DNA of 64,000 nt from Amoebophrya sp. A120. Taxonomy: Eukaryota; Protista; Dinoflagellata. Where the stretch lies: NCBI GenBank assembly GCA_905178155.1, contig CAJINV010000009.1, positions 3,280,768 to 3,344,767 of the forward strand. The letters run 5' to 3'. Below the pieces are notes generated by a model. That model made no database searches, was not told where the DNA came from, and was given only the letters and a program-made list of their open reading frames with translations. Of the stretch, positions 1 through 64,000 are shown piece after piece. The position numbers and the translations under genes were made by a program. How positions within the stretch are numbered: position 1 is the first letter of the stretch; each line of letters opens with the position of its first letter.

Positions 1-1360
1 TCCGGTGAGAAAAAACTGCTCAACGAAAACCAAGGGGTTTTGAGTTTCCTTTCCGCCCAAGACGTCGGAAAGCTGTTGCAGTCCACTAAGGCCGGCTTCG
101 GTGGAAAAGTTGCTGTTGCAGCCCATGCGCAGCACCGCAGTGACACTGCCATGGAGAGCCGTACAGAAAGCTGTGAGGATCTCTTTCTTGAGGTCTTGCG
201 CGAACGGATTGGAGCGAAGCGACCCGAGGATTATTGGAATAGGCAGATAGACATGGGGGTCGATTACCTTGAACATTTCCTCTCCCAGATGCATCGCGAC
301 CGAAATGCATGGAAACTTCATCCACCGCAGAGAATCACATCGCCAGGGGAAAAACCGAAGCATGATTGGACCGTACTTTATAATATATACTTCATAAATT
401 CATCATAAAAGCCTTTTTTTGTCAGCATTTAATCGCATTTGATTTGCCGTGTGGCTGTGTTTTCGTTCTTGGCAACGCCAGCGGTATCTTACTGGAAAAG
501 TCTTGCCCGATGACTAGCTACTGGTTAGAAGATTTGACAAACTCTGATGTTGAAAAAGATCAGTCATTTTTTCGCACTAATAGGTTTACCTGTTGATGAC
601 GATGGCGTCAGAAACATGTGGGCCCGCAGCACCACATCGGCGCGCGGATAGCACCAACAAGTGGCTCCTGTACAACTCAAAAGCTCTGGCCACGGGTTGT
701 CACAGAAACGATCGAGCTTTCTTCCGCGAAGTCCTAGATTTTTTTCACGAGGATGTGCCGGAGCAGAGAAGGTCTTTTATGACGAGGCTTCTCAAACGAG
801 ACACGCAGTCAAAGGTAGTGATCTGGAATCCGCCTAAAACCAATTCTTTTTCTCGGCAGCGTGCCGGCGGCGGTCCACCTGTACGGCTAGTGGACATGTC
901 TCTGAACCCGAATCAAAAGGCCTTGGATGAGAGGTGTCGGCTCGGGATGGCGACCGAATTTCTTTTCCAAAAACCCAGCCAAGTATACGGACGCTATTTC
1001 CCGGTTCGATTGGGTTATTGCTTGAACACATCCGCGGATCTGTCAGATGACAATGGTGCGAGGCCATGGATAAACTTTTTTCATCGTGATCCTTTACCGC
1101 TTGACGCGCAATATTACACTGCGTTTCGGAAGATGTTCCGGAAGATAGCGCAGAAGTGGCGGACCGATTCTGATGGCTCGGACCTTCGCTGGTCGTACGA
1201 TCAGCTGCAGTGGGACTGGCGGAGCTTACATGGGAAACGGTTGAAACACACGCGTGAGTATCGGGGAAAGCATCCAAGCCTGCCCGTGCCGGTGATGTTA
1301 GCCGACAGGCCTTCAGAGTTTCTCGTCCAGGTTCCAACAAAAATCCAGGATGCCGTGTAG
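1..1360 (+). CDS. 5'-truncated member (paralogue 1) of a local gene family; exons <1-372, 584-1360
   Basis: GT-AG intron 373-583 joins DWT|VYLLMTMA. Shares RTESCEDLFL, GCHxxDxxFFREVL, RCRLxMATE, GYCLN and RWSYDQxxWDWR with the genes at 10924 and 14345. Confidence 0.8.
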
Positions 1361-3039
1361 CGGATTATGTATGTATAGTCTTGTCCTGAAGACCTTTTGC
1401 GGAAAAAGTAGCGGACTGATTTAATCATCAGACCACATGAAGCACACTTTATATTATAAGGTTGTACGGAATTGAGATGATTCTCATACCATTATCACGT
1501 TGTCGAGCACGTAATTCGTTAGGCTTATCGTTCTGATGTGCCCGAGCCAAGTGTCGAACAACTGGAATCAAGTATTTTCCGCAATCCTTTTTCTGTACGT
1601 GCACGTCGTCGTGGATGTGCCTCTAAGCAAAGAAAGTGCTTCTAATAAACATGTCTTCGTCATCCACTTAGCTGCAACTTTGAGTACGAATGTGCTGTAT
1701 GTATGATGGCTACTTGCCCTTTAAGCAGAAATACACTTTGTATGACGTGTTGTTTTGTTGTTGATATATTTTTATGATTTTCAGACGTATGCTATATTTC
1801 TATTTGTAAAATGAAAATGCAGAGACAAAATATTCATTCTATAATTTGATTGTATGATCGTAATATCTGGATCTGGCGGTAGCAAGCTCATGCTTGTGGT
1901 TGTGGGCAACAGCCGCAGCAGGTCCGGCGAAGACGTCGAAGGCAGACCTATCTGATCTTTTTATGTTATTGTAGTGTGTTGCTACAAAAAAGGAGGATGA
2001 GAAATTACGACCAGGGGCACGAAAATTGCCAAGAGAACATTACTTCAGCATTACTGTGTACTATTGCGGACCGTGGACGACATATTCAGCTCTATTCCCG
2101 ATTCAAAAAAAAAAAATTGGAGACGCGTTCATCTGTTGAATACGCGTCGAGTTTCCATGAAGCCGGCCAGCAGAGTTGCGCAGCGGAGCCAAAGAGGCAG
2201 CCCGTAAATGAAATATCGCGGCTGACGGCCCACGATAAAGATCAGTGAGCGTTAGAAGAAAAACTACTTTTCGAGAGAGCTTGTCTGTCTAAGTTTCTTT
2301 TGCTTGCTCATGAAAAAATGCGACAAAGGCAAAGCTTATTGGGAAGAGATAAATAAGAAAAAGAATCATCTACTTGATCTGAATCTAGTGCAAACCGCGA
2401 AAAAGTGCGCCTCAAGATGATAATCAGAAAATGTGGATCAAGAACAAGATCAACAACTGAAAATCGTGCCCGTCGTGTTGCCATTGTGAGCTCAAATTTG
2501 TTTGCCTCTCTGCTCGATTCCGCGGTATTTTCGTTCTCGGTAAGAAAATGGTTGGTCCACTCTTCTGGCAAAAATGAAAATGGAACATCACATAAGAATA
2601 TAGAATCTTATAATGTGAATTTTCATCGAACTCAATGTATGAAAATTGTTGTTGAAACGCGTAGTATTCGCAAGATTTTTTGGCTTTGGTATAGGCTTGC
2701 ATTGAAAATGAAGCGGCACGCGATCAATAAAGATAACTTCTTGTTTGGCATTTAATTGACATGCAATGAATGAGCCAGGATTTTCGATGTAGCTCTTGTC
2801 GTTTTTTGTCTTGGCAGACGCAGCTACGACAAGTCGGCATTCTTCCATGGTTTTCACTTCCCACTTTGTTATTGATACATAGTTTTATTTTTCAGCTGAA
2901 AACGAACCAACTTGAACTTACGTGTTGCTCGTAAAGCCCTCCTTTTCATTTATTATTGCTTTTCACGATTTGTCGAATATCAATCGGTCGGGGAAACGGT
3001 TTCCTGTATAACGAACCAAGACCACGTCGCATCCGCATA

Positions 3040-6000
3040 ATGCCTGCTTTCAACTTTGGGTGGCACGTACGGGGTACGTTTGGAGACGTGCGCCGTATGC
3101 TTGTCATCACATTGGCCGCGTTGGTGGCGCAGCCTGTCTATGGTGCGTCAGGGTCCAGTTTCAGTGGCGCTGGGGTTTGTTTCGGTAACCAATCAACATG
3201 GCAAAACCTTCTCGCGGGCAAGCGGAAGTGTGGCTGCGCAGACTGTGAGGCTTTTTTGGAAATCTTGGATTCCGTGAAGAGCGACTCGCTGAGTTCGCTT
3301 GTGGGTCAACGAGTTGCGGAGGAAATTATGTACGACGCATCACAGCTCGTGGGAGACCAGTTGGCAGCGCTAAGAGTCGAAAATAGCAAATTACGTCAGT
3401 GGAAAAATTCGCTCGATCTGGATCCACTGAATGTGGTGACGTCTATCCTCGATAGCTCAATTTCGATACACAGCGACGGCACGTACGGCCGGAATATGCA
3501 GTGGCGGGGTGTACTTCAGAAGTGCCATCAAATGATATTTTCGGATTACGATCCCAAGGACGGAGTATACGTCGAACATCAACAGCTGCTACTGGTGGAA
3601 GACTGCCTGCGTAAGTCAATATTTATTCTATTTGCAATGCAATTAAGTCTTCTTTTCCTTTTGATTTTTCTTATTTTTTTTGGCGAGCTTCAAAAGCCGA
3701 AGTTTCGAGGCCCCCTGGATTTTTCAGTCGATAAGAACATAATTATCGAGAGTCGCACTTTTTCTCTTTGAGGCGATCAACGTATAGTTCTTCGAACCCA
3801 TCGCGGCATTCCCATCACCTCATCTCAGATCGTGGCTTGAAAAGTTCAAGTGGTGACTTCGCGGAGTGGAAGACGGAGGCGTTGCTCGAAATATTGCCTG
3901 GTGATAACGAAGACAAGGTGTACGAGAAGAAACGGGAGCGGTACTGTCGCTCAATGCATGTCATGTACGTCAGCACTCGTGGTTCTACCTCAAATGAAGA
4001 TTTTGATGGGCGGCGGGATGAACTTGGCCAGAGGGATCGTGGAAGAGATTTCCGCGATAGAGATGCCATTAAGGAGCACTATTCCCTTGCACAACGCGCC
4101 TGTCGTCCTCCCAGCAGCAAACCCACAAGAGGTATTTCTAAGAATGTAGTGATGTGTCGACGACTTATGGTGTATCATTATCTACAAACATTAACAAAAG
4201 CGATATCTTCGATAGTTTGACGAAATGAGAAGAACGATCGCTTCGGAAGCAAATGCTCCTGCTGGTCAAAAGAAGAATCGCAGTGGCAACTGCTGCTGAC
4301 AGTGTGCTTCTTGCTGCTGCTCCGGATGCCGTTGTCGACGACCACGACACTGCCGTCCTTCGCGTTCGAATATTGGATTTTGGCCATGCTGAACAAACAT
4401 CACTACAGGAGAGCAACGGGACCTGGAGGCGAAGGTTGTTTACATTGAACTTGCGGCGACACTACCTGATGCTGGGCCTCGGCAAAACCCGTATGTGTTC
4501 GCCAAGGACTTTCCGGCTCACCCGGATGTCCTATACCGCGACCTTCGAACACCAGTTCAAGCTGCAATGAGCGCGTACATGGAGCAACGCGATAGGGTCG
4601 GTGGTAGGGCGCTTCCGGCTGGGCAGTTGACAGGACTGGAGTTCGAATTGCGCCAGAGGCAGGGCGGGTCCGATTCACTGCATGTTACGCCGCCTGTGTC
4701 GCATTTCTTTCAGCCGCGCAAGGCAGCTGATGGAAGAATGAGACTCGCGGCTACCATTTGCAGCGGCGCGACCAGCCTTGCGCGCGTTGTGCATGAACAC
4801 CTTGGCGGACTGCTGAGAGGTTTGCTACCTCCATCTCGGGCTACAGCAGTCGTACCTCCGGCAGCCGCTGGCGCTGATGCATATTTCATGCGAGCGGGTG
4901 TACTTTTGGACGACGGTGCAACTACTCGGAGGCGATTCAGAGGTGCGATTTTGTCGTGCTACAGAATATACCTCTCTGAGTCTATTTTTTATTATATAAA
5001 TATACGTGCGGAAACAACGGAAAAATGAAAATCTTTGAGTTTGAAGTCTTGATCCTGTTCGATGTTGAATTTTTTGCAACACTGGGTAAGTGACCAGAGA
5101 AAATTTTTGATGTGTGCGTTCACAGGTAGTGGAGCTGGAGGCAACGATGGGCCTGGGGACGGAGATGACAATGACGATCCCCGAAAGAAGCGGGACGACA
5201 AGGAAGCCGAAGACAAAAATGCGGACAAGAAGGACAAGAAAGAAAAGAAGGAGAAGAAAGATAGAGATCGGGACTCAGGTAAATCCAAGGACACGACCCG
5301 CGGCAAGCGCGAAAGTCGTGAGAGTGTGGCGTCGCTCAATTTTCTCGGGGTAGTCGTAATTAGTTCCGATGATGCGGACAGGAGTGGCCAAACCCTGTCA
5401 TGGTGGAACAATCGCAGGTTTGCTGGCGATGCTGAGCGCGCAGGGTTCAAGAAACACTTGGAAAGGAAAATCAAAGTGGCACTTGACGTCGGACAGCTGG
5501 CAGGCGCGACAAAAGTTTTGCAGATAAACCGCATGGAGTGGGCAGCAGCGGATACTACGTCGCCTGGTCTGTTAGGTCTTCTTGGCACGAAGCGGGAGAA
5601 AAAGGAGCGGGAAGACGTAATTATTCTTCATGTTACGTTGCTGCCAAATATTAAACAAATCGCCGAATTTTTTTCTTCTTCGACAAGAAAGCCGCAACAA
5701 TCAAGATAGAGCGGATGATTTTTCCAATAATAGCTGGCGGGTAGAGGAACGTAGCATTGCATGCGGATGATTTGCCAACAAAATTACCACTCTACACAGG
5801 TCGTGCTAGTCGCACGGAGTGACACCAGCCGGCGGCAGCAGGAGAGCCCTACCGGCGACGTCGTTCTTTCAGTCGCGTCGTGGAACATCGGGCATGGGGC
5901 ACACGAGGTTTCGAAGCAACGATTGTTCCTGGCAGGGGCCTTGCTTCAGGTTCTTGCGACTGAAGTTGCAAGTCGTGACCCGAGTTCTGAACCGTATACC

Positions 6001-8899
6001 CCGGACGCGTTAGATTATATTGCCACCTCGCTCAAGGGGGTCCTGACTTGGGAGCCATCGCCACCGGGCGCCGACGACGATGTCATAGAGGATGGTAACG
6101 AACCTTGGGACTTCTTGCAGGAAATCTTGCGCAAAGACACGGCGGTTAGTGCGCTTAGAACCCAGCCTGGTTCCGACGCTCCGGAGCCAACGAGGCCGAT
6201 GCTGGATGTACCTGCATCGAAACAAAAACTCGTCGGTCTTCGGTCTGAATTGGCACTGTCCCGTGCGGATGCGGAGTTCCGTTCAGTCTTCGGCCTTAAG
6301 GATTTTGTGAAACCGACGGCTGCCGTCGCGAACGACGAGAACGCAGCAACCAGTGCAAACTTGATCCGGGCTGCATGCAGTACTAATGTTCGCTCTTCGA
6401 GTGGGAGTGCGCGAAAGCGTCGCTCGGCAGTTTCAGGTCGAAGCGGAAGCCGAGGTTCCCAAGTTCGCGCCCAGTCTTTGCGCGGTTCAGAGCGGTATCG
6501 AAGTAAGGATTTGGAGATATGGACCGACAGTCCCGTTGCCCCCACTCCCACAAGTCCCGCAGTACCGCAGCAAGGATGCCATCTTCACTTGGAGCTCAGC
6601 CTTGCACAGGAAGAAGACGCTCCGCCGGTACTTGCAATTGGCGACAGGGCGCGGCGGGCTGTCGGCGCTCTTGGAACGCCTTTGCCCGCGGCCCTCCGCA
6701 GACTATGGCAAAGCGCGGACTCGCTACGCTGGTGGGAGAGCACTCGGGACAGAACCGACGAACACTTTCCGGAAGTGCAGGATCGAGCGCAACGACTTGG
6801 CATCGCGCTCCGGGCGTACGCAATGATACTCTCCAGGGTTGCCCTTGTGCTCTTCGGGGTATGGGTGGTCTTCGTTTCTCCGGACCAGAACGGTTCCTCC
6901 ACCCCGGGACTGCTGGACCAGCCCCTGGTGGCGATCTGTTTTGAGAAAGTTCCGTGCGCGAACACCTGCTGCACGCTGTCCGCTCGGGAGATGAAAACTT
7001 TTGCCGTGGAAGGAGTCCCACCCTTGTTCAGCGACATGAAGCTTCTATCCTGGGAGGCCCGGGAGTTGGAAGCGATTGAGGATGGTGAGGCGCCTCCGTG
7101 CGATGAGGGGCGACGAGAAAAAATGGTTGACAGCTACAAGCAAGCACAAACCGCAATTCTGGCCGAGTTTGAACGATATCCGGCAGAAGCAAAGGAGCTC
7201 TTGAGGGGGGACTTCAAGAAATGGATAAGGGGGGCGCTTGCCTCGGTCGCTGTGGAAGAGGTAAACTTGCGGAAGGGACGCTTGGACAACCAAACACGCG
7301 AGGTGGCCGCTCAGAGGGATGTTCTCCGACAGAAAGAGGGCGAGCTCCAGCAGAAAACGAGCGAGCTCCGACAGAAAACGAGCGAGCTTCAGCAGAAAGC
7401 GGGCGTGCTCCAGCAGAAAGAGACGCAGCTGCAGCGGGAACAGACGCAGCTGCTGCGGGAGCAGACGCAGCTGCAGAAGAGGGAGGCGCAACACCAGCGG
7501 AAAGAGCGCGAGTGGACAAAGGAAGTAGCAGAGCGGGACGGGCAGCTGAGGTCTTTCAGAGCACAGGCGACGGACCTCCAAGAAAAAGTCACGGGGCTCG
7601 AAGCTTTGCACGAAGAAAAGAAACAGCTCCTCGGTGCGGAAGGCACGTACGACGGCGTCGCGCCGATGATGAATCCCGCTGCGCCCTGCGCAGCAGTGCA
7701 GAATGGGGCCGGGGAAAAGTATGTGTACCGGGCGGGGGAGTTCTGCGTCGGGTCCGGCGCCAATGGACGCCGCCTGGCCCTGTGCCCCAAGCCCGGAGAC
7801 GAGGGTATCGCCTGCGTCTTGGAGCTGGAGTGCACCGACGACGGGAACGACCAAGGCGTGTGTTGGGACGGAATTTGGAAAATGGATACGCGCTTGTCAA
7901 ACGGCTGCACGGAGATGTATGACCAGGCAGTGTATCAAAATGAAATCCCACGACCCCCCTTACTCAACCGCAAGAGATCTGAGCCTAAGTTTATTTCTGA
8001 GCACGCAGACTGTGGCTTTTCATATTTCTCTTTGACTTTGTCATGCTTGGCCTTACTTTTCGCTGAGTTCGAACGGGGCAGTGGAGGTGCGTCGATCAGG
8101 CCCCGCATGATCATACTTTCGAACTCGCGAGACAGAATAGTGCAAGTTTTTTCCGTATCGTACAGACGATGATGATGATAGATGATGATGCTGCATCTGC
8201 TAGTGTTAAGTAGTAATTCTTTCTGCGGATTTTTGAGATGGGGGTCCGTTTCACTTTCACACGCGGGGACAGATGTTTGCCGACTTCCACGCGAAAGAGG
8301 GCAATACGCCCACGGCGTGTTCGAGGGGGCTCGGGCCCGCACGGCAGCTCGACAGAAACAGCAAGCCGATGGCGAACAGTGTCGGTGTCCTCAAGTTCTT
8401 TGAACCCGAGGAGAGGTTACGCCGCGACTTGACCCGGAAGTTCCAGGCGGTGGTTTCCGACGTGTGGGACTGGGTCTCGCCCCGGATGGCGACCCTGAAG
8501 GCACAGTTCGCAGGGGTGGAGCTGCACCAGTCGGAAAGCGAGGGTCTTCTTGCCGACGAGGAAGGCGACGCGGCTGTTTGCGAGGTTTCCGCTGAAGACG
8601 CAGCGGCAGCCTCCGTTCGCGGAAAACCGTACTTCAAGTTGCACTCACGCGCCGGGAAGAAGACCGGTGGCAGGACCTGCAAGGTGAAGAAGCATCATGG
8701 GAAAAGTAAGAGCAAAAAACAGAAGAAGAAGCCGAAAAAACAAGAATTCCACCAGCAAGGAGCTGCACCACTTGAGAATAAAGCAGCTGACGCAAAACCA
8801 GCAGCGTCGAAACCGGCAAGAAGGACAAGCGCGAAAAGTAGTAAACCTGCCTCAGCGCCAGTTCAGAAGCCACATCAAGAACACAAATTTCGGAAGTAA
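3040..8899 (+). CDS. Large putatively secreted/membrane coiled-coil protein; exons ~3040-3610, 3829-4131, 4409-4942, 5126-5616, 5800-7929, 8273-8899
   Basis: Phase-compatible GT-AG introns (3611-3828, 4132-4408, 4943-5125, 5617-5799, 7930-8272) link six ORF pieces. Hydrophobic N-terminus (MLVITLAALVAQPVYG), an internal hydrophobic stretch, heptad repeats and a Lys-rich tail. Confidence 0.65.
7321..7500 (+). repeat. Coding 21-bp tandem repeat (LQQKTSE / LQREQTQ heptads)
   Basis: Repeated gagctccagcagaaaacgagc-like and acgcagctgcagcgggaacag-like units. Confidence 0.8.
7933..8261. mobile_element. Degenerate introner (family B-like)
   Basis: Left end tatcaaaatgaaatcccacgaccccc resembles the family B TIR; the right end (gggggtccgtttcactttcaca) is decayed. 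It lies inside an in-frame GT-AG intron 7930-8272. Confidence 0.5.
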
Positions 8900-10923
8900 A
8901 CAAAACCACCTATCACTGAAGGGGGGATGGAAGCAGGTCCGGAAGGAAATTCACAAGGCTGGCTGGGAAAAGGATTGTTTCTAAAAGATACTCAGGCTTT
9001 GAAGTGCGAGATGAAAATGAAGGCGAGCCTCGCTTTTGAGAAGATAATTGAGTAATTCCTTACTCGCCCCTAGCGCCGTGCTGAACCAATTTAGACAGTA
9101 CTCAAAGGTCTCGTCCTTAGATTGGGACATTCGGCTTGAGTTGTTTAGAGTGGTTTGGACAAGTTAGTGGAGTACTGCCTTCATATTCCTTCATAGCCTA
9201 GATCACATAATGTCGAATTTTTTATACTTTCTCCACGGAAGACCAAGCAGAAGACGAGAGGGGCATCTGCAACTTGGAAGATTTGTCACGATTGCATTTG
9301 CAAGTGATTCATGATTGTTTATTGAAATTTCCAAGGAGCGAGTATGCTACATCGTTTCCGAAGCACGAAAATAAAAGACCGGAACCAGTCCTGTGTCAGC
9401 TTTTGTGAGGCTGAGCAGAAAGACCTGAGACCGGAAGTTTTTTCTTTTACAGGCTGCAATGACCTTATATCTTTGTTGTGGTGTAGCGCTAGTAATAGTA
9501 TTGGATTGCGGCGCAACAACTTTTAGACACCCACTCACAACCGCATCAAACACGAATTTGCGCATATCGAGTTTTAGCAGTTTATTCCGAGGCCTGTGTT
9601 AAGATCAAGAAATCCACACTAGATGTTTTGTAAGATAATTGCGTTACCATAAGAGTACGGTTTGAGCAACCTGGTGATGAAGTCATAAAGAGTTTCTTTT
9701 TGGAAAAGTAAAAGTTGAGTAGGATGCAGGGAAGAGTATGTGCTGGGTAGAAGTACAACCAGGATGACTATTAGTTACAGCACGTCGAGTAAAGTAACAT
9801 GAACGTCAAGGACACCAGTAACATTCACCAGTTTCAGTTTGGGACACCAAATAGCATTTGCCTCTTTGAAATGTCAACGTAGGCCACAAGTTCAAAGGTT
9901 TGTATGATTTTGAAGGAAAACGAACATACAATAGCACGGGCCGCCATGGCGGAAAAAAAATCAAAGTACTCACATCTAACAAAAGACAAATCGCTGGCTG
10001 ACCACGTACGTTGGTCTAGCTTCGATCGGAAACGCGAGAAATGTTTCGTTTGTGTGTTCAGCCCTGCAGCGGCATCCGTGCCTTGGTCGTAAAGTAAAAG
10101 TAGAAGCTCAACTAGGTGAATCCGTCATGGAAGCTTCTTTCGTTCTCGTTGTCGTCCAAAAGCACTGTGCTACCGCCACAAGATGTCATGATCCGGAGCG
10201 AAATAGTGATCCGTGAGGAACAAGAAAGGTGGATATCACCGTGGCGGATCAGGGTCTGAGTCAACAGATTCCGATTGGAGCACGGGGCTTAATGAGATTA
10301 GTAGATGCAGCGAAAGCAATGCCAAGCTACCAAAACTGGATGTAGAAGCGGACTCCATCGGAGTTCGAGCTAATGTGGTATCTAGATGGACCTTGGACTC
10401 GTTTACACTCAAATAGGATCAAAGGGAAACGATAGACTAAAATTTTTGATACGGCGACGGAGAGAGATGGAAATGCAAAAAGCGCAACTTACTTTCGAAT
10501 TCATTAGGGTCATCTACAAACTAGACCAAAGTTTTTCTGACGAGAAGAAAAAGGACGGGTACGAAGATGGAAATGCAACTAGCGCTATTATCGTTATATC
10601 ATTTCATCGTCCTTGCAAAGCTAAAGCTAATACGATACCCCGCAAGTGTTGGTGGATTTCATTCGCAACTTGATACTTCGATAATGGGGAGTCCAGCTTG
10701 TCGTGCTATCCTGGTATCTCATAGACACTCTTGTACTTTCTGCAGCGGCACCCGTGTATTTATGTTTCGCTATACAAATATGCTTATTGATGTATGATGA
10801 AGATCTTCTGCTCTTACTCTTTTCAGTTTGTAAAGCCTAATTTGGATTCTTGTTTTACATTGTAATGGCAACGAGTCAAGTAGACGGAAGAAGTTTCTGA
10901 CTTCAACACACAGGAAATTGAAA

Positions 10924-13548
10924 ATGCGTTTTCGTCCACAATTTGCGTTGTCGTTTTTGATTTGTCTTGCCTGGGATGCTAAAATTACGGCAGCAAGAGC
11001 GGCAGCTGCGGGTTCTGAACAAGTGGCAGGGACAGGCGAAGTCCTTCCGCCGTCATCTACTGCTGCGGCAAATGCAGGTGCTGCAGGCAGCCGTTTTTTT
11101 GCCACCGCTCGAGATGCGCTGAGCAAAATGTGTGCGAAACGGCTGTGCCTCCAGAACCTCCAGAAAAATGGAGTTCCTAGTACTGCACATCTCCCTGCGG
11201 GACGCGACGGGAAGGAATGGCGAAGTGAACTCCGACAAAGAAACTTGGGTCTGGAGCGAAGCAGGACAGAGGTCAGCACGGAACAACGAGAGAGCCAGCT
11301 GGTTGTCGTTGAGGATCTTGGCAAGGCCGCCAGGTCCAGTCGTTCGGGGAGAATCCGCGGGGCTGGTGGCGTTGTTCCGATGATGCCAGGTCCACTGACC
11401 TCCGAAATTTTTTGGCGAACAGCGAAAAGGGATTCTGAATCTGATTCTGTCTTGGGCGGCTTTGCAAGAACTGATGAAGCGGTGGGCAAAAGCGTGGCCA
11501 CAGACGTAGTACGGAGCTTGGCGTTCGGAGCCCAAAATGGGACACGCAACAGCAAAAACGATCCCCTAACCACAACTGCAAAACAAGATGAGGGAGGACG
11601 AGACGGGCATCGGGAACGGGATCGACGCAGACCTCCTGCCGCTGATGCCAGGAACGGATCTCTGAGTATGGAGGATGGCCTACTGTTTTTGGGCCACGAG
11701 AAAGATGATCTGTTGAATCGAGGGAGCGGGATTCTCAGCTTCTTGTCTCCGAAGCAGACCACTGCAGTGTTGGGGTTGAGCAAGGAGTTCGCCCCAAGCG
11801 GAAATCTGGGATCCCGGGTCACGACAGCGGCCAAGGCACAGCACAAGAACGACGTCGCGTTGGCGAGTCGCACAGAAAGTTGTGCCGATCTGTTCCTCCA
11901 AGCTCTGCGTGAAAAGGTCGCGGACAGGAAGCCGCGCGATTTCTGGAATACCGGTATTGATGGGGCGGGGCTCGACTATCTGCAAGGCTTTGTGGCTTCA
12001 GACACGAAGCCGGAGGAGGGACAGCCATTGATTGGCTCAGATATTGACTGGAGCGTATAATCTTAATGCTGCTTCTGTTTGTTGATGCAAAGTACTTACA
12101 GGTTCTTCATCGTAGCAGTAAGTAAAAGTGTTACTGTGGAAACCGACTCAACACATTGTTGCAGCTACGAGGACAAAGAAACAACGCAAATTGGGCACAG
12201 CTTCGCCGCATGTATGAGCTGTCCCGAATATGTCTAACCTGCAGGTGAAACTTTTGATGGTCATGGCGGGACAAACTTGTAATCCGCTAGCAGCGTATCG
12301 ACGGGTGGAAGACGCTGAAGCGAGAGCCGGTCTTTACCACCGAAGAAACCTGGAGACGGGCTGTCATGTGACTGACATTGACTTCTTTCGGGAAGTTCTG
12401 AGCTTCTTTTATCCTGAGTAATAACGTCCCCACACCAGAAACAGAATCAAGATGGGAAATCTGCTAGACAAATTAGCCAGCTTCGGCTGTTTCGCATAAC
12501 AAGTTTGATGTCCTCGTAGTGTAATCCTGTTTAGCTAGTTCAGTGGCGTCAAAGATCTAGCGAATCATGCTGGTTATAGCAATACAAATTCCAAGATACG
12601 ACGAGAAAATGCTTCTCATGTGGCTCCGCGTGAGAGACTTTTTTGGCATGTGTTTTTTGCATGACAACTCTGAAGTGAGGACGTTTTTACACCCGATATC
12701 TTTCACGAGGATGTTGCGGACTCCGTTGCCTTGAAAAACCCGGGCGGTGTCGAGGGGGAGAATCCAACAAGGAAGGTGGTGGTTTGGTCTCCGGCATTAA
12801 CGAACTCGTTCGGCGCGCGAGAGAACATGGCACTGAACCCGAACCAAACCGAATTAGACGGCCGGTGTCGGTTGGCAATGGCGACAGAACTACTATTCCA
12901 AAGGCAGATGGAAGTTTACGAAGTGATGGACTTCATTGTGAAGCATGGTATAGCATTTTGCTTTCATTTTCACACGACGAGGTACAATTCTTGTCTACCT
13001 GATAGTTTATTTGGTTTCAGTTTGAAGAAGTCACTGTGAGTGGTCTTTGTGATGCTTCTCCTTAAGTATGTCTGTGAGGTTGTGCACAGAAATCGTAGTA
13101 CGCCAAATATTATATATGCGTACACTTACTTTTTCCTTAATCCATATCCTTTGCGGGATGCATCGGACAAAACGCCTCAACTCCTCTATACTCAGGTTAC
13201 TGCCTGAACCCAGACTCCAATTCAGAAATCGAGCGGCAATACCGGCGATCAGATCCTCTCAACGACAACTGGCATATTTTCTTCCGCAAGTTGTTTCGGC
13301 AATTTGCCCAGAAGTGGCGCCGCGGATCAGATGGCAGGGACCCGCGCTGGTCCTATGACCAGTTTCTGTGGGACTGGCGAACAACACACGCGAAACGGTT
13401 TTCAACTAGGTCAGCCCGGCGCGAATTGTGTCCTAGCAGGCCGAGCGAATGCCCGTTGCCCAAGGTGCTCGCAAAGCACCACGAAAAGTACGGCGTCACG
13501 CTTCCGACAGAAATAGAGTATGACGGGAGGTGGACAAGAAGCGTGTAG
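10924..13548 (+). CDS. Paralogue 2 of putatively secreted family; exons 10924-12054, 12245-12409, 12704-12947, 13196-13548
   Basis: Signal-peptide-like MRFRPQFALSFLICLAWDA; GT-AG introns 12055-12244 and 12948-13195; introner at 12410; family motifs conserved. Confidence 0.8.
12410..12698. mobile_element. Introner family F (TIR tatcc..gtaa(a/t)aacgtccccac), DR tcttt
   Basis: Removing 12410-12703 gives SFF|HEDV, matching uninterrupted DFFHEDV in paralogue 1. Confidence 0.9.
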
Positions 13549-14344
13549 AACATCAGGCAGGTGAAGACGTTGTGGAAGCGAGAGCGATTCTCGAAATTGG
13601 GAAAATTTTGCACACACGCCATTTTTTGCCTCAGATGACGAGGTGCGACATTAAAACAGAATGTCTTTCAGCAGCGACGTGGCTCGGTGTAGCGCACAAG
13701 TTGAAGACCTGCACTGCTGCTACCCAAAGACGTCAAAGGGTTGTATGATTTCGGTTTTTTTAAATGAATAAGTTACAACTGTATAATAATACGACAGAAG
13801 AAAAGTGCACGACCTGCTGAGGCGAGGTTAGGGTGAAAAAGCTGCCAGCCGGACAAAGAGTGCTCTCTCCCAGATTCAACTTCCAGATGGTTGGACCAGT
13901 AATGGGGAAGGCGGTGTCACTAGTGAAAAGAAAGATCGCCTGCTCCTGGCTAATAACTCGAATCTGAGTACGCTACAGCACGCTAAAGATTTCTGTTTAG
14001 GACGCGCATACATAGACATATTAGACCAAAATGTAAATCCTACTGGAAACTAGAACGACGAAGATGGAAATCGAAAAGAAGCTATTCGTGCTTCTCAGTA
14101 ATAGTCGCGGCAGAAGTAATGGACTTTAGTCCTACATTGATTTCGAAACGAAAAGTCCAGTATACGCCCCGGTCTCTAAACATACGCATACCCTCCTTCT
14201 TTCTTTTGCAGCGGCACCCATGTACTTGAGAGAGTTTTTGCTTGACGTTAGGGCTTGGGAGTAGGTCAACAGGGGGGAGTTCTTGCACGCTAGATTAAGA
14301 AGCGCAAGCGAGATTAAATCATAATTCCAGCTGGCAAAAGAAAA

Positions 14345-17300
14345 ATGTGGCTTCCTCAGCACCTGCTAAAGCTGTTGCTTTTCTTTTTGTTTTCTCTTTC
14401 CTACGACAGCGCAACGGCAGCTCCGGTTGCGGCTGAAGATTTTGACACGGAGAACACAGCTCTTCCAGCGTCAGCCGCTGCCGTGGAAAACGAAGTTCCT
14501 GCAAGGACCACGACAAGTCTTCTTTCCGCCCTGCGAATCACGCTGAAAAAAACTTGTGCACACCGGTTTAGACCGCAGCAGGGTTCGGTGGACGGGGCTC
14601 GAGATCTCCTTGCGGTAAACGAGGAGCGACAGCAGAACGAGGCGAGAGACAGAAAGTCGGGCTCCAATGATGATAAAAGCGCTGTCGCGGATGGCCGAAA
14701 CCCGTTGCACATCCAGGTGGAGGCGAAGCTTTCAACCAGCAGTCGACCAAAAAAGAATCACTCCTCCGGAGCTGATAGTTTCATCACGATGATGCGAGGA
14801 CCGCTGACTCCTGAAGTGCTTACTTCACTTGAAAAAGAAGACTCTGTCCCAAGTCCGGCTGGCACCGACACCGCCTCCCAGATGGACGAGGGGCTGCAGA
14901 GCGCGCCAACTGCAAGATTTTCAGGCAGAGCGCAAATACCATCTTCGGCCCTTTCGCTTTCCTATTGCGACGGGAGAGCAGATTCTGGAGCACAAAGCGC
15001 TCCAGATTGCGACGCAGGTACTTAAGTACGTCGACCAAGTTTGAAATAGTTACACGAAACAAGTAGTTAAAATTGACGTGTGCGCTGTGAGTGAGATATT
15101 CATATTCATTCTTTCTCGCACACGATGTTGAAGAACAACGTATTTTGTGAACTCGAGAACTGTAAAACCTTGCTATTACACAATGTGTAATAGCAATGTT
15201 TTAGAGTTTTACTTTTTGTGTCCAATATGCATGTGCTCACGACTTCGAACAACAACAACGCCAGGGCGCTGCTTTCCTTTCCTGCCTTCGTTTTCCACTT
15301 CTTGGCTCGGGCCAGCACTGCCTACGCTTTTTGGAGGACCGCAGGCTCGACAGGCCCGAACGAAAAATCCCCTGGGTGAAGGTACCATTAAGAGGGGTGG
15401 GCCAGCAGCAGTAGGCGGCGCCGCCGAACCAACGCAAGGTCGCTCGTCACGTCGACTGGAGAATGTTGCAGCTGCAAATATAAGGGTTCCGACGCACCAC
15501 ACCGTGAAACGAGACGAGGATCTACGAAGCAGTCTCGCCAGAGTGGAAGCTGGTCTCATGCTGTCTGGAAGACCAGGAGGACTCCTCAATGAGCAACAGG
15601 GTGCTTTAAGTTTTCTCTCGGCCCAGGACGTAGGATCATTTTTGCAGGCAAGCAAGCGGTACTCGCAGCAAGATATGTTCGGACCCGGTGTTGCAGCCGC
15701 TGCAATCGCGCAGCATACTCACGACAGGTCCATCGAAAATCGCACGGAGAGCTGTGAGGACCTCTTTCTGGAAGTTCTCCGCGAGAACGTAGGCACGAAA
15801 ATGCCGCGGGACTTCTGGAACACCGACGTCGATCGGGGGCTTGACTACTTGAAATACTTTCAGTTAGAAACTCAGAGAGAATCTGGTGCTGCCGTCCACG
15901 CACCCGATAGGCCGGCGGCAGATACAGAGTGGAGCGTAACATATTTTTTTCATTTGCTTTTTATTTGAAAGAATGTTTTTTGTGATTGTGCCTGCTGCAT
16001 TCCTTCTCCCCGAGAGATATTTTCGCTGCATAGCAAAAGCAGCACGAGGAGCATCCGAGAGCACCGCTTTTCAGTAGAAAGTTTGAGGAAAACCGGCAAT
16101 ACCAATTCTTTTCTTTGGTCTGCTGCTTCTTTCGCAACTTCTTGGAAGTAGTAGTAGCAGTTTTAGTACTTCTAGAACACAAAATACTAAATACAGGTTT
16201 GGCTGCTGATGAAGATGGCGATGGAAACCTGCAACCCAGGAAACGCGTACAAGCGAGGCGGAACAACATCGTGGTGGATGTACACCTCGAAGGTCCTTTC
16301 GAAAGGATGTCACAAAAGCGACAGAAATTTTTTTCGCGAGGTTTTAGAATTTTTCCAGGAGGATGCGCCGATGGAAAACAAGTCTGGGACGCAGAGGCTC
16401 CGAGAACGTTGGGCAGGAACATCGAAGTTGGTTCTTTGGAATCCACCGAAGCTATCATCGGAAAACTGCATTTTTGTCATACTTGTTGAAATTTCGCTGA
16501 TAGCTACGCAAGTAGTTATTTGCACTTCGTGATATTTGTCTTCAGGAGTAAAGCTCCAACTACACCTGCAAGGTTGCAAATCATACCATCTGCATTTCAT
16601 ACAATGTGCCTCCAGCAAAACTACTTCCAGATTAAGGGTGCACTTTCACGATGATTGCGCACACGTTCCTTCCCCGGGCAGCGCTCAACACCTTGGGCAG
16701 ATGAGCCGCCTCAGCCTGTTGACATGTCGCTGAACCAGAACCGAAGTCCAGTCGTCGACCGCAGGTGTCGTCTTGCCATGGCGACGGAAGTGCTCTTTCA
16801 GAATCCCTCAAGCGTTTATGGATTGCAATTTCCTGTGAAACTCGGTATACTTGTCCGATGTTTTGTAAACCGTCCTTTGTAAGTGCATCGTGTGAATGAA
16901 AGGCGTTTTTATTTCTTTCACTGGATGATGAAAGAATAAGAAGCTGAAGCTCCAAGTCCAATTCCAAAATGATAGTTCCACTGTGGCACTAGAGAAATCG
17001 CGCATATAAATCCAAACACAACACAGGTTATTGTCTCAATCCGTGGAATCTAGACGCAGCGCCACGCCGGCCCCACTCAGGCTTTTTCTTAACTGACCCA
17101 ATGAAAATGGACTCGGAGTGGCATCCGTATTTTCGTAGGATGTTTCGAAGATTTGCCGACAGGTGGCGTAGTCGTTCCAATGGTGTAAGCAAGCGGTGGT
17201 CTTACGACCAGTTTCAATGGGATTGGCGAAGTTTTCATGGAAAACGCTTGAAGTACACGTGGTGGTACAAACATCTATTCAAAGAGGGACGCGACCCGCA

Positions 17301-17367
17301 AATATTGAACGAGAACCCGGCCGACTACCTTGTAGAAGTTCCCACAAAAGTGGCCACTGAAACTTGA
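14345..17367 (+). CDS. Paralogue 3 of putatively secreted family; exons 14345-15017, ~15316-15935, 16197-16451, 16661-16844, 17027-17367
   Basis: Signal peptide MWLPQHLLKLLLFFLFSLSYDSATA; GT-AG introns 15936-16196 and 16845-17026 are at the same positions as in paralogue 2. The acceptor of the first intron is uncertain. Confidence 0.75.
16453..16656. mobile_element. Degenerate introner / non-canonical intron
   Basis: Imperfect TIR tatcatcggaaaactgca / tgcactttcacgatgatt. Removing 209 nt gives PPK|TRSFPGQR versus PPKTNSFSRQR in paralogue 1. Confidence 0.7.
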
Positions 17368-18010
17368 GGTGAAGAGTAGCGGGTCTCATGTATAATTCCA
17401 ACACGAAGGACAACGAACATCAAAGAGCACGGCCCGCCATGGCGGAAACACAAATAAAACATAGTACATCTACTAGAGAAAAGAAAAAACGCCGGCCGAG
17501 CAGGTCCAGATTCGATTTCCGGATCGGAACCTCGAGAAGTGTTTTCTTGTTGTGTTGAGTCGCTCATCCTCATCCCAGTATTGTCGTGCACATCGTTTGT
17601 TCTGTTCTTCTTGCTTTCGTCTTACTTGTCGTGCTGATATAGGTGTCGTCCAAACTCGTCTTGAAGAATTCCTTTCGTACTTTGTGTCGTTCCACGTGCT
17701 TGCTGCATCGTCCTGACAGCATCGTCGTTTGCTGTGATCGTCCACCATCGTGTTGAACCGCAGAAGTGCCAATTCACGACGCAGCGACGGTCTGCGTGAG
17801 TAAATAACTGTAGATGAAAAGTATACTTGAGGTAGGTTTGACACGATCTTCAGATCTATTGGCAGTGTCAACATATCAGATCCTCCCGTGATAAAGTATT
17901 TGATCATTGCTGTTTGTGTTTACGTCAGCGTATTTCAACCCTTGGTCGTGATTCTAAACTGACTCCTAGAAGTAGCAACCAGCAAATTTTTAATAGTCAA
18001 ACAGCAAAAA

Positions 18011-21000
18011 ATGTCAGCCGCCACGACCAAGGAGCCCAATGGGGCCTTGCAACTGCTTGTTGCCACTGCTTCCGCCTACGGGGTGTACAAAATCTACGCC
18101 TACTACGTCAATAAACAGAGCCATAGAGCAGGAAAAACGCTTTACCTCGACCCCGATGAAACTTCTTACCGGTTTGCTGGAAGGAGGAAGCACAGCAAAG
18201 AGAAGGACCAGCAGCAGGGTAGAAGTAGCCCCACGACGAGGACGAGAGGAATGAATAAGAAATCTTCCAGGTCGAGGGAGAAACAATCTGGGTCTTTTTC
18301 CTCTGATACAAACCCCACTACTACAAGCAGTCCAGAGGACGCAACAACCCCTGCTGCTGACGAAGATCTAACCACCACGAACCAGGAAATCGACGACAAC
18401 GGGGACCCGATCAACGAAAACCAAGTGGATTTGATATAGCAAGAAAAAAGTGTTACAGTTACACATTGTGTTGCAAGACCGGCAACACAGACAACCTTTC
18501 TCATGCAGGAAATGCTTGGGAGCCTCGTTTCCTTCCTGTTTTCCCTTATGATCTTCGCATTACAAGTCTTCTCTGCCACACAGAGAAAATTTGTGATGCA
18601 GAAACTCCAACAAATGTGTAACTGTAACACTTTTTTCTCACGATATTTGATCGGCCAGTTTTATTGGGACAAGCTTTCTGAGAAAGCCCGGCTCTTACTC
18701 GAACAGCAGATGTTGATCCAGGAAAGTTTCATCCCCGGGTTTATCCAGGATGCGAAGGATAGGCTACTATCAAATGTAAAAATGTCTGGGTCTGGAGGAG
18801 TCTAAACTTGTCATGCAGGTTTTCCATGACCCACTAGGTCTGGAATGCGGGACCTAGCATGGGAGACTTTGTGAGGTCTTTGTCATGCCCATCCAGCATG
18901 AGAAACTCCCTGTCCCTCCCAACTTGGTCGGCAGTGGACAGCTTTTGGCACTCATGCAACACAGATTTTTGCATGATTCGGATTTAGCATGACAAGTTGG
19001 CACTCTTCCAGACCCAGACATTTTTGCATTTGATAGCTGCGGGTCCAAGACTACCAGAACGCGAAAAAGGCCGTGTTGGAGAAGAAAAAGTTGGAGAAGA
19101 TGCTGAAAAAATTGGAGTTCCGATATCATTTAGTCTTAACCTGTTTGACCGACTTGGATATCGCGTATTGCAAGCGAAAACTCGCTTTGGACGTGTCCAA
19201 GTCGACCTTGCTCCGGTTGGAACTGGACGAACTCGTGGAGTCGAAAATCGCGGATTGCAGGAGGAAATACTTCGGTGGAAACAATAGAGTCGGAAGCGGG
19301 TTTCTTGTTGGAGGGATGGCTGGATCTTCCGGCTTTTCCAGTCCGAGTTCCAGTAAAGCGAGTACTAGAAATAATTATCAGCTCGCTGCTACGGCTTCCT
19401 CTCTCTACCCCTCTCTGGAGGAACCGCGAAAGCACAATGGGAATCATGTGTTTCAGCAGCAAAGCCCACAGTTTCCGCTTCGTAGTTCCCCGGAGGGCGA
19501 AAATTTCCATTCTGGGCGCTTTCAACAACAGCAACAGCAGCAGCATCACCAGCAGTGGAGTAGCAACTCAACGCGCAATAACATGAGTTTAGTGCTCTCT
19601 GCCGATGACATTCCGAACGAATTTGATGATTTTTTTGTGGATGAAGATGGGTCGTTTTTGCTGGAGCAACCCCGCGCGAAACCCCCGACTCCGGTGAACA
19701 TTGCGTACTATCCGGAAGGAGCAGGAGGTCCTCGTACTTCTAGAGGAGGGCCACTGCGTGGTTCTTTTTTCCGGAGGACAAGAGAAACAACTCCAGCATC
19801 CTTCACTCCAGGAATAAATAACATAAGTGCAGCTGGAAGGCCTTCACCAGGTGCGGGGACGATGTTGACGTCGTCTGTTCATCATGCTGGAACATCAGAC
19901 ACGAAATCTTCGAAGCCAGATGTTTTATTTCATCAACCTCTCGTTGATTTCGACCTTTGCCTTTCCGAATCCGACTCCACTGCTTTGGAAACCACGGAAA
20001 TCTCCACCTCGCTTTACCCGGAACTGGAGCCGCCGAGGTTGTTTTCCTCAAACGGTTTTCTGTTCGGACTGACAGCAACTCGTAGTTCTACTTCATCGGC
20101 GACCACTTGGAACAGATCAAATTCCAGGCCCACCCCAGCACCGGTGAAAAAGGTTCTCTTCGCGGCCCCCGGAGTGACGTATCGGGAAGTGGTTCGGCGG
20201 CCGCGAGAGGCAGAGGACGGGGTAGAGGGGGCCGGAGAAGTAGAAGAGGAGAATAGAAATCCTCCGCTTCCTTTAGGGAAAAAGGCCACAGTGGTGTCGA
20301 AAGCGAAAAGTGTTTTGAAGAAGTCGAGCTCTATCATATCCCACGAAAAAACAGTTTCACTTTGGTGATTTTGCACAATCTGCATCACAAGTTCCTTACT
20401 CATGACACAGAAAATTTGCCATGCGCGCTTCCCGATGGAAAACACGCTTGAAAATGCAATGTGTTGCAGGTGTAGCAAGACAAATATTTCTGTGGTCCAT
20501 TTTCTGCATCACAAGTTCGCAGTGAAGCAGTTTTTTCTTGCGATATATCACGTCGCTGTCCGAAGGGCCTGAATCCTCCGGACGGAGTCAGTCGCCTTTT
20601 GTCGGAAGGAATAGTTGTGGAAGCAGTGGGAGGTGGGGGCAGCAGCGGGGGCGTTGTGCGTCATCTAGTACTTCTTCCCGGGTAGAAGATTGCTCGCCGG
20701 CCGCGATGTTGAACAGCCGCCGAAGCGGGTCCTCTTCGGCGGTAGAAAGAACTACACCGTCTAGAAGTGCACGAGGACGACGAGGAGCGAGTGTGGACGG
20801 GAAAACTGCACCTAATTCCGCCCCATCTTCACCTGCGCAAGAAGACCACGGCCGCGGGAGGAGATCTTCTGTAACTGCGATGAGAGAGCGATTTACTAGC
20901 GGTCGCAGAGTGTCATCTGCTATCCGTTCATCTCTACCAAAGAACAATGCCCCCGTCACTCCTCCTCTGTCTACTTCCCAGAGGTCGAGTTCCACTAGGA

Positions 21001-21029
21001 CTAGTAAAGATGGTGTTTGGAAGAGTTAA
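18011..21029 (+). CDS. Hypothetical protein with N-terminal hydrophobic anchor and coiled coil; exons 18011-18434, 18651-18767, 19041-20336, 20551-21029
   Basis: Four ORF pieces join in frame (VDL|IGQF, DRL|RVQD, SSI|TSLS) after removing three introners. Confidence 0.8.
18435..18645. mobile_element. Introner family H, DR tttga
   Basis: TIR tatagcaagaaaaaagtgttacagttacaca / tgtgtaactgtaacacttttttctcacgata. Confidence 0.9.
18768..19035. mobile_element. Introner family A, DR gctac/gctgc
   Basis: TIR tatcaaatgtaaaaatgtctgggtctgga / tccagacccagacatttttgcatttgata. Confidence 0.92.
20337..20545. mobile_element. Introner family H (divergent), DR tatca
   Basis: TIR tatcccacgaaaaaacagtttcact / agtgaagcagttttttcttgcgata; 209 bp, with an interior similar to the 42313 element. 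Confidence 0.88.
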
Positions 21030-22044
21030 GTAGTTTGTTAGCATTTGGAAAGTAGCTGTTGCAGTTCAGTTTCTGCGGGACAAAGAAGGCTTTACCTGTA
21101 CAGATCCTACCCCCAACATCAAAAATTGCCTACCCCTGTTTCTCAGAATATTTTGCTTCCCAAAAGATTATTATTTTGGTCCCCGTGATGACAAGAATGT
21201 GAATGAATTTTCCTCATACATCTCAAGCTCAAGGGAGTTCTGCCCTTGACAAGGAACGCAAGACATTACAGCATGCGTGTTTTGATGTTTGACGCTGTGC
21301 GCGCAGCTTTAACTTTTTCCAGTGAAATCACCGGAATAAACCAGATTGATAAACTAAATGTAGATTGTGAATGTTCTGGATGCTTGCAAATGTTCACCTC
21401 AGGTCCTCACAAAGCGAATAGTATCTGTACATCCAAAATTCATCACATAGTAGTTCTGGTTCTTTCCCTGCCTCCTATCAGGTACGGTACGTCCCAATGC
21501 GGACGCGCGCGTGGTAGATGATCTAGAATGACGCGCAAATTCATTTCAGGTGTCAATCTCAATTTGTTTCGTTCTTTGGCGCGCAAGTAGTTCGAAATGG
21601 ACATGGAGTGGACACGGTAGAGCGTATCAACAGAAGATGTTGTTCTACCGAAAGATCCTCTTTTGTGAAAAAGTTTCTTTTGAAGATAACCAAACCGCCG
21701 CGTGGTCGCGTTCCTTTTTTTCTTTCGATCTGCCATGTACAACTTCTCGCAGGGCAAATACCTGTACTTGAATGAGTATAGCAAGCGAACATTGAAGATC
21801 TAGCGGTCTTCAGATTATTATAGCCACACTCAACGCGCGGCAAGAATTTGTTGTGTTTACTATGTGGTCTACCTAAACTTAGAAATTTCAATTTCCTCGT
21901 TATTTTTCCAATAGAACAACTCTTCTAGTAGAGCGATATACCATTTCATCTCTTCCCGCGGCCGAGAACAACAACGAACTCGTCCATCTTTTTTCTCAGA
22001 TTTCTCCTCCCCACTCCGAACAATTATGAATCCCGTTTCCACGG

Positions 22045-22264
22045 TATGACAGTGCACAACTCCCCCTCCCCCTCATTTGTCATGCAAAAACCCAAGTCCA
22101 GTTGCTACCTTGTGGCACCGCGTGCATGACAAATTCCGGGAATCCGAACCGTACTACACTCGGCGCATGAACTTGTCATGCACAGGGTCCACCTGTAGTG
22201 GAGTTTGTAATGCTGTTGATACCATACAAATTATGAGGGGGAGTGGGGGTTGTGCACTGTCATA
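22045..22264. mobile_element. Introner family D, DR cacgg (probably in the 5' UTR)
   Basis: TIR tatgacagtgcacaactccccctccccctcat / atgagggggagtgggggttgtgcactgtcata. Confidence 0.9.
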
Positions 22265-22278
22265 CACGGCCCCCCTTG

Positions 22279-25200
22279 ATGACGATCTCCGAGGAAAGTT
22301 GGCAGCAGCATTGGCATATCAAGTGCAAAAGTATCGTCCTAGTATGAATTGCATTACAAATTGCCTTAGCATTACAAATTAATTTTGTAATGCGGATTTG
22401 CCTTGAGAAACAAAAAGATTTGTAAGGCATAAATGCAATTGTACGAGTGCGATACTTTTGCTGTGGATATGGCAAAACACGTTTTCTAATGCGCAACTGC
22501 TGGCACAACAAGGGCTTACGAACACGACGACGACGACGAACAACAGCAGTACGAACCAGAACCTGACCCACCAGCAGTTTAACCAATATAACACCCAAGA
22601 CCAACAAAACCTCGCAGCGGTACAGCAGTTCCAAAACTATTACGACCAAGCGGCGCAGCAGCAGTACAACCAGCTGGCACAACAGCAGTACTTGTATAAC
22701 CAACTCGCTTGGTACAATACCAATACCAGCAATACGAATACAAATCCTGCCAATACAACGAATAGTACCATGGGCTACTACGACCGCAGTTCCCGTAATG
22801 CCGACATAGGGGATATGGGAGTGTTAGGATCGAAATCGACAAAATCGAAAAACTTGTAATGCACAAAATCGATGCCAGTTAGACCCACAGTTTGTAGTCG
22901 GCGCATGACAAACTTACCACGTCCTGGAAGCGAATCTGTCATGCGGTTTAGGGCAAAATAGCTCCCCTCCGTCATGCGAGCCACCAGCGCAATATGTGAC
23001 ACTTAGCAGGACTACAATCTGCCTCCTTTGCGTCCTCTGCAATAGAGGCACTTTTGCTGTCGCATTTTCTGCATGACAGATTATTTCGACCTTGTCGATT
23101 TCGATCCTGACGCTTCCATAGGAGACAGCCGGCGGTGCATGGGTTTGTTCCTCTCGCTATCCCATGTAAAAACGTCCCCACCCCATAGTCAAGATGGGGA
23201 ATCGACTAGACAAGTCCACGAGTTTTGGCTGTTTTGCATGACAAATTTGGAGTCGCCTTGTAGTGCTGTTTGAGGTCGTTCAGCAGCATCACAGATCTAG
23301 CACATCGCGCTGATTGGCGCATTACAAACTCCAAAACGCGAATAACAAATGCTTCTCATGGGGCTCCGCATGACAAACATTTTGAGCATGCAGATTTGCA
23401 TGACAACTCTGGGGTGGGGACGTTTTTACACAGGATACTCGCGGGGGCGTCCCGGGGAGAAAGATGTGTACACGGGGAAATCGCAGGGCATGAACGGGAG
23501 CTGGGATGACGTTGGGATCTCCCGGCTCGTGGGCGAGTGGCGGAAGGAATTCAAGAAAGTGACGGATAAGTACAGCCACAAGCCCGCGCACCAAAGACCC
23601 ACGTTTCTGATCACCGATTTTCTTTTCGAACAAAACAAAATTGGGGACGAAGGGGCCAAGACGATCTTCGAGTTCCTGTTGGAGTATAAAGTGAAATGCA
23701 ACGTTATCAAGCTGTACAAAAACGACATCGGGGACACCGGGGCGTACTACATCGCGAAATATTTACGGGGCATGGAGGACTACGCGGTCCGCGAGTTGCA
23801 CTTGTCGGACAACTACATGGGGGCGAAGGGAATGGAGGACCTTTTTCAGGCGGTGGTCGGAAACAAAATGTATCCGAAAGAGGAGAGGCGAGGACCGTCG
23901 GTGTCGCTCTGTCCACTGTGGCTGCGCATCGAGAATAACTGTATTCGCATATAAGCATTTTTTTTTGTCATGCGTGCCGCCATGTCCATGTGTTTACATT
24001 TGTTGTTTTGAATTTGATTCGAAGCCTTACTTTGAGACGACCGCATGTTGACCAGAGACAACTGCATCGTCGATTTTTGATTCGTCCAATGATCACTGAA
24101 ATCACAGGCATCACCAACTTTATGGAGAATTTCGCGAAGATGGTACAGGAGGCCACCGACATCCGGACCCGCTTCATCCAGCCCGGCTACTGCAGCGAAA
24201 CGGGAGCGGTGAAACTCTACAAGGACAAGGCCGGGAAGGATGACGACAACTGGAAGGGGTACGTGATCCGGGGTCAGACCGGCCCCGCGTTCGCCCCCTA
24301 CACGTGCGCGGAGATCAACGGCAACTTCCCCGCCCTGTATTGCAATGAGAAATGCTCCCACCCCACACTTGGCACCAGAATTTGTATTGCAAACCTTTCC
24401 AATAGAAACATTTTCCGTCTTGCATATCTCAGCATCACAAATTTTCCATTCTGAATAGCTCGAATTTATTGTGTTGCGAAGGGGCCCAACAGCAGCGGGA
24501 TCTGTTATGCACAAAGCACCTTGCGCATCTAGATTCTGCATCAGAAAGGCTCGCAATCCTTTCACGCAACACAAAAAGGTTTCATTTGGAAACTTTGCAT
24601 GACAAACTTTTGCAAATACGGGGGTGGAGGCATTCTTCATTGTAATACCCTGCACGTCATCTTTGGGCAGAAGCAGCACCTGCATAAGGTCCAGTACACC
24701 CCCAGGCACGCGAAAATGCCCCGGCCGGTAGACGCGTTGTATCAAAATGAAAAATCCCCCCTCCCCATATCAAAGGGGGGATTTGTGTAGCATGATTTGC
24801 GACCACAAATCATATTGCCATGCTAGAAGGCAAAAGGTGCGGACTGTAGAGCTGGCTGGCGTGGGAAGGCCTTGCAACCTCAGCATGACAGGAGGCAGCT
24901 GGCATAGGGAAACAGCATGACAAATTTCCTGCAATTCAGGCAGCAACTGCTTCTCTTGGCCTTCTAGCAATACAAGTCGATTTGTGTACACAAATCCCGC
25001 ATGACAGATTTCCAATTCGATATGGGGTGGGGGGATTTTTCCTTACGATACGTTGCTGGATTTGTTTCCCGCCGGCGTGGCTTCCCCTAACTTCAAACCC
25101 ACGGTTCCATATGAAATGCAAATATGTCTGGGTCTGGAAGAATCCAAACTTGTCATGCAGAATTTCCATGCCCCGTGAGGTCTGGAATGCAGGACCTAGC

Positions 25201-26256
25201 ATGACAGAATCTGCGAGGTCTCTATCGTGCCTCTTCTGCATGAGAAACTTCCTCTCCTGGTGGTCAGAAAAGGGCATCTTTTGTTGCTCACGCAAGATGA
25301 CAGATTTTTGTGTGAGGCGCAGGATGCATCACAGGCTCCATCCTTCCAGACATCCAGGGATATTTGCAATGCATATCCCATCCTCGGTGACAAATCCGGC
25401 CAGTCTGACCCAGAACCAGCTGACCAATGGCGGTGGGAAATCCGGACCGCCGCAGGGCGCGGCTGTTCTGGGGGGGAAAAACGTGCAAAATTTGCGCCAA
25501 TTGAACAAAAACAACCTCCCGAACCCCGCAGCTTTGATGTCAACCAACGGTAATAAGCCCGTTGCTGGTAACTCCGCAGCTCCTGCCCCGTTACTCCCCC
25601 TCCGGGTGCCTCCAGCGAAAAACTCCTCCGCAGCGGCGTCAGGTGGCGGGGGCAAGAACAGTGGAAACAACAGCAATGTGAAAGGTAATGGGGCAAATCA
25701 ACAGCAGAGAGAACGGTCGCCCCGCCGTGGAGGTCAAAGTTCTAAGGACCACCAGCAGCAACAAGCGGCTGTCCCGAAACCGCCACCAACGCTGGAGCAA
25801 ATTATCGAAAATGGGGGTACGCCGGACCTGCTCGGTGGCGTGAATTCGGAAGAGGAATTCAACTTTGACAGCTTCAACGGCGGCTTCAACCCTTTTGCGG
25901 CGGAAATGAACGACGATGGAACGGGGAATCAGGATGGCATGTTGGATGACAACGGCGACAATTTTGGCGAGATGAATGCCGGTGACGATAACTACGACGA
26001 AACTACTGGGGACAATTTGCAGACCAGCGCCGATTCGGACAGCTTTTTCGTGAACGACATTGACCGGGAGTTCGGGCCGCAGAACGAACTGATCGAGCGG
26101 CACAACGGATACATTGCGACCATGGGCCTGGAAGAGCTTCCGAACGATTGGATCTACGCGAAGGGGATGGGTAACAAATCGAAAATCTACTACTTCAACA
26201 TGTCAACCCGGCACGCGACCACCAACCGGGGGGAAGTGTTTTTGGCCGGGGAGTGA
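22279..26256 (+). CDS. Q/N-rich, RNI-like leucine-rich-repeat protein with C-terminal WW-like domain; exons 22279-22316, 22475-22813, 23126-23157, 23443-23940, 24108-24337, 24653-24739, 25056-25109, 25381-26256
   Basis: LRR motifs NKIGDEGAKTI, NDIGDTGAYYI and NYMGAKGMEDL; ELPNDW...IYYFN. The frame is continuous after removing six introners and one GT-AG intron (23941-24107). Confidence 0.8.
22317..22469. mobile_element. Introner family C, DR tggca
   Basis: TIR tatcaagtgcaaaagtatcg / cgatacttttgctgtggata. Confidence 0.88.
22814..23120. mobile_element. Introner family E, DR gggga/ggaga
   Basis: TIR tatgggagtgttaggatcgaaatcgacaa / ttgtcgatttcgatcctgacgcttccata; removal gives DIG|DSRR. Confidence 0.88.
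23158..23437. mobile_element. Introner family F, DR ctcgc
   Basis: TIR tatcccatgtaaaaacgtccccacccca / tggggtggggacgtttttacacaggata. Confidence 0.92.
24338..24647. mobile_element. Introner family G, DR ccctg
   Basis: TIR tattgcaatgagaaatgctcccacccc / ggggtggaggcattcttcattgtaata. Confidence 0.88.
24740..25050. mobile_element. Introner family B, DR cgttg
   Basis: TIR tatcaaaatgaaaaatcccccctccccatatc / gatatggggtggggggatttttccttacgata. Confidence 0.92.
25110..25375. mobile_element. Introner family A, DR ttcca/tccca
   Basis: tatgaaatgcaaatatgtctgggtctggaag ... cttccagacatccagggatatttgcaatgcata; removal gives PTVP|SSVTNP. Confidence 0.88.
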
Positions 26257-27549
26257 AGAATGAAAGAGGAGGATGATAAAGTCTCGGTATTTCATTCAAA
26301 ATACTTTATTTCCTTGTTTGGTTCTTTCTGGCAATAAAAATAGATGCTTGTTAATAATATCTTTCCACGTGGCGTTGGTGCGGTAGAAGGGCCACCGAGG
26401 GTCATCAAGATCCACTCTGAGTGCAGTTTACAAGGGATGAATTTGGTCCGACAGAAATCGAAATGTATGTTGACTGCACGACGGCATAGAAAACATTGCT
26501 TTGCAGGTACAACTACTCACCAGCGAAGATGAAACTACACCTGTAACGAAACGTCGACGGAACTTCAAAAAACGCGAAAAGTGCCGAGCTCCGCTGAAGA
26601 ATTATCTCCAGTCAATTGGGAGAAGCGGGTGCGAGTTGCTTCCAAACAACAGATTTAACGTACACGGTCTAAAAATAATTTTTGCGGTATTTTATTATTC
26701 CGTGTGTCGACCACAGTGCAGCAAAAGACTTTTAGCAAAAGAGAAGGAACAGTACACAAAACTTTTTTGAGTAGTATTTCTTGAAAACACAATGTGCTGT
26801 CCTAATTGATGTCCAGCGACTTCTACTGGTCGCACCATAACAAGGTGATTGATGTCCCCTGGCAGTCGGGAAACTGCAGGAATCCGATAGGATGAATTCA
26901 ATCCTATCTGCCGAAGATGCGAACAAACTCATTTTTTTGACCGATAACTTTTTCTTTTTGCGCCGAGGAAAAATGAATAACGGTAAACAAGGCCGTGCGT
27001 ATTTTCTTTCGCCAGATGCAGATGCTGGCTAGGCTTGGAACTGAGTCTGTTCAAGCGATAATTCCACTGTCACGAGCAAAGATCAACTGCTTTACGAACA
27101 TGTTCACATTAATATAGTGTCTGTGCTGCTGCTGCTTTTTCTCAAGGAAGACACCGTAATTGTGTTGATCCTGCGTTTAGCAACAGAAAGCGTATGGTAT
27201 CTCGGAGGCTCGCGCTCTGAACTTCAGTGGAGATGAAGAAGCGCGTGATGCGTTATTCTGATTCTTGTTCAAGTACTGACATGCACCAGTAGCGTGTGAT
27301 CGGAAGACAAGGCTTAATTATGGACACATGTTTTTATAAAGGAACATGAACCAACCAATTCGAGACATGATTTCGTCGATAGAAGAGTCACATTATTTCG
27401 CGGAAAAAACGAAAAAGTACGTAAATTTTGGTAGTACAACACCAGTATCAGTATCAACACCCGTCTTCTAATTATTGATTTGTCGCATTTTTTATCGCCT
27501 TTTTTTTCAATTCGTTTTCGTCCAATACGAACATCACACCAACACCAGA

Positions 27550-30101
27550 ATGATGCCGACCGGCGCCAGCAACAAGATCAGTTTCACTTTCGGTCGATTG
27601 ACCAGCGCCGGCGCGGCAAAGGTCTGGGCGCCGGGAAAGGCCACCGCCCCCGCGCCGAACCGAAATGGGTCCACGACGACTCCCAACAATGCTGGAACGG
27701 TTGTTCCTGTGGTGCAGCAAGAAGTTGTGGCTGAAAACCAAATTCTTGCGCTGGAACATCAAGCAGGAGGGGATGCTGGTCGTACTACTGCCACTGGTAA
27801 TGTAGCAACTGCTACATCCTCTACAGGCGGAGATAAAAATGTCAACAATCACGTCCCACCAGAGCTGCAAGAACATCAGGCCACAACAACGTCATCTTTA
27901 AACACCCCCCGTGAAAAGAACCTCGCCGTGGTCCCCGCTACTTTGAAGATCCCTCCACCCGCCCGCCCGCCGCCCAGAGTGCGGACGAAGCGGAGTGGGT
28001 TTGACGTGGGGCCGGGCGGGGAGAAAGTAGTTGTCAACACGGAGAACAAGCAACAAGCGCAAAAGAACAACGGAGGCGGGACTCCTGACGAGGCGACGAT
28101 GAGCTCCGAGAAGGTATCAAACCACGAGAACAAGAGGCAAAATCGTGTCACAACGGTGCAAACGCCTGCTCCTCCACCACCTGCCGCCACGGGCAATGCG
28201 GGACCGCGGGCGAATGTTTCGTCTAGCAAAAATAACGTGGCGCCAACAAACTCGGTTCGTGAGGACGGGAAAATATTAACTCAGACCGCTGGGAACAACG
28301 AGTCTGCAAAGACGTCATCTTTGTCCTTACAAAAGAACACGTCGGTTGTTGTACCTGCTCCGCCCCCACCTCCTCCGCCCCCACCTCCTCCGCCAGCCGC
28401 TAAACCGCCTACTTCTACGCCCGTCGCAACGACCTACGATCCGGTGAAAACTGCGGAGCTGATCGCACACCTTGAGCAGGACATCGGGCCCAAGTGGAAC
28501 TGGATGAAGGAATTACTCTGGAACCGCAACCGATGCATCCCGAACTCTGCCCCGACGCCGGACAACTTGCCCCGATCTCCGAACGAACTTTTGGATTACG
28601 TTTTCCACATGATTTTCGACATTCACGAGCGGATCAAGCAGGAGTACTCGCTGGAGGAGTTACCGGGGTATCAAATGTAAAAATGTCTGGGTCTGGAAGA
28701 ATCCGAACTTGTGATGCGTGTTGCGGATCATACAAAAGTCTGTGTTGCATGACTTGCAAAAGGTCCCACTTCTATCCATGTTGAGAAGGCATTTCTCATG
28801 CAGAATAGGCCGCACCAAGGGGCTGCAGAACCTGTGATGCTAGGCCCTGCATTCCAGACCTGGCGGAGCTTGAAAAACTGCATGACAAATCTCGGAATCT
28901 TCCAGACCCAGACATTTTTGCATTTGATACGGGGGAATGGATGTACATTTCGGGCATCAAAACCAACCCGAAAATTGACCCGAAAAAGATGTACTACTAC
29001 AACCTCGTGCGGCAATTTGTCACGTTGGAGCGGAAGGCGGTTTTTCTCGATCCGTCGAATTACAATAACCTTCCCCACGCGGTGAAGCGGATCCCCTTGG
29101 GGATTTTCGAGGCGTTCAAGGCACAGGCGAACCACTTGGCGCTGAATATGAACGTCAATAGGAGGTGGGCCCCCTCGTTCTCCTCATTGGATGTGGGCGG
29201 CTGCATTGAGCAGCAAGAACACAAGCAACCGCACGACATCCTGACACGAAAAAGAACTGCTGTAGTGTGTCATGCCAATTAGGTGTGGGAGGCACCGAGA
29301 GCACACTGAACACTTTTGCATGGCGAATTCTGTTGGGGAACGGAAAGAAAATTGCGGCGCACTTCACTTGTGTTTAGCATGACAAAGGACAGGGATGAGG
29401 GGGAATTGTGCACTGTGATACTCCGTCCGAGGAATGCTGAGGGAAGCAGTAGTAGCAGTTGTTCTTCAACCATTGGAGGTTGTAGCACTGCTTCCGCGGC
29501 GTTGGCGAAAGTAAACGGAGAGCATGCAGGTACCGGAGATGTTGGTGGCGGACGAGAAATATTAGACGGAACAAGTACAACCAGAAAGAACATCAAGCAA
29601 CAAGCCGAAGTAAAGAAGACGAAGCCGTCACCGACGCTGCTGCAAATCCACCCGGGAGAGTTTGATGACGAAGATGGTAATAACGGTGAAAAGGAGTCCG
29701 AGTCTAATGTGGTCAAGAAGCAAATGCAATTGCAAAGCCAAACTACGCCAAAATCAAGCGCCGCTCTGACCCCACTTCCGAAAAGTGTAGGAACCACGTC
29801 GAGAAATGCAGCTGCGCCGGCTCCGCGGCCGCGTCCACCTTCTTCCGCTTTCAACGTTTTGGAGGACATCCGAAATAAAATCCTCGCGGGCAAGAGAGCA
29901 GAACTGGAAAACCGCATTCGCAACAACGTTTTAGCGGGTCGGAATCGCCGGGTGTGGGGGCCGCAAGGTGGGGAGAATAGTAGTTCATCCACCGGGAATA
30001 GTATTAACGCAGACAATGGAGGAGGGGATGGGGATGCTAGTGCTGCGGGTGGTGGGCAATCTGTCATGCCGGAGGCAAAACGCCTGAAGAGAGGCGAATA
30101 G
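27550..30101 (+). CDS. Proline-rich protein with WW-like domain; exons 27550-28668, 28935-~29200, ~29421-30101
   Basis: EELPG|EWMYISG...KMYYYNL after introner removal; poly-Pro tract. The donor of the last intron is unresolved. Confidence 0.7.
28669..28929. mobile_element. Introner family A (opposite orientation to 18768), DR cgggg
   Basis: Near-perfect family A TIR; the interior gatgctaggccctgcattccagacc matches the reverse complement of the 18768 and 25110 interiors. Confidence 0.92.
29265..29420. mobile_element. Truncated introner family D (right end only)
   Basis: gcatgacaa...atgagggggaattgtgcactgtgata matches the right TIR of the 22045 element; no left TIR found, so the start is approximate. 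Confidence 0.6.
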
Positions 30102-30459
30102 AGGAAAGGCGCACTTCTTACCTGCTTCAAGCGGTCATTCATGATTAGCCAAGGGGCTGTGTCGTGTGCAGTCCTACTGAGAAGAGAATTTTTCAGACAC
30201 CTATTTGATTTTCCACAATTTTGAGACGTTGCTGCTGTTAGGTTTCGGACAGAAGGTTCCGAAGTTCTGTTGTGTTGCAGCAAACACCTATTCCGATTTC
30301 AAAGACACGAAGAAAAGAAGGATATATCTCCGAACTCATGTCGATGTCCACGACCAATCGGATTTGGAATTGCAGACGCTGCCGCTGCAGTTGTTCTGCG
30401 TGTTCGTCTGTTTTTCAAACCTTATAATAGGATGAAGCAAGGAGCGCACATTCTCAGGG

Positions 30460-31800
30460 GCGGAATTTTGGAAAGTGCTTAGCGGGTTGGCGAGTGCTTG
30501 CAAGTGGGCGCCGCCGATAGGGATAACGGGCAAGCAGCTGCGCCAGCACTTGGCGAGGATGAACGCGGAAGCCGCAGGGATGGACGGCGTCCGGTTGAAG
30601 GTTTTCAAGGCGCTAACAGCCGACCAGTGCGATAGCCTGGCGCGCGGGCGCGTGCGCTTCCTCGCACAGGTAAGCCGGGAGGCTGCCCGACCTTCAGAAG
30701 CGGAAGACGAAGCGCATCCTGGCGGCCTTGCGCCAATTTCATCAACTACCGCGGCGCCTCCGCGTGCCCCCCCCGCGAATTCGTCACGGGATTGCTGCTC
30801 TGCGAAGAGTGGAGGACGCTGGGCCCGGGGTGGGGAAACAAAACGGAAGCCCCGGCGCACGCGGCGCGGGGCGCCGCCGCACCACCGACCGGCCGCGGCA
30901 CGAGCGAAGGCGCCCGGCGAGGCGGTGCCCCGCGTTGACAGCTGGCAGTGGGCCGCCGGGCTGCTTGGTACGTAGCTGAGTCCGACGCGTGGCCACCAAG
31001 CAGGCGCCCGGTGGCGGCCTGCTATAATCTGCGCGCCCCCCTCTTCGCGGCGGCAGTGTCTGGCGCCTTGGCCGTTGCGAGGCTCGGGAGGGCGGGCCTG
31101 CACACGCGCCGCGCCTTTTGCCCCTGACAGACTGTTGTGGCGGCAACATCTCCCCGGCGAAGGACGGGCGGGCCGGTCGCTGCCCAAGTCTACGATGGGG
31201 CGCATTGGTTCGCCTCCAAGCACGGAAGGAAGCAGTGCAGCAACGGATGCGGGGCCGCGGCGAGATACAACGGGCCGGCCAAGGGCTCTGCGGGCGGCCG
31301 GTAGCGTATTACCCCCGCGCACCCCCATAGCGTGGAACTTAATCAGGTTCGGGCCCTGCCGCTCGCTGGTCAAGTTCAGGCCCAAGGAGGAGCGGCAGTG
31401 GCATCCCGGCCCGGTGCGCCCTTTGGCAGTCTTCTCCCTGCCCCGCACCCGTTTCCGACCGGAGCTGGTGGAGGCGCCGCGCCTGCGCTGCCTAACCGGG
31501 GCGGGCCTTTCCGGGCGCCCGCGAAGCTTTTCGGGCGCCTGCTTTGCCCCGCTATTGTGGCCACCCGGGGGCGGTCTGTTATGATCTGCGCGCGCGCCCC
31601 GCGGTGGGAGTTCGTGGCGCGCTGGGTTTTTTGGCCCTTGGCGAGTTCGAGGCAGGCCACGCTTCCCGCCACCTTGCAGGGGGCCGCGTGTGAAGCCTCA
31701 GCCCTGCCTCTCCGGCGTGACGCAGTTTTCTTCTTATCGTGTGAAGCGATGGCACAGCCCCCAATCGGTCTGCCATTATCGTAGAGTAGCGAGGCGGTTT
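30460..31800 (+). mobile_element. Decayed, GC-rich non-LTR (LINE-like) reverse transcriptase relic
   Basis: PPIGITGKQLRQHLARMNAEAAGMDGVRLKVFKALT resembles the conserved pre-RT 'IT..E...L..M....A.G.DG...E..K.L' block. Eroded PIS, Q.G..G and GIP motifs follow in shifting frames. Confidence 0.5.
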
Positions 31801-32584
31801 CTTGCACAGGGCAAGGGCGGAGGTGTTGTTCGATATCTCGTGCGAATGTGTCGAATATGAAAAGCAAATCTTAAGATTGCAAAACAAAAAACAGCAAGGC
31901 TCTCATCGGTCTATGATTTTTTGTGTTAGTCCACTCAAACTAGTAGATAAGCTGGCTATACTAGCATGCGTGCCATGTTTACCTCTTCTGCGTCCAAATT
32001 TCCTCAAGTCTTGATTTTCAGAGCCTTTGCTCAGTTTACTTAGCCGAGAGGAAAAGACCAGCAGAGGCTCTTACTGCACAAGGTGGAGAGAGGAGTGCGC
32101 ACTGGATGCTAGCATGCAAGTTTGAACAGCCAATGCCAAAGAGAGTGTCTGTGTCTGTCGTTTCTACAAATTTATCACATTTGGCTCGAAGTGGCATTTC
32201 CATTTTTTTAATTTTGATGTCACTAACAACGTCAAAACAGTGAAACCTTTTTTTTTTCGTTTTGTGCGCAAGAGCTACCCACTGAAAGTATTGATCGACA
32301 CCAGTCGAATCCATAGCAGTAGTATTTCTACATCTACACCCACGTAGGCGTAGTTTTGAAATCCAGTGTCGAATAGCGTACATAGGCCTGAGCGCCTTGA
32401 CTTTTTTTCGCGTAGACACCAGGCAGAGTCCCATTCCATTCATGATTTTGTGTAAAAACGAAAACACCACATCCACTACGAGTAGTATAAGTTTACGTTT
32501 TTTGCAATAGAGAACTACCCACTGACAAATTGCAATTCTTCCTCGCGGCCGTGCTTTTCGCCCCCAGCGCCGCAGCCTAGCATC

Positions 32585-34128
32585 ATGAACGTTCTGCAGA
32601 ATTACAACACGCGGTCGAATCCCTACCCCGCAACCTCCTCCTCTTCCTCCACCGCAACGCAAAGAAACGTCGCCTTTCCCGAGCCCTTCATCTGTCCTTT
32701 AGGTGGGAGCCTCCTTTGCGATCCGGTGATCGCCATGGACGGCTATTCGTACGAAAGAAACAACATTCTCCGCTATTTCCAACAGGAACGGCAATACGGT
32801 GCTGGTGCAGCAACTTCTTCCTCATCAACTACCCAGCAGGTGTGTTACCGCAGTCCGAAAACTGGTCAGGAACTCCCGTCAAATTTTCTGATCGCCAACC
32901 TGAACCTGCGAAAAGCGATTGACTACTGGCTGGCGACCAATCACAACATGTACACCGGGGGAGGTGGGGCTGGGCCCGCGGGGATGAATCCGCGCAATCC
33001 ACCGCCAATAAACAACAACTTTGACTTCGCCGCGATGCCCCCGAACTGTACTCCTGTGCACCTGCAAGAGATCAACGCTTATGTGGTTGGTGTGCCGACG
33101 GATGAAGCGGGGGTGGTGTTGGATGAGTCGAAAAAGTTTTCCGAGCAGGTGCTACTAGGGCATATCATTGACGAAAAACACACGTGGCGGTACGCCTGGG
33201 ATACAGTGAAGTCCGGGGCGGGGAAACACAAACTGCAGTTTGAATGCAACAACTGGGTATACTTTTTCTTGTTACTAGTACGTGCCAGATAGTACATAGA
33301 TAGCAGACGAGTTTTCGAAGACTCGGCTCTTTGTTAGGCAAAGAACACTCTACCTGAGCGGCCTGAAGATGATGACCATGACGTCATCAGATGAAAATCT
33401 TCTCACCACAGATCGCCCGTCGCGGATCTCCTTCCGGCGCAGCAGCAGCAGCCTCTTCCACCACCACCGCCCCCTCCTCTGAATTTTCCCAAGACCAGCA
33501 GTCCCTAGACGGTCTTACCCTGCTCTCCAGCCGGCCGATCCGCGTTCGTTTCGGGGAGACGATGGAATGCCACGTGAAAATCCTGGAGATTTCGAAACAG
33601 ACCACCTGGGGCGGCATGAAAATTGGCTTAGTGCCGGAAACCTCCACGTCGTTACTAACCTCCGAAAACTTGTTTCAGGCGATTGACGACCGCGGGTTTT
33701 ATTTCGACGACCAGAGATGGTTTAAAGTGCCGGACGGGGGCAATCAATTGACCAGCTTCAACTCCGCTGCTTTGAAGGAGAACGACGTCTTGTCGCTTTT
33801 TCTCACCAACGACGGGAAAACTATCCATTTGTTCGTGACGCCCGGAGGAGTTGTAGCAGGGGGCGCATCAGCAGGACCTGCACAAGGTGCGTACGCGACG
33901 CCGAGGCCTCAACAGATCACGGTGGAAGACGTGAATATTCCGCTGTTTTTGGAGAAGCAGTTCTACACGTCGAGTAGCAGTTCGAATAACCCGCGACTCA
34001 GCCCCTCGGCGGGCGGTACCAACTTGTATCCGTTCGTGATACTGAGCGGGAACTGCGAGGGCGTGGAAATTGGGGTCGGGAGACCAAATGATCTGGTGCT
34101 GCCCGAAGGGTGCGGACTGAACTATTGA
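32585..34128 (+). CDS. U-box domain protein (putative E3 ligase) with NHR/SPRY-like C-terminus; exons 32585-33256, 33412-34128
   Basis: PEPFICPLGGSLLCDPVIAMDGYSYERNNI...SPKTGQEL...LIANLNLRKAI is a typical U-box; GT-AG intron 33257-33411. Confidence 0.85.
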
Positions 34129-34935
34129 CTCAATCAGTGCAAGAACGCGGTTCATTCGCATTCCTGATGAAAAGTATAGCATCTATTCACAGGAGTGACA
34201 GTGAGTGGTGAAAGACAAAACAAAGTGGAATGCCCCATTTCGCAGCAGTTTCTATTTCTTGGCGGTGCCGCGAATAGGAGAGCAGAAGAAGAAAACAGAG
34301 ATTGTTCCACTTACCTTGTTCCGACAAAGAAAAGGATCACAATGGCTTTGCACAGTTCATCAAAGCTCAGTTGAAAATTCTTGCGAAAAATTGTTTTGGA
34401 TCATCTTTTACCTAGGACACTGTATATAAAGACGCGCTGCTGCGGAATTGAGCTGGTATTTTGATCTACCATGCAGTACAGGTTCGAAATAAATAAAATG
34501 AAGATCATTCGTCCTGCGCTCGCAATGCGGACCAGATCTTCAAAAGTTGAGAATTTGTGGCTCCAGAGTAAGTTCTTGACAGTGATCTGGTTTCTGGCAC
34601 GACAATTGGAAAAGCGCGACTACAGTGGATCCGCACAGTTGTTTTCTTTCAGAAATTCCGCTACTTTAATCTTATTCACCAACAGGCTGGGATGAAGAGG
34701 CAGTTCAGGTTTTCGCAGCCCATACTGTAATTTTTTCGTATGTGCTTAAGCGAATCACGACTTCTATTTTTTAGGCTTAGGCATGCTTATTTTCTTTAGT
34801 TGAAGTGAAGGGCTAGTTCATCCCTTGTACGTATCAAAGCACATCAGCGAAATTATTTCCTAGAGCGACAGAGAGTAGAAATGTTAACAACTTTCCATAC
34901 CTACAAGTCAGTTGCTTGAAGAGAAGTAGATCAAG

Positions 34936-37900
34936 ATGGAACACAAAGAGAATAAACCCACCGCAAGAAGCTGCTCCAGCAGTAGCAGCAGTACCCTGGC
35001 AGAGCCCACAGTACCCGCAAAGGCTTCTTCCTCTTCCTCCTCTAGCTTCCTTCTTCCCGACGCTGGTGCGTCTGCCTCGTCTAGCTCTACACGTCGAGAT
35101 CACGACGCTAACGCCAGCAGTGTGAAAAAGACAAAAAAGAGCAAGAAGAAAGATAAACACCGAAGCAAGACGTCAGATTCAAAGCGAGTCAGCAGTACCG
35201 AAAAAGCAGAATTCCGGAACACCGGATTAGGCGGAATTGCAGCGAGCGCTAGCGTTCTTTCTAGAAACCTAAACCGCGACGAAAAAGTCGATAGTGAAGA
35301 CGACGAGGACGACGACGATATCGTCGACTTACAAAACATCTCTGACGAGGAGGAAGAGCCCGATTCCGAAGAGCTTTTCCAGGATTTCTCCGAAGCCGAG
35401 TCCATTTCCGAGAACGACAGCGATTTAATACGCGAGTGCGAGGAGGCGGATAGATTGAACCGAGAGGAGGAAGAGGCGGCGATTGCCGCCGGGGAGGTGG
35501 ACGATATTGAGGGAAATGATGAGGAGAATGATAATTCTTCCGAGGATGACAAGCAAACGGTGCCTAGTTCGGAAGATCGGGAAGACGAAGACCGCGATTT
35601 GAGCGATTTGGTCGTGGACGACGACGATGCAGACAGCGAGGAAGAGGAAGACAGTTCTTCCGAAGAGGTACCAAGCGAGTTCCTAGAAGAAGACGAGCAC
35701 CCATTGTCCCGCAACATGAAAGAAATTGTCAGGAGGGGGTTGCAAGAATCTCAAGATACAGCAGCCCGCGCGACTACCATGACAACTGGGGATAATGTTA
35801 AAGCGACGGTGGAAAATAAAAGAACAGAAGGTGGTTTCCAACAAGAACCACCTGGGAACAATTCTACTACTACTACTACTGCTGGAACTACTTCGTCCTC
35901 TTCCGGAAAGACGAGCTGTGCCTTCAGCGCAGGGGTTTTCCCTACTGCGAACAAGGAGATTAAGGGGAGTCGGCGGCAATCTGCCGCGCGCCCTCCGAGG
36001 ACTACTGTCTCCACGAAGGAGAGCTTCCGGATTTTTCAACCGGAAATTGAAGTGGAGGATTCGGACGAGGAGGAAGAGGAAGAGGACTGCGACGAAGAGG
36101 AGGAAATAAGCTACGTAGGTGCTATGTCTATACCTTCTGACAGTCTGTGCTCGAATTACGATAGTGGGGAAGGGGATAGTGCGCTGGAGCAACTGAGCTT
36201 GAGCAACGGAGAGGAGAATACTAAATCGGGAAGAAATAAAGGCTCGTCTTCATCTGCTGGGGAGAAAAAGAAGAGAAACAACGACGACGAAAATAAAGCG
36301 TATGCGAAGATGAAAAAACACGACGAAAAAACATTGGCCATGATAAAGCGGAGAGGCGAAAAAACGGTCGATAAGATCGAAGCGGCCGTCGACAGGCTCT
36401 ATGAGATGTTGCCAGGTATGGAGTTAGTACTGAGGTCCACCACGTCCACCTGCAGTTTTGGGAATAATTATGTGAAAAATAAGATGAAACTCAAACTCTG
36501 AAAGCGAAAGGATGTTGCTTGAGTCAATGTTGTACGATATTTCTAAGCCCTGGTTGTTGTTGTAAAAAATTCTTCAGAGCCTCCCGAGCCACGCGTGGTC
36601 GCAAAAAGCGCCGCAAATCGTATAAAACGAACATAACCATCAATACAGGTCCTCCCTCTGCTCCAACTGGTTCTTCGAGGAAAGTAGACGAGAAGCCAGC
36701 ACCGGTGTTGACCTATCCAAGTCAAAGTAGTAAGCAGTCGGATGTTGTTGAAAAGGAGTCGCAGTCGGATAATTTCCAAGCGCCGAAGCGGAGAAAAAAG
36801 CTGATCAGCCGGAGCAGCGACGAAGAGGACGAGGAGCCTGTGAAAATAAAATCTTCCTCTTCTACTACGAAAAATATTAAAACCGGCGACGCAACCACTG
36901 CGAGCAGTCCTGCTTGTTCAACATCCAAAGAAGCTGCCGGAGAACAGAAGAATACCAAGAGGAAGAACAAGTTGATCAGCCGTAGTGACGATGAGGAGTC
37001 GGACCACAACAACCGTGGCTGCAACGACGTTGAAAACATCAAGACTACAAGAACACTCGTAGAGGGACAGCACACCGCCTGTCCGGAAATTGAAGCGGAG
37101 ATTTCAGACGAGGAGGAAGAGGAGGATTCAGACGAGGATGCTCCTTCTAGCAGTTGTCCTAGCGAAGAAGAACACTACGATTGTTCAGGGAACAGTTGCG
37201 CGGGCGGGTCAATCACAAATTACTCGAATGATCCGAGTTCCTCTCCGGTCGGGGGGGCCGCGGAGGGAAAAACCACGAGGGGTAGTTCATCTTCGTGTAG
37301 TTTTCACGAAGGCCAGCATCTGAATGTGATGAACGACAACGAGAGGCGGGGACGTAGTAGCGGTTCTTCTAGTGAAGAAAAAAGGAGCAAAAATAAGCTC
37401 CAAGAACATCAACAACAGCAGCAGAAGTCTTCTACTACAACTACCTCCATGGTAACTACGTCCTGTTCCGAATATGAGGAGGAAGAGGAGGAGGACGACA
37501 GCCAGTTAAGCCGGCTGGAGTTTTCGTCTCTGGAAGAGGAAGATGAGGACGAAGAAATGGAAGAGGAAGACGACAATATCATGAACAGCAACAGGAGCGC
37601 TTTTGGTGGTGGTAGTGCTGCTGCTGCTGCATCAACTTCTGCGGGTATTAACTCAACCCTGAAGATGAAATCCAGAACAAAATCCGCTGCGAACAAGATG
37701 CTTTCAAAGAAAAGCGCTGCCGAGGAGCAAAACAGTTTTTGGGAGGATGAAGAAGAGGAGGACGATATTATCGACAGCTGTGACGAGAGAGAACAAAACG
37801 CCGAGCTTGATGGCAAAATTATGCTGAGCGACGATGCCAAAATCAGAGCCCCGCGACCGTCTGTAGCCTCTTCTGCGGACGAACAAGGGGAGGAAGATAA

Positions 37901-39078
37901 GAGCGACGTGCGTCGTGTTAATACCAAGAAGAAAAAGCTTTCCCTGGAGTCGCAGCTGGCGTCGCTGAAGCTTGACAATAACAGCAGCGTCGGGAGTTGT
38001 GAGGACAGTTCTTGTGATAAGAATCTGAGCGACGGAAAGAAAATGCAGCAGTCCGATACAAAATTGCTCTTAACCGATGAAACCGACCATGATGAGGTTC
38101 TTGAGGACTACGATCCGGACAATGCTCTCATCGACGAGAAACCCCGGGGCGTTTGCTACCTGGAACGTCTCCCGCCGTACATGCGGCCGGACAAGATGCG
38201 GCACTTACTGGACCAAGCGCTATCGACGAAAAACAGCGGGAATAAATCTGGCACTTCTTCGGATAACAAATTTTTCGTGTCCCGCATCTACCTCAAGCCG
38301 GAGACGGAACAGGAGGCGAAACACCGGAAGAAGGTCTTCAAGGGAAACCGGAAGGTGAAATACACGGAGGGCTGGGTCGAGTTTTATGACAAAAGGAAAG
38401 CGAAGAAAGCGGCGGATTGCCTCAACGCGACGCCGATTGGCGGGAAGAAACGACACAACTATTATCGGGACGACATGTGGAATATCAGGTATAGTGCGAT
38501 ACTGTACTTGCATAGTCAGATTTGTGTGACAGATAAAGGTGTCACTGTGTGGACGGCACGACAAATGTTTGCTCTCGAAGTTATTCCTGTTTTCATCAAC
38601 CCATGTTAAAAATCCCAGGTACCTGCACAAGTTTAAGTGGTCGCAGATTAAGCAAGAGGAGCGGTACAACCGGGAAGTCCGGAAGCAGAAATTGCAGCGC
38701 GAAACCGTGAAGGCGAAGAAGGAAAATGAATTTCTACTCGAGCAGGTGTTCAAGGAAAAAGTTGGAAAGAAAATCGCGGAGAAACGGGCGGGGAAGGTTG
38801 GTGGAGCAACGGTCGTGAAGACGAGCAATGACAAATCTGCTGCAGGAGAAGCTGTGAATCTGAATGATAAAACTGCCCCAGCCAGCGCCGGCACCAGCAC
38901 TGGTGCCAAAAGCAAAAAAGCGAGCAACAAACGTCGCATGAGTTCTTTGAATGCTGCTCGTGGTGGTGCAGCCGCGATGGCCGCTTCGTCGAATTGGGCA
39001 GCCTCCTCTTCGACTTCCGCGCCAGCTCTGAAAAAACCGAAAACCTTGTCCAGCTCGGTGCTTTCCGGGTTCCTGTGA
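34936..39078 (+). CDS. ESF2: Pre-rRNA processing protein ESF2/ABT1 with very long acidic N-terminal extension; exons 34936-36415, 36649-38488, 38619-39078
   Basis: GVCYLERLPPYM, RIYLKPE, YTEGWVEF, LNATPIGGKK and DDMWNIRYLHKFKW; GT-AG introns 36416-36648 and 38489-38618. Confidence 0.85.
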
Positions 39079-39837
39079 AGGGATTGAAGAAGCAACAACG
39101 GGAGGACGATCTGCAAAGTGTAACTTCAGAAAAATTTCACTCTGTATCTTCCCCTGAAAAAAACCTCGACAGCTGCATCCGACATTTTGCGTATGATATG
39201 GAAAAAGCGATAATGTACTTGCGATTATTATGTTTCCTACCGCCCGGGCCGATTGTTATTTTCGCGGCAAGCCGGCATATTGCGATTTCTTTTGCGCGTC
39301 CCATCACCTGCCGGTTATTTTTGTGTTCAGTTTATACTACTCGTTGTCGTACTCTTAGCAGCTATTCAAAAAAGCCAAGGGATGAAAGGCTACTAGGTCA
39401 CTGTGTTTTTTCCTTGTCTATAGCAGGCTGTAGTTCGCTCGTAACAAGAAGTAGGGAAAGATCCCAGGTGGAGATGGATCTCCCTGCTCGAACGGAAGAT
39501 GATCCAAGCCCAGAAGATCTGGCCAGGTTTATTCGAGCGTGGCTTTGTCCGATCTTCTCCACAGCGAGAAGAGGTACTACAGAGTGGCTGCAACAAACGA
39601 AGAAGAGAGCGGCTGGGAAGTCAGAGAGCGGCTCCGAAGGCTGAGGTTTTGTTGAGGGATCGTGCAATGTAATTAAGAAACTAGAACTACAGTTAGCCCT
39701 TTTTCATCGTGAAAACACGAGCAGAGTGGTTGATCAGTTGAAAGTAAGTAAAGTAGAGCATGATTTTCCGATTTTTGCGCTGTCGCCAACTACATCGTAT
39801 GTAGTTCTTCTCAACACCCGCCGAGAAGAAAAACAAG

Positions 39838-42800
39838 ATGTTAGCCCGCAGCTCTTCTTCCGCGGTCGCACGGCGGTCGATATCGCGTTCCGCCGCGCGG
39901 CGAGCCCAGGTGCGCCGTGTTGAAGATCATGCGCAACATGTAGTTGCAGCACCGTCGGTGCTTTATTTCGGGCCTGGACGAATTTCCGCTTATGGCTACG
40001 GGTCAACATCGTCCACAGCGCTGTCCTTGCCCGGTCACGACAGGCACACGACCACTACTTCTACACATGGTCCGACGTCGCAGGTACGACCCTCATCAAG
40101 GGGCTTCGCAACCTCGAGTCCACCGGGGACGAAAGACCACGATGAAACGCGACCGAGTACTAAAACGACAACCTCCTCCAGCACCGAGGCTGGAGATGAG
40201 CAAGCAGTGACCACGTCGAGCAGTGTGAGTTCTAATGGTAGTGCGAGTAGTACCTCCTCTTCAAGTTCAAGTTCCAAAGACGAGAAAATTCTGGAGAAGG
40301 CGATTCTGGTAGACGCTGAGAAGGAGGTGCTGACTTCTGTGGAAACGAGTTTTCACGGAGCTGCGGTAACAAGCGGATCTGGTTCCACTGCAAGTTCTTC
40401 ACGAAAGAACGGGTCTTCGTCCTCTGGAGGTGGATCTTCGTCTTCCAGCTCCAAACAGAATAAAAATGCATCTACTTCACACTCGACAGTGGAACACACC
40501 CTCAACCAACTCCCTGAGGAGGAAATTTCCGGGCACCTCTGGTTTTCTAACATCTACCCCAATCAGCGCCATTTCCTTGATTTTCGCTGGTTTTTCACGA
40601 CGCAGAACCACCGAACGCTCATCCCGCAGCTGCTTCCCCCCAGCAGCATCAAGATTGCGCGGTACTTGCCGCGGAAACGGGAGGGGGGCGTGTTTGTGGA
40701 CTTCATCGCGCACCCGAGGTTCCAGAGGTCGATCTTGTCGAAGATGGGCAAGTCGATAAAACTGCGAAAAGAGGAGAAAACGAACGCCGAAATCCATTCG
40801 TTTGTGTCCATGGGTGTGCAGAAATTTTTGAAAAAAAACGACTACAAAGCGCCCCTGACCAACTACTACGTGCGGGCGCACGAGGTTTTAGGAAAACCCT
40901 TCATCGACGAGTTTATCGGGCGGTATCCAAGTAACGTGCTCAAAGTCAAATTGGGCGAGGAAGTGAATATTGCAGCAGCTGGTCCCGTTGGAAGTTCTAC
41001 TTCAGGTGCAACCACTTCTACGGTCACTCCGACCAGTTCGTCAGCAAGTGGTTCTACTGGCGACCAAACTACAACTGGCCATTTACTAGAAGAAGTAGCT
41101 GTGCCACCAGCCGCGGGAACAAGTGCAAAGAGCTCGAGCAAAATGAAGATGAAGACCAAACAGGCAAAGATGGCGAGCCTGAAGCAGAACAAAACCACGA
41201 AAATGATGTCAAAGCAGGATCCTGTGGTGGAGAATCAAGACCACAAGCTCGTGGACATCGCATCGCCTGGGTTAAATTTGGTGATCCGGGGGGAGAAAAG
41301 CTCTACAGGAGCAGGGGAAAACAAAAGCGACGCCAAGGAGAAAATGCAGCAGAAGTATCAAAAGGCGTTGGAAAACGCGACCTTTTTCAAGGAAGAGAAC
41401 CTGCATGCGGTGATGCGCTCCTTTGGACAGTTGGTTGACATGAAGTACGACAGTGCCAGCCAGGAGTGGCGCGTGCAGTTCCTCCGCGCACACTCGGCCG
41501 TTGCCGCCCGGAACTGCCTGCATCGGGCGCCCTTGCACAAAATCTACTCCAGCATCGTCTATCGGGAATTACGGGAGCTGTACGATGCGCGAAGTACGAC
41601 CCCGCTGGAGGGCGGGAATGCCGCGGACGGGCATGGTGCGCTGGATGTTGCTGGAGGGACGATTTATTTTGGGGAGGAGGTATTACGGACTAAGGATTGA
41701 TGTGAAACAGAAACTCACAGGAGATTTGTACGTCGATACATTTTGTCTTCTTGCATGAGGTTTTCAAATAAGCAGCAAGATGACCTGACGATGGTGCATC
41801 GGAGTCAGTGTAGTCTTCATGTTGCGAGCATCACCAACTTCAAATCAAGGATGATAAAAGCGATCTAAAAAAACAGGACGACGCCCCGGCCCGCGTGCCC
41901 GGGATGCAAAGAATTCGGCACTACGGACAAAAATTCGCGGAGCGGCTGACGAGCATGTATGTGCACGGGAGGTTTGGAAGGAATACTGAAAGTACAACTC
42001 GAGTCATCGGTGCGGGAAGTAGTACGACTGGCGATCAGCAACTCGGTTCATCTTCTGAGCATGCACACAGCAACTACACGCTTACCTCCTCCTCGACAAG
42101 CAGCAGCACCACCAGCGCAAAAATCCCCTCCACAGTGTCCCTCCCGTTGCCAAAAACTCTGCCGGACGAAGTGATCGCCAAAACACAGTCCACGGTTTTC
42201 GAAATCAAGTACGAGCAGAGCCAAGCGCTCCGAACACTCCGCGAGCAGCTGGTGCAGAATTGGCGGATGGCGATTTTGGCCCTCCTGGGGTTAGTAGGTT
42301 TCAGCACGACGTTATCCAGGAAAAAAACTGTGTAAGTGTAACTTTCTGTGGCTAACAGCATCACAAATTTGCTCTACATGACAGGGAAAACCTGTCATGC
42401 GTGGCTTGTAAGGGAAAACACATATGAAGAGAGGACTTCATGGCTGTCTGGCATGACAAGTGTAACTGTTTTGCATTTTCTGCATCACAGATTTACACTT
42501 ACACATTTTTTTTCTTGCATAGACGTTTCTCTTTGACCCCTTGCGATTGTTTTTCGTGAAGCGGAAAATCGAGGCGGCCTACGATCTATCAACTGCAAAT
42601 ATGTCTGGGTCTGGAAGAATGCCAGACTTGTCATGCAGGTTTTCCATGACCCATGAGGTCTGGTATGTAGGACATAGCATGACAGATCCTGTGAGAGTTC
42701 TATCATGCCAATCCTGCATGAGACACCGCCTCTCGGTTAGGTCAAAAGTGGACATCAGCTTTTGGTAGTCATGCAACGCAAATTTTTACGTGAGTCAGAT

Positions 42801-45800
42801 TTAGCATGACAAGTTGCTTTGTTCCAGCCCCAGACACTTTTGCATTTGATACGATCGGAACTCCTACGCGTATGGGTACGGAAAGAGCGGCGAGACGGGT
42901 GGGTTGCTGTGGTTCCTGCCGACGCGGCTGTTGGGGATGGGAGATTGGCTTGGTATGATAGAAGAAGCTTTTGCATTTTTTTTTCTTTTCATCTGATTCG
43001 GGGTCTGTTGCTGCTGCTGGTATTGTTCTTTTCTTGTGCCTGGAAGATGATGAAAACACATTCTGTATACTTGAACAGAAGCAATACAAAAAACCAGGCC
43101 TCGGCGCCCTGTACCGCGCTTTGCGGATGTCGACGAGTAGTGCGTCGCGCACGGGACGCGGGCGCATGAATTTGGAAGAGCAGTTTTCGCAGGCGCGGAA
43201 GGAAGATTTGGAAAAAATCAAGCACTGGCTGCGCACCGACCCCCCGGAGCGCGTGATGCTTCTCACCGGGCCGCGGGGCGATGGCAAGCTCGAGGTGATT
43301 CAGGAAATTTTCCGCGACAACTATATCACGAAGAGTAGTGGTACTGGTACGACGGTGGGGCAAGAACATCAAGTGGGAAGTAGAACTACAATCGGGGCAA
43401 CATTATCTGCACCACGCGAGGTGGACCATCAGCCAGTGACACACAGCTCCACGACGGCGTTGCAACCGGTCGTCGAGTATGAATTGCAAAACGTCTGGGT
43501 CGGGAAGGTTGGAACTTGTGATGCTAACTCTGGACTCTAAAAAAATCTGTATTGCATGACCAGCAAGAGGACTCTAGTTTGTGCTACGCGGGGATGGCAT
43601 TTGTCATGCGGATTAGGTATCAGGAAGGGTTCTGAAAATCTGTGATGGTAGGGCATACATCACAAACAATCCTGGGTCATGCAGAACATGCATGACAAGT
43701 CTCAGAATCTTCCAGACCCAGACATTTTTGCATTTGATATCGAGCTGGATTTTTCCCCGTTACTAGCCCGGAACAAGGATGAAAGGTTCCTCCTAAACGC
43801 GCTGTGTCGCATGTTCAACTACTACCCGGCGATGCTGATTTGGGACCAGTCCGCGGCCCTGCTCGACACCGTCGTGCCCGGCGCGAGTCGGATCGCCGGC
43901 GGGTCGGGCGGGGGAATGAACGAACAGGTGAACACGCAACTCTCGCGGATCTTGTCTTTCACGACCGTCGCACTGGCACAGCATAAGGAGGAACGGCGGA
44001 AACGGGAGGAGAAGGGCTTGACGGGTTTGAGTGGAGGTGGTACAACAGCTAGAACATCTGCTGGTGATATTGATCAAGCAAAATCTTCGTCGAACAGCGG
44101 TGATGCCGTTCCCGCCTCCCTGACGCAGAACACGAAGGAAAAGTACCCGCTCTTCGTGATCGAGGGCTTCACGCAGGAGAATTTGGACTCCATACCGAAT
44201 CTCCTGGAACTTCTCATCAAGTGGGCCGCGCTCGTTTCCGAGCGAAAATTAGCCAAAGTCGTTTTTCTCATCGACGGGTCCTGGGGCCACTCGTTTTTCC
44301 AGAAGGTCTTGAAGCACCGCCCGGACTTGCTGGAAGAGAAAGTCTGGGGCGACGTGCCGATGGAAATGGTCCGGGAGTGGCTCGGGGAGAGGTTTTTGGT
44401 CGATCTAGCGGAGTTGGAAGGACTGAAAACAGCAAATAATGCTGACGAAGTTGATCATAAAACTAGCGACGCACTGGTGTCCTGGGCGACGAAGAGAAGT
44501 ACTACTACAACTAGCGCTGCTACCGGTGATGTTGCAGCCGGCTCAACACCAACATCTTCGGAAGTTCCAACGACCACTAGTACGACAGCCCAGGAGCTTA
44601 TACTCGGTGAGAAAAATCGACTGAAGACGCAAGAAGTTTTCCCGCCAGCCGTGTCTACGGGTGAGGCAGCGACTGACTATGGAGGAATAAACCTTCTGGA
44701 AGTTGTAGCCGGTGGATCGTCAACAACATCCTCTTCCTCTAAAGTACAAACACTTGATGTGGCTGGAGAAAAATCAGGACAACAAGTCCTTTCCCCGCCG
44801 CCGTCCCTTCTCCACGTGTGTTCCCCGCAGGAGAAGGTGTTTATGATCAACCGCATCTTGAAGACCCTCGGGGGCCGCTTGTCAGACTTGGAGATTCTCC
44901 AGTCGAAAATTGAGAACGACAACATGATATGAAATGCAAATATGTCCGGGTCTGGACGGTTAGAACTTGTCATGCCAGATCTTGATCACTGAAAAATCTG
45001 TGTTGCATGAACTCCAAATAAAGCTGCCCACTTCTTGGTAGGCAGAAGGCGGATTTCTCATGCGGCATAGGCATGAGGAAGGTCTTGCAAAACCTGTCAT
45101 GCTTCTGTGTGCATTCCAGACCATGCACGTGGTCCGCGAGATGCATGACAAACCTTGCACTCTTCCAGAGGACCCAGACATATTTGCATTTGATACATGA
45201 CGCCGTCGGAAGCTCTGGCGGAAATGATCGAGACCACGACCACAACGGTCCGCTCTCTCCTGGTCCGCGACGAGAAAGAGGCGCTGTCCGTATCCTGAGC
45301 AAAAACGTCTCCACCCCAGAGTTGTCATGCAGATTTGCAATGACAGGAACATTTGCAATGCGCATCTACATGAGAAGCATTTCCAATCGTGTTTTGGAAT
45401 TTGTAATGCTGTAAACAGGATGAGGAGATGGGTTTGTGATGCGACTGCCCTTGCTAACCTACACTACACTACAACGACGAACTTGTCATGCATGGCTTCC
45501 AAAACTCTTGGATTTCTCTTGCAGAGTTCGCAACTTGACTATGGGGTAGGGACGTTTTTACTCAGGATAGTCCGCGAACCAGCTTTGGTCCCGGAACCAG
45601 TTGTGGAAAGCGATTGAGATCTTGGCGCTCGGGGAGGCGAAAGCGGAAAGAGCAACTGGTAGTGCTGTGAAAGGTGGACAAGCCGCGGCGCACAAAAATA
45701 CCTCCTACGTCACCTACGATGCGTTTCTCGATTACGTGCTACGTGGGGACGAGCGCATCATGCGGCACATGCTCGCGTCGCAATTGATAACCACGAAAAT

Positions 45801-47667
45801 GGTCGAAGTCCTTGGGGAAGAAGAAGTAGACCACTCTGGAAGTGCAGCAGCAGCAGTAGGTCCACTGCGAGTTGATCATGAAGCGGGTTCCTTCTACTTC
45901 CGTCGCTTCGGGCAGCGAAAGATGCAGCAAATCGTGCTGCCCGGGTCGCCTTTATTCGGCGAAGTTTACAATCGGTTGTATTTGGGGGAGGAGAGTACAA
46001 TTTCAAGTTCGAGTTCAAGCGAGGGGACCAAAAAAGACCCTTCCACCAGAACGTCCAGCATCTCCACTTCCTGCCGCAACATTTTTGGCCTCTCCGCTGT
46101 GAAGGAAGACATCGGGAAAGTGGAAAAGGACCTGCAACACTACGAAGCCGAATTATCTTGATTAAAAACGTCCCCACACCAGAGTCAAGATGGGAAATTT
46201 GCTAGACAAATCAGCCAGCTTTGGTGGTTTCGCATGACAACTTTGTCCTCGTAGTGTAGTCCTTTTTTGCTAGTTCAGCAGCATCACAGATATAGCATTA
46301 TCGCGCTGATTCTAGCATCACAAATTTCAAAACACGAATAGAGAATGCCTCTCATAGGGCTCCGCATGAGAAACTTTTATTTTTGGCATGCAGATTTGCA
46401 TTACAACTCTGGGGCGGGGACGTTTTTACAAACAATAGGAATTGCAGAAGGTTTACACGGCGGAAAAAGATTTGCGGAAACTCGAGCGCGACGCGCACGC
46501 CGTGGTACACCACCACATGCTGTTGGCGGAACGCGCAGGTGGCGGGACTTCAACATCGAGTTTTGGGTCTTTTTTGAATTCTTTCGTGACCAATTTGGTC
46601 TTCTTTCCGGTGAACGTGATTCTGTACCCCTTCAACAGGAGTGTCACCTTCGCAAACATTGTGGACGACATATGGGGTTCTCAAAGAACGTTACATTCTC
46701 AAGTGTTGCGTGATTTGTCATGCAAAATGACCATGAACCACCAGACGACCAAGCTGCTTCGCATGACAAATTCTCGGGCGGCTAAACAGCACTAGTAGAG
46801 TTATCCGTGCCAACAAATCTGTAATGCAAGCCGCGCAACGCTCTCCCCCTCACCTGTGGTGCTATTCTTGCATTACAAATTCATGCAACAGTTGAGAATG
46901 TAACCTTTGGGAACGCCATACGACACGACCTTCGAGCGGCAGAAGGCGGTGATTGAGGAGAAGAGGGAGGAGATGGAGTTCAAGGTCTTCGAGTCGCTAT
47001 CAAATGTAAAAATGTCTGGGTCTGGAAGAATTCACGTTTGTCATGCTTGTCTGGCATGACTTTTAAATCTGTCATGCACGTTACCCAAGAGCTCCGTTGT
47101 CCTGTGATGCAGAAGTGCAGTTTGTCATGCGGAATAGGCAACACCTAGGAGCTCCGAAACTTGTCATGCTGAGCCAGCATTTGTAGCCTCATCATGAAAC
47201 GCCACCCAGCATCACAAGTTTCCAGACCCAGACATTTTTGCATTTGATAGTCGCGAAAGCTGTATTTGCTCGGGCGAATCCACAAGGAGCAGGAGAAGCT
47301 GAAATATCCTGTGTAAAAACGTCCCCACCCCATAGCCAAGTTGGTAAGTCTGCAACACAAATCTCCAAGTTTTGGGAGTTTTGCGTGACAAGTTTCCATC
47401 TGTAGCGTAGTGCAGGTTAGGAAGGGCAGCCGCAGGATGAAAGCCAGCTTGTCATCCTGTTTACAGCATTACAAAGTCGAAAACACGATTGGAATTGTCT
47501 CTCATGGGGAAGCGCATCACAAATGCCCCCGTCATTGCGCATTTGCATGACAACTCTGGGGTGGGGGCGTTTTTTCTGAGGATATGAAAATTCTGATCGC
47601 GCGCAAGGACGAATACTCGGCCGAGAACAAAAAACGGAAACGGGAAATCGTGCCGTTTGCGGTGTGA
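39838..47667 (+). CDS. YME2: Mitochondrial escape protein YME2/RNA12-like (RRM + TM + P-loop-like); exons 39838-41679, 41877-42312, 42527-42586, 42857-42952, 43098-43477, 43745-44927, 45201-45290, 45575-46153, 46443-46670, 46926-46997, 47255-47304, 47590-47667
   Basis: Arg/Ser-rich presequence; WFSNIYP, REGGVFVDF, GKPF..YPS, SAVAARNCLH, FDPLRLFF, TGPRGDGK, GGRLSDLE and W..NQLW. Continuous frame after removing nine introners and two GT-AG introns. Confidence 0.82.
42313..42521. mobile_element. Introner family H, DR gacgt
   Basis: TIR tatccaggaaaaaaactgtgtaagtgtaa / ttacacttacacattttttttcttgcata; removal gives TT|FLFDPLR. Confidence 0.92.
42587..42851. mobile_element. Introner family A, DR cgatc
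   Basis: Family A TIRs; frame restored on removal. Confidence 0.92.
43478..43739. mobile_element. Introner family A, DR tcgag
   Basis: Family A TIRs; VVE|LDFSPL. Confidence 0.9.
44928..45195. mobile_element. Introner family A, DR catga
   Basis: Family A TIRs; DNM|TPSEAL. Confidence 0.9.
45291..45569. mobile_element. Introner family F (reverse orientation), DR gtccg
   Basis: The interior matches the reverse complement of 47305-47584; LS|ANQLW. Confidence 0.92.
46154..46437. mobile_element. Introner family F, DR cgaat/ggaat
   Basis: tatcttgattaaaaacgtccccac ... ggggacgtttttacaaacaata; EAE|LQKV. Confidence 0.9.
46671..46920. mobile_element. Introner family K, DR cgaca
   Basis: TIR tatggggttctcaaagaacgttacattctcaa / ttgagaatgtaacctttgggaacgccata. 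Confidence 0.9.
46998..47249. mobile_element. Introner family A, DR gtcgc
   Basis: Near-perfect family A TIRs. Confidence 0.92.
47305..47584. mobile_element. Introner family F, DR tgaaa
   Basis: tatcctgtgtaaaaacgtccccacccc ... ggggtgggggcgttttttctgaggata. Confidence 0.92.
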
Positions 47668-48589
47668 TGTTGAACGACGGAAGGCGATACATAGAAGAGA
47701 TGCCGGGGGGTCGTGTGGAGATGCACTTAATCTTAAGTAATGATGTGCACACGCTGCATATTATTTAAGTACATGTACAGCAGAAGGGAAAGAACGTTTG
47801 AATTCATCGACGGTCGTGCTGTAGTACAGTGGTTCGAGGACACTTGTAGTACAGCCGTCCACGACCCGATTTGTGATCATGTTGCTGATAAACGCGAACG
47901 AATATGAGGAACTCTCGAGTGGTCCCAAGGACAAGACGGTCGAAAGACCGGATCAATACTGCGGAGGACGGAGAGCTGGGCCGGCAAAGTGATGATGGCC
48001 CAGACGAGGACTTGGTCGTCGTTGTTCTTTTCCGCTGTATTTTTGGTGCGTCTGTTGTAGTCAGCACCTATCGCTGCCATTGTTTCTACTTACATCTTCC
48101 TGCGATCTCGCTTTCCTGATGTAGTACTCGCAAAAGTGGCAGGACGTGTCCCGCACTCTCTGTTGTTTTTCGATTTCGCGGTAGAGTTTGTCTTTGTACC
48201 GATTTTAGTATCAACTTCGGCGCTTCTATGCGATCGGTTTCGGTACAGAGTGTCATGATACGATTCGTTCGGTGAATTTTGCGAGCCCTTCGCTTTTCGT
48301 AGCGAAATCCATTTATAGCTAAGCAGTTTCATCATCAGCCTAAAGCAGTGGAGGGGAGGCGCACTGTAGAGCTTTTTGTTTGATCCACGATCGTAAGTTC
48401 GCTCGCTCGTTCGCTTCGTTGTCCGCTTCTTGACTACGAATGAATAGATTAAGATTTGATTACGAACTGCGCCTGATTCCGAGACCTATAATTTATCGAG
48501 GGAACTTTAAAAGCGAGGAGAGGTAAATTCTTTGTAAACGTAAAAAAGCAAGTAGAGCCAGAAAAATAAAGTCTAATTCCGAATAAATC

Positions 48590-51500
48590 ATGCCCGATAT
48601 TGTTCCCAGCGCGTCCTCCTCCTCGAAGGCTGTGAAGCCGAAGGAGCAGTTCATAGGGACGACATCATCCGCAAGTGCTGGCTCGGCCTCGAAGCAGAAG
48701 AAAGGGCTGAAACCCGCTGCCAGCAAGTCCGTTCAATCACGAGATGACAAGAAGGCTCGACGTCACCAGCAGGAGGATGACAAAGGGAAGAAGAGCACGA
48801 AAAATTATAGACCCCCGCCGGCGCCGCGGCTGGACGAAACAAAATCAAAAGTAAAGGTCCAGCCTTCTTCGCAACCAAACAAGAACTCTCCCGCCCCTCG
48901 ACTGCCGACGACCAAGCCGCTCCTCCCACCTTGTCTCGAGGAGTTGCGCACCACAAAAAACCACTTGCAACCGGTGGACGCCGATCGAATCGACGATCCA
49001 AATCTGAAGCTCGACGCGGCCGGGGTGCCGGTGGTGCTGAAAAGCTTGAGGGAGACGAGGAGCAACGACAAAAATCACAATCAGGGTAGGTCATCTAATA
49101 TTTGCGGTACTAGTTCTGCGGATAATTCATCTACTGCGAACAAATTTTTATCCGCTAAGCAACGGCGGCACCTCACCGTCTTGAGCAAAAATCTAGGGCC
49201 GTTGGACCACGATCGAAGGCGGCTGATCAAGCAGTGGACCGCGGTTCTGTTCCCGCTGGTAGAGGTGGACGAAGGGAACATAAAGAAGCAGAATGATTCG
49301 CATGCACAACAAGCCACGTCCACCTTGTTAACAACTGCGTCGTCCGACGTGAAGAATGCAGCGGGTGGGGGACAGCGACAGCCGTCTGATGCTCCTCTAC
49401 TTCCGGATGAGTGTAGTTCTTCCACGAGAGGAAAAGAAGTTGGTGGCAAGAAACCAGAGGTAGGAACGACGTCTTCATCTAGCGGAATAAATGGAAAAGT
49501 AAATGAAGTTCTGTTACAAGAGCCAGTAGATTGTGCATCGCTTGAAACCAAGAAGAACAAGGACGACCTGCCTAGCACAATAAAAAATCGCGCGAAACAC
49601 GAACTAATATCGCGGTGCCTGCAGTTGCACCCCGACGACTTTGGCGTGGAGGAAATCGAAGCGCTCGAAGAGTTACGGAAAGCCATGCTCAAGAAAAGAA
49701 AAGCCCGCGCGCAGGTGTTGCAGAGCTTATTGCACGACGGGCGGGGGTTGGGGATGGGGTTGCACTTGCAGAACGAGAACCAGAAACAGGATGAAAAACC
49801 TCCGCAGAAGGTGATGAACGACACTGGGGCATCAAATAAAACTACTACATCGAGTCGCACACCAGAAGAGTCCTGTGCAACGCCCGCAAACCTGTTTTCC
49901 CAAACGCAGCATTTCTTTGCGGACGGATCGCAGACGCAGACCGGGGACGAGATCATGGAAGGCCCACGACCTGGTGTGGAAAAAATGACTGCTACTTCGG
50001 GTCAAAAAACAGTGGCGGGAGATGAAAAGCAAGGACAGGTGGGTGAAGTAGATGGCTGCGGGAACAACATTACGCCCGGATTTTTTGCGTTTCCGTTTTC
50101 ATCTTCAACACCTTCACAAACACCCGCGTTTAATAATACTCTTACGCCAGGTTACAACTACGGCACGAGCCGCTTGCTGCCGTTTCAAAACAAGAGGCGG
50201 GAGGAGATATTGGCGGAGGAAGAGAGAAATAAACGGTTGAAGAGGAAATACCTGATATCGAAAGGAAAAATCCCCCCTCCCCATATCAAAACGGAACTTC
50301 TGATGCTGGAGTTGTGTACACAAATCAGCTTTGTATTGCAGCAAGGCATAATTGCGGCTAGACCCCCAGTCTGCGTTTGGGTGTAGTTGTTCAGCATTGC
50401 AAACGGCTGCCCTTTAGGCGCAACAGCGTGGCAAATCGTTTCCTTAACGGGGCAAAGGCTTGTGCCCTTGTTTTCTTGCAAGACAAATGTGATTTGTGGC
50501 CACAAATCAGCAACGCAAATCTTCGGAAACATACAGCGTCAATATGGGCAGGGGGAGTTTTTCCGTTCAATACGTGAAGCAGCTGAAAGTGATTTACGAA
50601 AACGAAATCCTGAAAAAAACGTCAGAGCTCCGGAAGGCGCAGGTGCTTTTCAGCAAGCAGGAGGGAAAGTTGCGGGAAATCCAAGCAGAGAAATTGGAGT
50701 TGGAGATGGGGACGAACTACTGCAGTGGAGCGACCTGCGGAGCTAATGTGTTAGAAAAGCAACTGTTCAAGAGCCATCCGACCGATTTCACCCACCTCTC
50801 CGGCGCCCGACAAGTTGCCGACTACCTTGAGTTTCTTGTTTCCGAGCGCCGGTTCTGGCTGGGAATTTCGGAAAACTTGGAAAAAGTGGAGAAGATGTTG
50901 AAGGAAGAGACAAGAAGAAGAAGTTGTGGGACGGCCACTTCTACGCTGGATAAACAGAGTTCATCCCTGGTGGAGAAGAAATCCGTGGATTCAGCAGCAA
51001 ACGAAGACAGACTCGTGGCGCGAAACGATAGCGAAACGAGGAAAAATCAGTCGTCGCTTGCAGTACCAAATGAAGAAGCAAGTGACGACGAAGTAGAGAA
51101 CGCTGACAACTACAATAGGACCACGAGCACGGCGACTTCCAGCAGACAGCTTGTGGCTGCAGAGAGGTTTTTTCACGAGGAGATCCAGGAAAAGATTCTT
51201 TCTCGTCGGCGCGAGCAACAAGCCAGTCTTTTTCCTAATAGTAAAAGCAACAAACGGAAGCGGAAAACAAACTTGTCCCTCGTGAAATCCGGCGAAGAAC
51301 CTGGAGGTGCAAGCTCTTCGAAGAAAAGGAAGATAAAAGAAGACCAGAACCACGACTCTAAGAACTCAGGCGGACGGGCGGAAACGACGGATCACTGTGA
51401 AGATATGGCAATGGGAAATACTTTTTTCAGAAAACTTTTTTTTTTCGCCGCATATGATCTCACGGCACTCCATAGGCATACAAGCGGGCACGCGCAGAAT

Positions 51501-54500
51501 AGATCTGTCTAAGCGAGTAGACGGCTCTTGGTACTTAGCTAGCTACCTGTGACGCAAAAGAGATGCGGCCTCCGGAGTAGCCGCGGCCATGGATTCGGTC
51601 CTTGGCGCTCTGGCCTCAAGGTACTTGACACACAATGCCCCCACCGCGGCCTTTGTGTATGGGGCGGAGGCTCAGGGTAAGTCAGCGAAATTCTGAATGG
51701 CTCGCTTAGACGCGGCTGTCTGAAACGCGCGTGGCCTCTAGGCGTCGCTCGCCCCAGCTTTCGAAGTTCCCCAATAGAAAAATACAGATCAGGCTTAGAG
51801 CTTCGGCGTCTTTGGGTTTGTTCCGGGCCAGGCTGTACAGCTCCCCGTCTTGGCCGAATTCGCGCTGTCATTGTTCCAGACGCATTCTTGCAAAAGCCGC
51901 AAACTTGCGGAAACACAAAGCGCGGCCGGGCCCCCCCTTGAGGGGGGGGTTTGGGGGACCCCCCTTCGTGGAGATATCAATGGGGAGTAGCTCTCGGCAA
52001 AGGCCCCGAAAGGGGGGGGTTTGGGGGACCCCTTGGGGGGACCCCCGAGGACTTCGACTTGCAGCCGAGGAGGGAACTCTGCTAGCCTCCTGGCAAAACA
52101 GGCTGGGGCGAAGAACCGCACCCCGAGACCCAGGCCCGGAGGAGCGCCGCGGCCCTGGCATCACTGTCGTCAGCGCTGCCGCGTATGGATTTGAATTATT
52201 TTGAAGCTGCGCGCGGGCGCCTGTTTCTCCTGCTGGGGCGTGGGCCTGCTGTTGGCCCCAACCCGCAGCACGTCCGGCCTTGGGCTGCCCGCGTATTGCT
52301 TTCATTAAAGCGAAAGCACTGCAGGGGCTGGCCTTCCGACATCTACGCCGGCCACGCCGGACCCAAAGCCATGACGCAGTGAGCCCCGAGTGCGGTAATC
52401 TTCTTGCCGTCAGGCAAGCGAGCTCAGGATACCACTGCAGGCGCTGTTGCCACGCAGTCGATTTTTGCCGGCAAAAAGCCATCTACTTACCGCGACGGGT
52501 AAGTTATATGTGGCAAAAAAAAAGAGTTTTCAGCAAAAAGTATTTCCCATTGCCATAGAAGATATAGGCGGACGGGCGGAAACGACGGATCACTGTGAAG
52601 ATTATCCTCCTGTAGTAGAAGAGCCAGGAGAAGGAGACCTCCAAGCGGATAGTACTGGTCCAGTGAAAAATCAAGGAGATGATCATGAGGATCCCAATTG
52701 CAGCAAAGGTAAAAACACGTCGCCAGCAGGAGTTTCTTCCGCCCAAGCCGACCTCCTCGCCCAGCCGACCCCCGCGCCGGTGTTTTTTTCAGAAGAAGCC
52801 GCCGCTTGGCTGCAGAAGAATTTCGCCGTGGACGATAGTTTGTGGGTGTACGCGAGAACGTACATTTTGCTTGAGTCGGAACATAGAAATAGCAAGGAGG
52901 ACAGCGATTTGACAACATCACCGAAGGACTTTCTTGCCGAAAAAGCGTTTCTCTACCTGAAGTGCGCGGTTTTTAAGCAGCTGGTCTTACTGCAGAGAGA
53001 GATTGAAACGAGTTACGATCAGGTTTTCGCGATTGCGACTGGAACATGTGAGGAAAAAGGGGAGAAGCATGTTGAACTGGTAGCTCAACATGGGGACAGG
53101 ACGAGCAAGATCAGTACATGTACATCAACTGCAGTTCCGGGTGGAACTTCTACAACTGTCCCGGACCACCCCAAGAACACGAACACGAGCAGTGGCCGCG
53201 GGCACTCAATCTCGTTCACTCAGCTGGTCAACAAGAAGAAAATCAACATCATTTCCCAGCTGGAGACCTACAATGAACGAATCGCCCGGGCGCACACCGA
53301 GCTGCAATCCATAGAAGCGGAGATAGTCGAGAAAACCGCGGCCATCGGGGATTGCAAGGAGGAATTCGATATCCTGTGCAAAAGTATCGTATTTTTATTG
53401 CAATCATGCATTACAAATTTATTTTTTTCTTATGGTAAAGCCTACCGCATTGCAAATTCAATTTCTCATGCTGATGAAATTTGTAATGCATTTATACGAG
53501 TGCGATATTTTAATTTTTGCAATGCATATTCGAGGTCGCAGTTTGCGAGGTTTTCGGCGCGGATCAGATAGCCGCCGGCGCCGAACCCGGGAGCGCGTCC
53601 GCCGTTTCTGTGCGCAGCGCGGCCGCGGCGTCGGTGCTGTCGGCGGCGCAGGCAACGCTTTTTGTTCCAAACGGTTTTTACAGCGGTCGTGGTGGTCGTA
53701 TTGGAGGCGGTGGTGCAGCAGCGGGGCGGGGGTCTTCTGCACAGACCCCGGCACAAGTTGTGCAACATCCACACGTGGCCGCGCTGTGGACAAAAGCAGA
53801 CTCGACTCTGGAACAGGCTTGGGTGGCGGTTATGTCCCTATCAACTGCAAAAATGTCTGGGTCTGGAAGGTTGACACTTGTGATGCGCATTTCAGAGCAC
53901 AGAAAAATCTCTCATGCATAGGCAGCAAAAGTTGCCCATTTTCTGTCACCAAAGTCAGGGATTTGTCATGCGGATTCGGAACTACTGCCCAATCGTGACC
54001 ATGCCCGTAGGAACTACTTTAATACTGTCTCTACGACTTTTGACTTCATTCATAACCTTCAATTGTATTCCTACCTAACTTGTATTTTTTGTTTTTTCTC
54101 TGTACGATTGGCCAAAGCGCCACCGGGACAGCCTGCCCGTAGACCACCGATGTCATGCGGATTCGGCATTGCGAACGCTTCTCGAAACCTGTGATGCTAG
54201 AGCTTGCATGCCAGACCTTCTGTGTCATGCAAAAGCAGCATGAGTCTTCCAGACCCAGACACTTTTTCATTTGATAGTCCCTGTGCGAACGGAGTCCAGC
54301 TTGGCGGATGGCCTTCAAGGAGCAACAGAATATCGCAAGAAAGAAACTGTGTAAGTGTAAATCTGTGATGCAGAACACGCAGCAGAGTTACACCTGTCAT
54401 GCCAGACAGCCATGAAGTCCTCTTTTCATGTGTGTTTTCCCTTACCAACCATGCATGACAGGTTTTCTCTGTCATGTACGGCAAATTTGTGATGCTGTTT

Positions 54501-54555
54501 CCCAAAGAAAGTTACACTTACACACTTTTTTTCCTGGATACAGAAGGGAGAATGA
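48590..54555 (+). CDS. Large hypothetical coiled-coil protein; exons 48590-50255, 50578-51403, 52563-53369, 53534-53838, 54282-54330, 54546-54555
   Basis: ORF pieces join in frame after removing five TIR elements (KYL|KQLK, EF|EVAV, MS|LCER, QQ|KGE*). Confidence 0.75.
50256..50572. mobile_element. Introner family B, DR cctga/cgtga
   Basis: tatcgaaaggaaaaatcccccctccccatat ... atatgggcagggggagtttttccgttcaata. Confidence 0.9.
51404..52557. mobile_element. Long (1154 bp) non-autonomous TIR element, family L, DR gaaga
   Basis: ~50-bp TIR tatggcaatgggaaatacttttt... / ...aaaaagtatttcccattgccata; GC-rich interior with no recognisable transposase ORF. Confidence 0.88.
53370..53528. mobile_element. 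Introner family C, DR ttcga
   Basis: tatcctgtgcaaaagtatcg ... cgagtgcgatattttaatttttgcaatgcata; similar to the 22317 element. Confidence 0.88.
53839..54276. mobile_element. Introner family A with internal insertion, DR gtccc
   Basis: Family A TIRs; 438 bp versus 252-271 bp for the other copies. Confidence 0.9.
54331..54540. mobile_element. Introner family H (reverse orientation), DR cagaa
   Basis: Close reverse-complement copy of 42313-42521. Confidence 0.92.
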
Positions 54556-55790
54556 ACAAAGCGAGATCATAAGTACTTCGCTTAGCACGATGCGCAATTA
54601 TATCATATCTTTCTCTGTGACTGTGTCGTGCAGCTACACAATTTCTGACTATCTTGCGAAGATTCGCTCGTGGTGAGCGTCTGGAATGGATATCAACATC
54701 GATGAAAGTCAAAAGGAAAAGTCATTCTGTTTCGACTGCTAGAATGTAAATTCGTTATCGATGTTAATGTTTCCAAAAAAAGCAATCGAACCATGTGTGT
54801 GGTGCCAGTGAACCATGTGTATGGTCCAGCGAGAAGGCAAAGCCAGAAACGAATGTCAGCTCTGCTAGTATCTCCTTTCGGTCGATTTTGAACGAAGATT
54901 TCGCTATCGTGCTTCACTGGTCCTCCAAGAACAGTCTTGAGTCTTGCCAATACGAATAGCAATCAATCTTGTCGTTCTACTGCAGGAGCGTCGTCGTAGC
55001 TTCGGAAAAACATCAGAGACTTCGTGACTCGGTTTCTTTGATACCCGTGAACACAAACACTATCGGTGGATATCTTTGCGTGCGTGATGAATAAACACGA
55101 AATGCCTGCTTGATTCGGAAAGTGACAAATTCTAAAGTAGACTTCAACCCTCGGTGGGCACTGACACAACAAGAGGTTTCGGTCTTCACTCGGATTAAGT
55201 GCCCGTGATGAGCGTGCCTCTCGTTCTCAAGTTCGTATACAACGAAATAACTTGTAACTTGGTTGCTTTTATTTCCTACTTACCAGGATGGATCGAGCGT
55301 GTTTTGGCCCATCCCCACAGTTTTCAAGACCGAATCGTTCGGTCTGCAACTTCACATACAAAATAGTATTTCAAGTATTGCAATTCCAACTCTAATACCA
55401 ATCTACCACGGCATCGAAGTAACTAAGTTGTAATTAAGAAAGCAATTGAATATTTATAAATTTCCTATCAAATTCACAACGACTATAATTTTTCTTGTAA
55501 CAAGAGTCGACGGTTTCGGTCCGAGGGACGACATCGGAAAAATCCAAAATAAGTAGTCGGCTTCGAGGATAAAAACGCAAGAACGTTGGACAGCGACGTG
55601 TGGAGGTGTTTTTTGACGAAGGAAACAGGTTGGCCTTCGCCGCGACTGCTCTTGACGAAAACAATCTATCAACCGAGGCGTGCAGCAGACTGACTTACAA
55701 GCGCTGGAGGGCACCAAAAATACGCTCGCAATCGTCCCGAAGCAAGCACATCAAAAGCGTTGCGCGGCACAGCATCACCGGGAAGGGAAA

Positions 55791-56546
55791 ATGGCGCTCC
55801 GGTCTTGCAAAAAAATTTTCTGGGCCGCGGGTCCTCTGCTCAGCAACCCGGGGGGCAGCAACGTTCTGGTTGGAACCGTCGCTTTGAAATTCAAGTTGAA
55901 GAAGAAAGTCGCGGAGGCTGCAGGAGGAAACAGCGAGTTGCCTGGTGAGGCCGCCTCGCACGACGGTCCTTCGAAGGCTCGGAAAAAAATCTCGCGGTTT
56001 TCGGAAACTTGGCGCGGTGCGCGGTGGTACGATCATGCCCCGCGCTTACGAGACGACGTCGCGCATTATAGGGAACACGAAAAGTGGGCGCGAAAGTCCA
56101 AGTATGAGGAAATGGCTGCCGAATCGAAGTGGAATCATGGATCACAGGATAAGATGTTGGTGAAACAGGTTTTAGACAGCAAAGACGGGCGGGCGGGTTG
56201 GCACACAGGGGCGGAACTGCACAAATTCCGAAAGTTGTCTCGGGAAGCGGGTTTCACTGATTTGACGAAGGAGGAAAGGAAAAACCTAGCAGCGAACTTC
56301 CTAATTGTCGGGGACAAGAACGATAGATCGGGAGTAGACGCGGGGATCGCCTATATTATGGAACTCACACGTAAGAAGAGAGAGGAGAAGAAAGCCGCGG
56401 AACGAGAGAAAAGTCGCGCGGCTGCTGGTGATGTTCTAAACCCGAAGCAAGTTACTTTTCAATCGGCTCCGTATGACAAATGCAACCTGTCGTGCTACTA
56501 CTGTCATAGTCATACCCAATCCAATCCGCCGCTGTGCAAATTTTGA
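55791..56546 (+). CDS. Hypothetical basic protein with Cys/His-rich tail
   Basis: Long open frame with plausible composition, ending CNLSCYYCHSH...LCKF; no family recognised. Confidence 0.5.
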   Translation: MALRSCKKIFWAAGPLLSNPGGSNVLVGTVALKFKLKKKVAEAAGGNSELPGEAASHDGPSKARKKISRFSETWRGARWYDHAPRLRDDVAHYREHEKWARKSKYEEMAAESKWNHGSQDKMLVKQVLDSKDGRAGWHTGAELHKFRKLSREAGFTDLTKEERKNLAANFLIVGDKNDRSGVDAGIAYIMELTRKKREEKKAAEREKSRAAAGDVLNPKQVTFQSAPYDKCNLSCYYCHSHTQSNPPLCKF

Positions 56547-57835
56547 TGTTCCCTCTCGGTCTGGTTATGATACCGTGCCTATCACTACTGTATTTGCAGA
56601 CGTAATTAAAATTATATGCGTTGCATCCGGCTTCTGAAAAGAAAAGATCGAGCAATTAGTTTCATAGAATAAGAATTAGCGTTGTAGCTTGTGCTCCGGG
56701 GCAAGGGTGCATGCGTCTTTTCCTGCTTGTTCTGCGTCTGAAGAGCCATGTACGAATTCATTAAACACTGCAAAAGAGACTGCACCTCCGCAAGCGGGGC
56801 AAACGACGGGTACTGAGTATCGCACGACAGTGTTTTTCATCTGCAGCATTGGACTCCGCTGACGCCGGTGCAGCATGCCGGTGTCGCCGGACCCTCGCTA
56901 CCACTGCTCTCGGTGCCTCCACCTACGCCACCACCAGTGGCTTCAGCGGTACGAAGTAAAACGCGGCTAAGTAATTTCTCCAAGATCTGACACCTCAATA
57001 TTTCTTGTGGAGGGCGCCCGGCTGCCTCGGCCTCGGCCATGCCAACGTCGTAACTCCACCAAGATAAAGACAAGCCGGCGACTTGCTCTGCTTGTCTGTC
57101 AGGCCATGCACTTCGATTTCTTTCAATTTCCGAAAGATGAAAGGCCCATCAACTTTACTTCCGCAAGAACTGCAAAACTTTTAGACCTGCTGGCCTTAGT
57201 ATCAGCTTCGACGTACTAGTTCTCCGGCACGATAGCTGAGTACTGGCACGTTTTGTTTGCTCCAGTTCTACATGTTGGCGGAGAAGTACTTGCGCCTCAT
57301 GGCCTATTAGAAGAACTTTCCTCACCAGGTGCCCTCTACTGTTGGTCCTCTTCCTCCACAGTTGCTGGATTAGTGCAGCGACCACTTCTTGGAGGTGGAT
57401 TTCTCCCTGACAAATGACATTTGTCAGGCAGAAATCTACATTCAATGTATCAACATCAAGTAGGCATACCTGCTCCTGCAGTTGTACTCAGTGTCGTAGG
57501 AGCTCGTGTAGAGATCATGGCCTGTTGAGGAATTTCATGCAAGGTAACGCACCATGACCATGTAAAAGGTGTCGCCTAGTGTAAAAATTCTACGGGCATC
57601 TACTACTACCTGAACATGCGCCCGTTCGCGAAGCGTTAGCCAGGGCAGACCTATAGCCTCGGATGTGCAATAATTGCGGACAAGTAGAACTAGAAGCTAG
57701 CTCCACACACATGATCGCGACCCAAGCGCGGCCGCGCCGCGTCACTGAAACTGCATGAAATTGAACCAAAATCATGCCAAATCTTGGAGAGCAGGGGCGC
57801 AAGTTTCATTGTCACAGAACGCTCCGATTTGGCCT

Positions 57836-58320
57836 CAGCAGCAGTTCCACCAGCAGCAGCAGCAGCCCCAGCAGCAGCAGCAGCTCCAGCAGCAGATGCA
57901 GCTCCAGCAGCAGCAGCTCCAGCGGCAGCTCCAGCGGCAGCTCCAGCGGCAGCTCCAGCGGCAGCAGCAGCCGCAACGGTGGCCGCGTGACTCACACGTC
58001 CAGCACACGGTACAAATAAGTACATGTATATATATATTGCACGCGCACGCATTTTTCGCATGGATATTGAAGCGAAATATTTATTTTGAGTGGGCCAAGG
58101 CCATCGCATGGAAAATCGTATCTATCATCATGGCATTCGCATGCCAAGAAATCTTCTTGGAAGTCGCGGGATTCACGGCGGCGTGACTATTAACTGAAAT
58201 GTGGCATACCAAAAACAGCAACGGCAGCAGCACAACCAGCGACCGTTTCTGCGGAAGCAACACCAGCAGCAGCAGCAGCAGATCACGCATCAGCAACCGT
58301 TGCTGCACCAGCAGCAGCGC
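57836..58320 (+). repeat. CAG / 12-bp (cagctccagcgg) repeats, probably poly-Gln coding exons of an unresolved gene
   Basis: cagcagcag tracts at 57836-57970 and 58218-58320. Confidence 0.6.
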
Positions 58321-60263
58321 TATCATCATCCCCCGCTATGCATTGCAATGATGTCAGCTGGTTCCGGGAATCGCAGTGCTCGTTGTGGTGCAGGATTATT
58401 GAATTTGAAGCTGTTATTGGCATTGAGGAATCTGCGGCACTTGTATTTGCTCTACTGCAGTTTGCATTGAGCAAGTCCTAATGTATTGCACCCCTGTGCT
58501 TCTATCCACGAAGGTGGTCCGGGACTTTCACTGTCTCCTGTGGGACAGGGCTCCGAGGCTGCGCGGCAGCGCCTGGAGTGAGTTTCCGAGACAGTTTTCC
58601 TGTTGTTCATGTTCTTCTATCTGTTCTGATGTGCGGAAGATCCGCGCGCGCGCAATCACTTTGACACATGTCACCCATTACCATTCAGCTGGATTCCCTG
58701 GCAGCCCTGACATATGGTTTGCAACGCATTCTCTACTGTCAGTCATGCCAATTTTCATTATATGTGGAATGACCGAGGCGGTGGCCAAGGAGTTTGGGAG
58801 CCGCGCGTTGGGCAGCGGGCTCCGCAGGGACAGGGTGTCTGGGTGCAGGAGCCAGATGGCCTCTGCACTTGGTACAGCCACCTCCCGTACCCCCCCGCTG
58901 GGGCGCAGTGGTACCAGTGGCGCACGCGCAACAACATTCAAGTGTACAGGCGGAGTAATGGTCGCTACCAGGCAACTCACCCCCAGTGCGTGTTCAACTT
59001 CTCAAGTAAGCACTGCAAGCATGTCGTAGCCTCACACATCAAACCGCATGTAGACGATTAGAAATATTGAGCGTCTTCCCGTTACCAGTGTTTGCTACTG
59101 GGTATGTGATGAAACGTGCCCTGAGAGACACGCAGCCGCAAGGAACTTTTTATTTTCACTAGCCCCGTGCGCTTTGTCTTTGTGTTTGTATACCTACGTG
59201 TACCTACGACACTCTTGCACAGGATATTATACGGGTGGCAGGGGCAGTACCGGGAGGGCTAAGAAGTACAACCATTGAGGGGGATCAGGACAAAGGCCGT
59301 GTTTCGGTACGGTCTTCAACAGAAAAAGCTACAATGTAGTATCAGCCTCTAGCACTTTCATGCGGTTTGAAATCCAGTTATGTTTAAGTTCTCCAATTGT
59401 ACAGCACAACTTTACAAACAGACGCTCCTAGGGGACATCAAGAAGCCGGGGCAGGAACCACTGCAAATTTGCAAGTACCTCCCCGGTCCGAACATGATCA
59501 ACATCTGCATAATAAATAATGATTAGATACGGATCATTCGCGTTCCACCGTTGCTGTTTACTACTTTACATTATTTTATGGTACAGAAACACGAGCATGA
59601 CCTTGACCATGAGCAACCAAAATCGATATCAAACACACCGAGCTAGCATAGGAGATGCTCGAATCAATATTCATAAGCACTGTAACATTTCATCACCACT
59701 ATTCTGTAACATTTCATCTTTTTCGTAGCGTTTTAATCTGACATTTAATCTCATCTTTCCTAGAGCTAGAGCTTTTGTCTGCCATCCACTTCGTTGATGT
59801 GCGCCTTCATGTTGCTCGGACGAAAAACAAGAGCGCAACTATTTCAGTTTCTTACGCGATGAAGTTAACTTTTAGTCTTGCTCATCCGTAGTGGTGCTAG
59901 CAGTGTTTTCCGCACTGTTATTCCACTATGAAGGAAGACCCGGGCGGTACAGAAGTTTGTCCGCCGCTCTGTATAGGTAGGGATATGAAAAGAAGAACCA
60001 CCTACCAAAAATTTTGTCATCTGATGCCTCGACGCCGACGCGGTGCATTGTATCTGCGTTTACTCGTCGCATCTTAGCCTTGTCCTAGCTTTACGACTTC
60101 ACATAGTACTATCCATTTATCTCGAGAGACCCAACGAGACCGACTGTATTTACTGCTGACCTTTGAACAGCGACAACAAACACAACGACGAGAGAGATCG
60201 CGATTTATGTCTTAATTTTACTAGCAGAGAAATTTATCTTTCAGTTTTTCTTGGCCGTATTTT

Positions 60264-60400
60264 CATCCAGGAAGAAAAGTGTTACAGTTGAGAAGTACTT
60301 TTGTTGCGTATTGACTTCAGCAACACAAACTTGCAATGCAATGTTGACGGAGAAAACTTGCAATGCAGGAATCGAAAGGGAAAGCGCGACGGATGAACAA
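60264..60400. mobile_element. Truncated family H introner remnant
   Basis: catccaggaagaaaagtgttacagtt...gagaaaacttgcaatgc resembles the family H terminus and interior; no partner TIR found. Confidence 0.4.
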
Positions 60401-60830
60401 CCGCGGCTGCGAAGAGTAATCGCACTGATCAGAGCCGCAGAAGAAGTACTTCCTTCACTGTGCAAACCAATTTTGTCAACTCCTGGAAATGAAAGAGAAA
60501 AAAAGCATCAGAGAACAAGTGCCACCACTGCTTCAGCAGCGGCGTTTTGCTTGGTGGTCCTGCTACAAAGTGCCTATAGCTTGTGCAGCTCTTTTTATGC
60601 GCTTTATTCCGATGTTCTACTTCTAGTCGCGTCACCAGGACGTCGAGATGTTGTCTTCTAATATGATCTACTGCCCCCGACCGCAGAAGTGGTCGTGGAG
60701 AGCGAAAGATCATCAGCTGGTCGACGGTCGTTCATGATGATACCTGGCAAAATGTACCACCTGACCCGCCGCTGAGTCGTCGCCAACGCCGATTCGCGGG
60801 AATATAAATGGGAAGCCAGCACTGAGCCCC

Positions 60831-61340
60831 ATGTCAACCGCTCCAAACCCTTCGAACGAAGAGAAGCCCGCACTATTAAAGTTAAAGCAGGAATACTGTG
60901 GCACTTTGAACTACCTTGCCACTAGCACGCGCCTTGACATCGTAGTAGCATTAAAATTCTGTGCAAAAGCAAAAGTGAACGAAGAAACGCTGACCGCGTT
61001 GAAGCGTATCTTTCGTTACTTGCGTACGCGCCGCGTTCTTGTCTACAGGAACAAGCAAGAAATCTTGAAAGGCAAGCTCACTCTTAGCGTGTGGACCGAT
61101 AGCGACTTTGGTGCGCAGCCTGGTCGTCAGTCAATTTCGGGCACTGTCGTAAATGTCTGTGGTTGTCCGATCTATTGGCGCGCGCTCACGCAGTCCACGA
61201 TCGCGACAAGTGTGACCGAAGCAGAAATTTGCTCTATGACCGATGGGGCTAAGACTGTGCTTAGATTCTATTACGTGATGAACACATTGCGCGGCTGGCT
61301 TGAGAATTATTTTGCTATATCCACCATTCTATTGGACTAG
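60831..61340 (+). mobile_element. Ty1/copia LTR-retrotransposon fragment (RT C-terminus + RNase H)
   Basis: GTLNYLATSTRLDI, LKRIFRYL, WTDSDFG, SISG and PIYWRALTQSTIATSVTEAE are copia hallmarks. Confidence 0.88.
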
Positions 61341-61764
61341 GAGCCGGGGAGGTTATTGCGCGGTAATCGTCTAGTGCTCCAAGATCCAATGTGAATGATC
61401 CAAGTATACGATGACACAGGATGGAAATCAGATGAGTGATCATGTGCATAAGATTACACCTAATCGTATGATGCACACAGAGACAGTATAAGAAACTGTA
61501 TGAGAAGCTAAGTGGTTTGTAATGCATGTGATGCAACACAACCCTACAGAGACCAGCCTTAATGGCTAAAGAATAAGAAAAGAAATTTCCGTGACACACA
61601 AGCAAAGCTACCCACGCAAGGTACCAAATAGGCATTACAGATTGTTCTACTTGGATCGTTTCTTGTTTGGGTCTTGGTCTTCGCACGTTCACATGGAGAG
61701 CGAAAGATCATCAGCTGGTCGACGGTCGTTTCTTTTCGTTCTGGCTTCGACAAACAGGAACAGA

Positions 61765-62039
61765 GATGCTGGATTTGTGTACACAAATCAAGTCTGTCTT
61801 GCAGTAGAGGACTGCAAGCCCATACTAAGCCTAAGTAGAAGGGTTTTGCCATAGGCGCGGAGCATGGCAAATGTATACTCTGCAGGCCCCATAGCATCAG
61901 AAACCGCCTGCATAATGCGGCGGAGTCGCTGGATTGGCCTTCTTGCAATACAGAGACGATTTGTGTCCACAAATCAGCATCACAAATTTTCAGAAGTGTC
62001 CCTTTTTGGTATGGGGAGGGGGGATTTTTCCTTTCGATA
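61765..62039. mobile_element. Family B introner lacking its left TIR
   Basis: Right TIR atggggaggggggatttttcctttcgata is intact; the interior matches the 50256 element. Confidence 0.8.
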
Positions 62040-62294
62040 TTCCAAGCTCCCCATCGAACCCCGCATGGCCTACGCGGTGCTCCTCTCTTCCCTCCTCGGC
62101 GTCGCGCAGCCCATGTGTCTGATCGCCGCTGCCTCCTGTTACCAGGACCCGGTGCGGTCCGACTCCCCGTTGAAGCAACAATACGTCCAGAACCCGTGCT
62201 ACTCCGACCAGATTTTGATGCTGAAAATCCTCTACCAGTTGTTCGACACCCAGAAGCATTTAAACCCATCCTACTGTCGTGACAACGGCGTGAA
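62040..62294 (+). pseudogene. Isolated exon of a DEAH-box RNA helicase (HA2 domain), probably a gene fragment
   Basis: SKLPIEPRMAYAVLLSSLLGVAQPMCLIAAA...DP...SDQILML...YCRDNGVN; no other helicase exons seen nearby. Confidence 0.65.
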
Positions 62295-62565
62295 TATGCA
62301 ATGCAAATATCGATCTGGGTCTGGAAAGGTTGAACTACCTGTATTGCGTGTTTCGCACCATATCTGAAAAATCTGTATTGCATAAGCAGCAAGGAATAAA
62401 GCGCCACACCTTCGTCACGCAAAAGCGCAGTTTGTAATGTGTTCTGCGTACTATGAAAAAGCGTTTGAAAAATTTGTCATGCTGCACTGCACTGAAAGGC
62501 ACAGTCAATCAGGACAATTCAGCATTACAAGTTCTTTCCAGACCCAGACATATTTTCGATGCATA
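62295..62565. mobile_element. Introner family A, DR gtgaa
   Basis: tatgcaatgcaaatatcgatctgggtctggaa ... ttccagacccagacatattttcgatgcata. Confidence 0.85.
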
Positions 62566-63007
62566 GTGAACGGAGAGCGAAAGATCATCAGCTGGTCGAC
62601 GGTCGTTTCTTTTCGTTCTGGCTTCAACAAACAAGAACAGAGCAGCAATTTCGTGAACCATTACCTACAACTTTGCCACATGGATTCGTTTTCAACGGTT
62701 TGTCGTTTGTCGTCATCCCATTTAAAATTCGCCGTGTTCATCTTCTTGTCCTCGAGTCTGAAAAAGAGCGAGAAGTTGCATGTAGTCGTACTGGAGCGCA
62801 ACATGAGATTACACTGTAGTTGTATTTGAATAAAAATTGAAAAATGAAACAAGCAAAGTGATAGTTTGTTGATGTGGCGTGGAGAGATGAGTCTGCTACT
62901 GTTTCATCATCTACAGTTATCTGTAGCACTGCTCGTCCCTGCTGCACAAGTTGTGCACGGCTCTTTTCCGTATCGTTTTCCTCGTGATCGTGATGGTGAT
63001 TTATGGA

Positions 63008-63430
63008 AAATTTGAAAAGATGCTCCTTTAGCATCTTTTCAAATTTTGAAAACCACAGACGAGTAAGCGGACCCCGTCTTCTGCGGCTTCAAAAATTGAA
63101 AAGATGCTCCTTCAGCATCTTTTCAAATTTTGAAAAGCCCAGAAGAGCAGGCGACCCTCCTCTTTTGCGCCTTTTGAAATTCGAAAAGATGTTCCTTCAG
63201 CATCTTTTCAAATCCTGGAAACCACAGAAGAGTAAATTGCTCGGGTCTCTTGTGGCTTCGTTATGGAAAAGATGCTCCTTCAGCATCTTTTCAAATTTTG
63301 CAGGCCAAAGGCCACGCGCTTCAGATTTGAAAAGATGCTGAGAGGGCATCTTTTCAAATCTCAAGAACCACAGGAGAGCACAGCAGCTTTTTCGCCTGTT
63401 GGTTTTCAGATTTGAAAAGATGCGCCCCGA
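63008..63430. repeat. Tandem array of palindromes ttgaaaagatgct-N5-agcatcttttcaa, ~85-bp period
   Basis: Copies at about 63011, 63096, 63180, 63265, 63325 and a degenerate one at 63411. Confidence 0.9.
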
Positions 63431-64000
63431 GGTATATTTCCCCGTTTCAGCCGTGTCCACATCTGAAAATGTTGCGCCATGAAGCACGGGCCACCTCGTC
63501 AGGGGTTGCTCGCTCTTCAGGTCTCCCGGATCTCTCGACCCCTTTGGCTTCTCGGACAGCTGTGGTCTGTGCGCGCCTCCCTATTCTACCTAGACCTCCC
63601 CTTCCAGTTGGCTTTTCCGGGTTTCCCAGCATACGCCGTCTGTCCTCATTTTACTGGGTGCGCGCCAAGTCCTGAACCGCTAGGGGTTTGGGAAGCTGCG
63701 CAGAAGATGCGGTGGGCGCTGTTTCCGAATCAGGCCCAAGCCAGGCCGGGGCTGATAAGAGGGGGGGCGCAGCCTTTCGCTTGGCTACGCCTTGTGGAGG
63801 GTAAATTCGCCGGGGGCATTTTCCGCGTTTGTCGCTATTGCCGGGCGCCTTGCCTTACCTGCGCAAGCAGTCAGAGGCGCGCTCAGGGTCCATGGCCTCA
63901 TATGATTGGGAGGCTCGTTTGGGTGGCTTTTCTCTTTGGGGTCTTTGGCTTGCGTTTCTGCCCCGGACCTCGGGGCAGAAATAGAACAGCCCGGCTTGGC

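What the first reader, a model, noticed from the sequence alone, without database searches (positions are those of the whole stretch)
12410..62565. A multi-family system of TIR transposon-like introns with one grammar: 5-bp DR + TAT...ATA, with no GT-AG needed
Seen: 27 complete elements from about 10 TIR families with little shared terminal sequence. All begin TAT, end ATA and are flanked by a 5-bp direct repeat (22 perfect, 5 with one mismatch). For every copy inside a coding region, deleting the element plus one repeat restores the frame, including across conserved YME2 and WW motifs. In the cases I checked, sliding the junction within the repeat does not give a GT-AG pair. All complete copies are in genes or a gene fragment. 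Known: IR/DR introners were reported in Amoebophrya (Farhat et al. 2021), and to my knowledge their excision mechanism and mobilising enzyme remain unresolved. Inference: one transposase lineage (5-bp staggered cut) and one non-canonical removal pathway that reads the terminal stem. Removal could be at RNA level or, as with ciliate IESs, at DNA level.
Basis: partly seen in the sequence, partly recalled or inferred. Interest (0 to 1): 0.92.

Follow-up and report, generated by a model that had tools for sequence, protein, structure and literature searches.

The report
Known Amoebophrya transposon introns, sharper rules
These are the already published transposon-like introns of the marine parasite Amoebophrya: short mobile elements that sit inside genes between two 5-base repeats, lack normal splice signals, and are missing with one repeat from a likely messenger-RNA contig; the new detail is that the message likely keeps the upstream repeat, which narrows where the still unknown machinery would cut.

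Summary
Observation confirmed: 27 TAT...ATA elements, 10 families, 5-bp direct repeats (22 perfect, 5 with one mismatch), all in + strand reading frames, none with a GT-AG register. The system is in print as the Amoebophrya A120 introners (Farhat 2021: TAT+7 nt+AAA ends, RNA-supported). Gozashti 2025 lists one family with '5-bp TSD, TA/TA termini'. A probable-RNA contig lacks 9 of the 14 elements laid: 1 shown directly, 8 by exact offset sums. A probable-DNA run holds the elements at about exon depth, so removal is likely at RNA level. Added here: in 280 homology-defined copies from a conspecific assembly the repeat is exactly 5 bp. The families share an internal TGT(C/G/A)ATGC motif. Five informative mismatched repeats all favour the upstream copy as exonic (4 clear, 1 weak), which puts the donor at or 1 nt before TAT and the acceptor 4-5 nt past ATA. 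Against 'reads the stem': no sense-strand stem asymmetry. Unexplained: repeat mismatches are too often synonymous (43 of 77). No transposase found. The scan noted similar single introns in other dinoflagellate genomes, not this system.

The parts
12410..12698 (.). Element, family B, 289 bp, repeat TCTTT
   Evidence: in a 175-codon + frame after removal
18435..18645 (.). Element, family C, 211 bp
18768..19035 (.). Element, family A, 268 bp; repeat mismatch at position 4 (synonymous)
20337..20545 (.). Element, family C, 209 bp
22045..22264 (.). Element, singleton family, 220 bp
22317..22469 (.). Element, family D, 153 bp
22814..23120 (.). Element, singleton family, 307 bp; repeat mismatch at position 3 (synonymous)
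23158..23437 (.). Element, family B, 280 bp
24338..24647 (.). Element, singleton family, 310 bp
24740..25050 (.). Element, family E, 311 bp
25110..25375 (.). Element, family A, 266 bp; repeat mismatch at position 2 (synonymous)
28669..28929 (.). Element, family A, 261 bp, at the start of a WW-like stretch (by eye; no Pfam hit)
29260..29420 (.). Partial element (right end only, like the 22045 family); left end not found
41875..47939 (+). Host gene of YME2/RNA12 type with 9 elements and one canonical intron; covered by one probable-RNA contig
42313..42521 (.). Element, family C, 209 bp
   Evidence: absent from RNA contig by offset sum
42587..42851 (.). Element, family A, 265 bp
   Evidence: offset sum
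42953..43097 (+). Canonical GT-AG intron, 145 nt; internal control that run X2 is spliced RNA
43478..43739 (.). Element, family A, 262 bp; contig skips exactly 43473-43739 (262+5)
   Evidence: record 1 positions 2863/2864
44928..45195 (.). Element, family A, 268 bp
   Evidence: offset sum
45291..45569 (.). Element, family B, 279 bp
   Evidence: offset sum
46154..46437 (.). Element, family B, 284 bp; mismatch at position 1, contig keeps the upstream base (piece ends at 46149)
46671..46920 (.). Element, singleton family, 250 bp
   Evidence: offset sum
46998..47249 (.). Element, family A, 252 bp
   Evidence: offset sum
47305..47584 (.). Element, family B, 280 bp
   Evidence: offset sum
50256..50572 (.). 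Element, family E, 317 bp; mismatch at position 2 (Leu/Val); contig piece starts at 50575, i.e. the downstream base is not used
51404..52557 (.). Longest element, 1154 bp, 52-bp TIR, GC-rich interior; no transposase family hit; only one internal motif
53370..53528 (.). Element, family D, 159 bp; contig piece ends at 53363 as expected for removal
53839..54276 (.). Element, family A, 438 bp with a nested insertion
54331..54540 (.). Element, family C, 210 bp, 90% identical to 42313 in the opposite orientation
61765..62039 (.). Partial element (family E, left end replaced by a 71-bp repeat unit)
62295..62565 (.). Element, family A, 271 bp, in a helicase-like gene fragment (HA2_C hit E 0.025, below cut-off)

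Best explanation
These are non-coding TIR elements of the Amoebophrya A120 introner system, each flanked by an exact 5-bp repeat, likely inserted by an unfound transposase acting in trans and likely cut out of the pre-mRNA together with one repeat by a modified spliceosome that would set both cuts by distance from the symmetric element ends rather than by GT-AG. Shown: anatomy, exact 5-bp repeat, both orientations in genes, absence of element+5 nt from a probable-RNA contig, presence in a probable-DNA run, no GT or AG preference. Inferred: the mobiliser is a DDE enzyme of the integrase-like IS3EU/GingerRoot kind (TA..TA ends) with a 5-bp stagger, binding the shared internal motif. Inferred from 5 sites: the donor lies at TAT or 1 nt before it and the acceptor 4-5 nt past ATA, so the intron reads TAT-N7-AAAAA ... 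UUUUU-N7-AUA-N5. Untested: that the spliceosome does the chemistry. Odds: transposon-derived introns removed at RNA level about 0.9; this register about 0.7; modified spliceosome about 0.5-0.55.
For: Anatomy and shuffles. Second assembly, ends projected by homology without using TAT or the repeat: 280 elements, perfect repeat at 5 bp in 214, at 4 bp in 1, at 6 bp in 0; TAT at 544 of 560 ends (end shifts of up to 3 nt were chosen by best TAT match, 215 of 280 were exact without shifting). Its proteins are 99-100% identical to proteins named Amoebophrya sp. A120. Probable-RNA contig: direct skip of 267 nt = 262+5, and offset gaps of 160, 91 and 349 nt equal the predicted exon sums. Probable-DNA contigs cross exon/element borders at depth 23-29 against 29-37 in exon bins. 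Element+5 is the best deletion in 270 of 449 elements, +3 in 19, +4 in 19, 141 undecided. A copy in L057 splits the RPB1 GTIA|AQS stretch. Internal motif 17.2 per kb inside vs 1.2 per kb outside; strict motif absent from only 8 of 307 loci elements. Register: upstream base kept at positions 1 and 2; upstream residue G in 99 of 99 homologs (position 1) and A in 5 of 5 (position 4); E in 18 vs D in 7 of 28 (position 1, weak). A120 keeps U2, U4, U5, U6 and nearly all spliceosomal proteins but U1 was not found (Farhat).
Against: No transposase: none in 130 of 1037 loci ORFs scanned with Pfam, none in 14 window ORFs, no hit of a Copia-polyprotein profile on the 1037 ORFs. Farhat found none in A120 and argued against transposase mobilisation. 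No raw reads cover the exons (X8 28 reads, X9 1 read, element parts only), so lariats, circles and cut heterogeneity are unseen. X2 is RNA by inference only. The register rests on 5 sites, none at position 3 or 5, and 3 of them on conservation. Repeat mismatches are synonymous in 43 of 77 cases; a free intronic copy predicts at most 42% (p=0.01); 4-fold sites mismatch 9.9% vs 0-fold 2.8%. A fixed register does not explain this. 16 of 280 elements have a changed TAT or ATA, so the triplet is not strictly needed. One A120 introner family is a Mutator with 8-9 bp TSD, so this grammar does not cover all A120 introners.
Confidence: 0.55

Rival explanations
1. Same origin, but removal by a separate non-spliceosomal RNA pathway (endonuclease plus ligase) that measures from the terminal helix, as proposed for euglenid nonconventional introns.
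For: No GT or AG enrichment at any of 6 registers against shifted exon controls; GT-AG possible in 16 of 330 vs 4.5% control. U1 not found. The inferred asymmetric geometry resembles the Euglena rule N3CDG...CH'GN5-6|R (abstract). Euglenid introns leave as circles (review passage).
Against: No sign of selection for an RNA helix: G-U 324 vs A-C 323, folding energy p=0.22; arm positions 4-10 are often unpaired (628 of 2121 pairs). Tunicates process TIR-derived non-canonical introns with the spliceosome (review passage).
Confidence: 0.25
2. The element is never transcribed: RNA polymerase II would jump from the upstream to the downstream 5-bp repeat across ends held together by a protein bound to the TIRs and internal motifs.
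For: Predicts that the upstream repeat is always kept (5 of 5 sites), no splice dinucleotides, no RNA-strand asymmetry and both orientations.
Against: No precedent known to me for nuclear genes (recall). Mismatches occur at all five repeat positions (19, 15, 11, 18, 14), including the 3' base that would need to re-anneal. The probable-RNA run holds element sequence, though its source is not resolved.
Confidence: 0.07
3. IES-like precise excision from DNA in the expressing stage.
For: Transposon ends and a microhomology repeat; would put both repeat copies under coding constraint, as the synonymous excess suggests.
Against: Probable-DNA contigs hold exon/element borders at near exon depth; no empty-site joint among the 15 joints listed (1626 not shown, so absence is not proven). 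The downstream copy carries residues that homologs never show. No separate somatic nucleus is known in Amoebophrya (recall), so excision would be inherited.
Confidence: 0.05
4. The junctions are reverse-transcriptase skips across a hairpin at short repeats and the elements stay in the mRNA (ribosomal bypass, since 5 nt always hold one full codon).
For: Short repeats plus hairpins are the known setting of such artefacts (recall); the synonymous excess would fit matched take-off and landing codons.
Against: One contig at depth 30.5 lacks all 9 elements of the gene; an artefact would be a minority form. Conserved genes such as RPB1 are interrupted. The library of X2 is not on record, so this is argued, not tested.
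Confidence: 0.03

Closest known systems
Introner elements (IEs) of Amoebophrya sp. A120 (Farhat et al. 2021, PMC7789003; abstract, section 3 parts 2-5, passages, supplement legends and Table S7 rows; figures not seen)
   Same: IR starts with TAT, 7 less conserved nt, then at least 3 A; direct repeats at the borders (example with 5 bp, Fig. S19 legend); RNA-supported non-canonical introns, mean 240 nt; 29,850 copies; no transposase.
   Different: The paper gives repeats of 3-5 nt of varying position and variable splice sites; here the repeat is exactly 5 bp and abuts TAT/ATA. I saw no mention of the shared internal motif or of a cut register in the parts read.
A120 introner families in Gozashti et al. 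2025 (PMC12130899; passages and all 58 A120 rows of supplementary file 8; files 13-14 and SI figures not seen)
   Same: Most rows classed as TIR DNA of unknown superfamily, lengths about 105-320 bp and some near 1150 bp; fam38 noted 'Ginger; 5-bp TSD, TA/TA termini' with homology to LTR integrase-like ORFs.
   Different: Automated TSD calls there range from 2 to 11 and splice sites are said to be carried or co-opted; here no GT/AG preference exists at any register, so those calls likely reflect sliding within the repeat (inference).
IS3EU/GingerRoot DNA transposons (Kojima and Bao 2023, PMC10045372; passages)
   Same: TA..TA termini, integrase-related DDE enzyme as candidate mobiliser.
   Different: TSD usually 6 bp there, 5 bp here; no transposase sequence in hand.
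Euglenid nonconventional introns (Nomura et al. 2025, PMC12501133, abstract and passages; review PMC11282704, passages)
   Same: No GT-AG, terminal inverted repeats, slidable direct repeats, suspected MITE origin, cut sites set by spacing from a paired motif.
   Different: Different motif (CAG/CTG), purine at exon start, tested genetically; unrelated lineage; no stem asymmetry seen here.
Fritillaria (tunicate) non-canonical introns (review PMC11282704, passages; PMC13326754, search listing only)
   Same: TIR/TSD-bearing recent introns outnumber GT-AG introns; precedent for a changed spliceosome.
   Different: They keep preferred dinucleotides (AG-AC, AG-AT); the elements here show none inside the repeat.

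Membership tests
Amoebophrya A120 introner elements | IR begins TAT, 7 variable nt, run of A | tested here: met
   TAT in 54 of 54 ends, A at positions 11-15 in 45-49 of 54
Amoebophrya A120 introner elements | Direct repeat of 3-5 nt at the borders | tested here: met
   5 bp; 27 of 27 with at least 4 of 5 matches
Amoebophrya A120 introner elements | Repeated, non-canonical, absent from transcripts | tested here: met
   RNA status of X2 inferred
Amoebophrya A120 introner elements | Host is A120 or conspecific | tested here: inconclusive
   25 of 27 window elements have 73-96% identical full-length relatives in an assembly whose two tested proteins are 99-100% identical to A120; no window protein was searched for this
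MITE / non-autonomous TIR transposon | TIRs, fixed-length TSD, no coding capacity, many copies | tested here: met
   280 copies in 555 kb of loci chosen for holding one family
MITE / non-autonomous TIR transposon | Cognate autonomous element | tested here: inconclusive
   none in the window or loci; whole genome not held
IS3EU/GingerRoot | TA..TA termini | tested here: met
IS3EU/GingerRoot | TSD usually 6 bp | tested here: not met
   perfect 6-bp repeat in 0 of 280, 5-bp in 214 of 280
IS3EU/GingerRoot | DDE transposase in that clade | not testable with these tools
   no enzyme found to place
U2-type spliceosomal intron | GT/GC donor and AG acceptor | tested here: not met
   0 of 27; 16 of 330 vs 4.5% control
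U2-type spliceosomal intron | Lariat and branch point | not testable with these tools
   no raw reads on these exons
Euglenid nonconventional intron | CAG/CTG paired motif and purine at exon start | tested here: not met
   ends are TAT/ATA; first base after the repeat is C103 G88 A81 T58 of 330
Ciliate-type IES | Absent from expressed DNA | tested here: inconclusive
   present at near exon depth in one probable-DNA run, stage unknown; most joints not shown

The most novel reading that the evidence does not exclude
Tens of thousands of A120 introns are removed by a pathway that reads no splice dinucleotide and no RNA helix: a protein bound to the symmetric TAT-N7-AAAAA ends and the repeated TGT(C/G/A)ATGC motif, possibly a domesticated integrase-like transposase partner, fixes a donor at TAT and an acceptor 5 nt past ATA, either on the pre-mRNA without the spliceosome or by making polymerase II skip between the two repeats.
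Probability: 0.2. Interest if true: 0.9.

Novelty: already known. Interest (0 to 1): 0.4.

Why it matters
The system is published, but how it is spliced and what moves it are open. Three details here make that testable. An exact 5-bp duplication means the published variety of splice sites is likely an alignment effect. Naturally mismatched repeats (66 of 280 copies) are built-in markers that let existing RNA-seq fix the cut register genome-wide. A motif shared across families gives a bait for the binding protein and a probe for the autonomous element.

Tried and rejected
No whole genome was held, so no genome-wide transposase search. No RNA holder was listed on record; raw RNA runs X8 and X9 laid only 28 and 1 reads, on element parts. 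No reads were laid on 12410-28929 or 62295, so the mismatches at repeat positions 2, 3 and 4 there (25110, 22814, 18768) stay unread; all three are synonymous, so proteins cannot decide them. A 16-17 bp lattice of the internal motif looked likely but was not significant with one copy per family (p=0.12): dropped. RNA-stem selection tests were null. Co-option of GT at the last repeat base: 31% vs 34% control, rejected. Viral contigs: 0 hits for the long element's end and 1 chance-like hit for a family A motif, excluded from counts. The long 1154-bp element has no relative in the loci and no TE family hit. The 972-bp copy in L057 is a short element with a nested poly(A)-ended insert, not an autonomous one. 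The Copia-like fragment at 60765-61337 is RT/RNase H of an LTR element, not bounded by TAT...ATA. Rows dropped before counts: 119 of 449 elements without a confident coding frame and elements with more than 2 repeat mismatches (3); elements over 330 bp in the folding test (11 of 330). Paper searches for a later mechanism or a mobiliser listed nothing beyond the papers cited. Roy et al. 2023 is not held; its preprint listing has 0 mentions of A120. Figures and unseen supplements of Farhat and Gozashti may already show the motif or the 5-bp rule.
Full report
Observation. A scan for TAT...ATA with a 5-bp flanking repeat and a gapped TIR score gave 26 elements scoring 32-56; ten shuffled windows gave none at 22 or more. 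Two further hits at score 18 were at chance level and dropped. The 27th element (53370-53528) was read from the sequence. Of 27 repeats 22 are perfect and 5 have one mismatch. BLAST gives 10 families. Removing element+5 nt leaves every junction in a + strand open frame, including 931 codons over 7 elements (YME2/RNA12, Pfam E 3.8e-13) and 1221 codons over 5. No register within the repeat gives GT-AG or GC-AG on the gene strand (0 of 27). Two partial elements exist (29260-29420, 61765-62039). One correction: the ends share TAT-N5-G-N-AAAAA, not only TAT.

What it is. Farhat et al. 2021 describe A120 introners whose inverted repeats start with TAT, seven variable bases and at least three A, with 3-5 nt direct repeats, RNA support, 29,850 copies, no transposase and no U1. 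That is this anatomy. A pattern scan of metagenome contigs returned 150 loci of one other assembly, 555 kb with overlaps; 25 of the 27 window elements have full-length relatives there at 73-96% identity. Two proteins of that assembly are 99% and 100% identical to proteins named Amoebophrya sp. A120. Gozashti et al. 2025 class most A120 families as TIR DNA elements of unknown superfamily and note '5-bp TSD, TA/TA termini' for fam38. The finding is therefore already known.

The grammar, tested without circularity. Window elements trimmed by 10 nt at each end were used to project ends in the loci. Of 280 full-length copies, 215 had TAT and ATA exactly at the projected ends. After shifts of up to 3 nt chosen by best TAT match, 544 of 560 ends are TAT; a perfect repeat is 5 bp in 214 copies, 4 bp in 1 and 6 bp in 0. 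Sixteen copies have a changed triplet, 15 of them with a repeat matching at 4 or 5 positions. Element+5 is the best-scoring deletion in 270 of 449 elements, against 19 and 19 for the other two frame classes, 141 undecided. Every one of 14 clusters occurs in both orientations relative to its gene. An internal motif, AAA(T/C)(T/C)TGT(C/G/A)ATGC, occurs at 17.2 per kb inside and 1.2 per kb outside the window elements, usually first at 36-52 nt from each end. It is shared by all short families and nearly absent from the 1154-bp element. A periodic lattice was not significant. The motif supports one lineage for the short families; that a transposase binds it is inference.

RNA or DNA. Reads and contigs were laid on 41700-54900, which holds 14 of the 27 elements. 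Run X2 is RNA by inference: its contig lacks a canonical GT-AG intron (42953-43097), and its depth differs by gene (30 vs 4-8) and falls to about 1 between genes. Its record 1 joins 43472 to 43740, a skip of 267 = 262+5. The other gaps in the record (160, 91, 349 nt) equal the exon sums predicted by removing eight more elements plus 5 nt each. For 50256 and 53370 only one side is listed, at the expected place; 51404, 53839 and 54331 are not resolved. Run X5, even in depth across exons and intergenic DNA and so likely DNA, has contigs that cross exon/element borders at depth 23-29 against 29-37 in exon bins, and other copies begin and end at the same TAT/ATA coordinates. No empty-site joint is among the 15 listed, but 1626 were not shown. 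X5 may be the window's own source. Raw RNA runs X8 and X9 barely mapped. Removal at RNA level is the best reading.

Where the cut lies. A mismatched repeat marks which copy is exonic. The tool left-aligns joints, so the piece ending at 46149 keeps the upstream base at position 1 and the piece starting at 50575 excludes the downstream base at position 2 (inferred from piece ends). In the loci, 33 elements have a non-synonymous mismatch (with 50256); three lie in conserved proteins. L023:5305, position 1: upstream Gly in 99 of 99 aligned homologs, downstream Glu in none. L029:1743, position 4: upstream Ala in 5 of 5, downstream Asp in none. L028:1966, position 1: upstream Glu 18, downstream Asp 7 of 28 (weak). 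All five favour the upstream copy. The donor would then lie at TAT or one base before it and the acceptor 4-5 nt past ATA. This is five sites, none at position 3 or 5.

Results against a simple picture. In 330 of 449 elements with a confident frame, neither GT, GC, AG nor AC is enriched at any register. If an RNA stem were selected, sense-strand arm mismatches should favour G-U over A-C; they are 324 and 323, and sense and antisense folding energies do not differ (319 elements, p=0.22). So 'reads the terminal stem' has no support here, though a stem may still be used. Repeat mismatches are spread over all five positions and 43 of 77 are synonymous; a random change gives 27% and a fully free intronic copy at most 42% (p=0.01); 4-fold sites mismatch at 9.9%, 0-fold at 2.8%, ratio 3.6 (95% interval 2.0-6.3). 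This could mean a variable cut, conversion from empty alleles, or chance among several tests. It conflicts mildly with the fixed register and is left unexplained.

Mobiliser. None found: Pfam on 14 window ORFs and on 130 of 1037 loci ORFs, and a Copia-polyprotein profile on all 1037, gave no transposase or integrase. IS3EU/GingerRoot has TA..TA ends but usually 6-bp TSDs, so the elements work like that group and fail one of its features. Fam38 with integrase-like homology is the best published lead.

Mechanism. Most likely the elements are non-autonomous TIR transposons inserted with a 5-bp stagger by an enzyme supplied in trans, and are removed from pre-mRNA with the downstream repeat by a spliceosome that no longer needs U1/GT-AG and is placed by the symmetric ends. 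The symmetric U-run at -11 to -15 from ATA could serve as a pyrimidine tract in either orientation (inference). A separate endonuclease-ligase pathway as proposed for euglenids is the main rival; polymerase jumping, DNA excision and RT artefact are minor rivals.

Verdict. The additions (exact 5 bp, shared internal motif, upstream-copy register, null stem test, synonymous excess) were not seen in the texts read or in searches, but figures and some supplements were not visible. Interest 0.4.

Noticed in passing
window 51365-51403 and 52558-52603: The 1154-bp element sits in the first copy of a 39-bp (13-codon) tandem duplication; after its repeat come the bases TAT and then the duplicate, possibly a footprint of a local hop or repair.
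   Followed up: no
window 29240-29420: An element end with no left partner lies between two long + strand frames; deletion, assembly error or one-ended intron is unresolved.
   Followed up: partly
window 60697-62642: A Copia-like RT/RNase H fragment (60765-61337) and a helicase-like gene fragment still carrying introners are bracketed by three copies of a 35-71 bp unit; looks like DNA-level capture or rearrangement.
   Followed up: partly
window 63007-63423: Array of five 84-bp palindrome-bearing units (GAAAAGATGCT...AGCATCTTTTC), followed by GC-rich DNA.
   Followed up: no
window 30430-31800: GC-rich (61%) island without TIRs or Pfam hits in four frames tested.
   Followed up: partly
window 23940-24110: An apparent intron without TIRs that starts GC/AT-like and ends in AG and carries one copy of the internal motif; possibly a decayed element.
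   Followed up: no
window 41700-41875: The probable-RNA contig over the YME2-like gene extends 1894 nt upstream of 41875 with a gap, so the transcript may include the 39805-41697 frame.
   Followed up: no
L057:5001-5972: Element in the RPB1 gene with a nested 700-bp insert that ends in an A-rich tail and has a 15-bp direct repeat, like a non-LTR retro-insertion inside an introner.
   Followed up: partly
window 10830-12060 and 14320-15965: Two diverged paralogous frames with shared C-terminal stretches and no introners.
   Followed up: no
L014:2-1090: C-5 cytosine DNA methylase domain in the related assembly (Pfam E 5.5e-15).
   Followed up: no

Follow-up and report, generated by a model that had tools for sequence, protein, structure and literature searches.

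The window, the whole 64-kb stretch of Amoebophrya sp. A120 DNA that was analysed, is populated by short inserted elements, 29 of which are introners that together occupy 7,688 bp (12%). The elements are ~150–315 bp long and MITE-like, with TAT...ATA termini (TAT(C/G) at the element end), family-specific inverted repeats whose arms match at 16–20 of 20 positions, and an exact 5-bp target duplication. The duplication was found in 16 elements of the window and in 74 elements of related loci and has no sequence consensus. Among 160 element ends, a sample selected by positions 1–3, A occupies positions 11–15 in 104–142 cases. With terminal inverted repeats, a fixed-length duplication, and numerous copies, the elements are MITE-like insertions. 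Eighteen of them, in plus-strand genes, are precisely removed as noncanonical introns, together with one copy of the duplication, in contigs that lack these introns and whose RNA nature is a guess (RNA-like contigs). The 18 joints have non-GT-AG ends such as AT..AT, CA..TA, and CT..TA and carry 2–7 ambiguous bases, reflecting short direct repeats over the boundaries; three neighboring introns are GT..AG. In these respects, namely, non-GT-AG removal, terminal inverted repeats, direct repeats at the boundaries, and a TAT followed by about seven variable bases and an A-run, the elements resemble the A120 introners described by Farhat 2021 (PMC7789003).

A preliminary description of this DNA had proposed that a 9-mer, TTGTVATGC, recurs in both directions within introner families that are otherwise dissimilar. 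The analysis confirms this observation and shows it to be stronger than was stated. The window contains 66 matches on both strands compared with 2.09 expected (sd 1.17, maximum of 5) from 100 dinucleotide shuffles, none of which reached 66, and the 15 positions originally listed are all real matches to within one base (18808, 24915, 22351, 22385, 22077, 22124, 22854, 22903, 23398, 24432, 24597, 18557, 18591, 46715, and 46870). Of the 66 matches, 63 are inside the 29 introners, versus a mean of 0.56 (maximum of 3) in 300 shuffles of the element sequences. The density is 8.2/kb within elements versus 0.05/kb elsewhere in the window, a concentration of ~150-fold. Every one of the 10 window families carries the motif, 28 of 29 elements have at least one exact copy, and the motif ranks top among k-mers shared by families (k = 6 to 9). 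Extended to its full length, the word common to the introner families has 13 bases, RAAYTTGTVATGC. At variable base 5, the elements have C, A, or G and, once only, T. At a PWM threshold of 10, there are 130 sites in elements and 24 outside, with 1–6 sites per element and mostly 4–6. The motif was also said to be rare in exons and canonical introns. The former holds, as exons defined by RNA-like contigs (6,721 bp) have no match; the latter rests on three GT-AG introns (532 bp) with one match, at 23965. The remaining two matches outside of elements are at 13047 and 61517.

The 18 spliced introners fall in two stretches of the window; in what follows, families are those of the window, counts are of exact matches and then PWM sites, and letters are those of the preliminary description. 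The first stretch begins with an F3 introner (H) at 18429..18644 (2 exact, 3 PWM; noncanonical, joint 18428>18645) and an F1 introner (A) at 18763..19035 (3 exact, 6 PWM; joint 18762>19036), the latter with the motif within its 50-nt inverted-repeat arms. It continues with an F5 introner (D) at 22040..22264 (4 exact; duplication CACGG; joint 22039>22265), an F6 introner (C) at 22312..22469 (3 exact, 4 PWM, 16–18 bp apart; duplication TGGCA; joint 22311>22470), and an F7 introner (E) at 22812..23123 (2 exact, 4 PWM; joint 22811>23124). These are followed by an F2 introner (F) at 23153..23437 (4 exact, 5 PWM, all antisense to the gene; joint 23152>23438), an F8 introner (G) at 24333..24647 (2 exact, 5 PWM; duplication CCCTG; joint 24332>24648), an F4 introner (B, previously given by its motif at 24914) at 24735..25050 (1 exact, 4 PWM, all antisense; joint 24734>25051), and an F1 introner at 25107..25377 (1 exact, 6 PWM; joint 25106>25378). 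The second stretch has an F3 introner at 42308..42521 (2 exact, 4 PWM; joint 42307>42522) and F1 introners at 42580..42849 (2 exact, 4 PWM; joint 42579>42850), 43473..43739 (3 exact, 5 PWM; joint 43472>43740), and 44922..45194 (2 exact, 5 PWM; joint 44921>45195). An F2 introner at 45286..45569 is in the opposite orientation, with sites that are all sense (4 exact, 6 PWM; joint 45285>45570), and is followed by another F2 introner at 46150..46438 (3 exact, 6 PWM; joint 46149>46439). The F9 introner (K) at 46665..46919 has sites that alternate in orientation ~48 bp apart (3 exact, 4 PWM; joint 46664>46920), and the stretch closes with an F1 introner at 46992..47248 (4 exact, 5 PWM; joint 46991>47249) and an F2 introner at 47300..47584 (3 exact, 6 PWM; joint 47299>47585).

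Other elements were recognized by sequence and, in several cases, by their duplications. A degenerate introner-like element of family F10 lies at approximately 7933..8158 (1 exact, 1 PWM), a diverged F2 copy at 12409..12698 (1 exact, 3 PWM; duplication TCTTT), and an F3 element at 20336..20546 (2 exact, 4 PWM; duplication TATCA). A piece of an RNA-like contig ends at 28663, next to an F1 element at 28668..28930 (2 exact, 6 PWM; duplication CGGGG). In the truncated F5-like copy at 29149..29424 (1 exact, 2 PWM), the right end alone is recognizable, and the left boundary was deduced from contig arithmetic. An F4 element at 50256..50568 has no exact match and five PWM sites. Farther along are an F6 element at 53377..53531 (2 exact, 5 PWM), an F1 element with extra internal DNA at 53837..54278 (2 exact, 5 PWM; duplication GTCCC), an F3 element at 54331..54540 (1 exact, 4 PWM), an F4 element with a diverged left part at 61766..62040 (1 exact, 4 PWM), and an F1 element at 62294..62555 (2 exact, 4 PWM; duplication GTGAA, found by eye). 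One further element, at 51404..52557 (1,154 bp), has TAT...ATA termini, 52-nt inverted repeats, and a GAAGA duplication and is free of motif sites; no second copy was seen in the 202 kb examined. Because it shares its termini and 5-bp duplication with the other elements, the chemistry at element ends is not strictly dependent on the motif, which counts against a role of the motif in mobilization. A search of the whole window against Rfam 15 at the gathering score returned no matches.

The motif pattern replicates outside the window. The same families, at 75–96% identity, are present in 38 independent loci totaling 137,832 bp, with 9.24 matches/kb in element-like DNA versus 0.115/kb in the rest. 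Fifty-one elements in these loci were detected purely by inverted repeat and duplication and played no part in finding the loci; 46 of them have the exact motif.

The motif and its spacing are the sole similarity between ~13 families. That the families are otherwise dissimilar, as first described, is borne out by blastn, which yielded no alignment between families. With the motif unmasked, each of nine family profile HMMs detects 4–10 other families; with the motif masked, each detects its own family only, apart from one marginal match (E = 0.008). A search for periodicity uncovered a lattice of ~16 bp. Distances between sites peak at 15–18, 31–34, and 46–50 bp, with the interval of 19–29 bp nearly empty, and 34 of 45 spacings in family representatives deviate by no more than 2.5 bp from a multiple of 16.3 bp (null of 0.36; P ~ 7e-8, for a period that was chosen post hoc). 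Spacing is kept to within 1–3 bp, while the spacers have diverged beyond profile detection.

Passive ancestry is an account of these patterns that we consider quite unlikely. It would have the families descend from one ancestor built of ~16-bp tandem units, with the motif as the slowest-decaying remnant and without present function. A common origin is plausible since TAT...ATA termini, the A-run at positions 11–15, and the 5-bp duplication are common to all families, and the tandem units could have left the lattice behind. However, neutral decay would erase word and spacers alike and would blur the spacing through indels, whereas word and spacing have both been kept. Unoccupied lattice points are nearly devoid of residual motif (3–6% of positions reach 4 bits), and the restriction of base 5 also weighs against passive ancestry.

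Sites are placed relative to element ends. In all nine multimember families, the outermost site is a median of 37–52 bp from the end, and the centers of 300-bp families have no motif sites. Both orientations of the site are found. The inner part of the long terminal inverted repeat is formed by the outermost inward-facing sites in pooled families 1, 2, 7, 8, and 9. In pooled families 4, 12, and 13, the outermost sites face outward, and in pooled family 5 all sites have the same direction. Orientation is therefore not mirror-symmetric in every family, unlike at most transposon ends, and this is a point against the motif being read at the ends by a mobilizing protein.

Columns of the motif are more conserved than other internal columns, with leave-one-out identities of 0.79 versus 0.44, 0.76 versus 0.68, and 0.79 versus 0.69. 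The proposal of a common cis-code is thus upheld: the motif is the top k-mer shared by families, it is more conserved than the spacers, and its spacing is kept without spacer sequence. Constraint is visible in the changes that lineages share but hardly at all in private changes. Lineage-shared differences amount to 12.1% in the motif versus 23.9% (odds ratio 0.44, P = 3e-46), and private differences, for which at most 27 copies per family were sampled and which are contaminated by subfamily differences, to 3.4% versus 4.2% (odds ratio 0.80, P = 0.049). In the terminal 30 bp, which splicing presumably requires, private changes are similarly slightly depleted (odds ratio 0.74), so the comparison of private with shared changes separates splicing from transposition only weakly. 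Moreover, an element that proliferates within genes is also selected for its spliceability, and lineage-level constraint alone therefore does not exclude a role in RNA.

Two functions had been put forward for the motif, a subterminal site for a transposase or a mark for removal from RNA, and the former fits better. The latter would act in one of two ways: a factor bound to the motif in pre-mRNA marks the introns, or inverted copies stabilize a hairpin that brings splice points together. Confinement of the motif to introns is consistent with such a signal, as is the continuation of the terminal stem by the outermost inward pair in pooled families 1, 2, 7, 8, and 9. Farhat 2021 (PMC7789003) reported that U1 snRNA was not found and proposed hairpin-guided splicing. 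In predicted folds, one-third of motif bases have their partner in another motif copy, and adjacent inverted pairs share base 5 in 19 of 34 cases versus 38% expected (P = 0.05, uncorrected for family). The strand of the sites nevertheless argues otherwise. In the 18 RNA-confirmed introners, 40 sites are sense and 46 are antisense to the transcript, without the strand enrichment expected of an intronic splicing enhancer or a site for an RNA-binding protein. Introners with sense:antisense ratios of 6:0, 0:5, and 0:4 are all spliced, which argues against a mark on single-stranded RNA. The truncated copy at 29149–29424, with two sites, still appears to be removed. The suggestion that inverted pairs extend the stem holds for the five pooled families named and is not general, as sites in window family F2 are in one direction and form no inverted pairs. 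Motif bases are paired at roughly the same rate as other bases (0.72 vs. 0.65), and base 5 is the same in 6 of 14 outermost symmetric pairs (38% expected), with no covariation. A stem requires complementarity rather than one identical word in 13 families, and in resident copies the motif is only slightly poorer in private changes. We therefore regard an RNA-level signal as unlikely and, from strand symmetry and the splicing of elements with sites on one strand only, favor recognition of the motif in DNA.

Proteins that could mobilize the elements were sought in the same DNA. Pfam identified no transposase or integrase in 18 long frames of the window, 24 long frames of related loci, or one frame within the motif-less element, and this, too, weighs against mobilization as an explanation of the array. 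A cognate autonomous element with the same ends was not found in the 64 kb of the window and 138 kb of related loci. Farhat 2021 (PMC7789003) reported no DNA-transposase domains in A120 and ruled out transposase-mediated mobilization. In A120 introner family 38, terminal repeats are reported to be accompanied by Copia/Gypsy-like and integrase-like ORFs (Gozashti 2025, PMC12130899). The failure to find a transposase is compatible with a host protein reading the array instead, either a silencing or chromatin protein or a transcription factor, and strand symmetry, lattice spacing, and sequence-specific conservation would fit equally. But a site that aids repression should be lost in lineages that proliferate, and lineage-shared changes in the motif are instead halved. 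The fixed subterminal position in nine multimember families also points to a role linked to the ends, making a host factor an improbable reader.

We suggest, with moderate confidence, that RAAYTTGTVATGC is a candidate array of binding sites in double-stranded DNA for the protein that mobilizes all TAT-ended introner families with 5-bp duplications. The protein may be a transposase or an accessory factor and would act in trans. A single DNA-binding protein may read the sites cooperatively, a possibility offered by spacings of 31–33 bp, which are approximately three helical turns. The array would be needed for the elements to propagate, not for each resident copy to be taken out of the RNA. Removal from RNA may depend on the family-specific inverted repeats, which would fold the transcript into a hairpin and so juxtapose the splice points. 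Integrase-like ORFs such as those of the family described by Gozashti 2025 would be in keeping with a 5-bp duplication.

Arrays of subterminal repeats are themselves already known. Ds elements are heterogeneous, and what they have in common with Ac is limited to the terminal repeats and to AAACGG subterminal repeats (Du et al. 2011, PMC3260210), the latter being within ~200 bp of the ends, bound cooperatively by Ac transposase, and responsible for specificity. As in Ac/Ds, several copies of one short word are found in both orientations near the ends of otherwise unrelated nonautonomous families. Unlike in the A120 elements, the duplication in Ac/Ds is 8 rather than 5 bp, the word is a hexamer rather than 13 bases, a 16-bp lattice is not part of the description given there, and Ds is not excised as exact noncanonical introns. 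Binding by the transposase has been demonstrated for Ac and is proposed for the A120 array. In the Emigrant MITE of Arabidopsis, subterminal repeats in addition to terminal repeats are bound cooperatively by proteins of the pogo-like Lemi1 (Loot et al. 2006, PMC1636448); Emigrant is one MITE family, from another superfamily, whereas one word is common to ~13 unalignable families in A120. In Hermes, which unlike the introners is a hAT element whose protein and structure are known, an octameric transposase reads the subterminal repeats through its BED domains (PMC10368747). The engagement of several sites at one end by protomers of one oligomer suggests how spacing could be important. Membership in the hAT superfamily itself is rejected, as it needs an 8-bp duplication. 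Ginger elements and A120 family 38 likewise have terminal inverted repeats, and both also have an integrase-type enzyme. Ginger elements have TGTNR ends and mostly 4-bp duplications, with 5 bp in the Ginger2 members TDD-4 and TDD-5 (Bao et al. 2010, PMC2836005), the only ones among Ginger that the A120 duplication fits. The required TGTNR termini differ from the TAT(C/G) observed, and this superfamily was rejected as well.

In A120, elements were grouped into 1,954 families, with no common feature reported beyond the initial bases of these repeats at the intron ends (Farhat 2021, PMC7789003). Relative to that account, in which terminal repeats alone are described, the internal motif and lattice are additional. 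Neither appears in its main-text passages on motifs, introners, repeats, and transposase, and the motif words are absent from its supplementary text. The motif was also not found in the literature searched.

A bolder proposal, which we consider very doubtful, is that one protein serves every proliferating family, such that the 1,954 families are one superfamily, and that the same DNA-bound array co-transcriptionally flags the transcript for exact excision. If true, mobilization and intron removal would be coupled through one cis-code, with excision at the target duplication without splice signals. The motif, a 13-base word with fixed spacing that is common to nearly all families, provides a concrete handle on the spread and recognition of tens of thousands of noncanonical introners in Amoebophrya. 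It is usable as a bait sequence and as a marker for the autonomous partner, it is a route to merging families into one superfamily, and scanning for it could flag introner-derived introns in gene annotation.

The word TTGTVATGC is concentrated in the introners of the window. On both strands it matches 66 times, against 2.09 expected (100 shuffles; maximum of 5), and 63 of these matches fall within 29 elements (7,688 bp; delimited by RNA joints, inverted repeats, and blast matches to confirmed copies), a density of 8.2 per kb compared with 0.053 per kb elsewhere in the window. Shuffling the elements themselves leaves a mean of 0.56 matches. The example positions that the preliminary description cited for the word are all real, to within one base, and the rarity in exons that it noted by eye is borne out by zero matches in 6,721 bp of contig-defined exons. 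At word lengths of 6 to 9, the word found in the largest number of families is always part of this motif. With its flanks, the motif reads RAAYTTGTVATGC, in which the fifth base varies: 35 sites have C, 14 have A, and 14 have G, and T occurs just once within elements. A weight matrix derived from the sites identifies, at 10 bits, 130 sites inside elements and 24 outside, with individual elements having 1-6 sites, mostly 4-6.

Matches outside the elements are at 13047, 23965, and 61517. The one at 23965 is inside a GT-AG intron (23941-24107). According to passages of Farhat et al. 2021 (PMC7789003), 15% of A120 canonical introns have an introner-like repeat organization, and this intron with its one exact copy may be an old introner whose splice sites are now canonical. 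Near-motif sites also cluster outside the defined elements, at 60319-60367, where two copies of AAACTTGCAATGCA lie 27 bp from each other, next to a weaker site in inverted orientation, and at 61513-61644, with three sites around 61513-61631. Both clusters may be eroded elements.

Eighteen of the elements are removed as noncanonical introns in RNA-like contigs. Contigs without introns from four runs presumed to be RNA (X1-X4), compared over 17500-30500 and 42000-55000, skip 18 stretches of 158-316 bp that have ends other than GT-AG (e.g., AT..AT, CA..TA, and CT..TA), and at each of the 18 joints the exact junction is ambiguous by 2-7 bases. Raw RNA runs X8 and X9, with only seven and four reads on the window, were left out of this evidence. 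In the same contigs, three introns nearby are ordinary GT..AG introns, which places the genes on the plus strand. A skipped stretch comprises an element and one copy of a 5-bp direct repeat; elements start with TAT(C/G), end with (G/C)ATA, and have family-specific inverted repeats of ∼25-50 nt. Introners of strain A25 differ in starting with TTA. A finder blind to the motif, which requires inverted arms with 16 matching positions out of 20 and an exact 5-bp flanking repeat, recovered 16 elements in the window, 15 of which have the TAT start and ATA end. Comparison of element ends revealed an excess of A at positions 11-15; the sequence of the 5-bp duplication shows no consensus. These features match those of A120 introners in the descriptive passages of Farhat et al. 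2021 (PMC7789003), namely inverted repeats and short direct repeats, with TAT followed by seven variable bases and AAA. Judged by this literature, the window looks like DNA of an Amoebophrya-type parasite.

Over the introners at 18763-19035, 28350-28783, and 46774-47641, summed contig depth is 10-100× that of flanking exons (for example, 1,084 as compared with 9-14), and many contigs map onto them at 95-99% identity. The excess indicates that those runs abound in copies of these subfamilies that are unspliced or intergenic. The gene at 42.3-47.6 kb, which hosts ten introns including nine introners, has a match to Pfam RNA12 at 43652-44932 (E=1.4e-13); most other long frames of the window have no Pfam match.

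By blastn with a 7-base word, the 29 elements group into 10 families (F1-F10), and no alignment crosses families. Additional copies came from metagenome contigs scanned for an exact convergent motif pair, which yielded at least 110 loci. Among the matches listed, a related set of 38 loci (137,832 bp) was defined by a G+C of at least 0.44 and several exact motif matches each, with L034 excluded because it overlaps L033. These loci have the families of the window, at 75-96% identity to window elements, and nothing else of the window in common, and thus derive from elsewhere in the same genome or in one closely related to it. The motif-blind finder identified 74 distinct elements in them. Because the loci were found through the exact motif pair, the 23 elements with that pair were omitted from replication counts. 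Among the 51 independent elements, 46 have the exact motif (93 matches in 12,358 bp). Across the 38 loci, there are 9.24 matches per kb in element-like DNA compared with 0.115 per kb in the rest. Pooling window and loci gives 13 real families, and the motif is in all 13; pooled families 1 to 9 correspond to F1, F9, F3, F6, F2, F5, F7, F4, and F8, respectively.

About two-thirds of the scanned loci (L003, L006, L007, L009-L014, and about 60 others; G+C of 0.32-0.46) contain an unrelated repeat and were set aside. The repeat is a near-perfect palindrome of 57-66 nt, both ends of which coincide with the 11-base word of the scan. Most of these loci have just two motif copies, those ends, and a few have 3-5; the repeat was caught by the scan pattern, not through kinship with introners. 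Separately, four raw RNA reads of run X9, which has the same species label, match the window in part, at 22200 and 22461, and their loose end has two motif copies 18 bases apart. The reads, too few to count, are a hint of the same word in a related strain.

What is common to the families is the word and its spacing. With intact sequences, each of nine profile HMMs built for the larger families finds 4-10 other families, in alignments that cover several sites. Once sites of at least 8 bits are masked, the HMMs find their own family alone (E of 1e-17 to 1e-70), with one marginal exception (E=0.008). The families are therefore not alignable end to end, and their dissimilarity, asserted in the preliminary description, holds with that one exception.

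Motif columns show signs of constraint within families. In leave-one-out comparisons, with motif columns set on one copy and scored among the others, likeness in motif versus other internal columns is 0.79 versus 0.44 in subfamily F1b, 0.76 versus 0.68 in F2, and 0.79 versus 0.69 in subfamily F1a. In pooled families 1, 3, 4, and 5, the four not used to find loci, differences present in at least two copies have half the frequency in motif columns that they have in other internal columns (12.1% versus 23.9%; odds ratio 0.44, p=3e-46). For differences confined to a single copy the frequencies are nearly equal, 3.4% versus 4.2% (odds ratio 0.80, p=0.049), some of these being really subfamily changes because samples are small. 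At face value, the word is retained in lineages that multiply and afterwards decays in resident copies at nearly the neutral rate. The terminal 30 bp behave similarly with respect to private changes (odds ratio 0.74), which blunts the test.

Sites are arranged in arrays. The median distance from the outermost site to its end of the element is 37-52 bp in all nine multimember families; this site faces inward in families 1, 2, 7, 8, and 9, outward in family 4, and either way in families 3, 5, and 6. Families of 300 bp have a site-free center. Spacings between neighboring sites, a property the preliminary description proposed to test for periodicity, have peaks at 15-18, 31-34, and 46-50 bp and an interval of 19-29 bp that is nearly empty; the peaks persist when families are weighted equally and when only the bare 6-base core is used. 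When each family is represented by a single element, 34 of the 45 spacings that do not exceed 66 bp are within 2.5 bp of multiples of 16.3 bp (null of 0.36, p about 7e-8), a period picked after seeing the data. Neighbors in direct orientation are 31-33 bp apart in 10 of 13 families and convergent neighbors 48-50 bp apart in five, and family 2 has a regular array in which sites alternate in orientation every 46-49 bp. Between families, spacers of the same length cannot be aligned, thus length is kept and sequence is not. The termini do not in general resemble motif copies, their terminal 10-mers being motif-like in pooled families 1, 4, and 12 alone (score of up to 7.1 of 17), and a reading of empty points of the ∼16-bp lattice as decayed copies is not supported, with just 3-6% of positions at ±16 bp scoring at least 4 bits.

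The preliminary description proposed either a subterminal site for a transposase or a binding site for a factor marking the introns for removal. The 18 RNA-confirmed introners, in plus-strand genes, have 40 sense and 46 antisense sites, and one transcript contig spans two F2 copies in opposite orientation. Elements at 45286-45569 (six sense, zero antisense), 23153-23437 (zero and five), and 24735-25050 (zero and four) are removed alike, so a reader of a single RNA strand is unlikely. For the related loci, strand was assigned from open-frame length, which is ambiguous in 27 of 38 scored sequences including the window, and the resulting count of 98:77 was left out. Pairing between inverted copies in RNA could account for base 5 being equal in 19 of 34 adjacent inverted pairs as compared with 38% expected (p=0.05, without family correction), but among outermost pairs it is equal in 6 of 14. 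Furthermore, minimum-energy folds pair motif bases about as often as others (0.72 vs. 0.65), only a third of motif bases pair with another motif copy, with none doing so in several elements, and a stem requires complementarity rather than one word across 13 families. Rfam has no family match in the window. We therefore consider a role of the motif at the RNA level unlikely, and double-stranded DNA is the most likely form in which the array is read. That its reader is a DNA-binding factor of the host is doubtful to a similar degree, and a functionless word left by shared ancestry is less likely still.

We give about an even chance to the motif arrays being sites of mobilization at the DNA level. 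Several observations weigh against this reading. Pfam searches identified no transposase in the window or the 38 loci (18 long window frames, 24 long frames of related loci, and one frame of the 1.15-kb element described below), the orientation of sites is not mirror-symmetric in all families, and an introner that proliferates is also selected for being spliceable. In addition, the element at 51404-52557 (1,154 bp) has the same TAT...ATA ends, inverted repeats of 52 nt (90% complementary), and a 5-bp duplication (GAAGA), yet no motif site at all. Its interior is G+C-rich, with a 22-bp repeat (51941-51962 and 52011-52032, 100% identical) in sequence rich in G/C runs. No second copy is present in the 202 kb of window and related loci, and its 204-aa frame has no Pfam match. 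A different repeat clusters at 63000-63430, where a palindromic unit of ∼30 nt (TTGAAAAGATGCTCC..CAGCATCTTTTCAA) is present many times, in direct as well as inverted orientation; the introner motif is absent from this cluster.

Subterminal binding repeats as such are known, and the closest precedent is Ac/Ds. As described in passages of PMC3260210, the similarity of Ds1, Ds2, and further classes to Ac is largely limited to 11-bp ends and AAACGG subterminal repeats, which the transposase binds cooperatively. Emigrant and Lemi1 are a precedent among MITEs (PMC1636448). The 5-bp duplication rules out hAT elements, and TAT ends rule out Ginger as defined in the pertinent part of PMC2836005. The supplementary text of Farhat et al. 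2021 (PMC7789003) contains none of the motif words, and the main-text passages on repeats in that study describe terminal repeats alone. Neither "subterminal" nor "binding motif" appears in the text of Gozashti 2025 (PMC12130899). The 20 best-ranked of 939 papers with one of the four motif words in full text look unrelated, mostly reporting primer or shRNA sequences, and among the matches listed for Amoebophrya, introner, and splicing literature since 2021, titles and opening lines of abstracts name no such motif. In this organism, many introner families have one word in common at fixed lattice spacing, which appears to be an unreported variant of subterminal binding repeats.

If the arrays are mobilization sites, a sequence-specific protein would bind them cooperatively, with direct neighbors 31-33 bp apart being separated by about three helical turns. 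The 5-bp duplication would fit an integrase-type enzyme, such as one encoded by the Copia/Gypsy-like frames that a passage of PMC12130899 reports for an A120 introner with terminal repeats. Family-specific inverted repeats would supply the RNA hairpin that brings splice points together, and the protein that binds the shared word would be part of the machinery that mobilizes all of these families.

Follow-up and report, generated by a model that had tools for sequence, protein, structure and literature searches.

Introner elements of Amoebophrya sp. A120 are precisely excised from transcripts in both orientations without canonical splice sites

Repeated introns with non-canonical borders were described in Amoebophrya sp. 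A120 by Farhat et al. (2021, BMC Biol 19:1; PMC7789003), who proposed a hairpin model for them. In the text of that paper, canonical borders are missing from more than 60% of the introns in Amoebophrya A25 and A120, U1 snRNA was not detected, and the inverted-repeat motif of A120 is given as TAT, seven variable bases and at least three A. Integrase-like introners flanked by inverted repeats are also known from A120 (PMC12130899). The repeats analyzed here are these published introner elements; the system was already known, and our finding adds no new kind of system. Non-GT-AG borders in the RNA, hairpin ends, direct repeats, the end motif and the host genome all place them among the A120 introners. 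The likeness to the description in PMC7789003 covers the organism, TAT followed by 7 nt and an A run, borders that carry direct repeats and are not of GT-AG type, the presence of many families, several elements per gene and hairpin-capable ends. Direct repeats of 3-5 nt are reported there, whereas 5 bp were found here in 27 of 27 elements; otherwise, we saw no structural difference from the published text. What we did not find in print is an explicit statement on orientation. The main and supplementary text of PMC7789003 mention gene orientation but not how an element is oriented with respect to the gene that hosts it, and the point was not found in the introner literature searched, where figures and bioRxiv supplements may address it.

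The nonconventional introns of euglenids, as PMC11282704 describes them, are similar in their non-canonical borders, in inverted repeats whose pairing joins the intron ends, in duplication-like junction repeats, in a likely origin from miniature transposons and in a removal that is possibly non-spliceosomal. They differ in lineage and in end motifs, and they are said there to leave as circles after conventional splicing. Canonical introners, according to Gozashti et al. 2022 (PMC9860276), are also non-autonomous DNA transposons, bounded by inverted repeats and target-site duplications, whose insertion makes an intron and leaves the mRNA length unchanged. However, they carry or co-opt canonical splice sites, whereas none of the 12 joints observed here is of GT..AG type; the methods of that paper allow for insertion in the opposite orientation. 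In Fritillaria borealis (Henriet et al. 2019), many introns are likewise non-canonical and derived from miniature transposons, but they prefer the border AG-A(N) (as cited in PMC7789003), and we found no such common dinucleotide.

The window, that is the whole 64-kb stretch of DNA analyzed, contained 27 elements (Table 1), all with TAT...ATA ends and 5-bp target-site duplications (TSDs). The TSDs were perfect in 23 elements and matched at four of five bases in the other four. Except for the largest, of 1154 nt, the elements were 153-438 nt long. Through their terminal inverted repeats (TIRs) all 27 could fold, with 22-51 terminal pairs and similar energy on both strands, and 836 of the 1020 aligned positions in the arms were Watson-Crick pairs. 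The motif of TAT, 7 nt and an A run was present in 25 elements as registered, the ends of the remaining two being off by 1 nt owing to the coordinates assigned; by column, T, A and T occurred in 25 of 27 and A at positions 11-15 in 22-24 of 27. Although the 7-nt cores differ between families, they stay complementary between the two arms, and TAT/ATA and the A/T runs are kept across families despite these differences. A TGTCATGC motif, for which a text search of the main text of PMC7789003 gave no match, recurs and is common to otherwise unrelated families. With TIRs, a TSD of constant length and no transposase gene, the elements have the features of miniature inverted-repeat transposable elements. 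The ORFs of the 1154-nt element matched no Pfam domain, transposases included, no autonomous partner was found within the window, and an Rfam scan of the window gave no RNA family.

Table 1. Genes, canonical introns and introner elements in the window. For elements, the third column gives orientation within the family and not the gene strand.
Feature	Position	Orientation	TSD	Evidence and remarks
Element, F forward	12410..12698	+	TCTTT	sequence match, in-silico excision
Element, H-like	18435..18645	.	TTTGA	
Element, A forward	18768..19035	+	GCTAC/GCTGC (4 of 5)	in 787-aa + ORF after in-silico excision
Element, H-like, weakly forward	20337..20545	+	TATCA	66% over 161 nt to 42313
Element	22045..22264	.	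CACGG	
Element, Y copy	22317..22469	.	TGGCA	sequence match; opposite to 53370
Element	22814..23120	.	GGGGA/GGAGA (4 of 5)	
Element, F forward	23158..23437	+	CTCGC	sequence match, in-silico excision
Element	24338..24647	.	CCCTG	
Element	24740..25050	.	CGTTG	ends resemble those of 50256
Element, A forward	25110..25375	+	TTCCA/TCCCA (4 of 5)	in 471-aa + ORF after in-silico excision
Element, A reversed	28669..28929	-	CGGGG	in 514-aa + ORF after in-silico excision
Host gene 1, RNA12/YME2-like (PF10443)	39784..47939	+		RNA contigs, ORF, Pfam match
Canonical GT..AG intron, 197 nt	41678..41874	+		joint 41677>41875; no inverted-repeat ends
Element, H forward	42313..42521	+	GACGT	RNA joint 42307>42522, skips 214, 6 ambiguous letters; A25 gap-free
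Element, A forward	42587..42851	+	CGATC	RNA joint 42579>42850
Canonical GT..AG intron, 145 nt	42952..43096	+		joint 42951>43097
Element, A reversed	43478..43739	-	TCGAG	RNA joint 43472>43740
Element, A reversed	44928..45195	-	CATGA	RNA joint 44921>45195; A25 gap-free
Element, F reversed	45291..45569	-	GTCCG	RNA joint 45285>45570
Element, F forward	46154..46438	+	GAATT	RNA joint 46149>46439; A25 gap-free
Element X, single-copy, TAT..ATA ends	46671..46920	.	CGACA	RNA joint 46664>46920
Element, A reversed	46998..47249	-	GTCGC	RNA joint 46991>47249; A25 gap-free
Element, F forward	47305..47584	+	TGAAA	RNA joint 47299>47585; A25 gap-free
Host gene 2	48587..54552	+		1221-codon ORF once five elements are removed in silico
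Element	50256..50572	.	CCTGA/CGTGA (imperfect)	RNA contig joins 50252 to 50575
Large element, 1154 nt	51404..52557	.	GAAGA	ends match 23/24; ORF continuous after removal
Element Y, 159 nt	53370..53528	.	TTCGA	RNA contig pieces 53363 / 53528; reversed vs 22317-22469
Element, A long variant, 438 nt	53839..54276	-	GTCCC	removed from RNA
Element, H reversed	54331..54540	-	CAGAA	removed from RNA (X2 1466-nt, X1 964-nt contigs)
Element, A-like	62295..62565	.	GTGAA	

An earlier note on this DNA claimed that families A, F and H have reversed copies in genes of the + strand, and that the same element works as an intron both ways. The reversed copies were real in both a repeat search of the window and self-BLAST, and the coordinates first read for them lay at most 1-2 nt from the element ends. 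The repeat search paired 42313-42518 with 54335-54540 in H (206 nt, 90% complementary), 45291-45435 with 47440-47584 in F (145 nt, 83%) and 18942-19035 with 28669-28762 in A (94 nt, 83%). By self-BLAST, 45291-45569 matched 47584-47305 in F at 80.9% over 282 nt (E = 1e-68); in A, 18768-19035 matched 28929-28669 at 75% over 269 nt (E = 5e-42), and 25107-25379 matched 28932-28665 at 73% over 278 nt (E = 8e-34). These inverted matches are far beyond chance. Copies of opposite orientation resembled each other as closely as those of same orientation, with identities of 0.66 and 0.68 in A, and 0.73 and 0.72 in F.

The placement of the host genes on the + strand was confirmed by the protein of gene 1 and by five ORFs obtained after in-silico excision. 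Gene 1 has 12 exons, two GT..AG introns and nine introner elements, and gives an mRNA of 5420 nt and a protein of 1697 aa; its RNA-type contigs measured 5420 nt in run X1 and 4806 nt in run X3. The spliced ORF is 100% identical to an 'unnamed protein product [Amoebophrya sp. A120]' at NCBI. When aligned with the ortholog from A25, it is gap-free at five of the nine element junctions, which refers to the protein alignment and not to an empty DNA site; the other four junctions lie in or beside gapped stretches. In gene 2, the 3′ part is backed by RNA-type contigs of X2 and X1 and by the ORF, and arithmetic on the contigs points to a micro-exon of 48 nt (54277-54324). Excision of each element plus 5 nt produced + strand ORFs of 787, 471, 514, 931 and 1221 aa running through elements, seven of them in the 931-aa ORF and five in the 1221-aa ORF. 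Wrong excision (+0, +4 or +6 nt) gave ORFs of at most 481 aa, crossing two to four elements. We relied on the lengths of multi-element ORFs, as the spanning of an element by a single ORF is too lax a control (16-23 of 27 elements were spanned even with wrong excision). For the other host genes, searches for longer annotated proteins found none. For the A copies at 18768, 25110 and 28669, ORF continuity is the one line of support for their putative removal from transcripts.

Twelve elements were skipped by RNA-type contigs, and each skip comprised the element and one copy of the 5-bp TSD. One contig each in X1, X2 and X3 lacked nine elements together with the two GT..AG introns of gene 1. Contigs of X2 and X1 lacked three further elements, among them the reversed H copy, which is removed 13 nt upstream of the gene 2 stop codon. 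The removed copies were one forward and four reversed in A, two forward and one reversed in F, and one of each in H. The reversed call of the long A variant reflects a partial internal match to 43478; the contig pieces there stop at 53833 and resume at 54540 after 48 nt. By similar arithmetic, a 939-nt contig of X1 consists of 50137-50252 and 50575-51397. None of the RNA contigs examined bridged the 1154-nt element. Runs X1-X4 were taken as RNA by guess, and the evidence consists of assembled contigs; among raw RNA runs, X8 gave seven reads, partly fitting and from other copies, and X9 gave none. The contigs show that the elements are excised from RNA precisely, in both orientations and without canonical sites, and that the reading frame is restored. 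We looked for splicing limited to one orientation and found that in A, F and H copies of either orientation are spliced from + strand transcripts, as the earlier note had proposed. That the elements are what we describe and behave in this way is, in our view, practically certain.

That the joints arose by misassembly of repeat-rich contigs is scarcely credible. Some joints that connect distant copies (42618>47209 and 45162>47220; sides of 22-25 nt) are indeed noise of this kind. However, the element joints had sides of 51-255 nt, recurred in three runs from two samples, summed exactly to contigs of 5420 and 1466 nt, and restored the 1697-aa ORF of the database protein.

Another possibility is excision from DNA, with the joined contigs derived from such rearranged DNA. 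Exact removal that leaves one copy of the duplication resembles precise DNA excision, and the RNA label of X1-X4 was a guess. In ciliates, internal eliminated sequences, which are transposon-derived and germline-limited, are exactly removed from DNA and leave one copy of a short repeat. These sequences are lost at the DNA level, whereas here the contigs that show removal have lost the ordinary GT..AG introns as well. The joined contigs leave intergenic DNA uncovered (depth 0 at 48168-48484) and stop at the mRNA end, whereas the DNA-like contigs of X5 keep the elements and run on into them, and the window assembly retains them all. DNA-level excision is very improbable. Among the 269 joints of X5, the 15 listed were all repeat joints.

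We also surveyed the joints for cryptic canonical sites specific to each orientation. Such sites, for example GTAAGT within the H repeat, would allow ordinary splicing, and H does have GTGTAAGTG near both ends and a T run before its 3′ end. But the joints fall at the duplication, away from GTAAGT, and in no register of the duplicated bases was GT..AG possible at any of the 12; those of H offer merely GA..TA, AC..AG, GT..AC and similar pairs. Cryptic GT..AG splicing is contradicted by the 12 observed joints, and we rejected it as having almost no probability. When other border pairs were allowed, GA..AG was possible at one joint and AT..AC at two, and the only dinucleotide common to all joints was TA at one end in extreme registers. 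Canonical introners were reportedly described from Micromonas, Aureococcus and other organisms by Huff et al. in 2016. The canonical introner type, in which one site is the element's own and the other comes from the duplication, was also considered and rejected (GT..AG at none of the 12 joints, GA..AG at one).

Because the elements are removed in both orientations and without GT..AG, the determinant must lie in the shared inverted-repeat ends, whether in the form of a stem or of paired end motifs. The element body can be set aside, since the interior is reverse-complemented between copies and is less conserved than the ends (61-70% for A and F, 88% between the two H copies, compared with 79-97% in the terminal 32 nt). 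A single gene that carries the same families both ways, all exactly removed, thus narrows the search for the signal. The earlier note argued further that spliceosomal signals are directional, and that excision depends on symmetric features, either a terminal RNA stem or a protein bound to the TIRs. This premise is incomplete: with an inverted repeat, every copy has, in either direction of insertion, the same directional RNA ends (5′-UAU N7 A5 ... U5 N7 AUA-3′). A stem is therefore not strictly required, and directional end signals without one are possible. The confinement of the signal to the shared ends stood, but the stem or the TIR-bound protein remained inferred, and two tests of selection on the stem were null.

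In the first, mismatches within the repeats were counted on the transcribed strand. G-U and A-C mismatches numbered 35 and 38, so the wobble that RNA tolerates was not favored. In the second, changes on both arms that keep the pairing numbered 11 in A (2.3 expected), one in F (2.3 expected) and none in H; the excess in A is common to several copies and was probably inherited from the source elements. Neither test gave a signal of RNA-level selection on the stem, and the conservation of the ends can be explained by the needs of transposition alone.

With moderate confidence, we favor the reading that published A120 introners are excised from + strand mRNA in both orientations without GT-AG borders, with the hairpin of the TIRs likely guiding the process; we put the chances that guidance comes from the stem itself at about even. 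The TIRs would form a hairpin in the pre-mRNA, and the stem would draw the two copies of the duplication together. Cuts might then be made at a fixed total offset of 5 nt from the stem base, counted in the direction of RNA polarity. The excising enzyme could be a U1-less spliceosome, or a nuclease and a ligase separate from it.

It is possible, though we doubt it, that the ends are instead read as directional sequences, 5′-UAU N7 AAAAA and UUUUU N7 AUA-3′, by a modified U1-less spliceosome or another factor, with the 3′ U run resembling a polypyrimidine tract. The conservation of TAT/ATA and the A/T runs across families with differing cores would suit such reading, as would the identical A120 motif in the text of PMC7789003 and the absence of a G-U bias in the stems. 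The same transcript also has canonical introns spliced out, which indicates an active spliceosome, and most spliceosomal proteins are present in A120 according to the same paper. However, the variable 7-nt cores stay complementary, as a stem needs, although this is true of any inverted repeat; neither a branch site nor GT/AG was found at the joints, and splice positions are described in PMC7789003 as varying relative to the hairpin.

A bolder and rather improbable version of excision guided by structure is a cut-and-join machinery for RNA that measures structure, acts independently of the spliceosome, is convergent with the one for euglenid nonconventional introns, and has the TGTCATGC motif as the mark of a common protein factor. 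What suggests such a machinery is the combination of removal in both orientations, no shared RNA signal beyond the inverted repeats, and the fixed 5-nt offset. At one imperfect duplication, the joint hints that, at the second base, the letter of the left copy survives; the contig differs from the window elsewhere and may represent another allele.

The segment 46998-47249 is an additional member of the reversed A group. The match between the H copies extends to 42313-42685 and 54540-54189 only because an A copy sits 48-58 nt beside each of them. These H-A neighbors at the two loci have different spacers and different duplications.

The window was eukaryotic, with a G+C content of about 50%, and its long S/T-rich ORFs lay nearly all on the + strand. 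We collected a set of 27 introner-like elements, two of them from RNA joints and the rest by searching for TAT...ATA termini whose arms match and which have repeats on either side. The 27 elements occupied 7,983 nt (12% of the window). Their ends read TAT, seven variable bases and then a run of A, and a 5-bp direct repeat flanked every one of them (perfect in 23, four of five letters matching in four). Full-length BLAST matches among the repeats had E values of 1e-34 to 1e-77. Elements often lay close to their neighbours, with micro-exons of about 37-95 nt between them, and the + strand gene at 39784-47939 (gene 1) held seven elements in 4.1 kb; this tight spacing suggests local or clustered insertion.

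Copies of families A, F and H were sorted into orientations by internal similarity. Opposite-orientation copies were as alike as same-orientation copies (0.66 versus 0.68 in A, 0.73 versus 0.72 in F), so each was one family inserted both ways and not a pair of subfamilies. Both H loci (42313-42851 and 53839-54540) had an A copy at a distance of 48-58 nt, and its orientation relative to H was the same at the two. Their spacers and duplications were unrelated, and the adjacency reflects either chance or a common insertion preference.

Elements and other repeats of the window (copies named by start coordinate)
Feature	Position	Details
Family A, one orientation	18768, 25110, 42587	
Family A, opposite orientation	28669, 43478, 44928, 46998, 53839	53839 is a long copy
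Family A, inverted pair	18942-19035 / 28669-28762	repeat search
Family F, one orientation	12410, 23158, 46154, 47305	
Family F, opposite orientation	45291	
Family F, inverted pair	45291-45435 / 47440-47584	repeat search
Family H, one orientation	42313, 20337	20337 weakly
Family H, opposite orientation	54331	
Family H, inverted pair	42313-42518 / 54335-54540	repeat search; 90% complementary, 206 nt
Mutually opposite pair	22317 / 53370	
Micro-exons	42522-42586, 45196-45290, 46921-46997, 47250-47304, 54277-54330, 22265-22316, 23121-23157, 25051-25109	
Element inside the 1221-codon ORF of gene 2	51404-52557	1154 nt; ends matching 23/24; duplication GAAGA
84-nt tandem unit	63007-63423	about 3.4 copies, each with palindrome AAAAGATGC...GCATCTTTT
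84-nt unit, additional inverted copy	63324-63423	
Coding repeats, + strand ORFs	57822-58328, 7324-7476	in-frame CAG/CAGCAG (poly-Q type) and 21-nt repeats
Highest G+C of the window	29282-31697	0.61

Gene 1 was spanned by one contig in each of three runs taken, as a guess, to be RNA, the first two from one sample (X1, 5420 nt; X2, 4811 nt; X3, 4806 nt), and each contig fell into 12 pieces. They lacked two GT..AG introns and nine elements, namely one forward H, one forward and three reversed A, two forward and one reversed F, and one single-copy element. At every element joint the skipped length was the element plus 5 nt, with 5-7 letters ambiguous because of the target-site duplication. The contig pieces summed to exactly 5420 nt and gave an ORF of 1708 codons, whose 1697-aa product, counted from the first Met, was letter for letter the NCBI protein P0001, "unnamed protein product [Amoebophrya sp. 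A120]". The ortholog P0002 from the related A25 aligned without gaps over five of the nine element junctions; the other four fell within or next to poorly conserved regions with gaps.

For the second + strand host (gene 2, 48587-54552), a 1466-nt X2 contig mapped to 52573-53363, 53528-53833 and 54540-54860, leaving 48 nt unlisted. By arithmetic, these 48 nt would be micro-exon 54277-54324, the sole placement fitting the flanking repeats; element 53370, the long A copy (53839-54276) and the reversed H copy (54331-54540) were thus all skipped. A 964-nt X1 contig agreed with it in the first pieces. Once joined, the sequence kept a + strand ORF of 386 codons, with its stop 13 nt past the H joint. 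Excision of copies 18768, 25110 and 28669 is suggested by ORF continuity after in-silico removal. Removing all elements plus 5 nt produced + strand ORFs of 787 (three elements), 471 (three), 514 (one), 314 (four), 931 (seven) and 1221 aa (five), whereas control removal of the element plus 0, 4 or 6 nt gave 481 aa at most, over 2-4 elements. A simpler ORF control was dropped as too permissive. The element at 51404-52557 showed neither a transposase domain nor the motif TGTCATGC and was bridged by no RNA contig. It exceeds the 1000-nt intron limit in the methods of PMC7789003, so the public annotation may split it.

The joined contigs also lacked ordinary introns and left intergenic 48168-48484 uncovered, and DNA-like contigs (X5) entered elements (52573-53387, 53482-53863, 54513 onward). 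These observations favour removal at the RNA level. GT..AG was possible at none of the 12 RNA-supported joints in any register of the duplicated letters; GA..AG was possible at one and AT..AC at two. The GTAAGT within the H repeat was unused at the observed joints. The earlier note had proposed that the same element works as an intron in both orientations, and had considered that only one orientation might be spliced or that each might carry cryptic canonical sites. Neither holds, since A, F and H members were excised both ways from + strand transcripts at joints without canonical sites. Its observation is confirmed; its mechanism, excision through symmetric ends (a stem or a TIR-bound protein), is reasonable, only partly supported and in essence published.

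All 27 elements were predicted to fold into terminal stems of 22-51 pairs, which began with the first and last base or close to them and had similar energy on both strands. The terminal 32 nt were better conserved than the interior (79-92% versus 61-70% in A and F, 91-97% versus 88% in the H pair). The 8-mer TGTCATGC (reverse complement GCATGACA) occurred 51 times against 2.45 expected, a count reached in none of 100 shuffles, and 46 occurrences lay within the 27 elements (e.g. 18809, 18987, 42393, 42451, 45323, 47039). It was common to families with differing repeat cores, and an element carried 3-7 copies. Family A had one copy about 42 nt from either end, inverted, and in family F nearly all copies pointed one way. 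The 8-mer may be a protein-binding site that the families share; it did not turn up when the main text of PMC7789003 was searched. As interiors are reverse-complemented between orientations and the 8-mer is mostly one-way in F, no RNA signal outside the repeats is shared.

We give about an even chance to removal being guided by the hairpin. The stem would bring both copies of the duplication next to each other, and cuts would fall x nt before the element and 5-x nt after it, the asymmetry being set by RNA polarity. The main rival, possible if somewhat doubtful, is that the ends are read as sequence and not as a stem, given that the inverted repeat provides every copy with identical directional RNA ends (5' UAU N7 A5, 3' U5 N7 AUA). 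Selection on pairing at the RNA level was tested in two ways (G-U versus A-C mismatches; compensatory changes), with null or confounded results. The machinery may be a spliceosome or a different enzyme. With hairpin guidance, the imperfect duplication at 50256 (CCTGA / CGTGA) suggests x of at most 3, because a 939-nt X1 contig joined 50252 to 50575, as placed from lengths and a marked difference 41 nt from the contig end; this is only a hint, as the contig differs elsewhere and may be another allele. Just upstream, RNA and DNA contigs differed from the window at 50156, 50177 and 50200 (GTT insertion, C>T, extra A), either as allelic or strain variants or as small assembly errors.

According to the text of Farhat et al. 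2021 (PMC7789003), non-canonical introns exceed 60% of all introns in A120, and repeated introner elements make up 68% of these non-canonical introns and 17% of the assembly. Their inverted repeats begin with TAT, 7 nt and at least three A, direct repeats of 3-5 nt border them, and the introns postdate the split from A25. The same text proposes a hairpin joining exon ends and reports U1 snRNA as undetected. On testing, the elements in the window showed the same features, and they belong to this described system. Some A120 introners carry integrase-like ORFs between the inverted repeats (text of Gozashti et al. 2025, PMC12130899); a 5-bp duplication would, we infer, suit such an enzyme. Our literature search, which covered running text and part of the supplements, found no mention of a single family being excised in both orientations. 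The methods text of Gozashti et al. 2022 (PMC9860276) allows for opposite-orientation insertion; the 2025 pipeline, as described in its text, requires same-orientation alignment.

The G+C-richest region held the only long - strand ORFs of the window (339 and 453 aa, neither matching a Pfam family), which reflect either a switch of gene direction or chance ORFs in G+C-rich coding sequence.

Follow-up and report, generated by a model that had tools for sequence, protein, structure and literature searches.

A long inverted-repeat element beside a tandem exon duplication in Amoebophrya sp. A120, and its likely removal as a non-canonical intron

The window, that is, the whole 64-kb stretch of Amoebophrya sp. 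A120 DNA analysed here, carries on its + strand two exon pieces that are separated by a transposon-like element. The upstream piece (50575–51398, in the frame of ORF 50493–51512) and the downstream piece (52558–53363, in the frame of ORF 52399–53571) both have open frames and are covered by contigs from four RNA-like runs, X3–X6, the upstream one with 0–1 other letters. Between them lies a 1,154-bp element (51404–52557, without assigned strand) that starts with TAT and ends with ATA. Its terminal inverted repeat (TIR) arms, at 51404–51455 and 52506–52557, are each 52 nt long and 90% complementary; an inverted-repeat search returned them, and they pair in the MFE fold as well as in the centroid fold. 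A 5-bp target-site duplication, GAAGA, flanks the element at 51399–51403 and 52558–52562. These ends and direct repeats can be read directly, and they stand as an earlier sequence-only reading of this DNA had given them. A Pfam scan of 18 long ORFs in the window assigned no family to the host exons, and homologue searches with the left exon (longer proteins) and the right exon found none.

We class the 1,154-bp element as a non-autonomous TIR transposon of a MITE-like but long form: it has TIRs and a target-site duplication, no coding capacity was found in it, and at least one other copy exists. None of its seven interior ORFs (86–204 aa) reached the Pfam cut-off, the best score being 18.7 bits for Zn_ribbon_RPB9 against a cut-off of 25.2, and the longest had no homologue among proteins of 112–357 aa. 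A length of 1,154 bp is too short to hold a transposase gene as well as the ends. Because its interior has no transposase-like ORF, the element is not an autonomous parent, and the earlier proposal that it is the best lead to one is not supported. A single weak Rfam match within 51000–53000 (16.8 bits, gathering score 37) was dismissed.

The exact 18-nt ends of the element occur at only these two places in the 64-kb window; a further match, at 24338, has three mismatches (chance expectation 0.05). BLASTN within the window gave no second copy; the only matches were the element against itself, its TIRs, and a 22-nt repeat in its interior. In X1, a DNA-like run, variant contigs cross the element interior, with other letters in 13 rows. 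One X1 contig derives from a different genomic copy and enters another flank exactly behind 52557, which confirms the right boundary. Therefore, at least one further genomic copy of the element exists. Matches to the 18-nt end at 42 metagenome loci were set aside as chance matches, since none extends beyond 19–22 nt.

Elements with the same ends are common in the window. Requiring at least 12 of 16 matching end positions and a target repeat matching at 4–5 of 5 bases, we counted 25 TAT...ATA elements in 64 kb, versus 0–1 in five shuffles. The other 24 span 153–438 bp (median 267 bp) and have GC contents of 0.29–0.50; the 1,154-bp element, with a GC content of 0.58, is about 4.3 times longer than the local median, in line with its initial description as GC-rich and about four times longer. 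At positions 11–15, an A is present in 41–46 of the 50 ends of the 25 elements, which gives a motif of TAT, seven variable bases, and an A-run. This motif fits the A120 inverted-repeat motif of section 11 in PMC7789003 (TAT, seven less conserved bases, then at least three As). The 1,154-bp element shares the TAT, but its A-run begins at position 13, not 11, at both ends. When each element was removed together with one repeat, 17 of 25 junctions could be read through in a + strand frame, compared to 9 of 25 when the element alone was removed; this comparison is a weak test.

Adjoining the 1,154-bp element is an exact direct repeat of 37 bp, found by a direct-repeat search. The left copy (51368–51404, + strand), in which the upstream exon piece ends and of which 51369–51404 encode GGRAETTDHCED, and the right copy (52566–52602, + strand), which an X1 contig links to the right end of the element, are identical at 37 of 37 positions. 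They are the sole 100% pair among 11 direct-repeat families in the window, and the exact exon duplication reported earlier is thereby confirmed. Between the right GAAGA and the right copy is a 3-nt spacer, TAT (52563–52565, no strand assigned), equal to the terminal triplet of the element. Once the element is removed, what remains is a tandem duplication with a period of 39 nt (37 identical bases plus AT, or 36 plus the TAT spacer), and ATA at 52564–52566 encodes an isoleucine between the two peptide copies in the mRNA frame.

The position of the duplication and its TAT spacer suggest a link to the element. We see a roughly even chance that the 39-bp duplication arose as a by-product when the DNA broke at the right end of the element. 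During the repair, the right-flank end would prime on the left GAAGAT copy, 31 nt of the left flank would be copied, and end-joining with 2–3 extra bases would complete the product. Templated insertions at repaired double-strand breaks, like transposon footprints, consist of a flank copy and a few extra bases beside a transposon end. The duplication resembles them in its short direct flank copy and in the extra bases at the junction, but the present element has not left its site, and ordinary footprints (a 5-mer, then TAT, ATA, TA, or TATA, then the same 5-mer) number 0–4 in the window, not above shuffles. Against the repair scenario, it requires a mis-primed synthesis step and non-templated bases, and no TSD-TAT/ATA-TSD footprint was observed anywhere in the window. 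The narrower proposal, that a transposase made the break and that the duplication is its repair scar, is a tentative one, which we think rather unlikely to be right.

An origin independent of the element has a modest probability. The 39-bp tandem duplication would then stem from slippage or from end-joining, in an exon that is of low complexity and evolves fast, and the element would have inserted later at the junction by chance. Other short in-frame tandem repeats do occur in the coding-like sequence of the window (22 TRF rows), and a simple GAAGA insertion into pre-duplicated sequence gives the present DNA exactly. However, the target repeat sits exactly at the boundary between the two repeat copies, and the spacer equals the element end, a match expected by chance in 1 of 64 cases. 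A flank repeat longer than 9 nt was found at only 1 of the 25 elements, and the copies are still fully identical, so the duplication is recent. Because the homologue searches with the exons and the longest interior ORF were empty, no ortholog is at hand from which to read the ancestral state of this site. Three further routes were considered and rejected, as they fail to give the exact junctions or require more steps. A 36-bp target duplication from uncoordinated integration of the two ends leaves the eight bases GAAGATAT unexplained, sister-chromatid transposition would give a different 5-bp repeat beside the right copy, and rolling-circle or circle-junction copying requires three template switches.

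We then turn to the RNA-like runs. X3–X6, all from one study (P2), are classed as 'RNA?' by an inferred label and are taken here to be RNA; their evidence consists of contigs, not reads. One contig each in X3, X4, and X5 (depths 4.5, 7.6, and 2.7, respectively) joins 51398 to 52558, skipping 1,159 nt with eight ambiguous bases. Each of these contigs is 62 nt long and covers 51375–51398 and 52558–52595 with 0 other letters; the shorter side is just 24 nt in every case, as contigs break at the 37-nt repeat. In X6, a 14-nt loose end before 52558 equals 51385–51398, i.e., the junction common to X3–X5. The missing segment (51399–52557, + strand) is thus the element plus one GAAGA. The 8-mer GAAGATAT stands at both junctions, and the joint therefore has nine equivalent placements, up to 51407–52565, none of which places GT-AG, GC-AG, or AT-AC at the cut positions. 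The joined form keeps both 37-bp copies, resulting in an in-frame tandem duplication of 13 codons. This is the introner-type removal that the sequence-only reading had envisaged, with 1,159 nt lost and the peptide left duplicated: X3, X4, and X5 contain that joined form, and the X6 loose end agrees with it. As to the element interior, X4–X6 give no cover and one X3 contig (51436–51669, eight other letters) probably derives from another copy; missing interior cover in X3–X6 is not counted as evidence. X9, X10, and X11, raw-read RNA runs listed under the same species, have 0 reads on 50000–54000 and are uninformative on expression or splicing.

The same pattern recurs on both sides of the two exon pieces. 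A joint in X3 connects 50252 to 50575, and loose ends in X4 and X6 hold upstream-exon sequence; another X3 joint connects 53363 to 53528. The corresponding gaps of 322 and 164 nt, at 50253–50574 and 53364–53527 on the + strand, are likewise TIR elements with 5-bp repeats: 50256–50572 with the direct repeat CCTGA/CGTGA, and 53370–53528 with the repeat TTCGA. Taken together, the three joints have 20 equivalent cut positions, none with GT-AG, GC-AG, or AT-AC, and we regard both gaps as neighbouring non-canonical introns.

Our preferred reading is that the 1,154-bp element is likely removed from the pre-mRNA together with one GAAGA, 1,159 nt in total, as a non-canonical intron, with pairing of its 52-nt ends as the predicted guide. 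Such pairing of the inverted ends would guide the cut, a role that is proposed rather than demonstrated in PMC7789003. Removal at the RNA level is supported by X1, which lacks the 51398-to-52558 joint and bridges both junctions of the element with its flanks.

A different splice, a GC-AG intron at 51370–52567 (1,198 nt), would excise the duplicate along with the element and return the protein to its single-copy state. We consider it improbable, whether as the main or as an alternative form. GC and AG do stand at these two sites, and a join there gives an open, in-frame product. As claimed from the sequence, both removals preserve the frame (1,159 and 1,198 nt each leave a remainder of 1 modulo 3, and both joined frames are open), the two-exon piece encoding 529 aa via the GC-AG product versus 542 aa via the observed joint. 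Furthermore, about a third of introns are canonical in the described lineage (PMC7789003). Against this, the donor is GC, not GT, no other feature identifies it as a splice site, and the sole joined form seen keeps both copies. Because the 37-nt repeat is longer than 30, the 31-mer contigs are blind to the GC-AG product, every word of which is also in the observed product. Depth offers a weak hint: separate 37-nt contigs equal to the repeat are present in X4 and X5, and the ratio of repeat to joint depth (15.9 versus 7.6 in X4, and 6.4 versus 2.7 in X5) is about 2:1, which fits two copies in nearly all molecules, crude as contig depths are.

It is more doubtful still that the element is absent at the DNA level in the X3–X6 material, through either an insertion-free strain or programmed DNA elimination; we give this a very low probability. 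The 'RNA?' label is a guess, and the precise loss of the element and one target repeat is equally what one would see at an empty site or after IES-like excision. However, X3 lacks all three elements in a 4-kb stretch while the listed exon contigs carry 0–3 other letters, and the published account of such introns rests on RNA-seq (PMC7789003). No contig of X1 represents an empty site, and the depth of its junction contigs is similar to that of the flanks: 51375–51501 (depth 37.7) bridges the left element/flank junction and 52458–52595 (depth 41.7) the right one, each with 0 other letters, next to flank contigs at 46.6 and 39.7. The X1 bin 52064–52157 is without cover and was not used as evidence.

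The assembly at 51404–52557 is supported by the same X1 contigs, although X1 is possibly the data behind the assembly and hence not fully independent. That the duplication or the placement of the element is an assembly artefact is barely credible: 37-nt repeats do fragment short-read graphs, and the locus is not covered end to end by any one contig, but X1 contigs bridge both junctions at single-copy-like depth, and the order in the RNA-like joint contigs is repeat-AT-repeat, a tandem arrangement that only a two-copy template yields.

The preferred reading, removal as a non-canonical intron, places the element in a known class. Farhat et al. 2021 (PMC7789003) described introner elements and non-canonical introns in Amoebophrya sp. 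A120 and A25, with inverted repeats of 8–20 nt and direct repeats of 3–5 nt. Over 60% of the introns are non-canonical, the genes are unidirectional, and intron sizes of 40–1000 bp were analysed. The 1,154-bp element matches these introner elements, and its kind is thus already known. It has end inverted repeats, a boundary direct repeat within 3–5 nt (GAAGA), a loss from RNA-like contigs without GT-AG or other conserved splice dinucleotides, no internal transposase, a predicted exon-joining hairpin, and the TAT of the A120-type end motif, and it lies among unidirectional genes with many copies per gene (PMC7789003). It differs in its length (1,154 bp versus 40–1000 bp), its arms (52 nt versus 8–20), its GC content, and the 2-nt displacement of its A-run; the adjoining 39-bp exon duplication has no counterpart in the passages of PMC7789003 consulted here. 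The earlier view of the element as an intervening sequence that derives from a transposon and lies within a coding exon is supported, whereas the phrase 'intron birth in progress' was overstated, because the element resembles the other 24 of its type and the kind was described before (PMC7789003).

Similar elements are known elsewhere. Introners of Micromonas, Aureococcus, Polarella, and others are the subject of Gozashti et al. 2022 (PMC9860276) and Gozashti et al. 2025 (PMC12130899); the 2025 paper also lists Amoebophrya A120 as carrying diverse introners of the TIR type. Like them, the 1,154-bp element is DNA-transposon-derived, has TIRs and target-site duplications, and belongs to a type that multiplies within genes (PMC12130899). 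The introners of Micromonas and the other lineages, however, use canonical splice sites, partly supplied by the element or the target repeat (PMC7789003), whereas 0 of 9 placements are canonical here. The nonconventional introns of euglenids resemble the present element in their non-canonical borders, TIR-like end pairing, and TSD-like junction repeats; they can reach several kb in length and are suspected to stem from MITEs (PMC11282704). They belong to another lineage, and their consensus pairing of CAG/CTG at +4 to +6 and −8 to −6 is absent here; their excision as circular RNA has been shown (PMC11282704).

If the element is removed as we propose, a 1.15-kb member, beyond the size range analysed in PMC7789003, is still removed to the base. 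Intron recognition would therefore not depend on short length, which fits a recognition of the paired ends. The adjoining duplication illustrates a way for such elements to alter a protein, as the joined form carries an in-frame repeat of 13 residues. A repair-scar origin of the duplication, if correct, would also bear on how these elements move. Should the break have been made by a transposase, the scar would physically attest to cutting of hairpin introns at their ends in the DNA, either now or in the recent past, a step that PMC7789003 doubted for such introns, and introner activity would directly create in-frame coding repeats, here 13 residues in the mRNA.

The exon read from the sequence ends with the left copy of an exact 37-nt repeat (51368-51404), which includes the left target repeat GAAGA (5 bp, 51399-51403). 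There follow an element of 1,154 bp with the termini TAT...ATA (51404-52557), the right target repeat GAAGA (5 bp, 52558-52562), a 3-nt spacer TAT, and the right copy of the same 37-nt string (52566-52602), after which the exon resumes. The arms of the element are 52 nt each and 90% complementary. Its exact 18-nt end occurs at two sites in the window, both of them termini, with one extra match carrying three mismatches at 24338 (chance expectation 0.05). Two + strand open frames, 50493..51512 and 52399..53571, meet the element and are offset by one base; hence, the frame is restored by removing either 1,159 or 1,198 nt. This anatomy confirms the element and exact repeat described in the sequence-only reading.

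We scanned the 64 kb for pairs of TAT...ATA ends that matched at 12 or more of 16 end positions and were flanked by a repeat agreeing at 4-5 of 5 positions. The scan returned 25 elements, as opposed to 1, 0, 1, 0, and 0 in five shuffles; they lie within 12410-62565, mostly in + strand open frames. The other 24 elements measure 153-438 bp (median 267) with a GC content of 0.29-0.50, against 1,154 bp and 0.58 for the present one. The 50 ends consist of TAT, seven variable bases, and an A-run, with an A at positions 11-15 in 41-46 of the 50; the TAT was built into the scan, but the A-run was not imposed. In the present element, the A-run begins at position 13. Several types of near-identical ends occur repeatedly, such as TATCAAATG[TC]AAAAATGTCT at 18768, 28669, and 46998. 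In a weak test using 240-nt windows, taking out the element and one repeat left a + strand frame open over the junction for 17 of 25 elements; taking out the element by itself did so for 9 of 25.

Just one of the 25 elements has a repeat of more than 9 nt in its flanks. Of the 11 direct-repeat families in the window, none but the 37-nt pair has copies that are 100% identical. Since its two copies are still identical, the duplication is recent. The target repeat of the element sits exactly where the two copies meet, and the spacer TAT is the terminal triplet of the element. Together, boundary position, spacer, and copy identity suggest a link between the duplication and the element. We tentatively infer a break-repair scenario as the one that would give every base in the fewest steps: a break at the right end of the element, priming of the right-flank end (GAAGAT...) on the left GAAGAT with 31 nt of left flank being copied, lengthening of the element side through GAAGAT, and joining of the ends with two extra bases added. 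Independent support for this scenario did not emerge: ordinary excision footprints were absent from the window, and protein searches with the host exons found no orthologue. An older tandem duplication, in which the element landed by chance, is less likely given the same three features.

We then examined contigs from coded sequencing runs across the locus. The library kind of X1 and X2 is unlabelled (0.79 and 0.77 of sampled words present), and X1 is DNA-like; X3-X6 come from one study, contain 0.39-0.54 of sampled words, and are RNA-like, a label that is a guess. Runs X9-X11, which are raw RNA reads under the same species label, had 0 reads on 50000-54000 and provide no test of removal. X3 contigs contain three joints in 4 kb, 50252 to 50575 (322 nt skipped), 51398 to 52558 (1,159 nt skipped), and 53363 to 53528 (164 nt skipped); in every case, the skipped stretch is made up of a TIR element and one copy of its direct repeat. 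These joints can be placed at 20 equivalent cut positions (4 + 9 + 7), and GT-AG, GC-AG, or AT-AC occurs at none of them. X4 and X5 contain the 1,159-nt joint too, each in a 62-nt contig that connects 51375-51398 to 52558-52595 with 0 mismatches, and X6 has a 14-nt loose end ahead of 52558 that is identical to 51385-51398. As contigs end at the 37-nt repeat, the shorter side of every joint contig measures just 24 nt. The joint is absent from X1 contigs, two of which, 51375-51501 (depth 37.7) and 52458-52595 (depth 41.7), span both element/flank junctions with 0 mismatches and adjoin flank contigs of depth 46.6 and 39.7. Hence, the site is filled in the DNA, and the joined form is limited to the runs taken to be RNA. 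The joined form reads repeat-AT-repeat, so two repeat copies are truly in the template; the contig evidence argues against an assembly artefact, although X1 may itself be source data of the assembly. Introner-type removal with the duplicated peptide kept in the message, one of the two outcomes named in the sequence-only reading, is what the 1,159-nt joint displays in RNA-like contigs. Farther along, an X3 contig over 53528-53839 continues for 200 nt beyond its matched part, and the match ends exactly where a 438-bp TIR element (53839-54276, target repeat GTCCC) starts; this element is probably skipped too, the mapped stretch having reached 54000.

The 1,159-nt joint yields a two-exon piece of 542 aa with no stop, in which GGRAETTDHCED is followed by one Ile and a second GGRAETTDHCED. 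A transcript that retained the intron would run into a stop at about 51510. The candidate GC-AG intron (51370-52567), which would remove 1,198 nt, leave one repeat copy, and give a predicted 529-aa product with a single peptide copy, is unevidenced: its product would be invisible in contigs built from 31-letter words, as the 37-nt repeat exceeds 30 nt and all words of that product also occur in the product of the 1,159-nt removal. The roughly 2:1 depth of the repeat contig over the joint contig (15.9 versus 7.6 in X4; 6.4 versus 2.7 in X5), crude as contig depths are, hints at two copies per molecule.

The element had also been put forward as a lead to the autonomous parent transposon, which its coding capacity does not support. 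None of the 7 interior ORFs scanned (86-204 aa) had a Pfam match at cut-off, and a search of proteins 112-357 aa long gave no homologue of the longest. An Rfam search gave no credible match, no second copy was found in the window, and a metagenome scan with the 18-mer end returned 42 chance matches, all of 22 nt or less. Variant contigs cover the interior in X1, and another X1 contig exits the element exactly at 52557 into a different flank; there is therefore at least one further copy, and this exit point confirms the right boundary. We conclude that the element is non-autonomous, belongs to what seems to be a small family, and does not represent the parent. Within the element, a G/C-run module (51927-52045) contains two 29-nt copies, at 51934 and 52004, that are 90% alike. 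Summed X1 contig depth is far higher there (434.6 in bin 51876-51969), with loose ends on both sides, and the module seems to be a separately repeated genomic sequence.

Elsewhere in the window, a direct repeat of 36-71 nt has three copies (60697-60732, 61695-61765, and 62572-62642), the last two 97% identical. The second adjoins a left-truncated element (about 61766-62039), and the third begins 1 nt past the target repeat of the element at 62295-62565. This repeat may be another TE-associated local duplication, built differently from that at 51368/52566. A 191-aa ORF (60765-61340, +) may be similar to the RNase H end of a Ty1/copia polyprotein; a Pfam search yielded no match in favour of this. 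An 84-nt tandem repeat (63007-63405) has 3.4 copies with 78% matches and a short palindrome in every unit. Among 18 long ORFs tested against Pfam, the sole clear domain was RNA12 (E 1.4e-13; 43652-44932, +). LRR_6 (23346-23954) passed on its whole-protein score, although none of the individual stretches exceeded the threshold, and the remaining long + strand ORFs matched no family, in line with reported fast protein evolution.

In the predicted RNA fold, the 52-nt arms pair in the MFE structure as well as in the centroid, which sets the GAAGA copies next to each other; such pairing would juxtapose the two ends for removal. The same hairpin architecture is proposed for Amoebophrya introner elements by Farhat et al. 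2021 (PMC7789003), who describe inverted repeats of 8-20 nt and direct repeats of 3-5 nt that overlap the boundaries; over 60% of the introns there are non-canonical, and an internal transposase is lacking. For strain A120, they give inverted-repeat motifs that open with TAT, followed by seven bases of lower conservation and three or more As. Their intron analysis was confined to 40-1000 bp, so a 1,159-nt intron falls outside its set. Related cases are the diverse TIR introners of A120, some with Copia/Gypsy-like ORFs between TIRs (PMC12130899), and the nonconventional introns of euglenids, which PMC11282704 reviews. The locus is likely a transposon-made intron excised in the "introner" manner, which partly supports the initial interpretation. 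Introns of its kind are already described; this one stands out by its unusual length and by the curious duplication in its flank.
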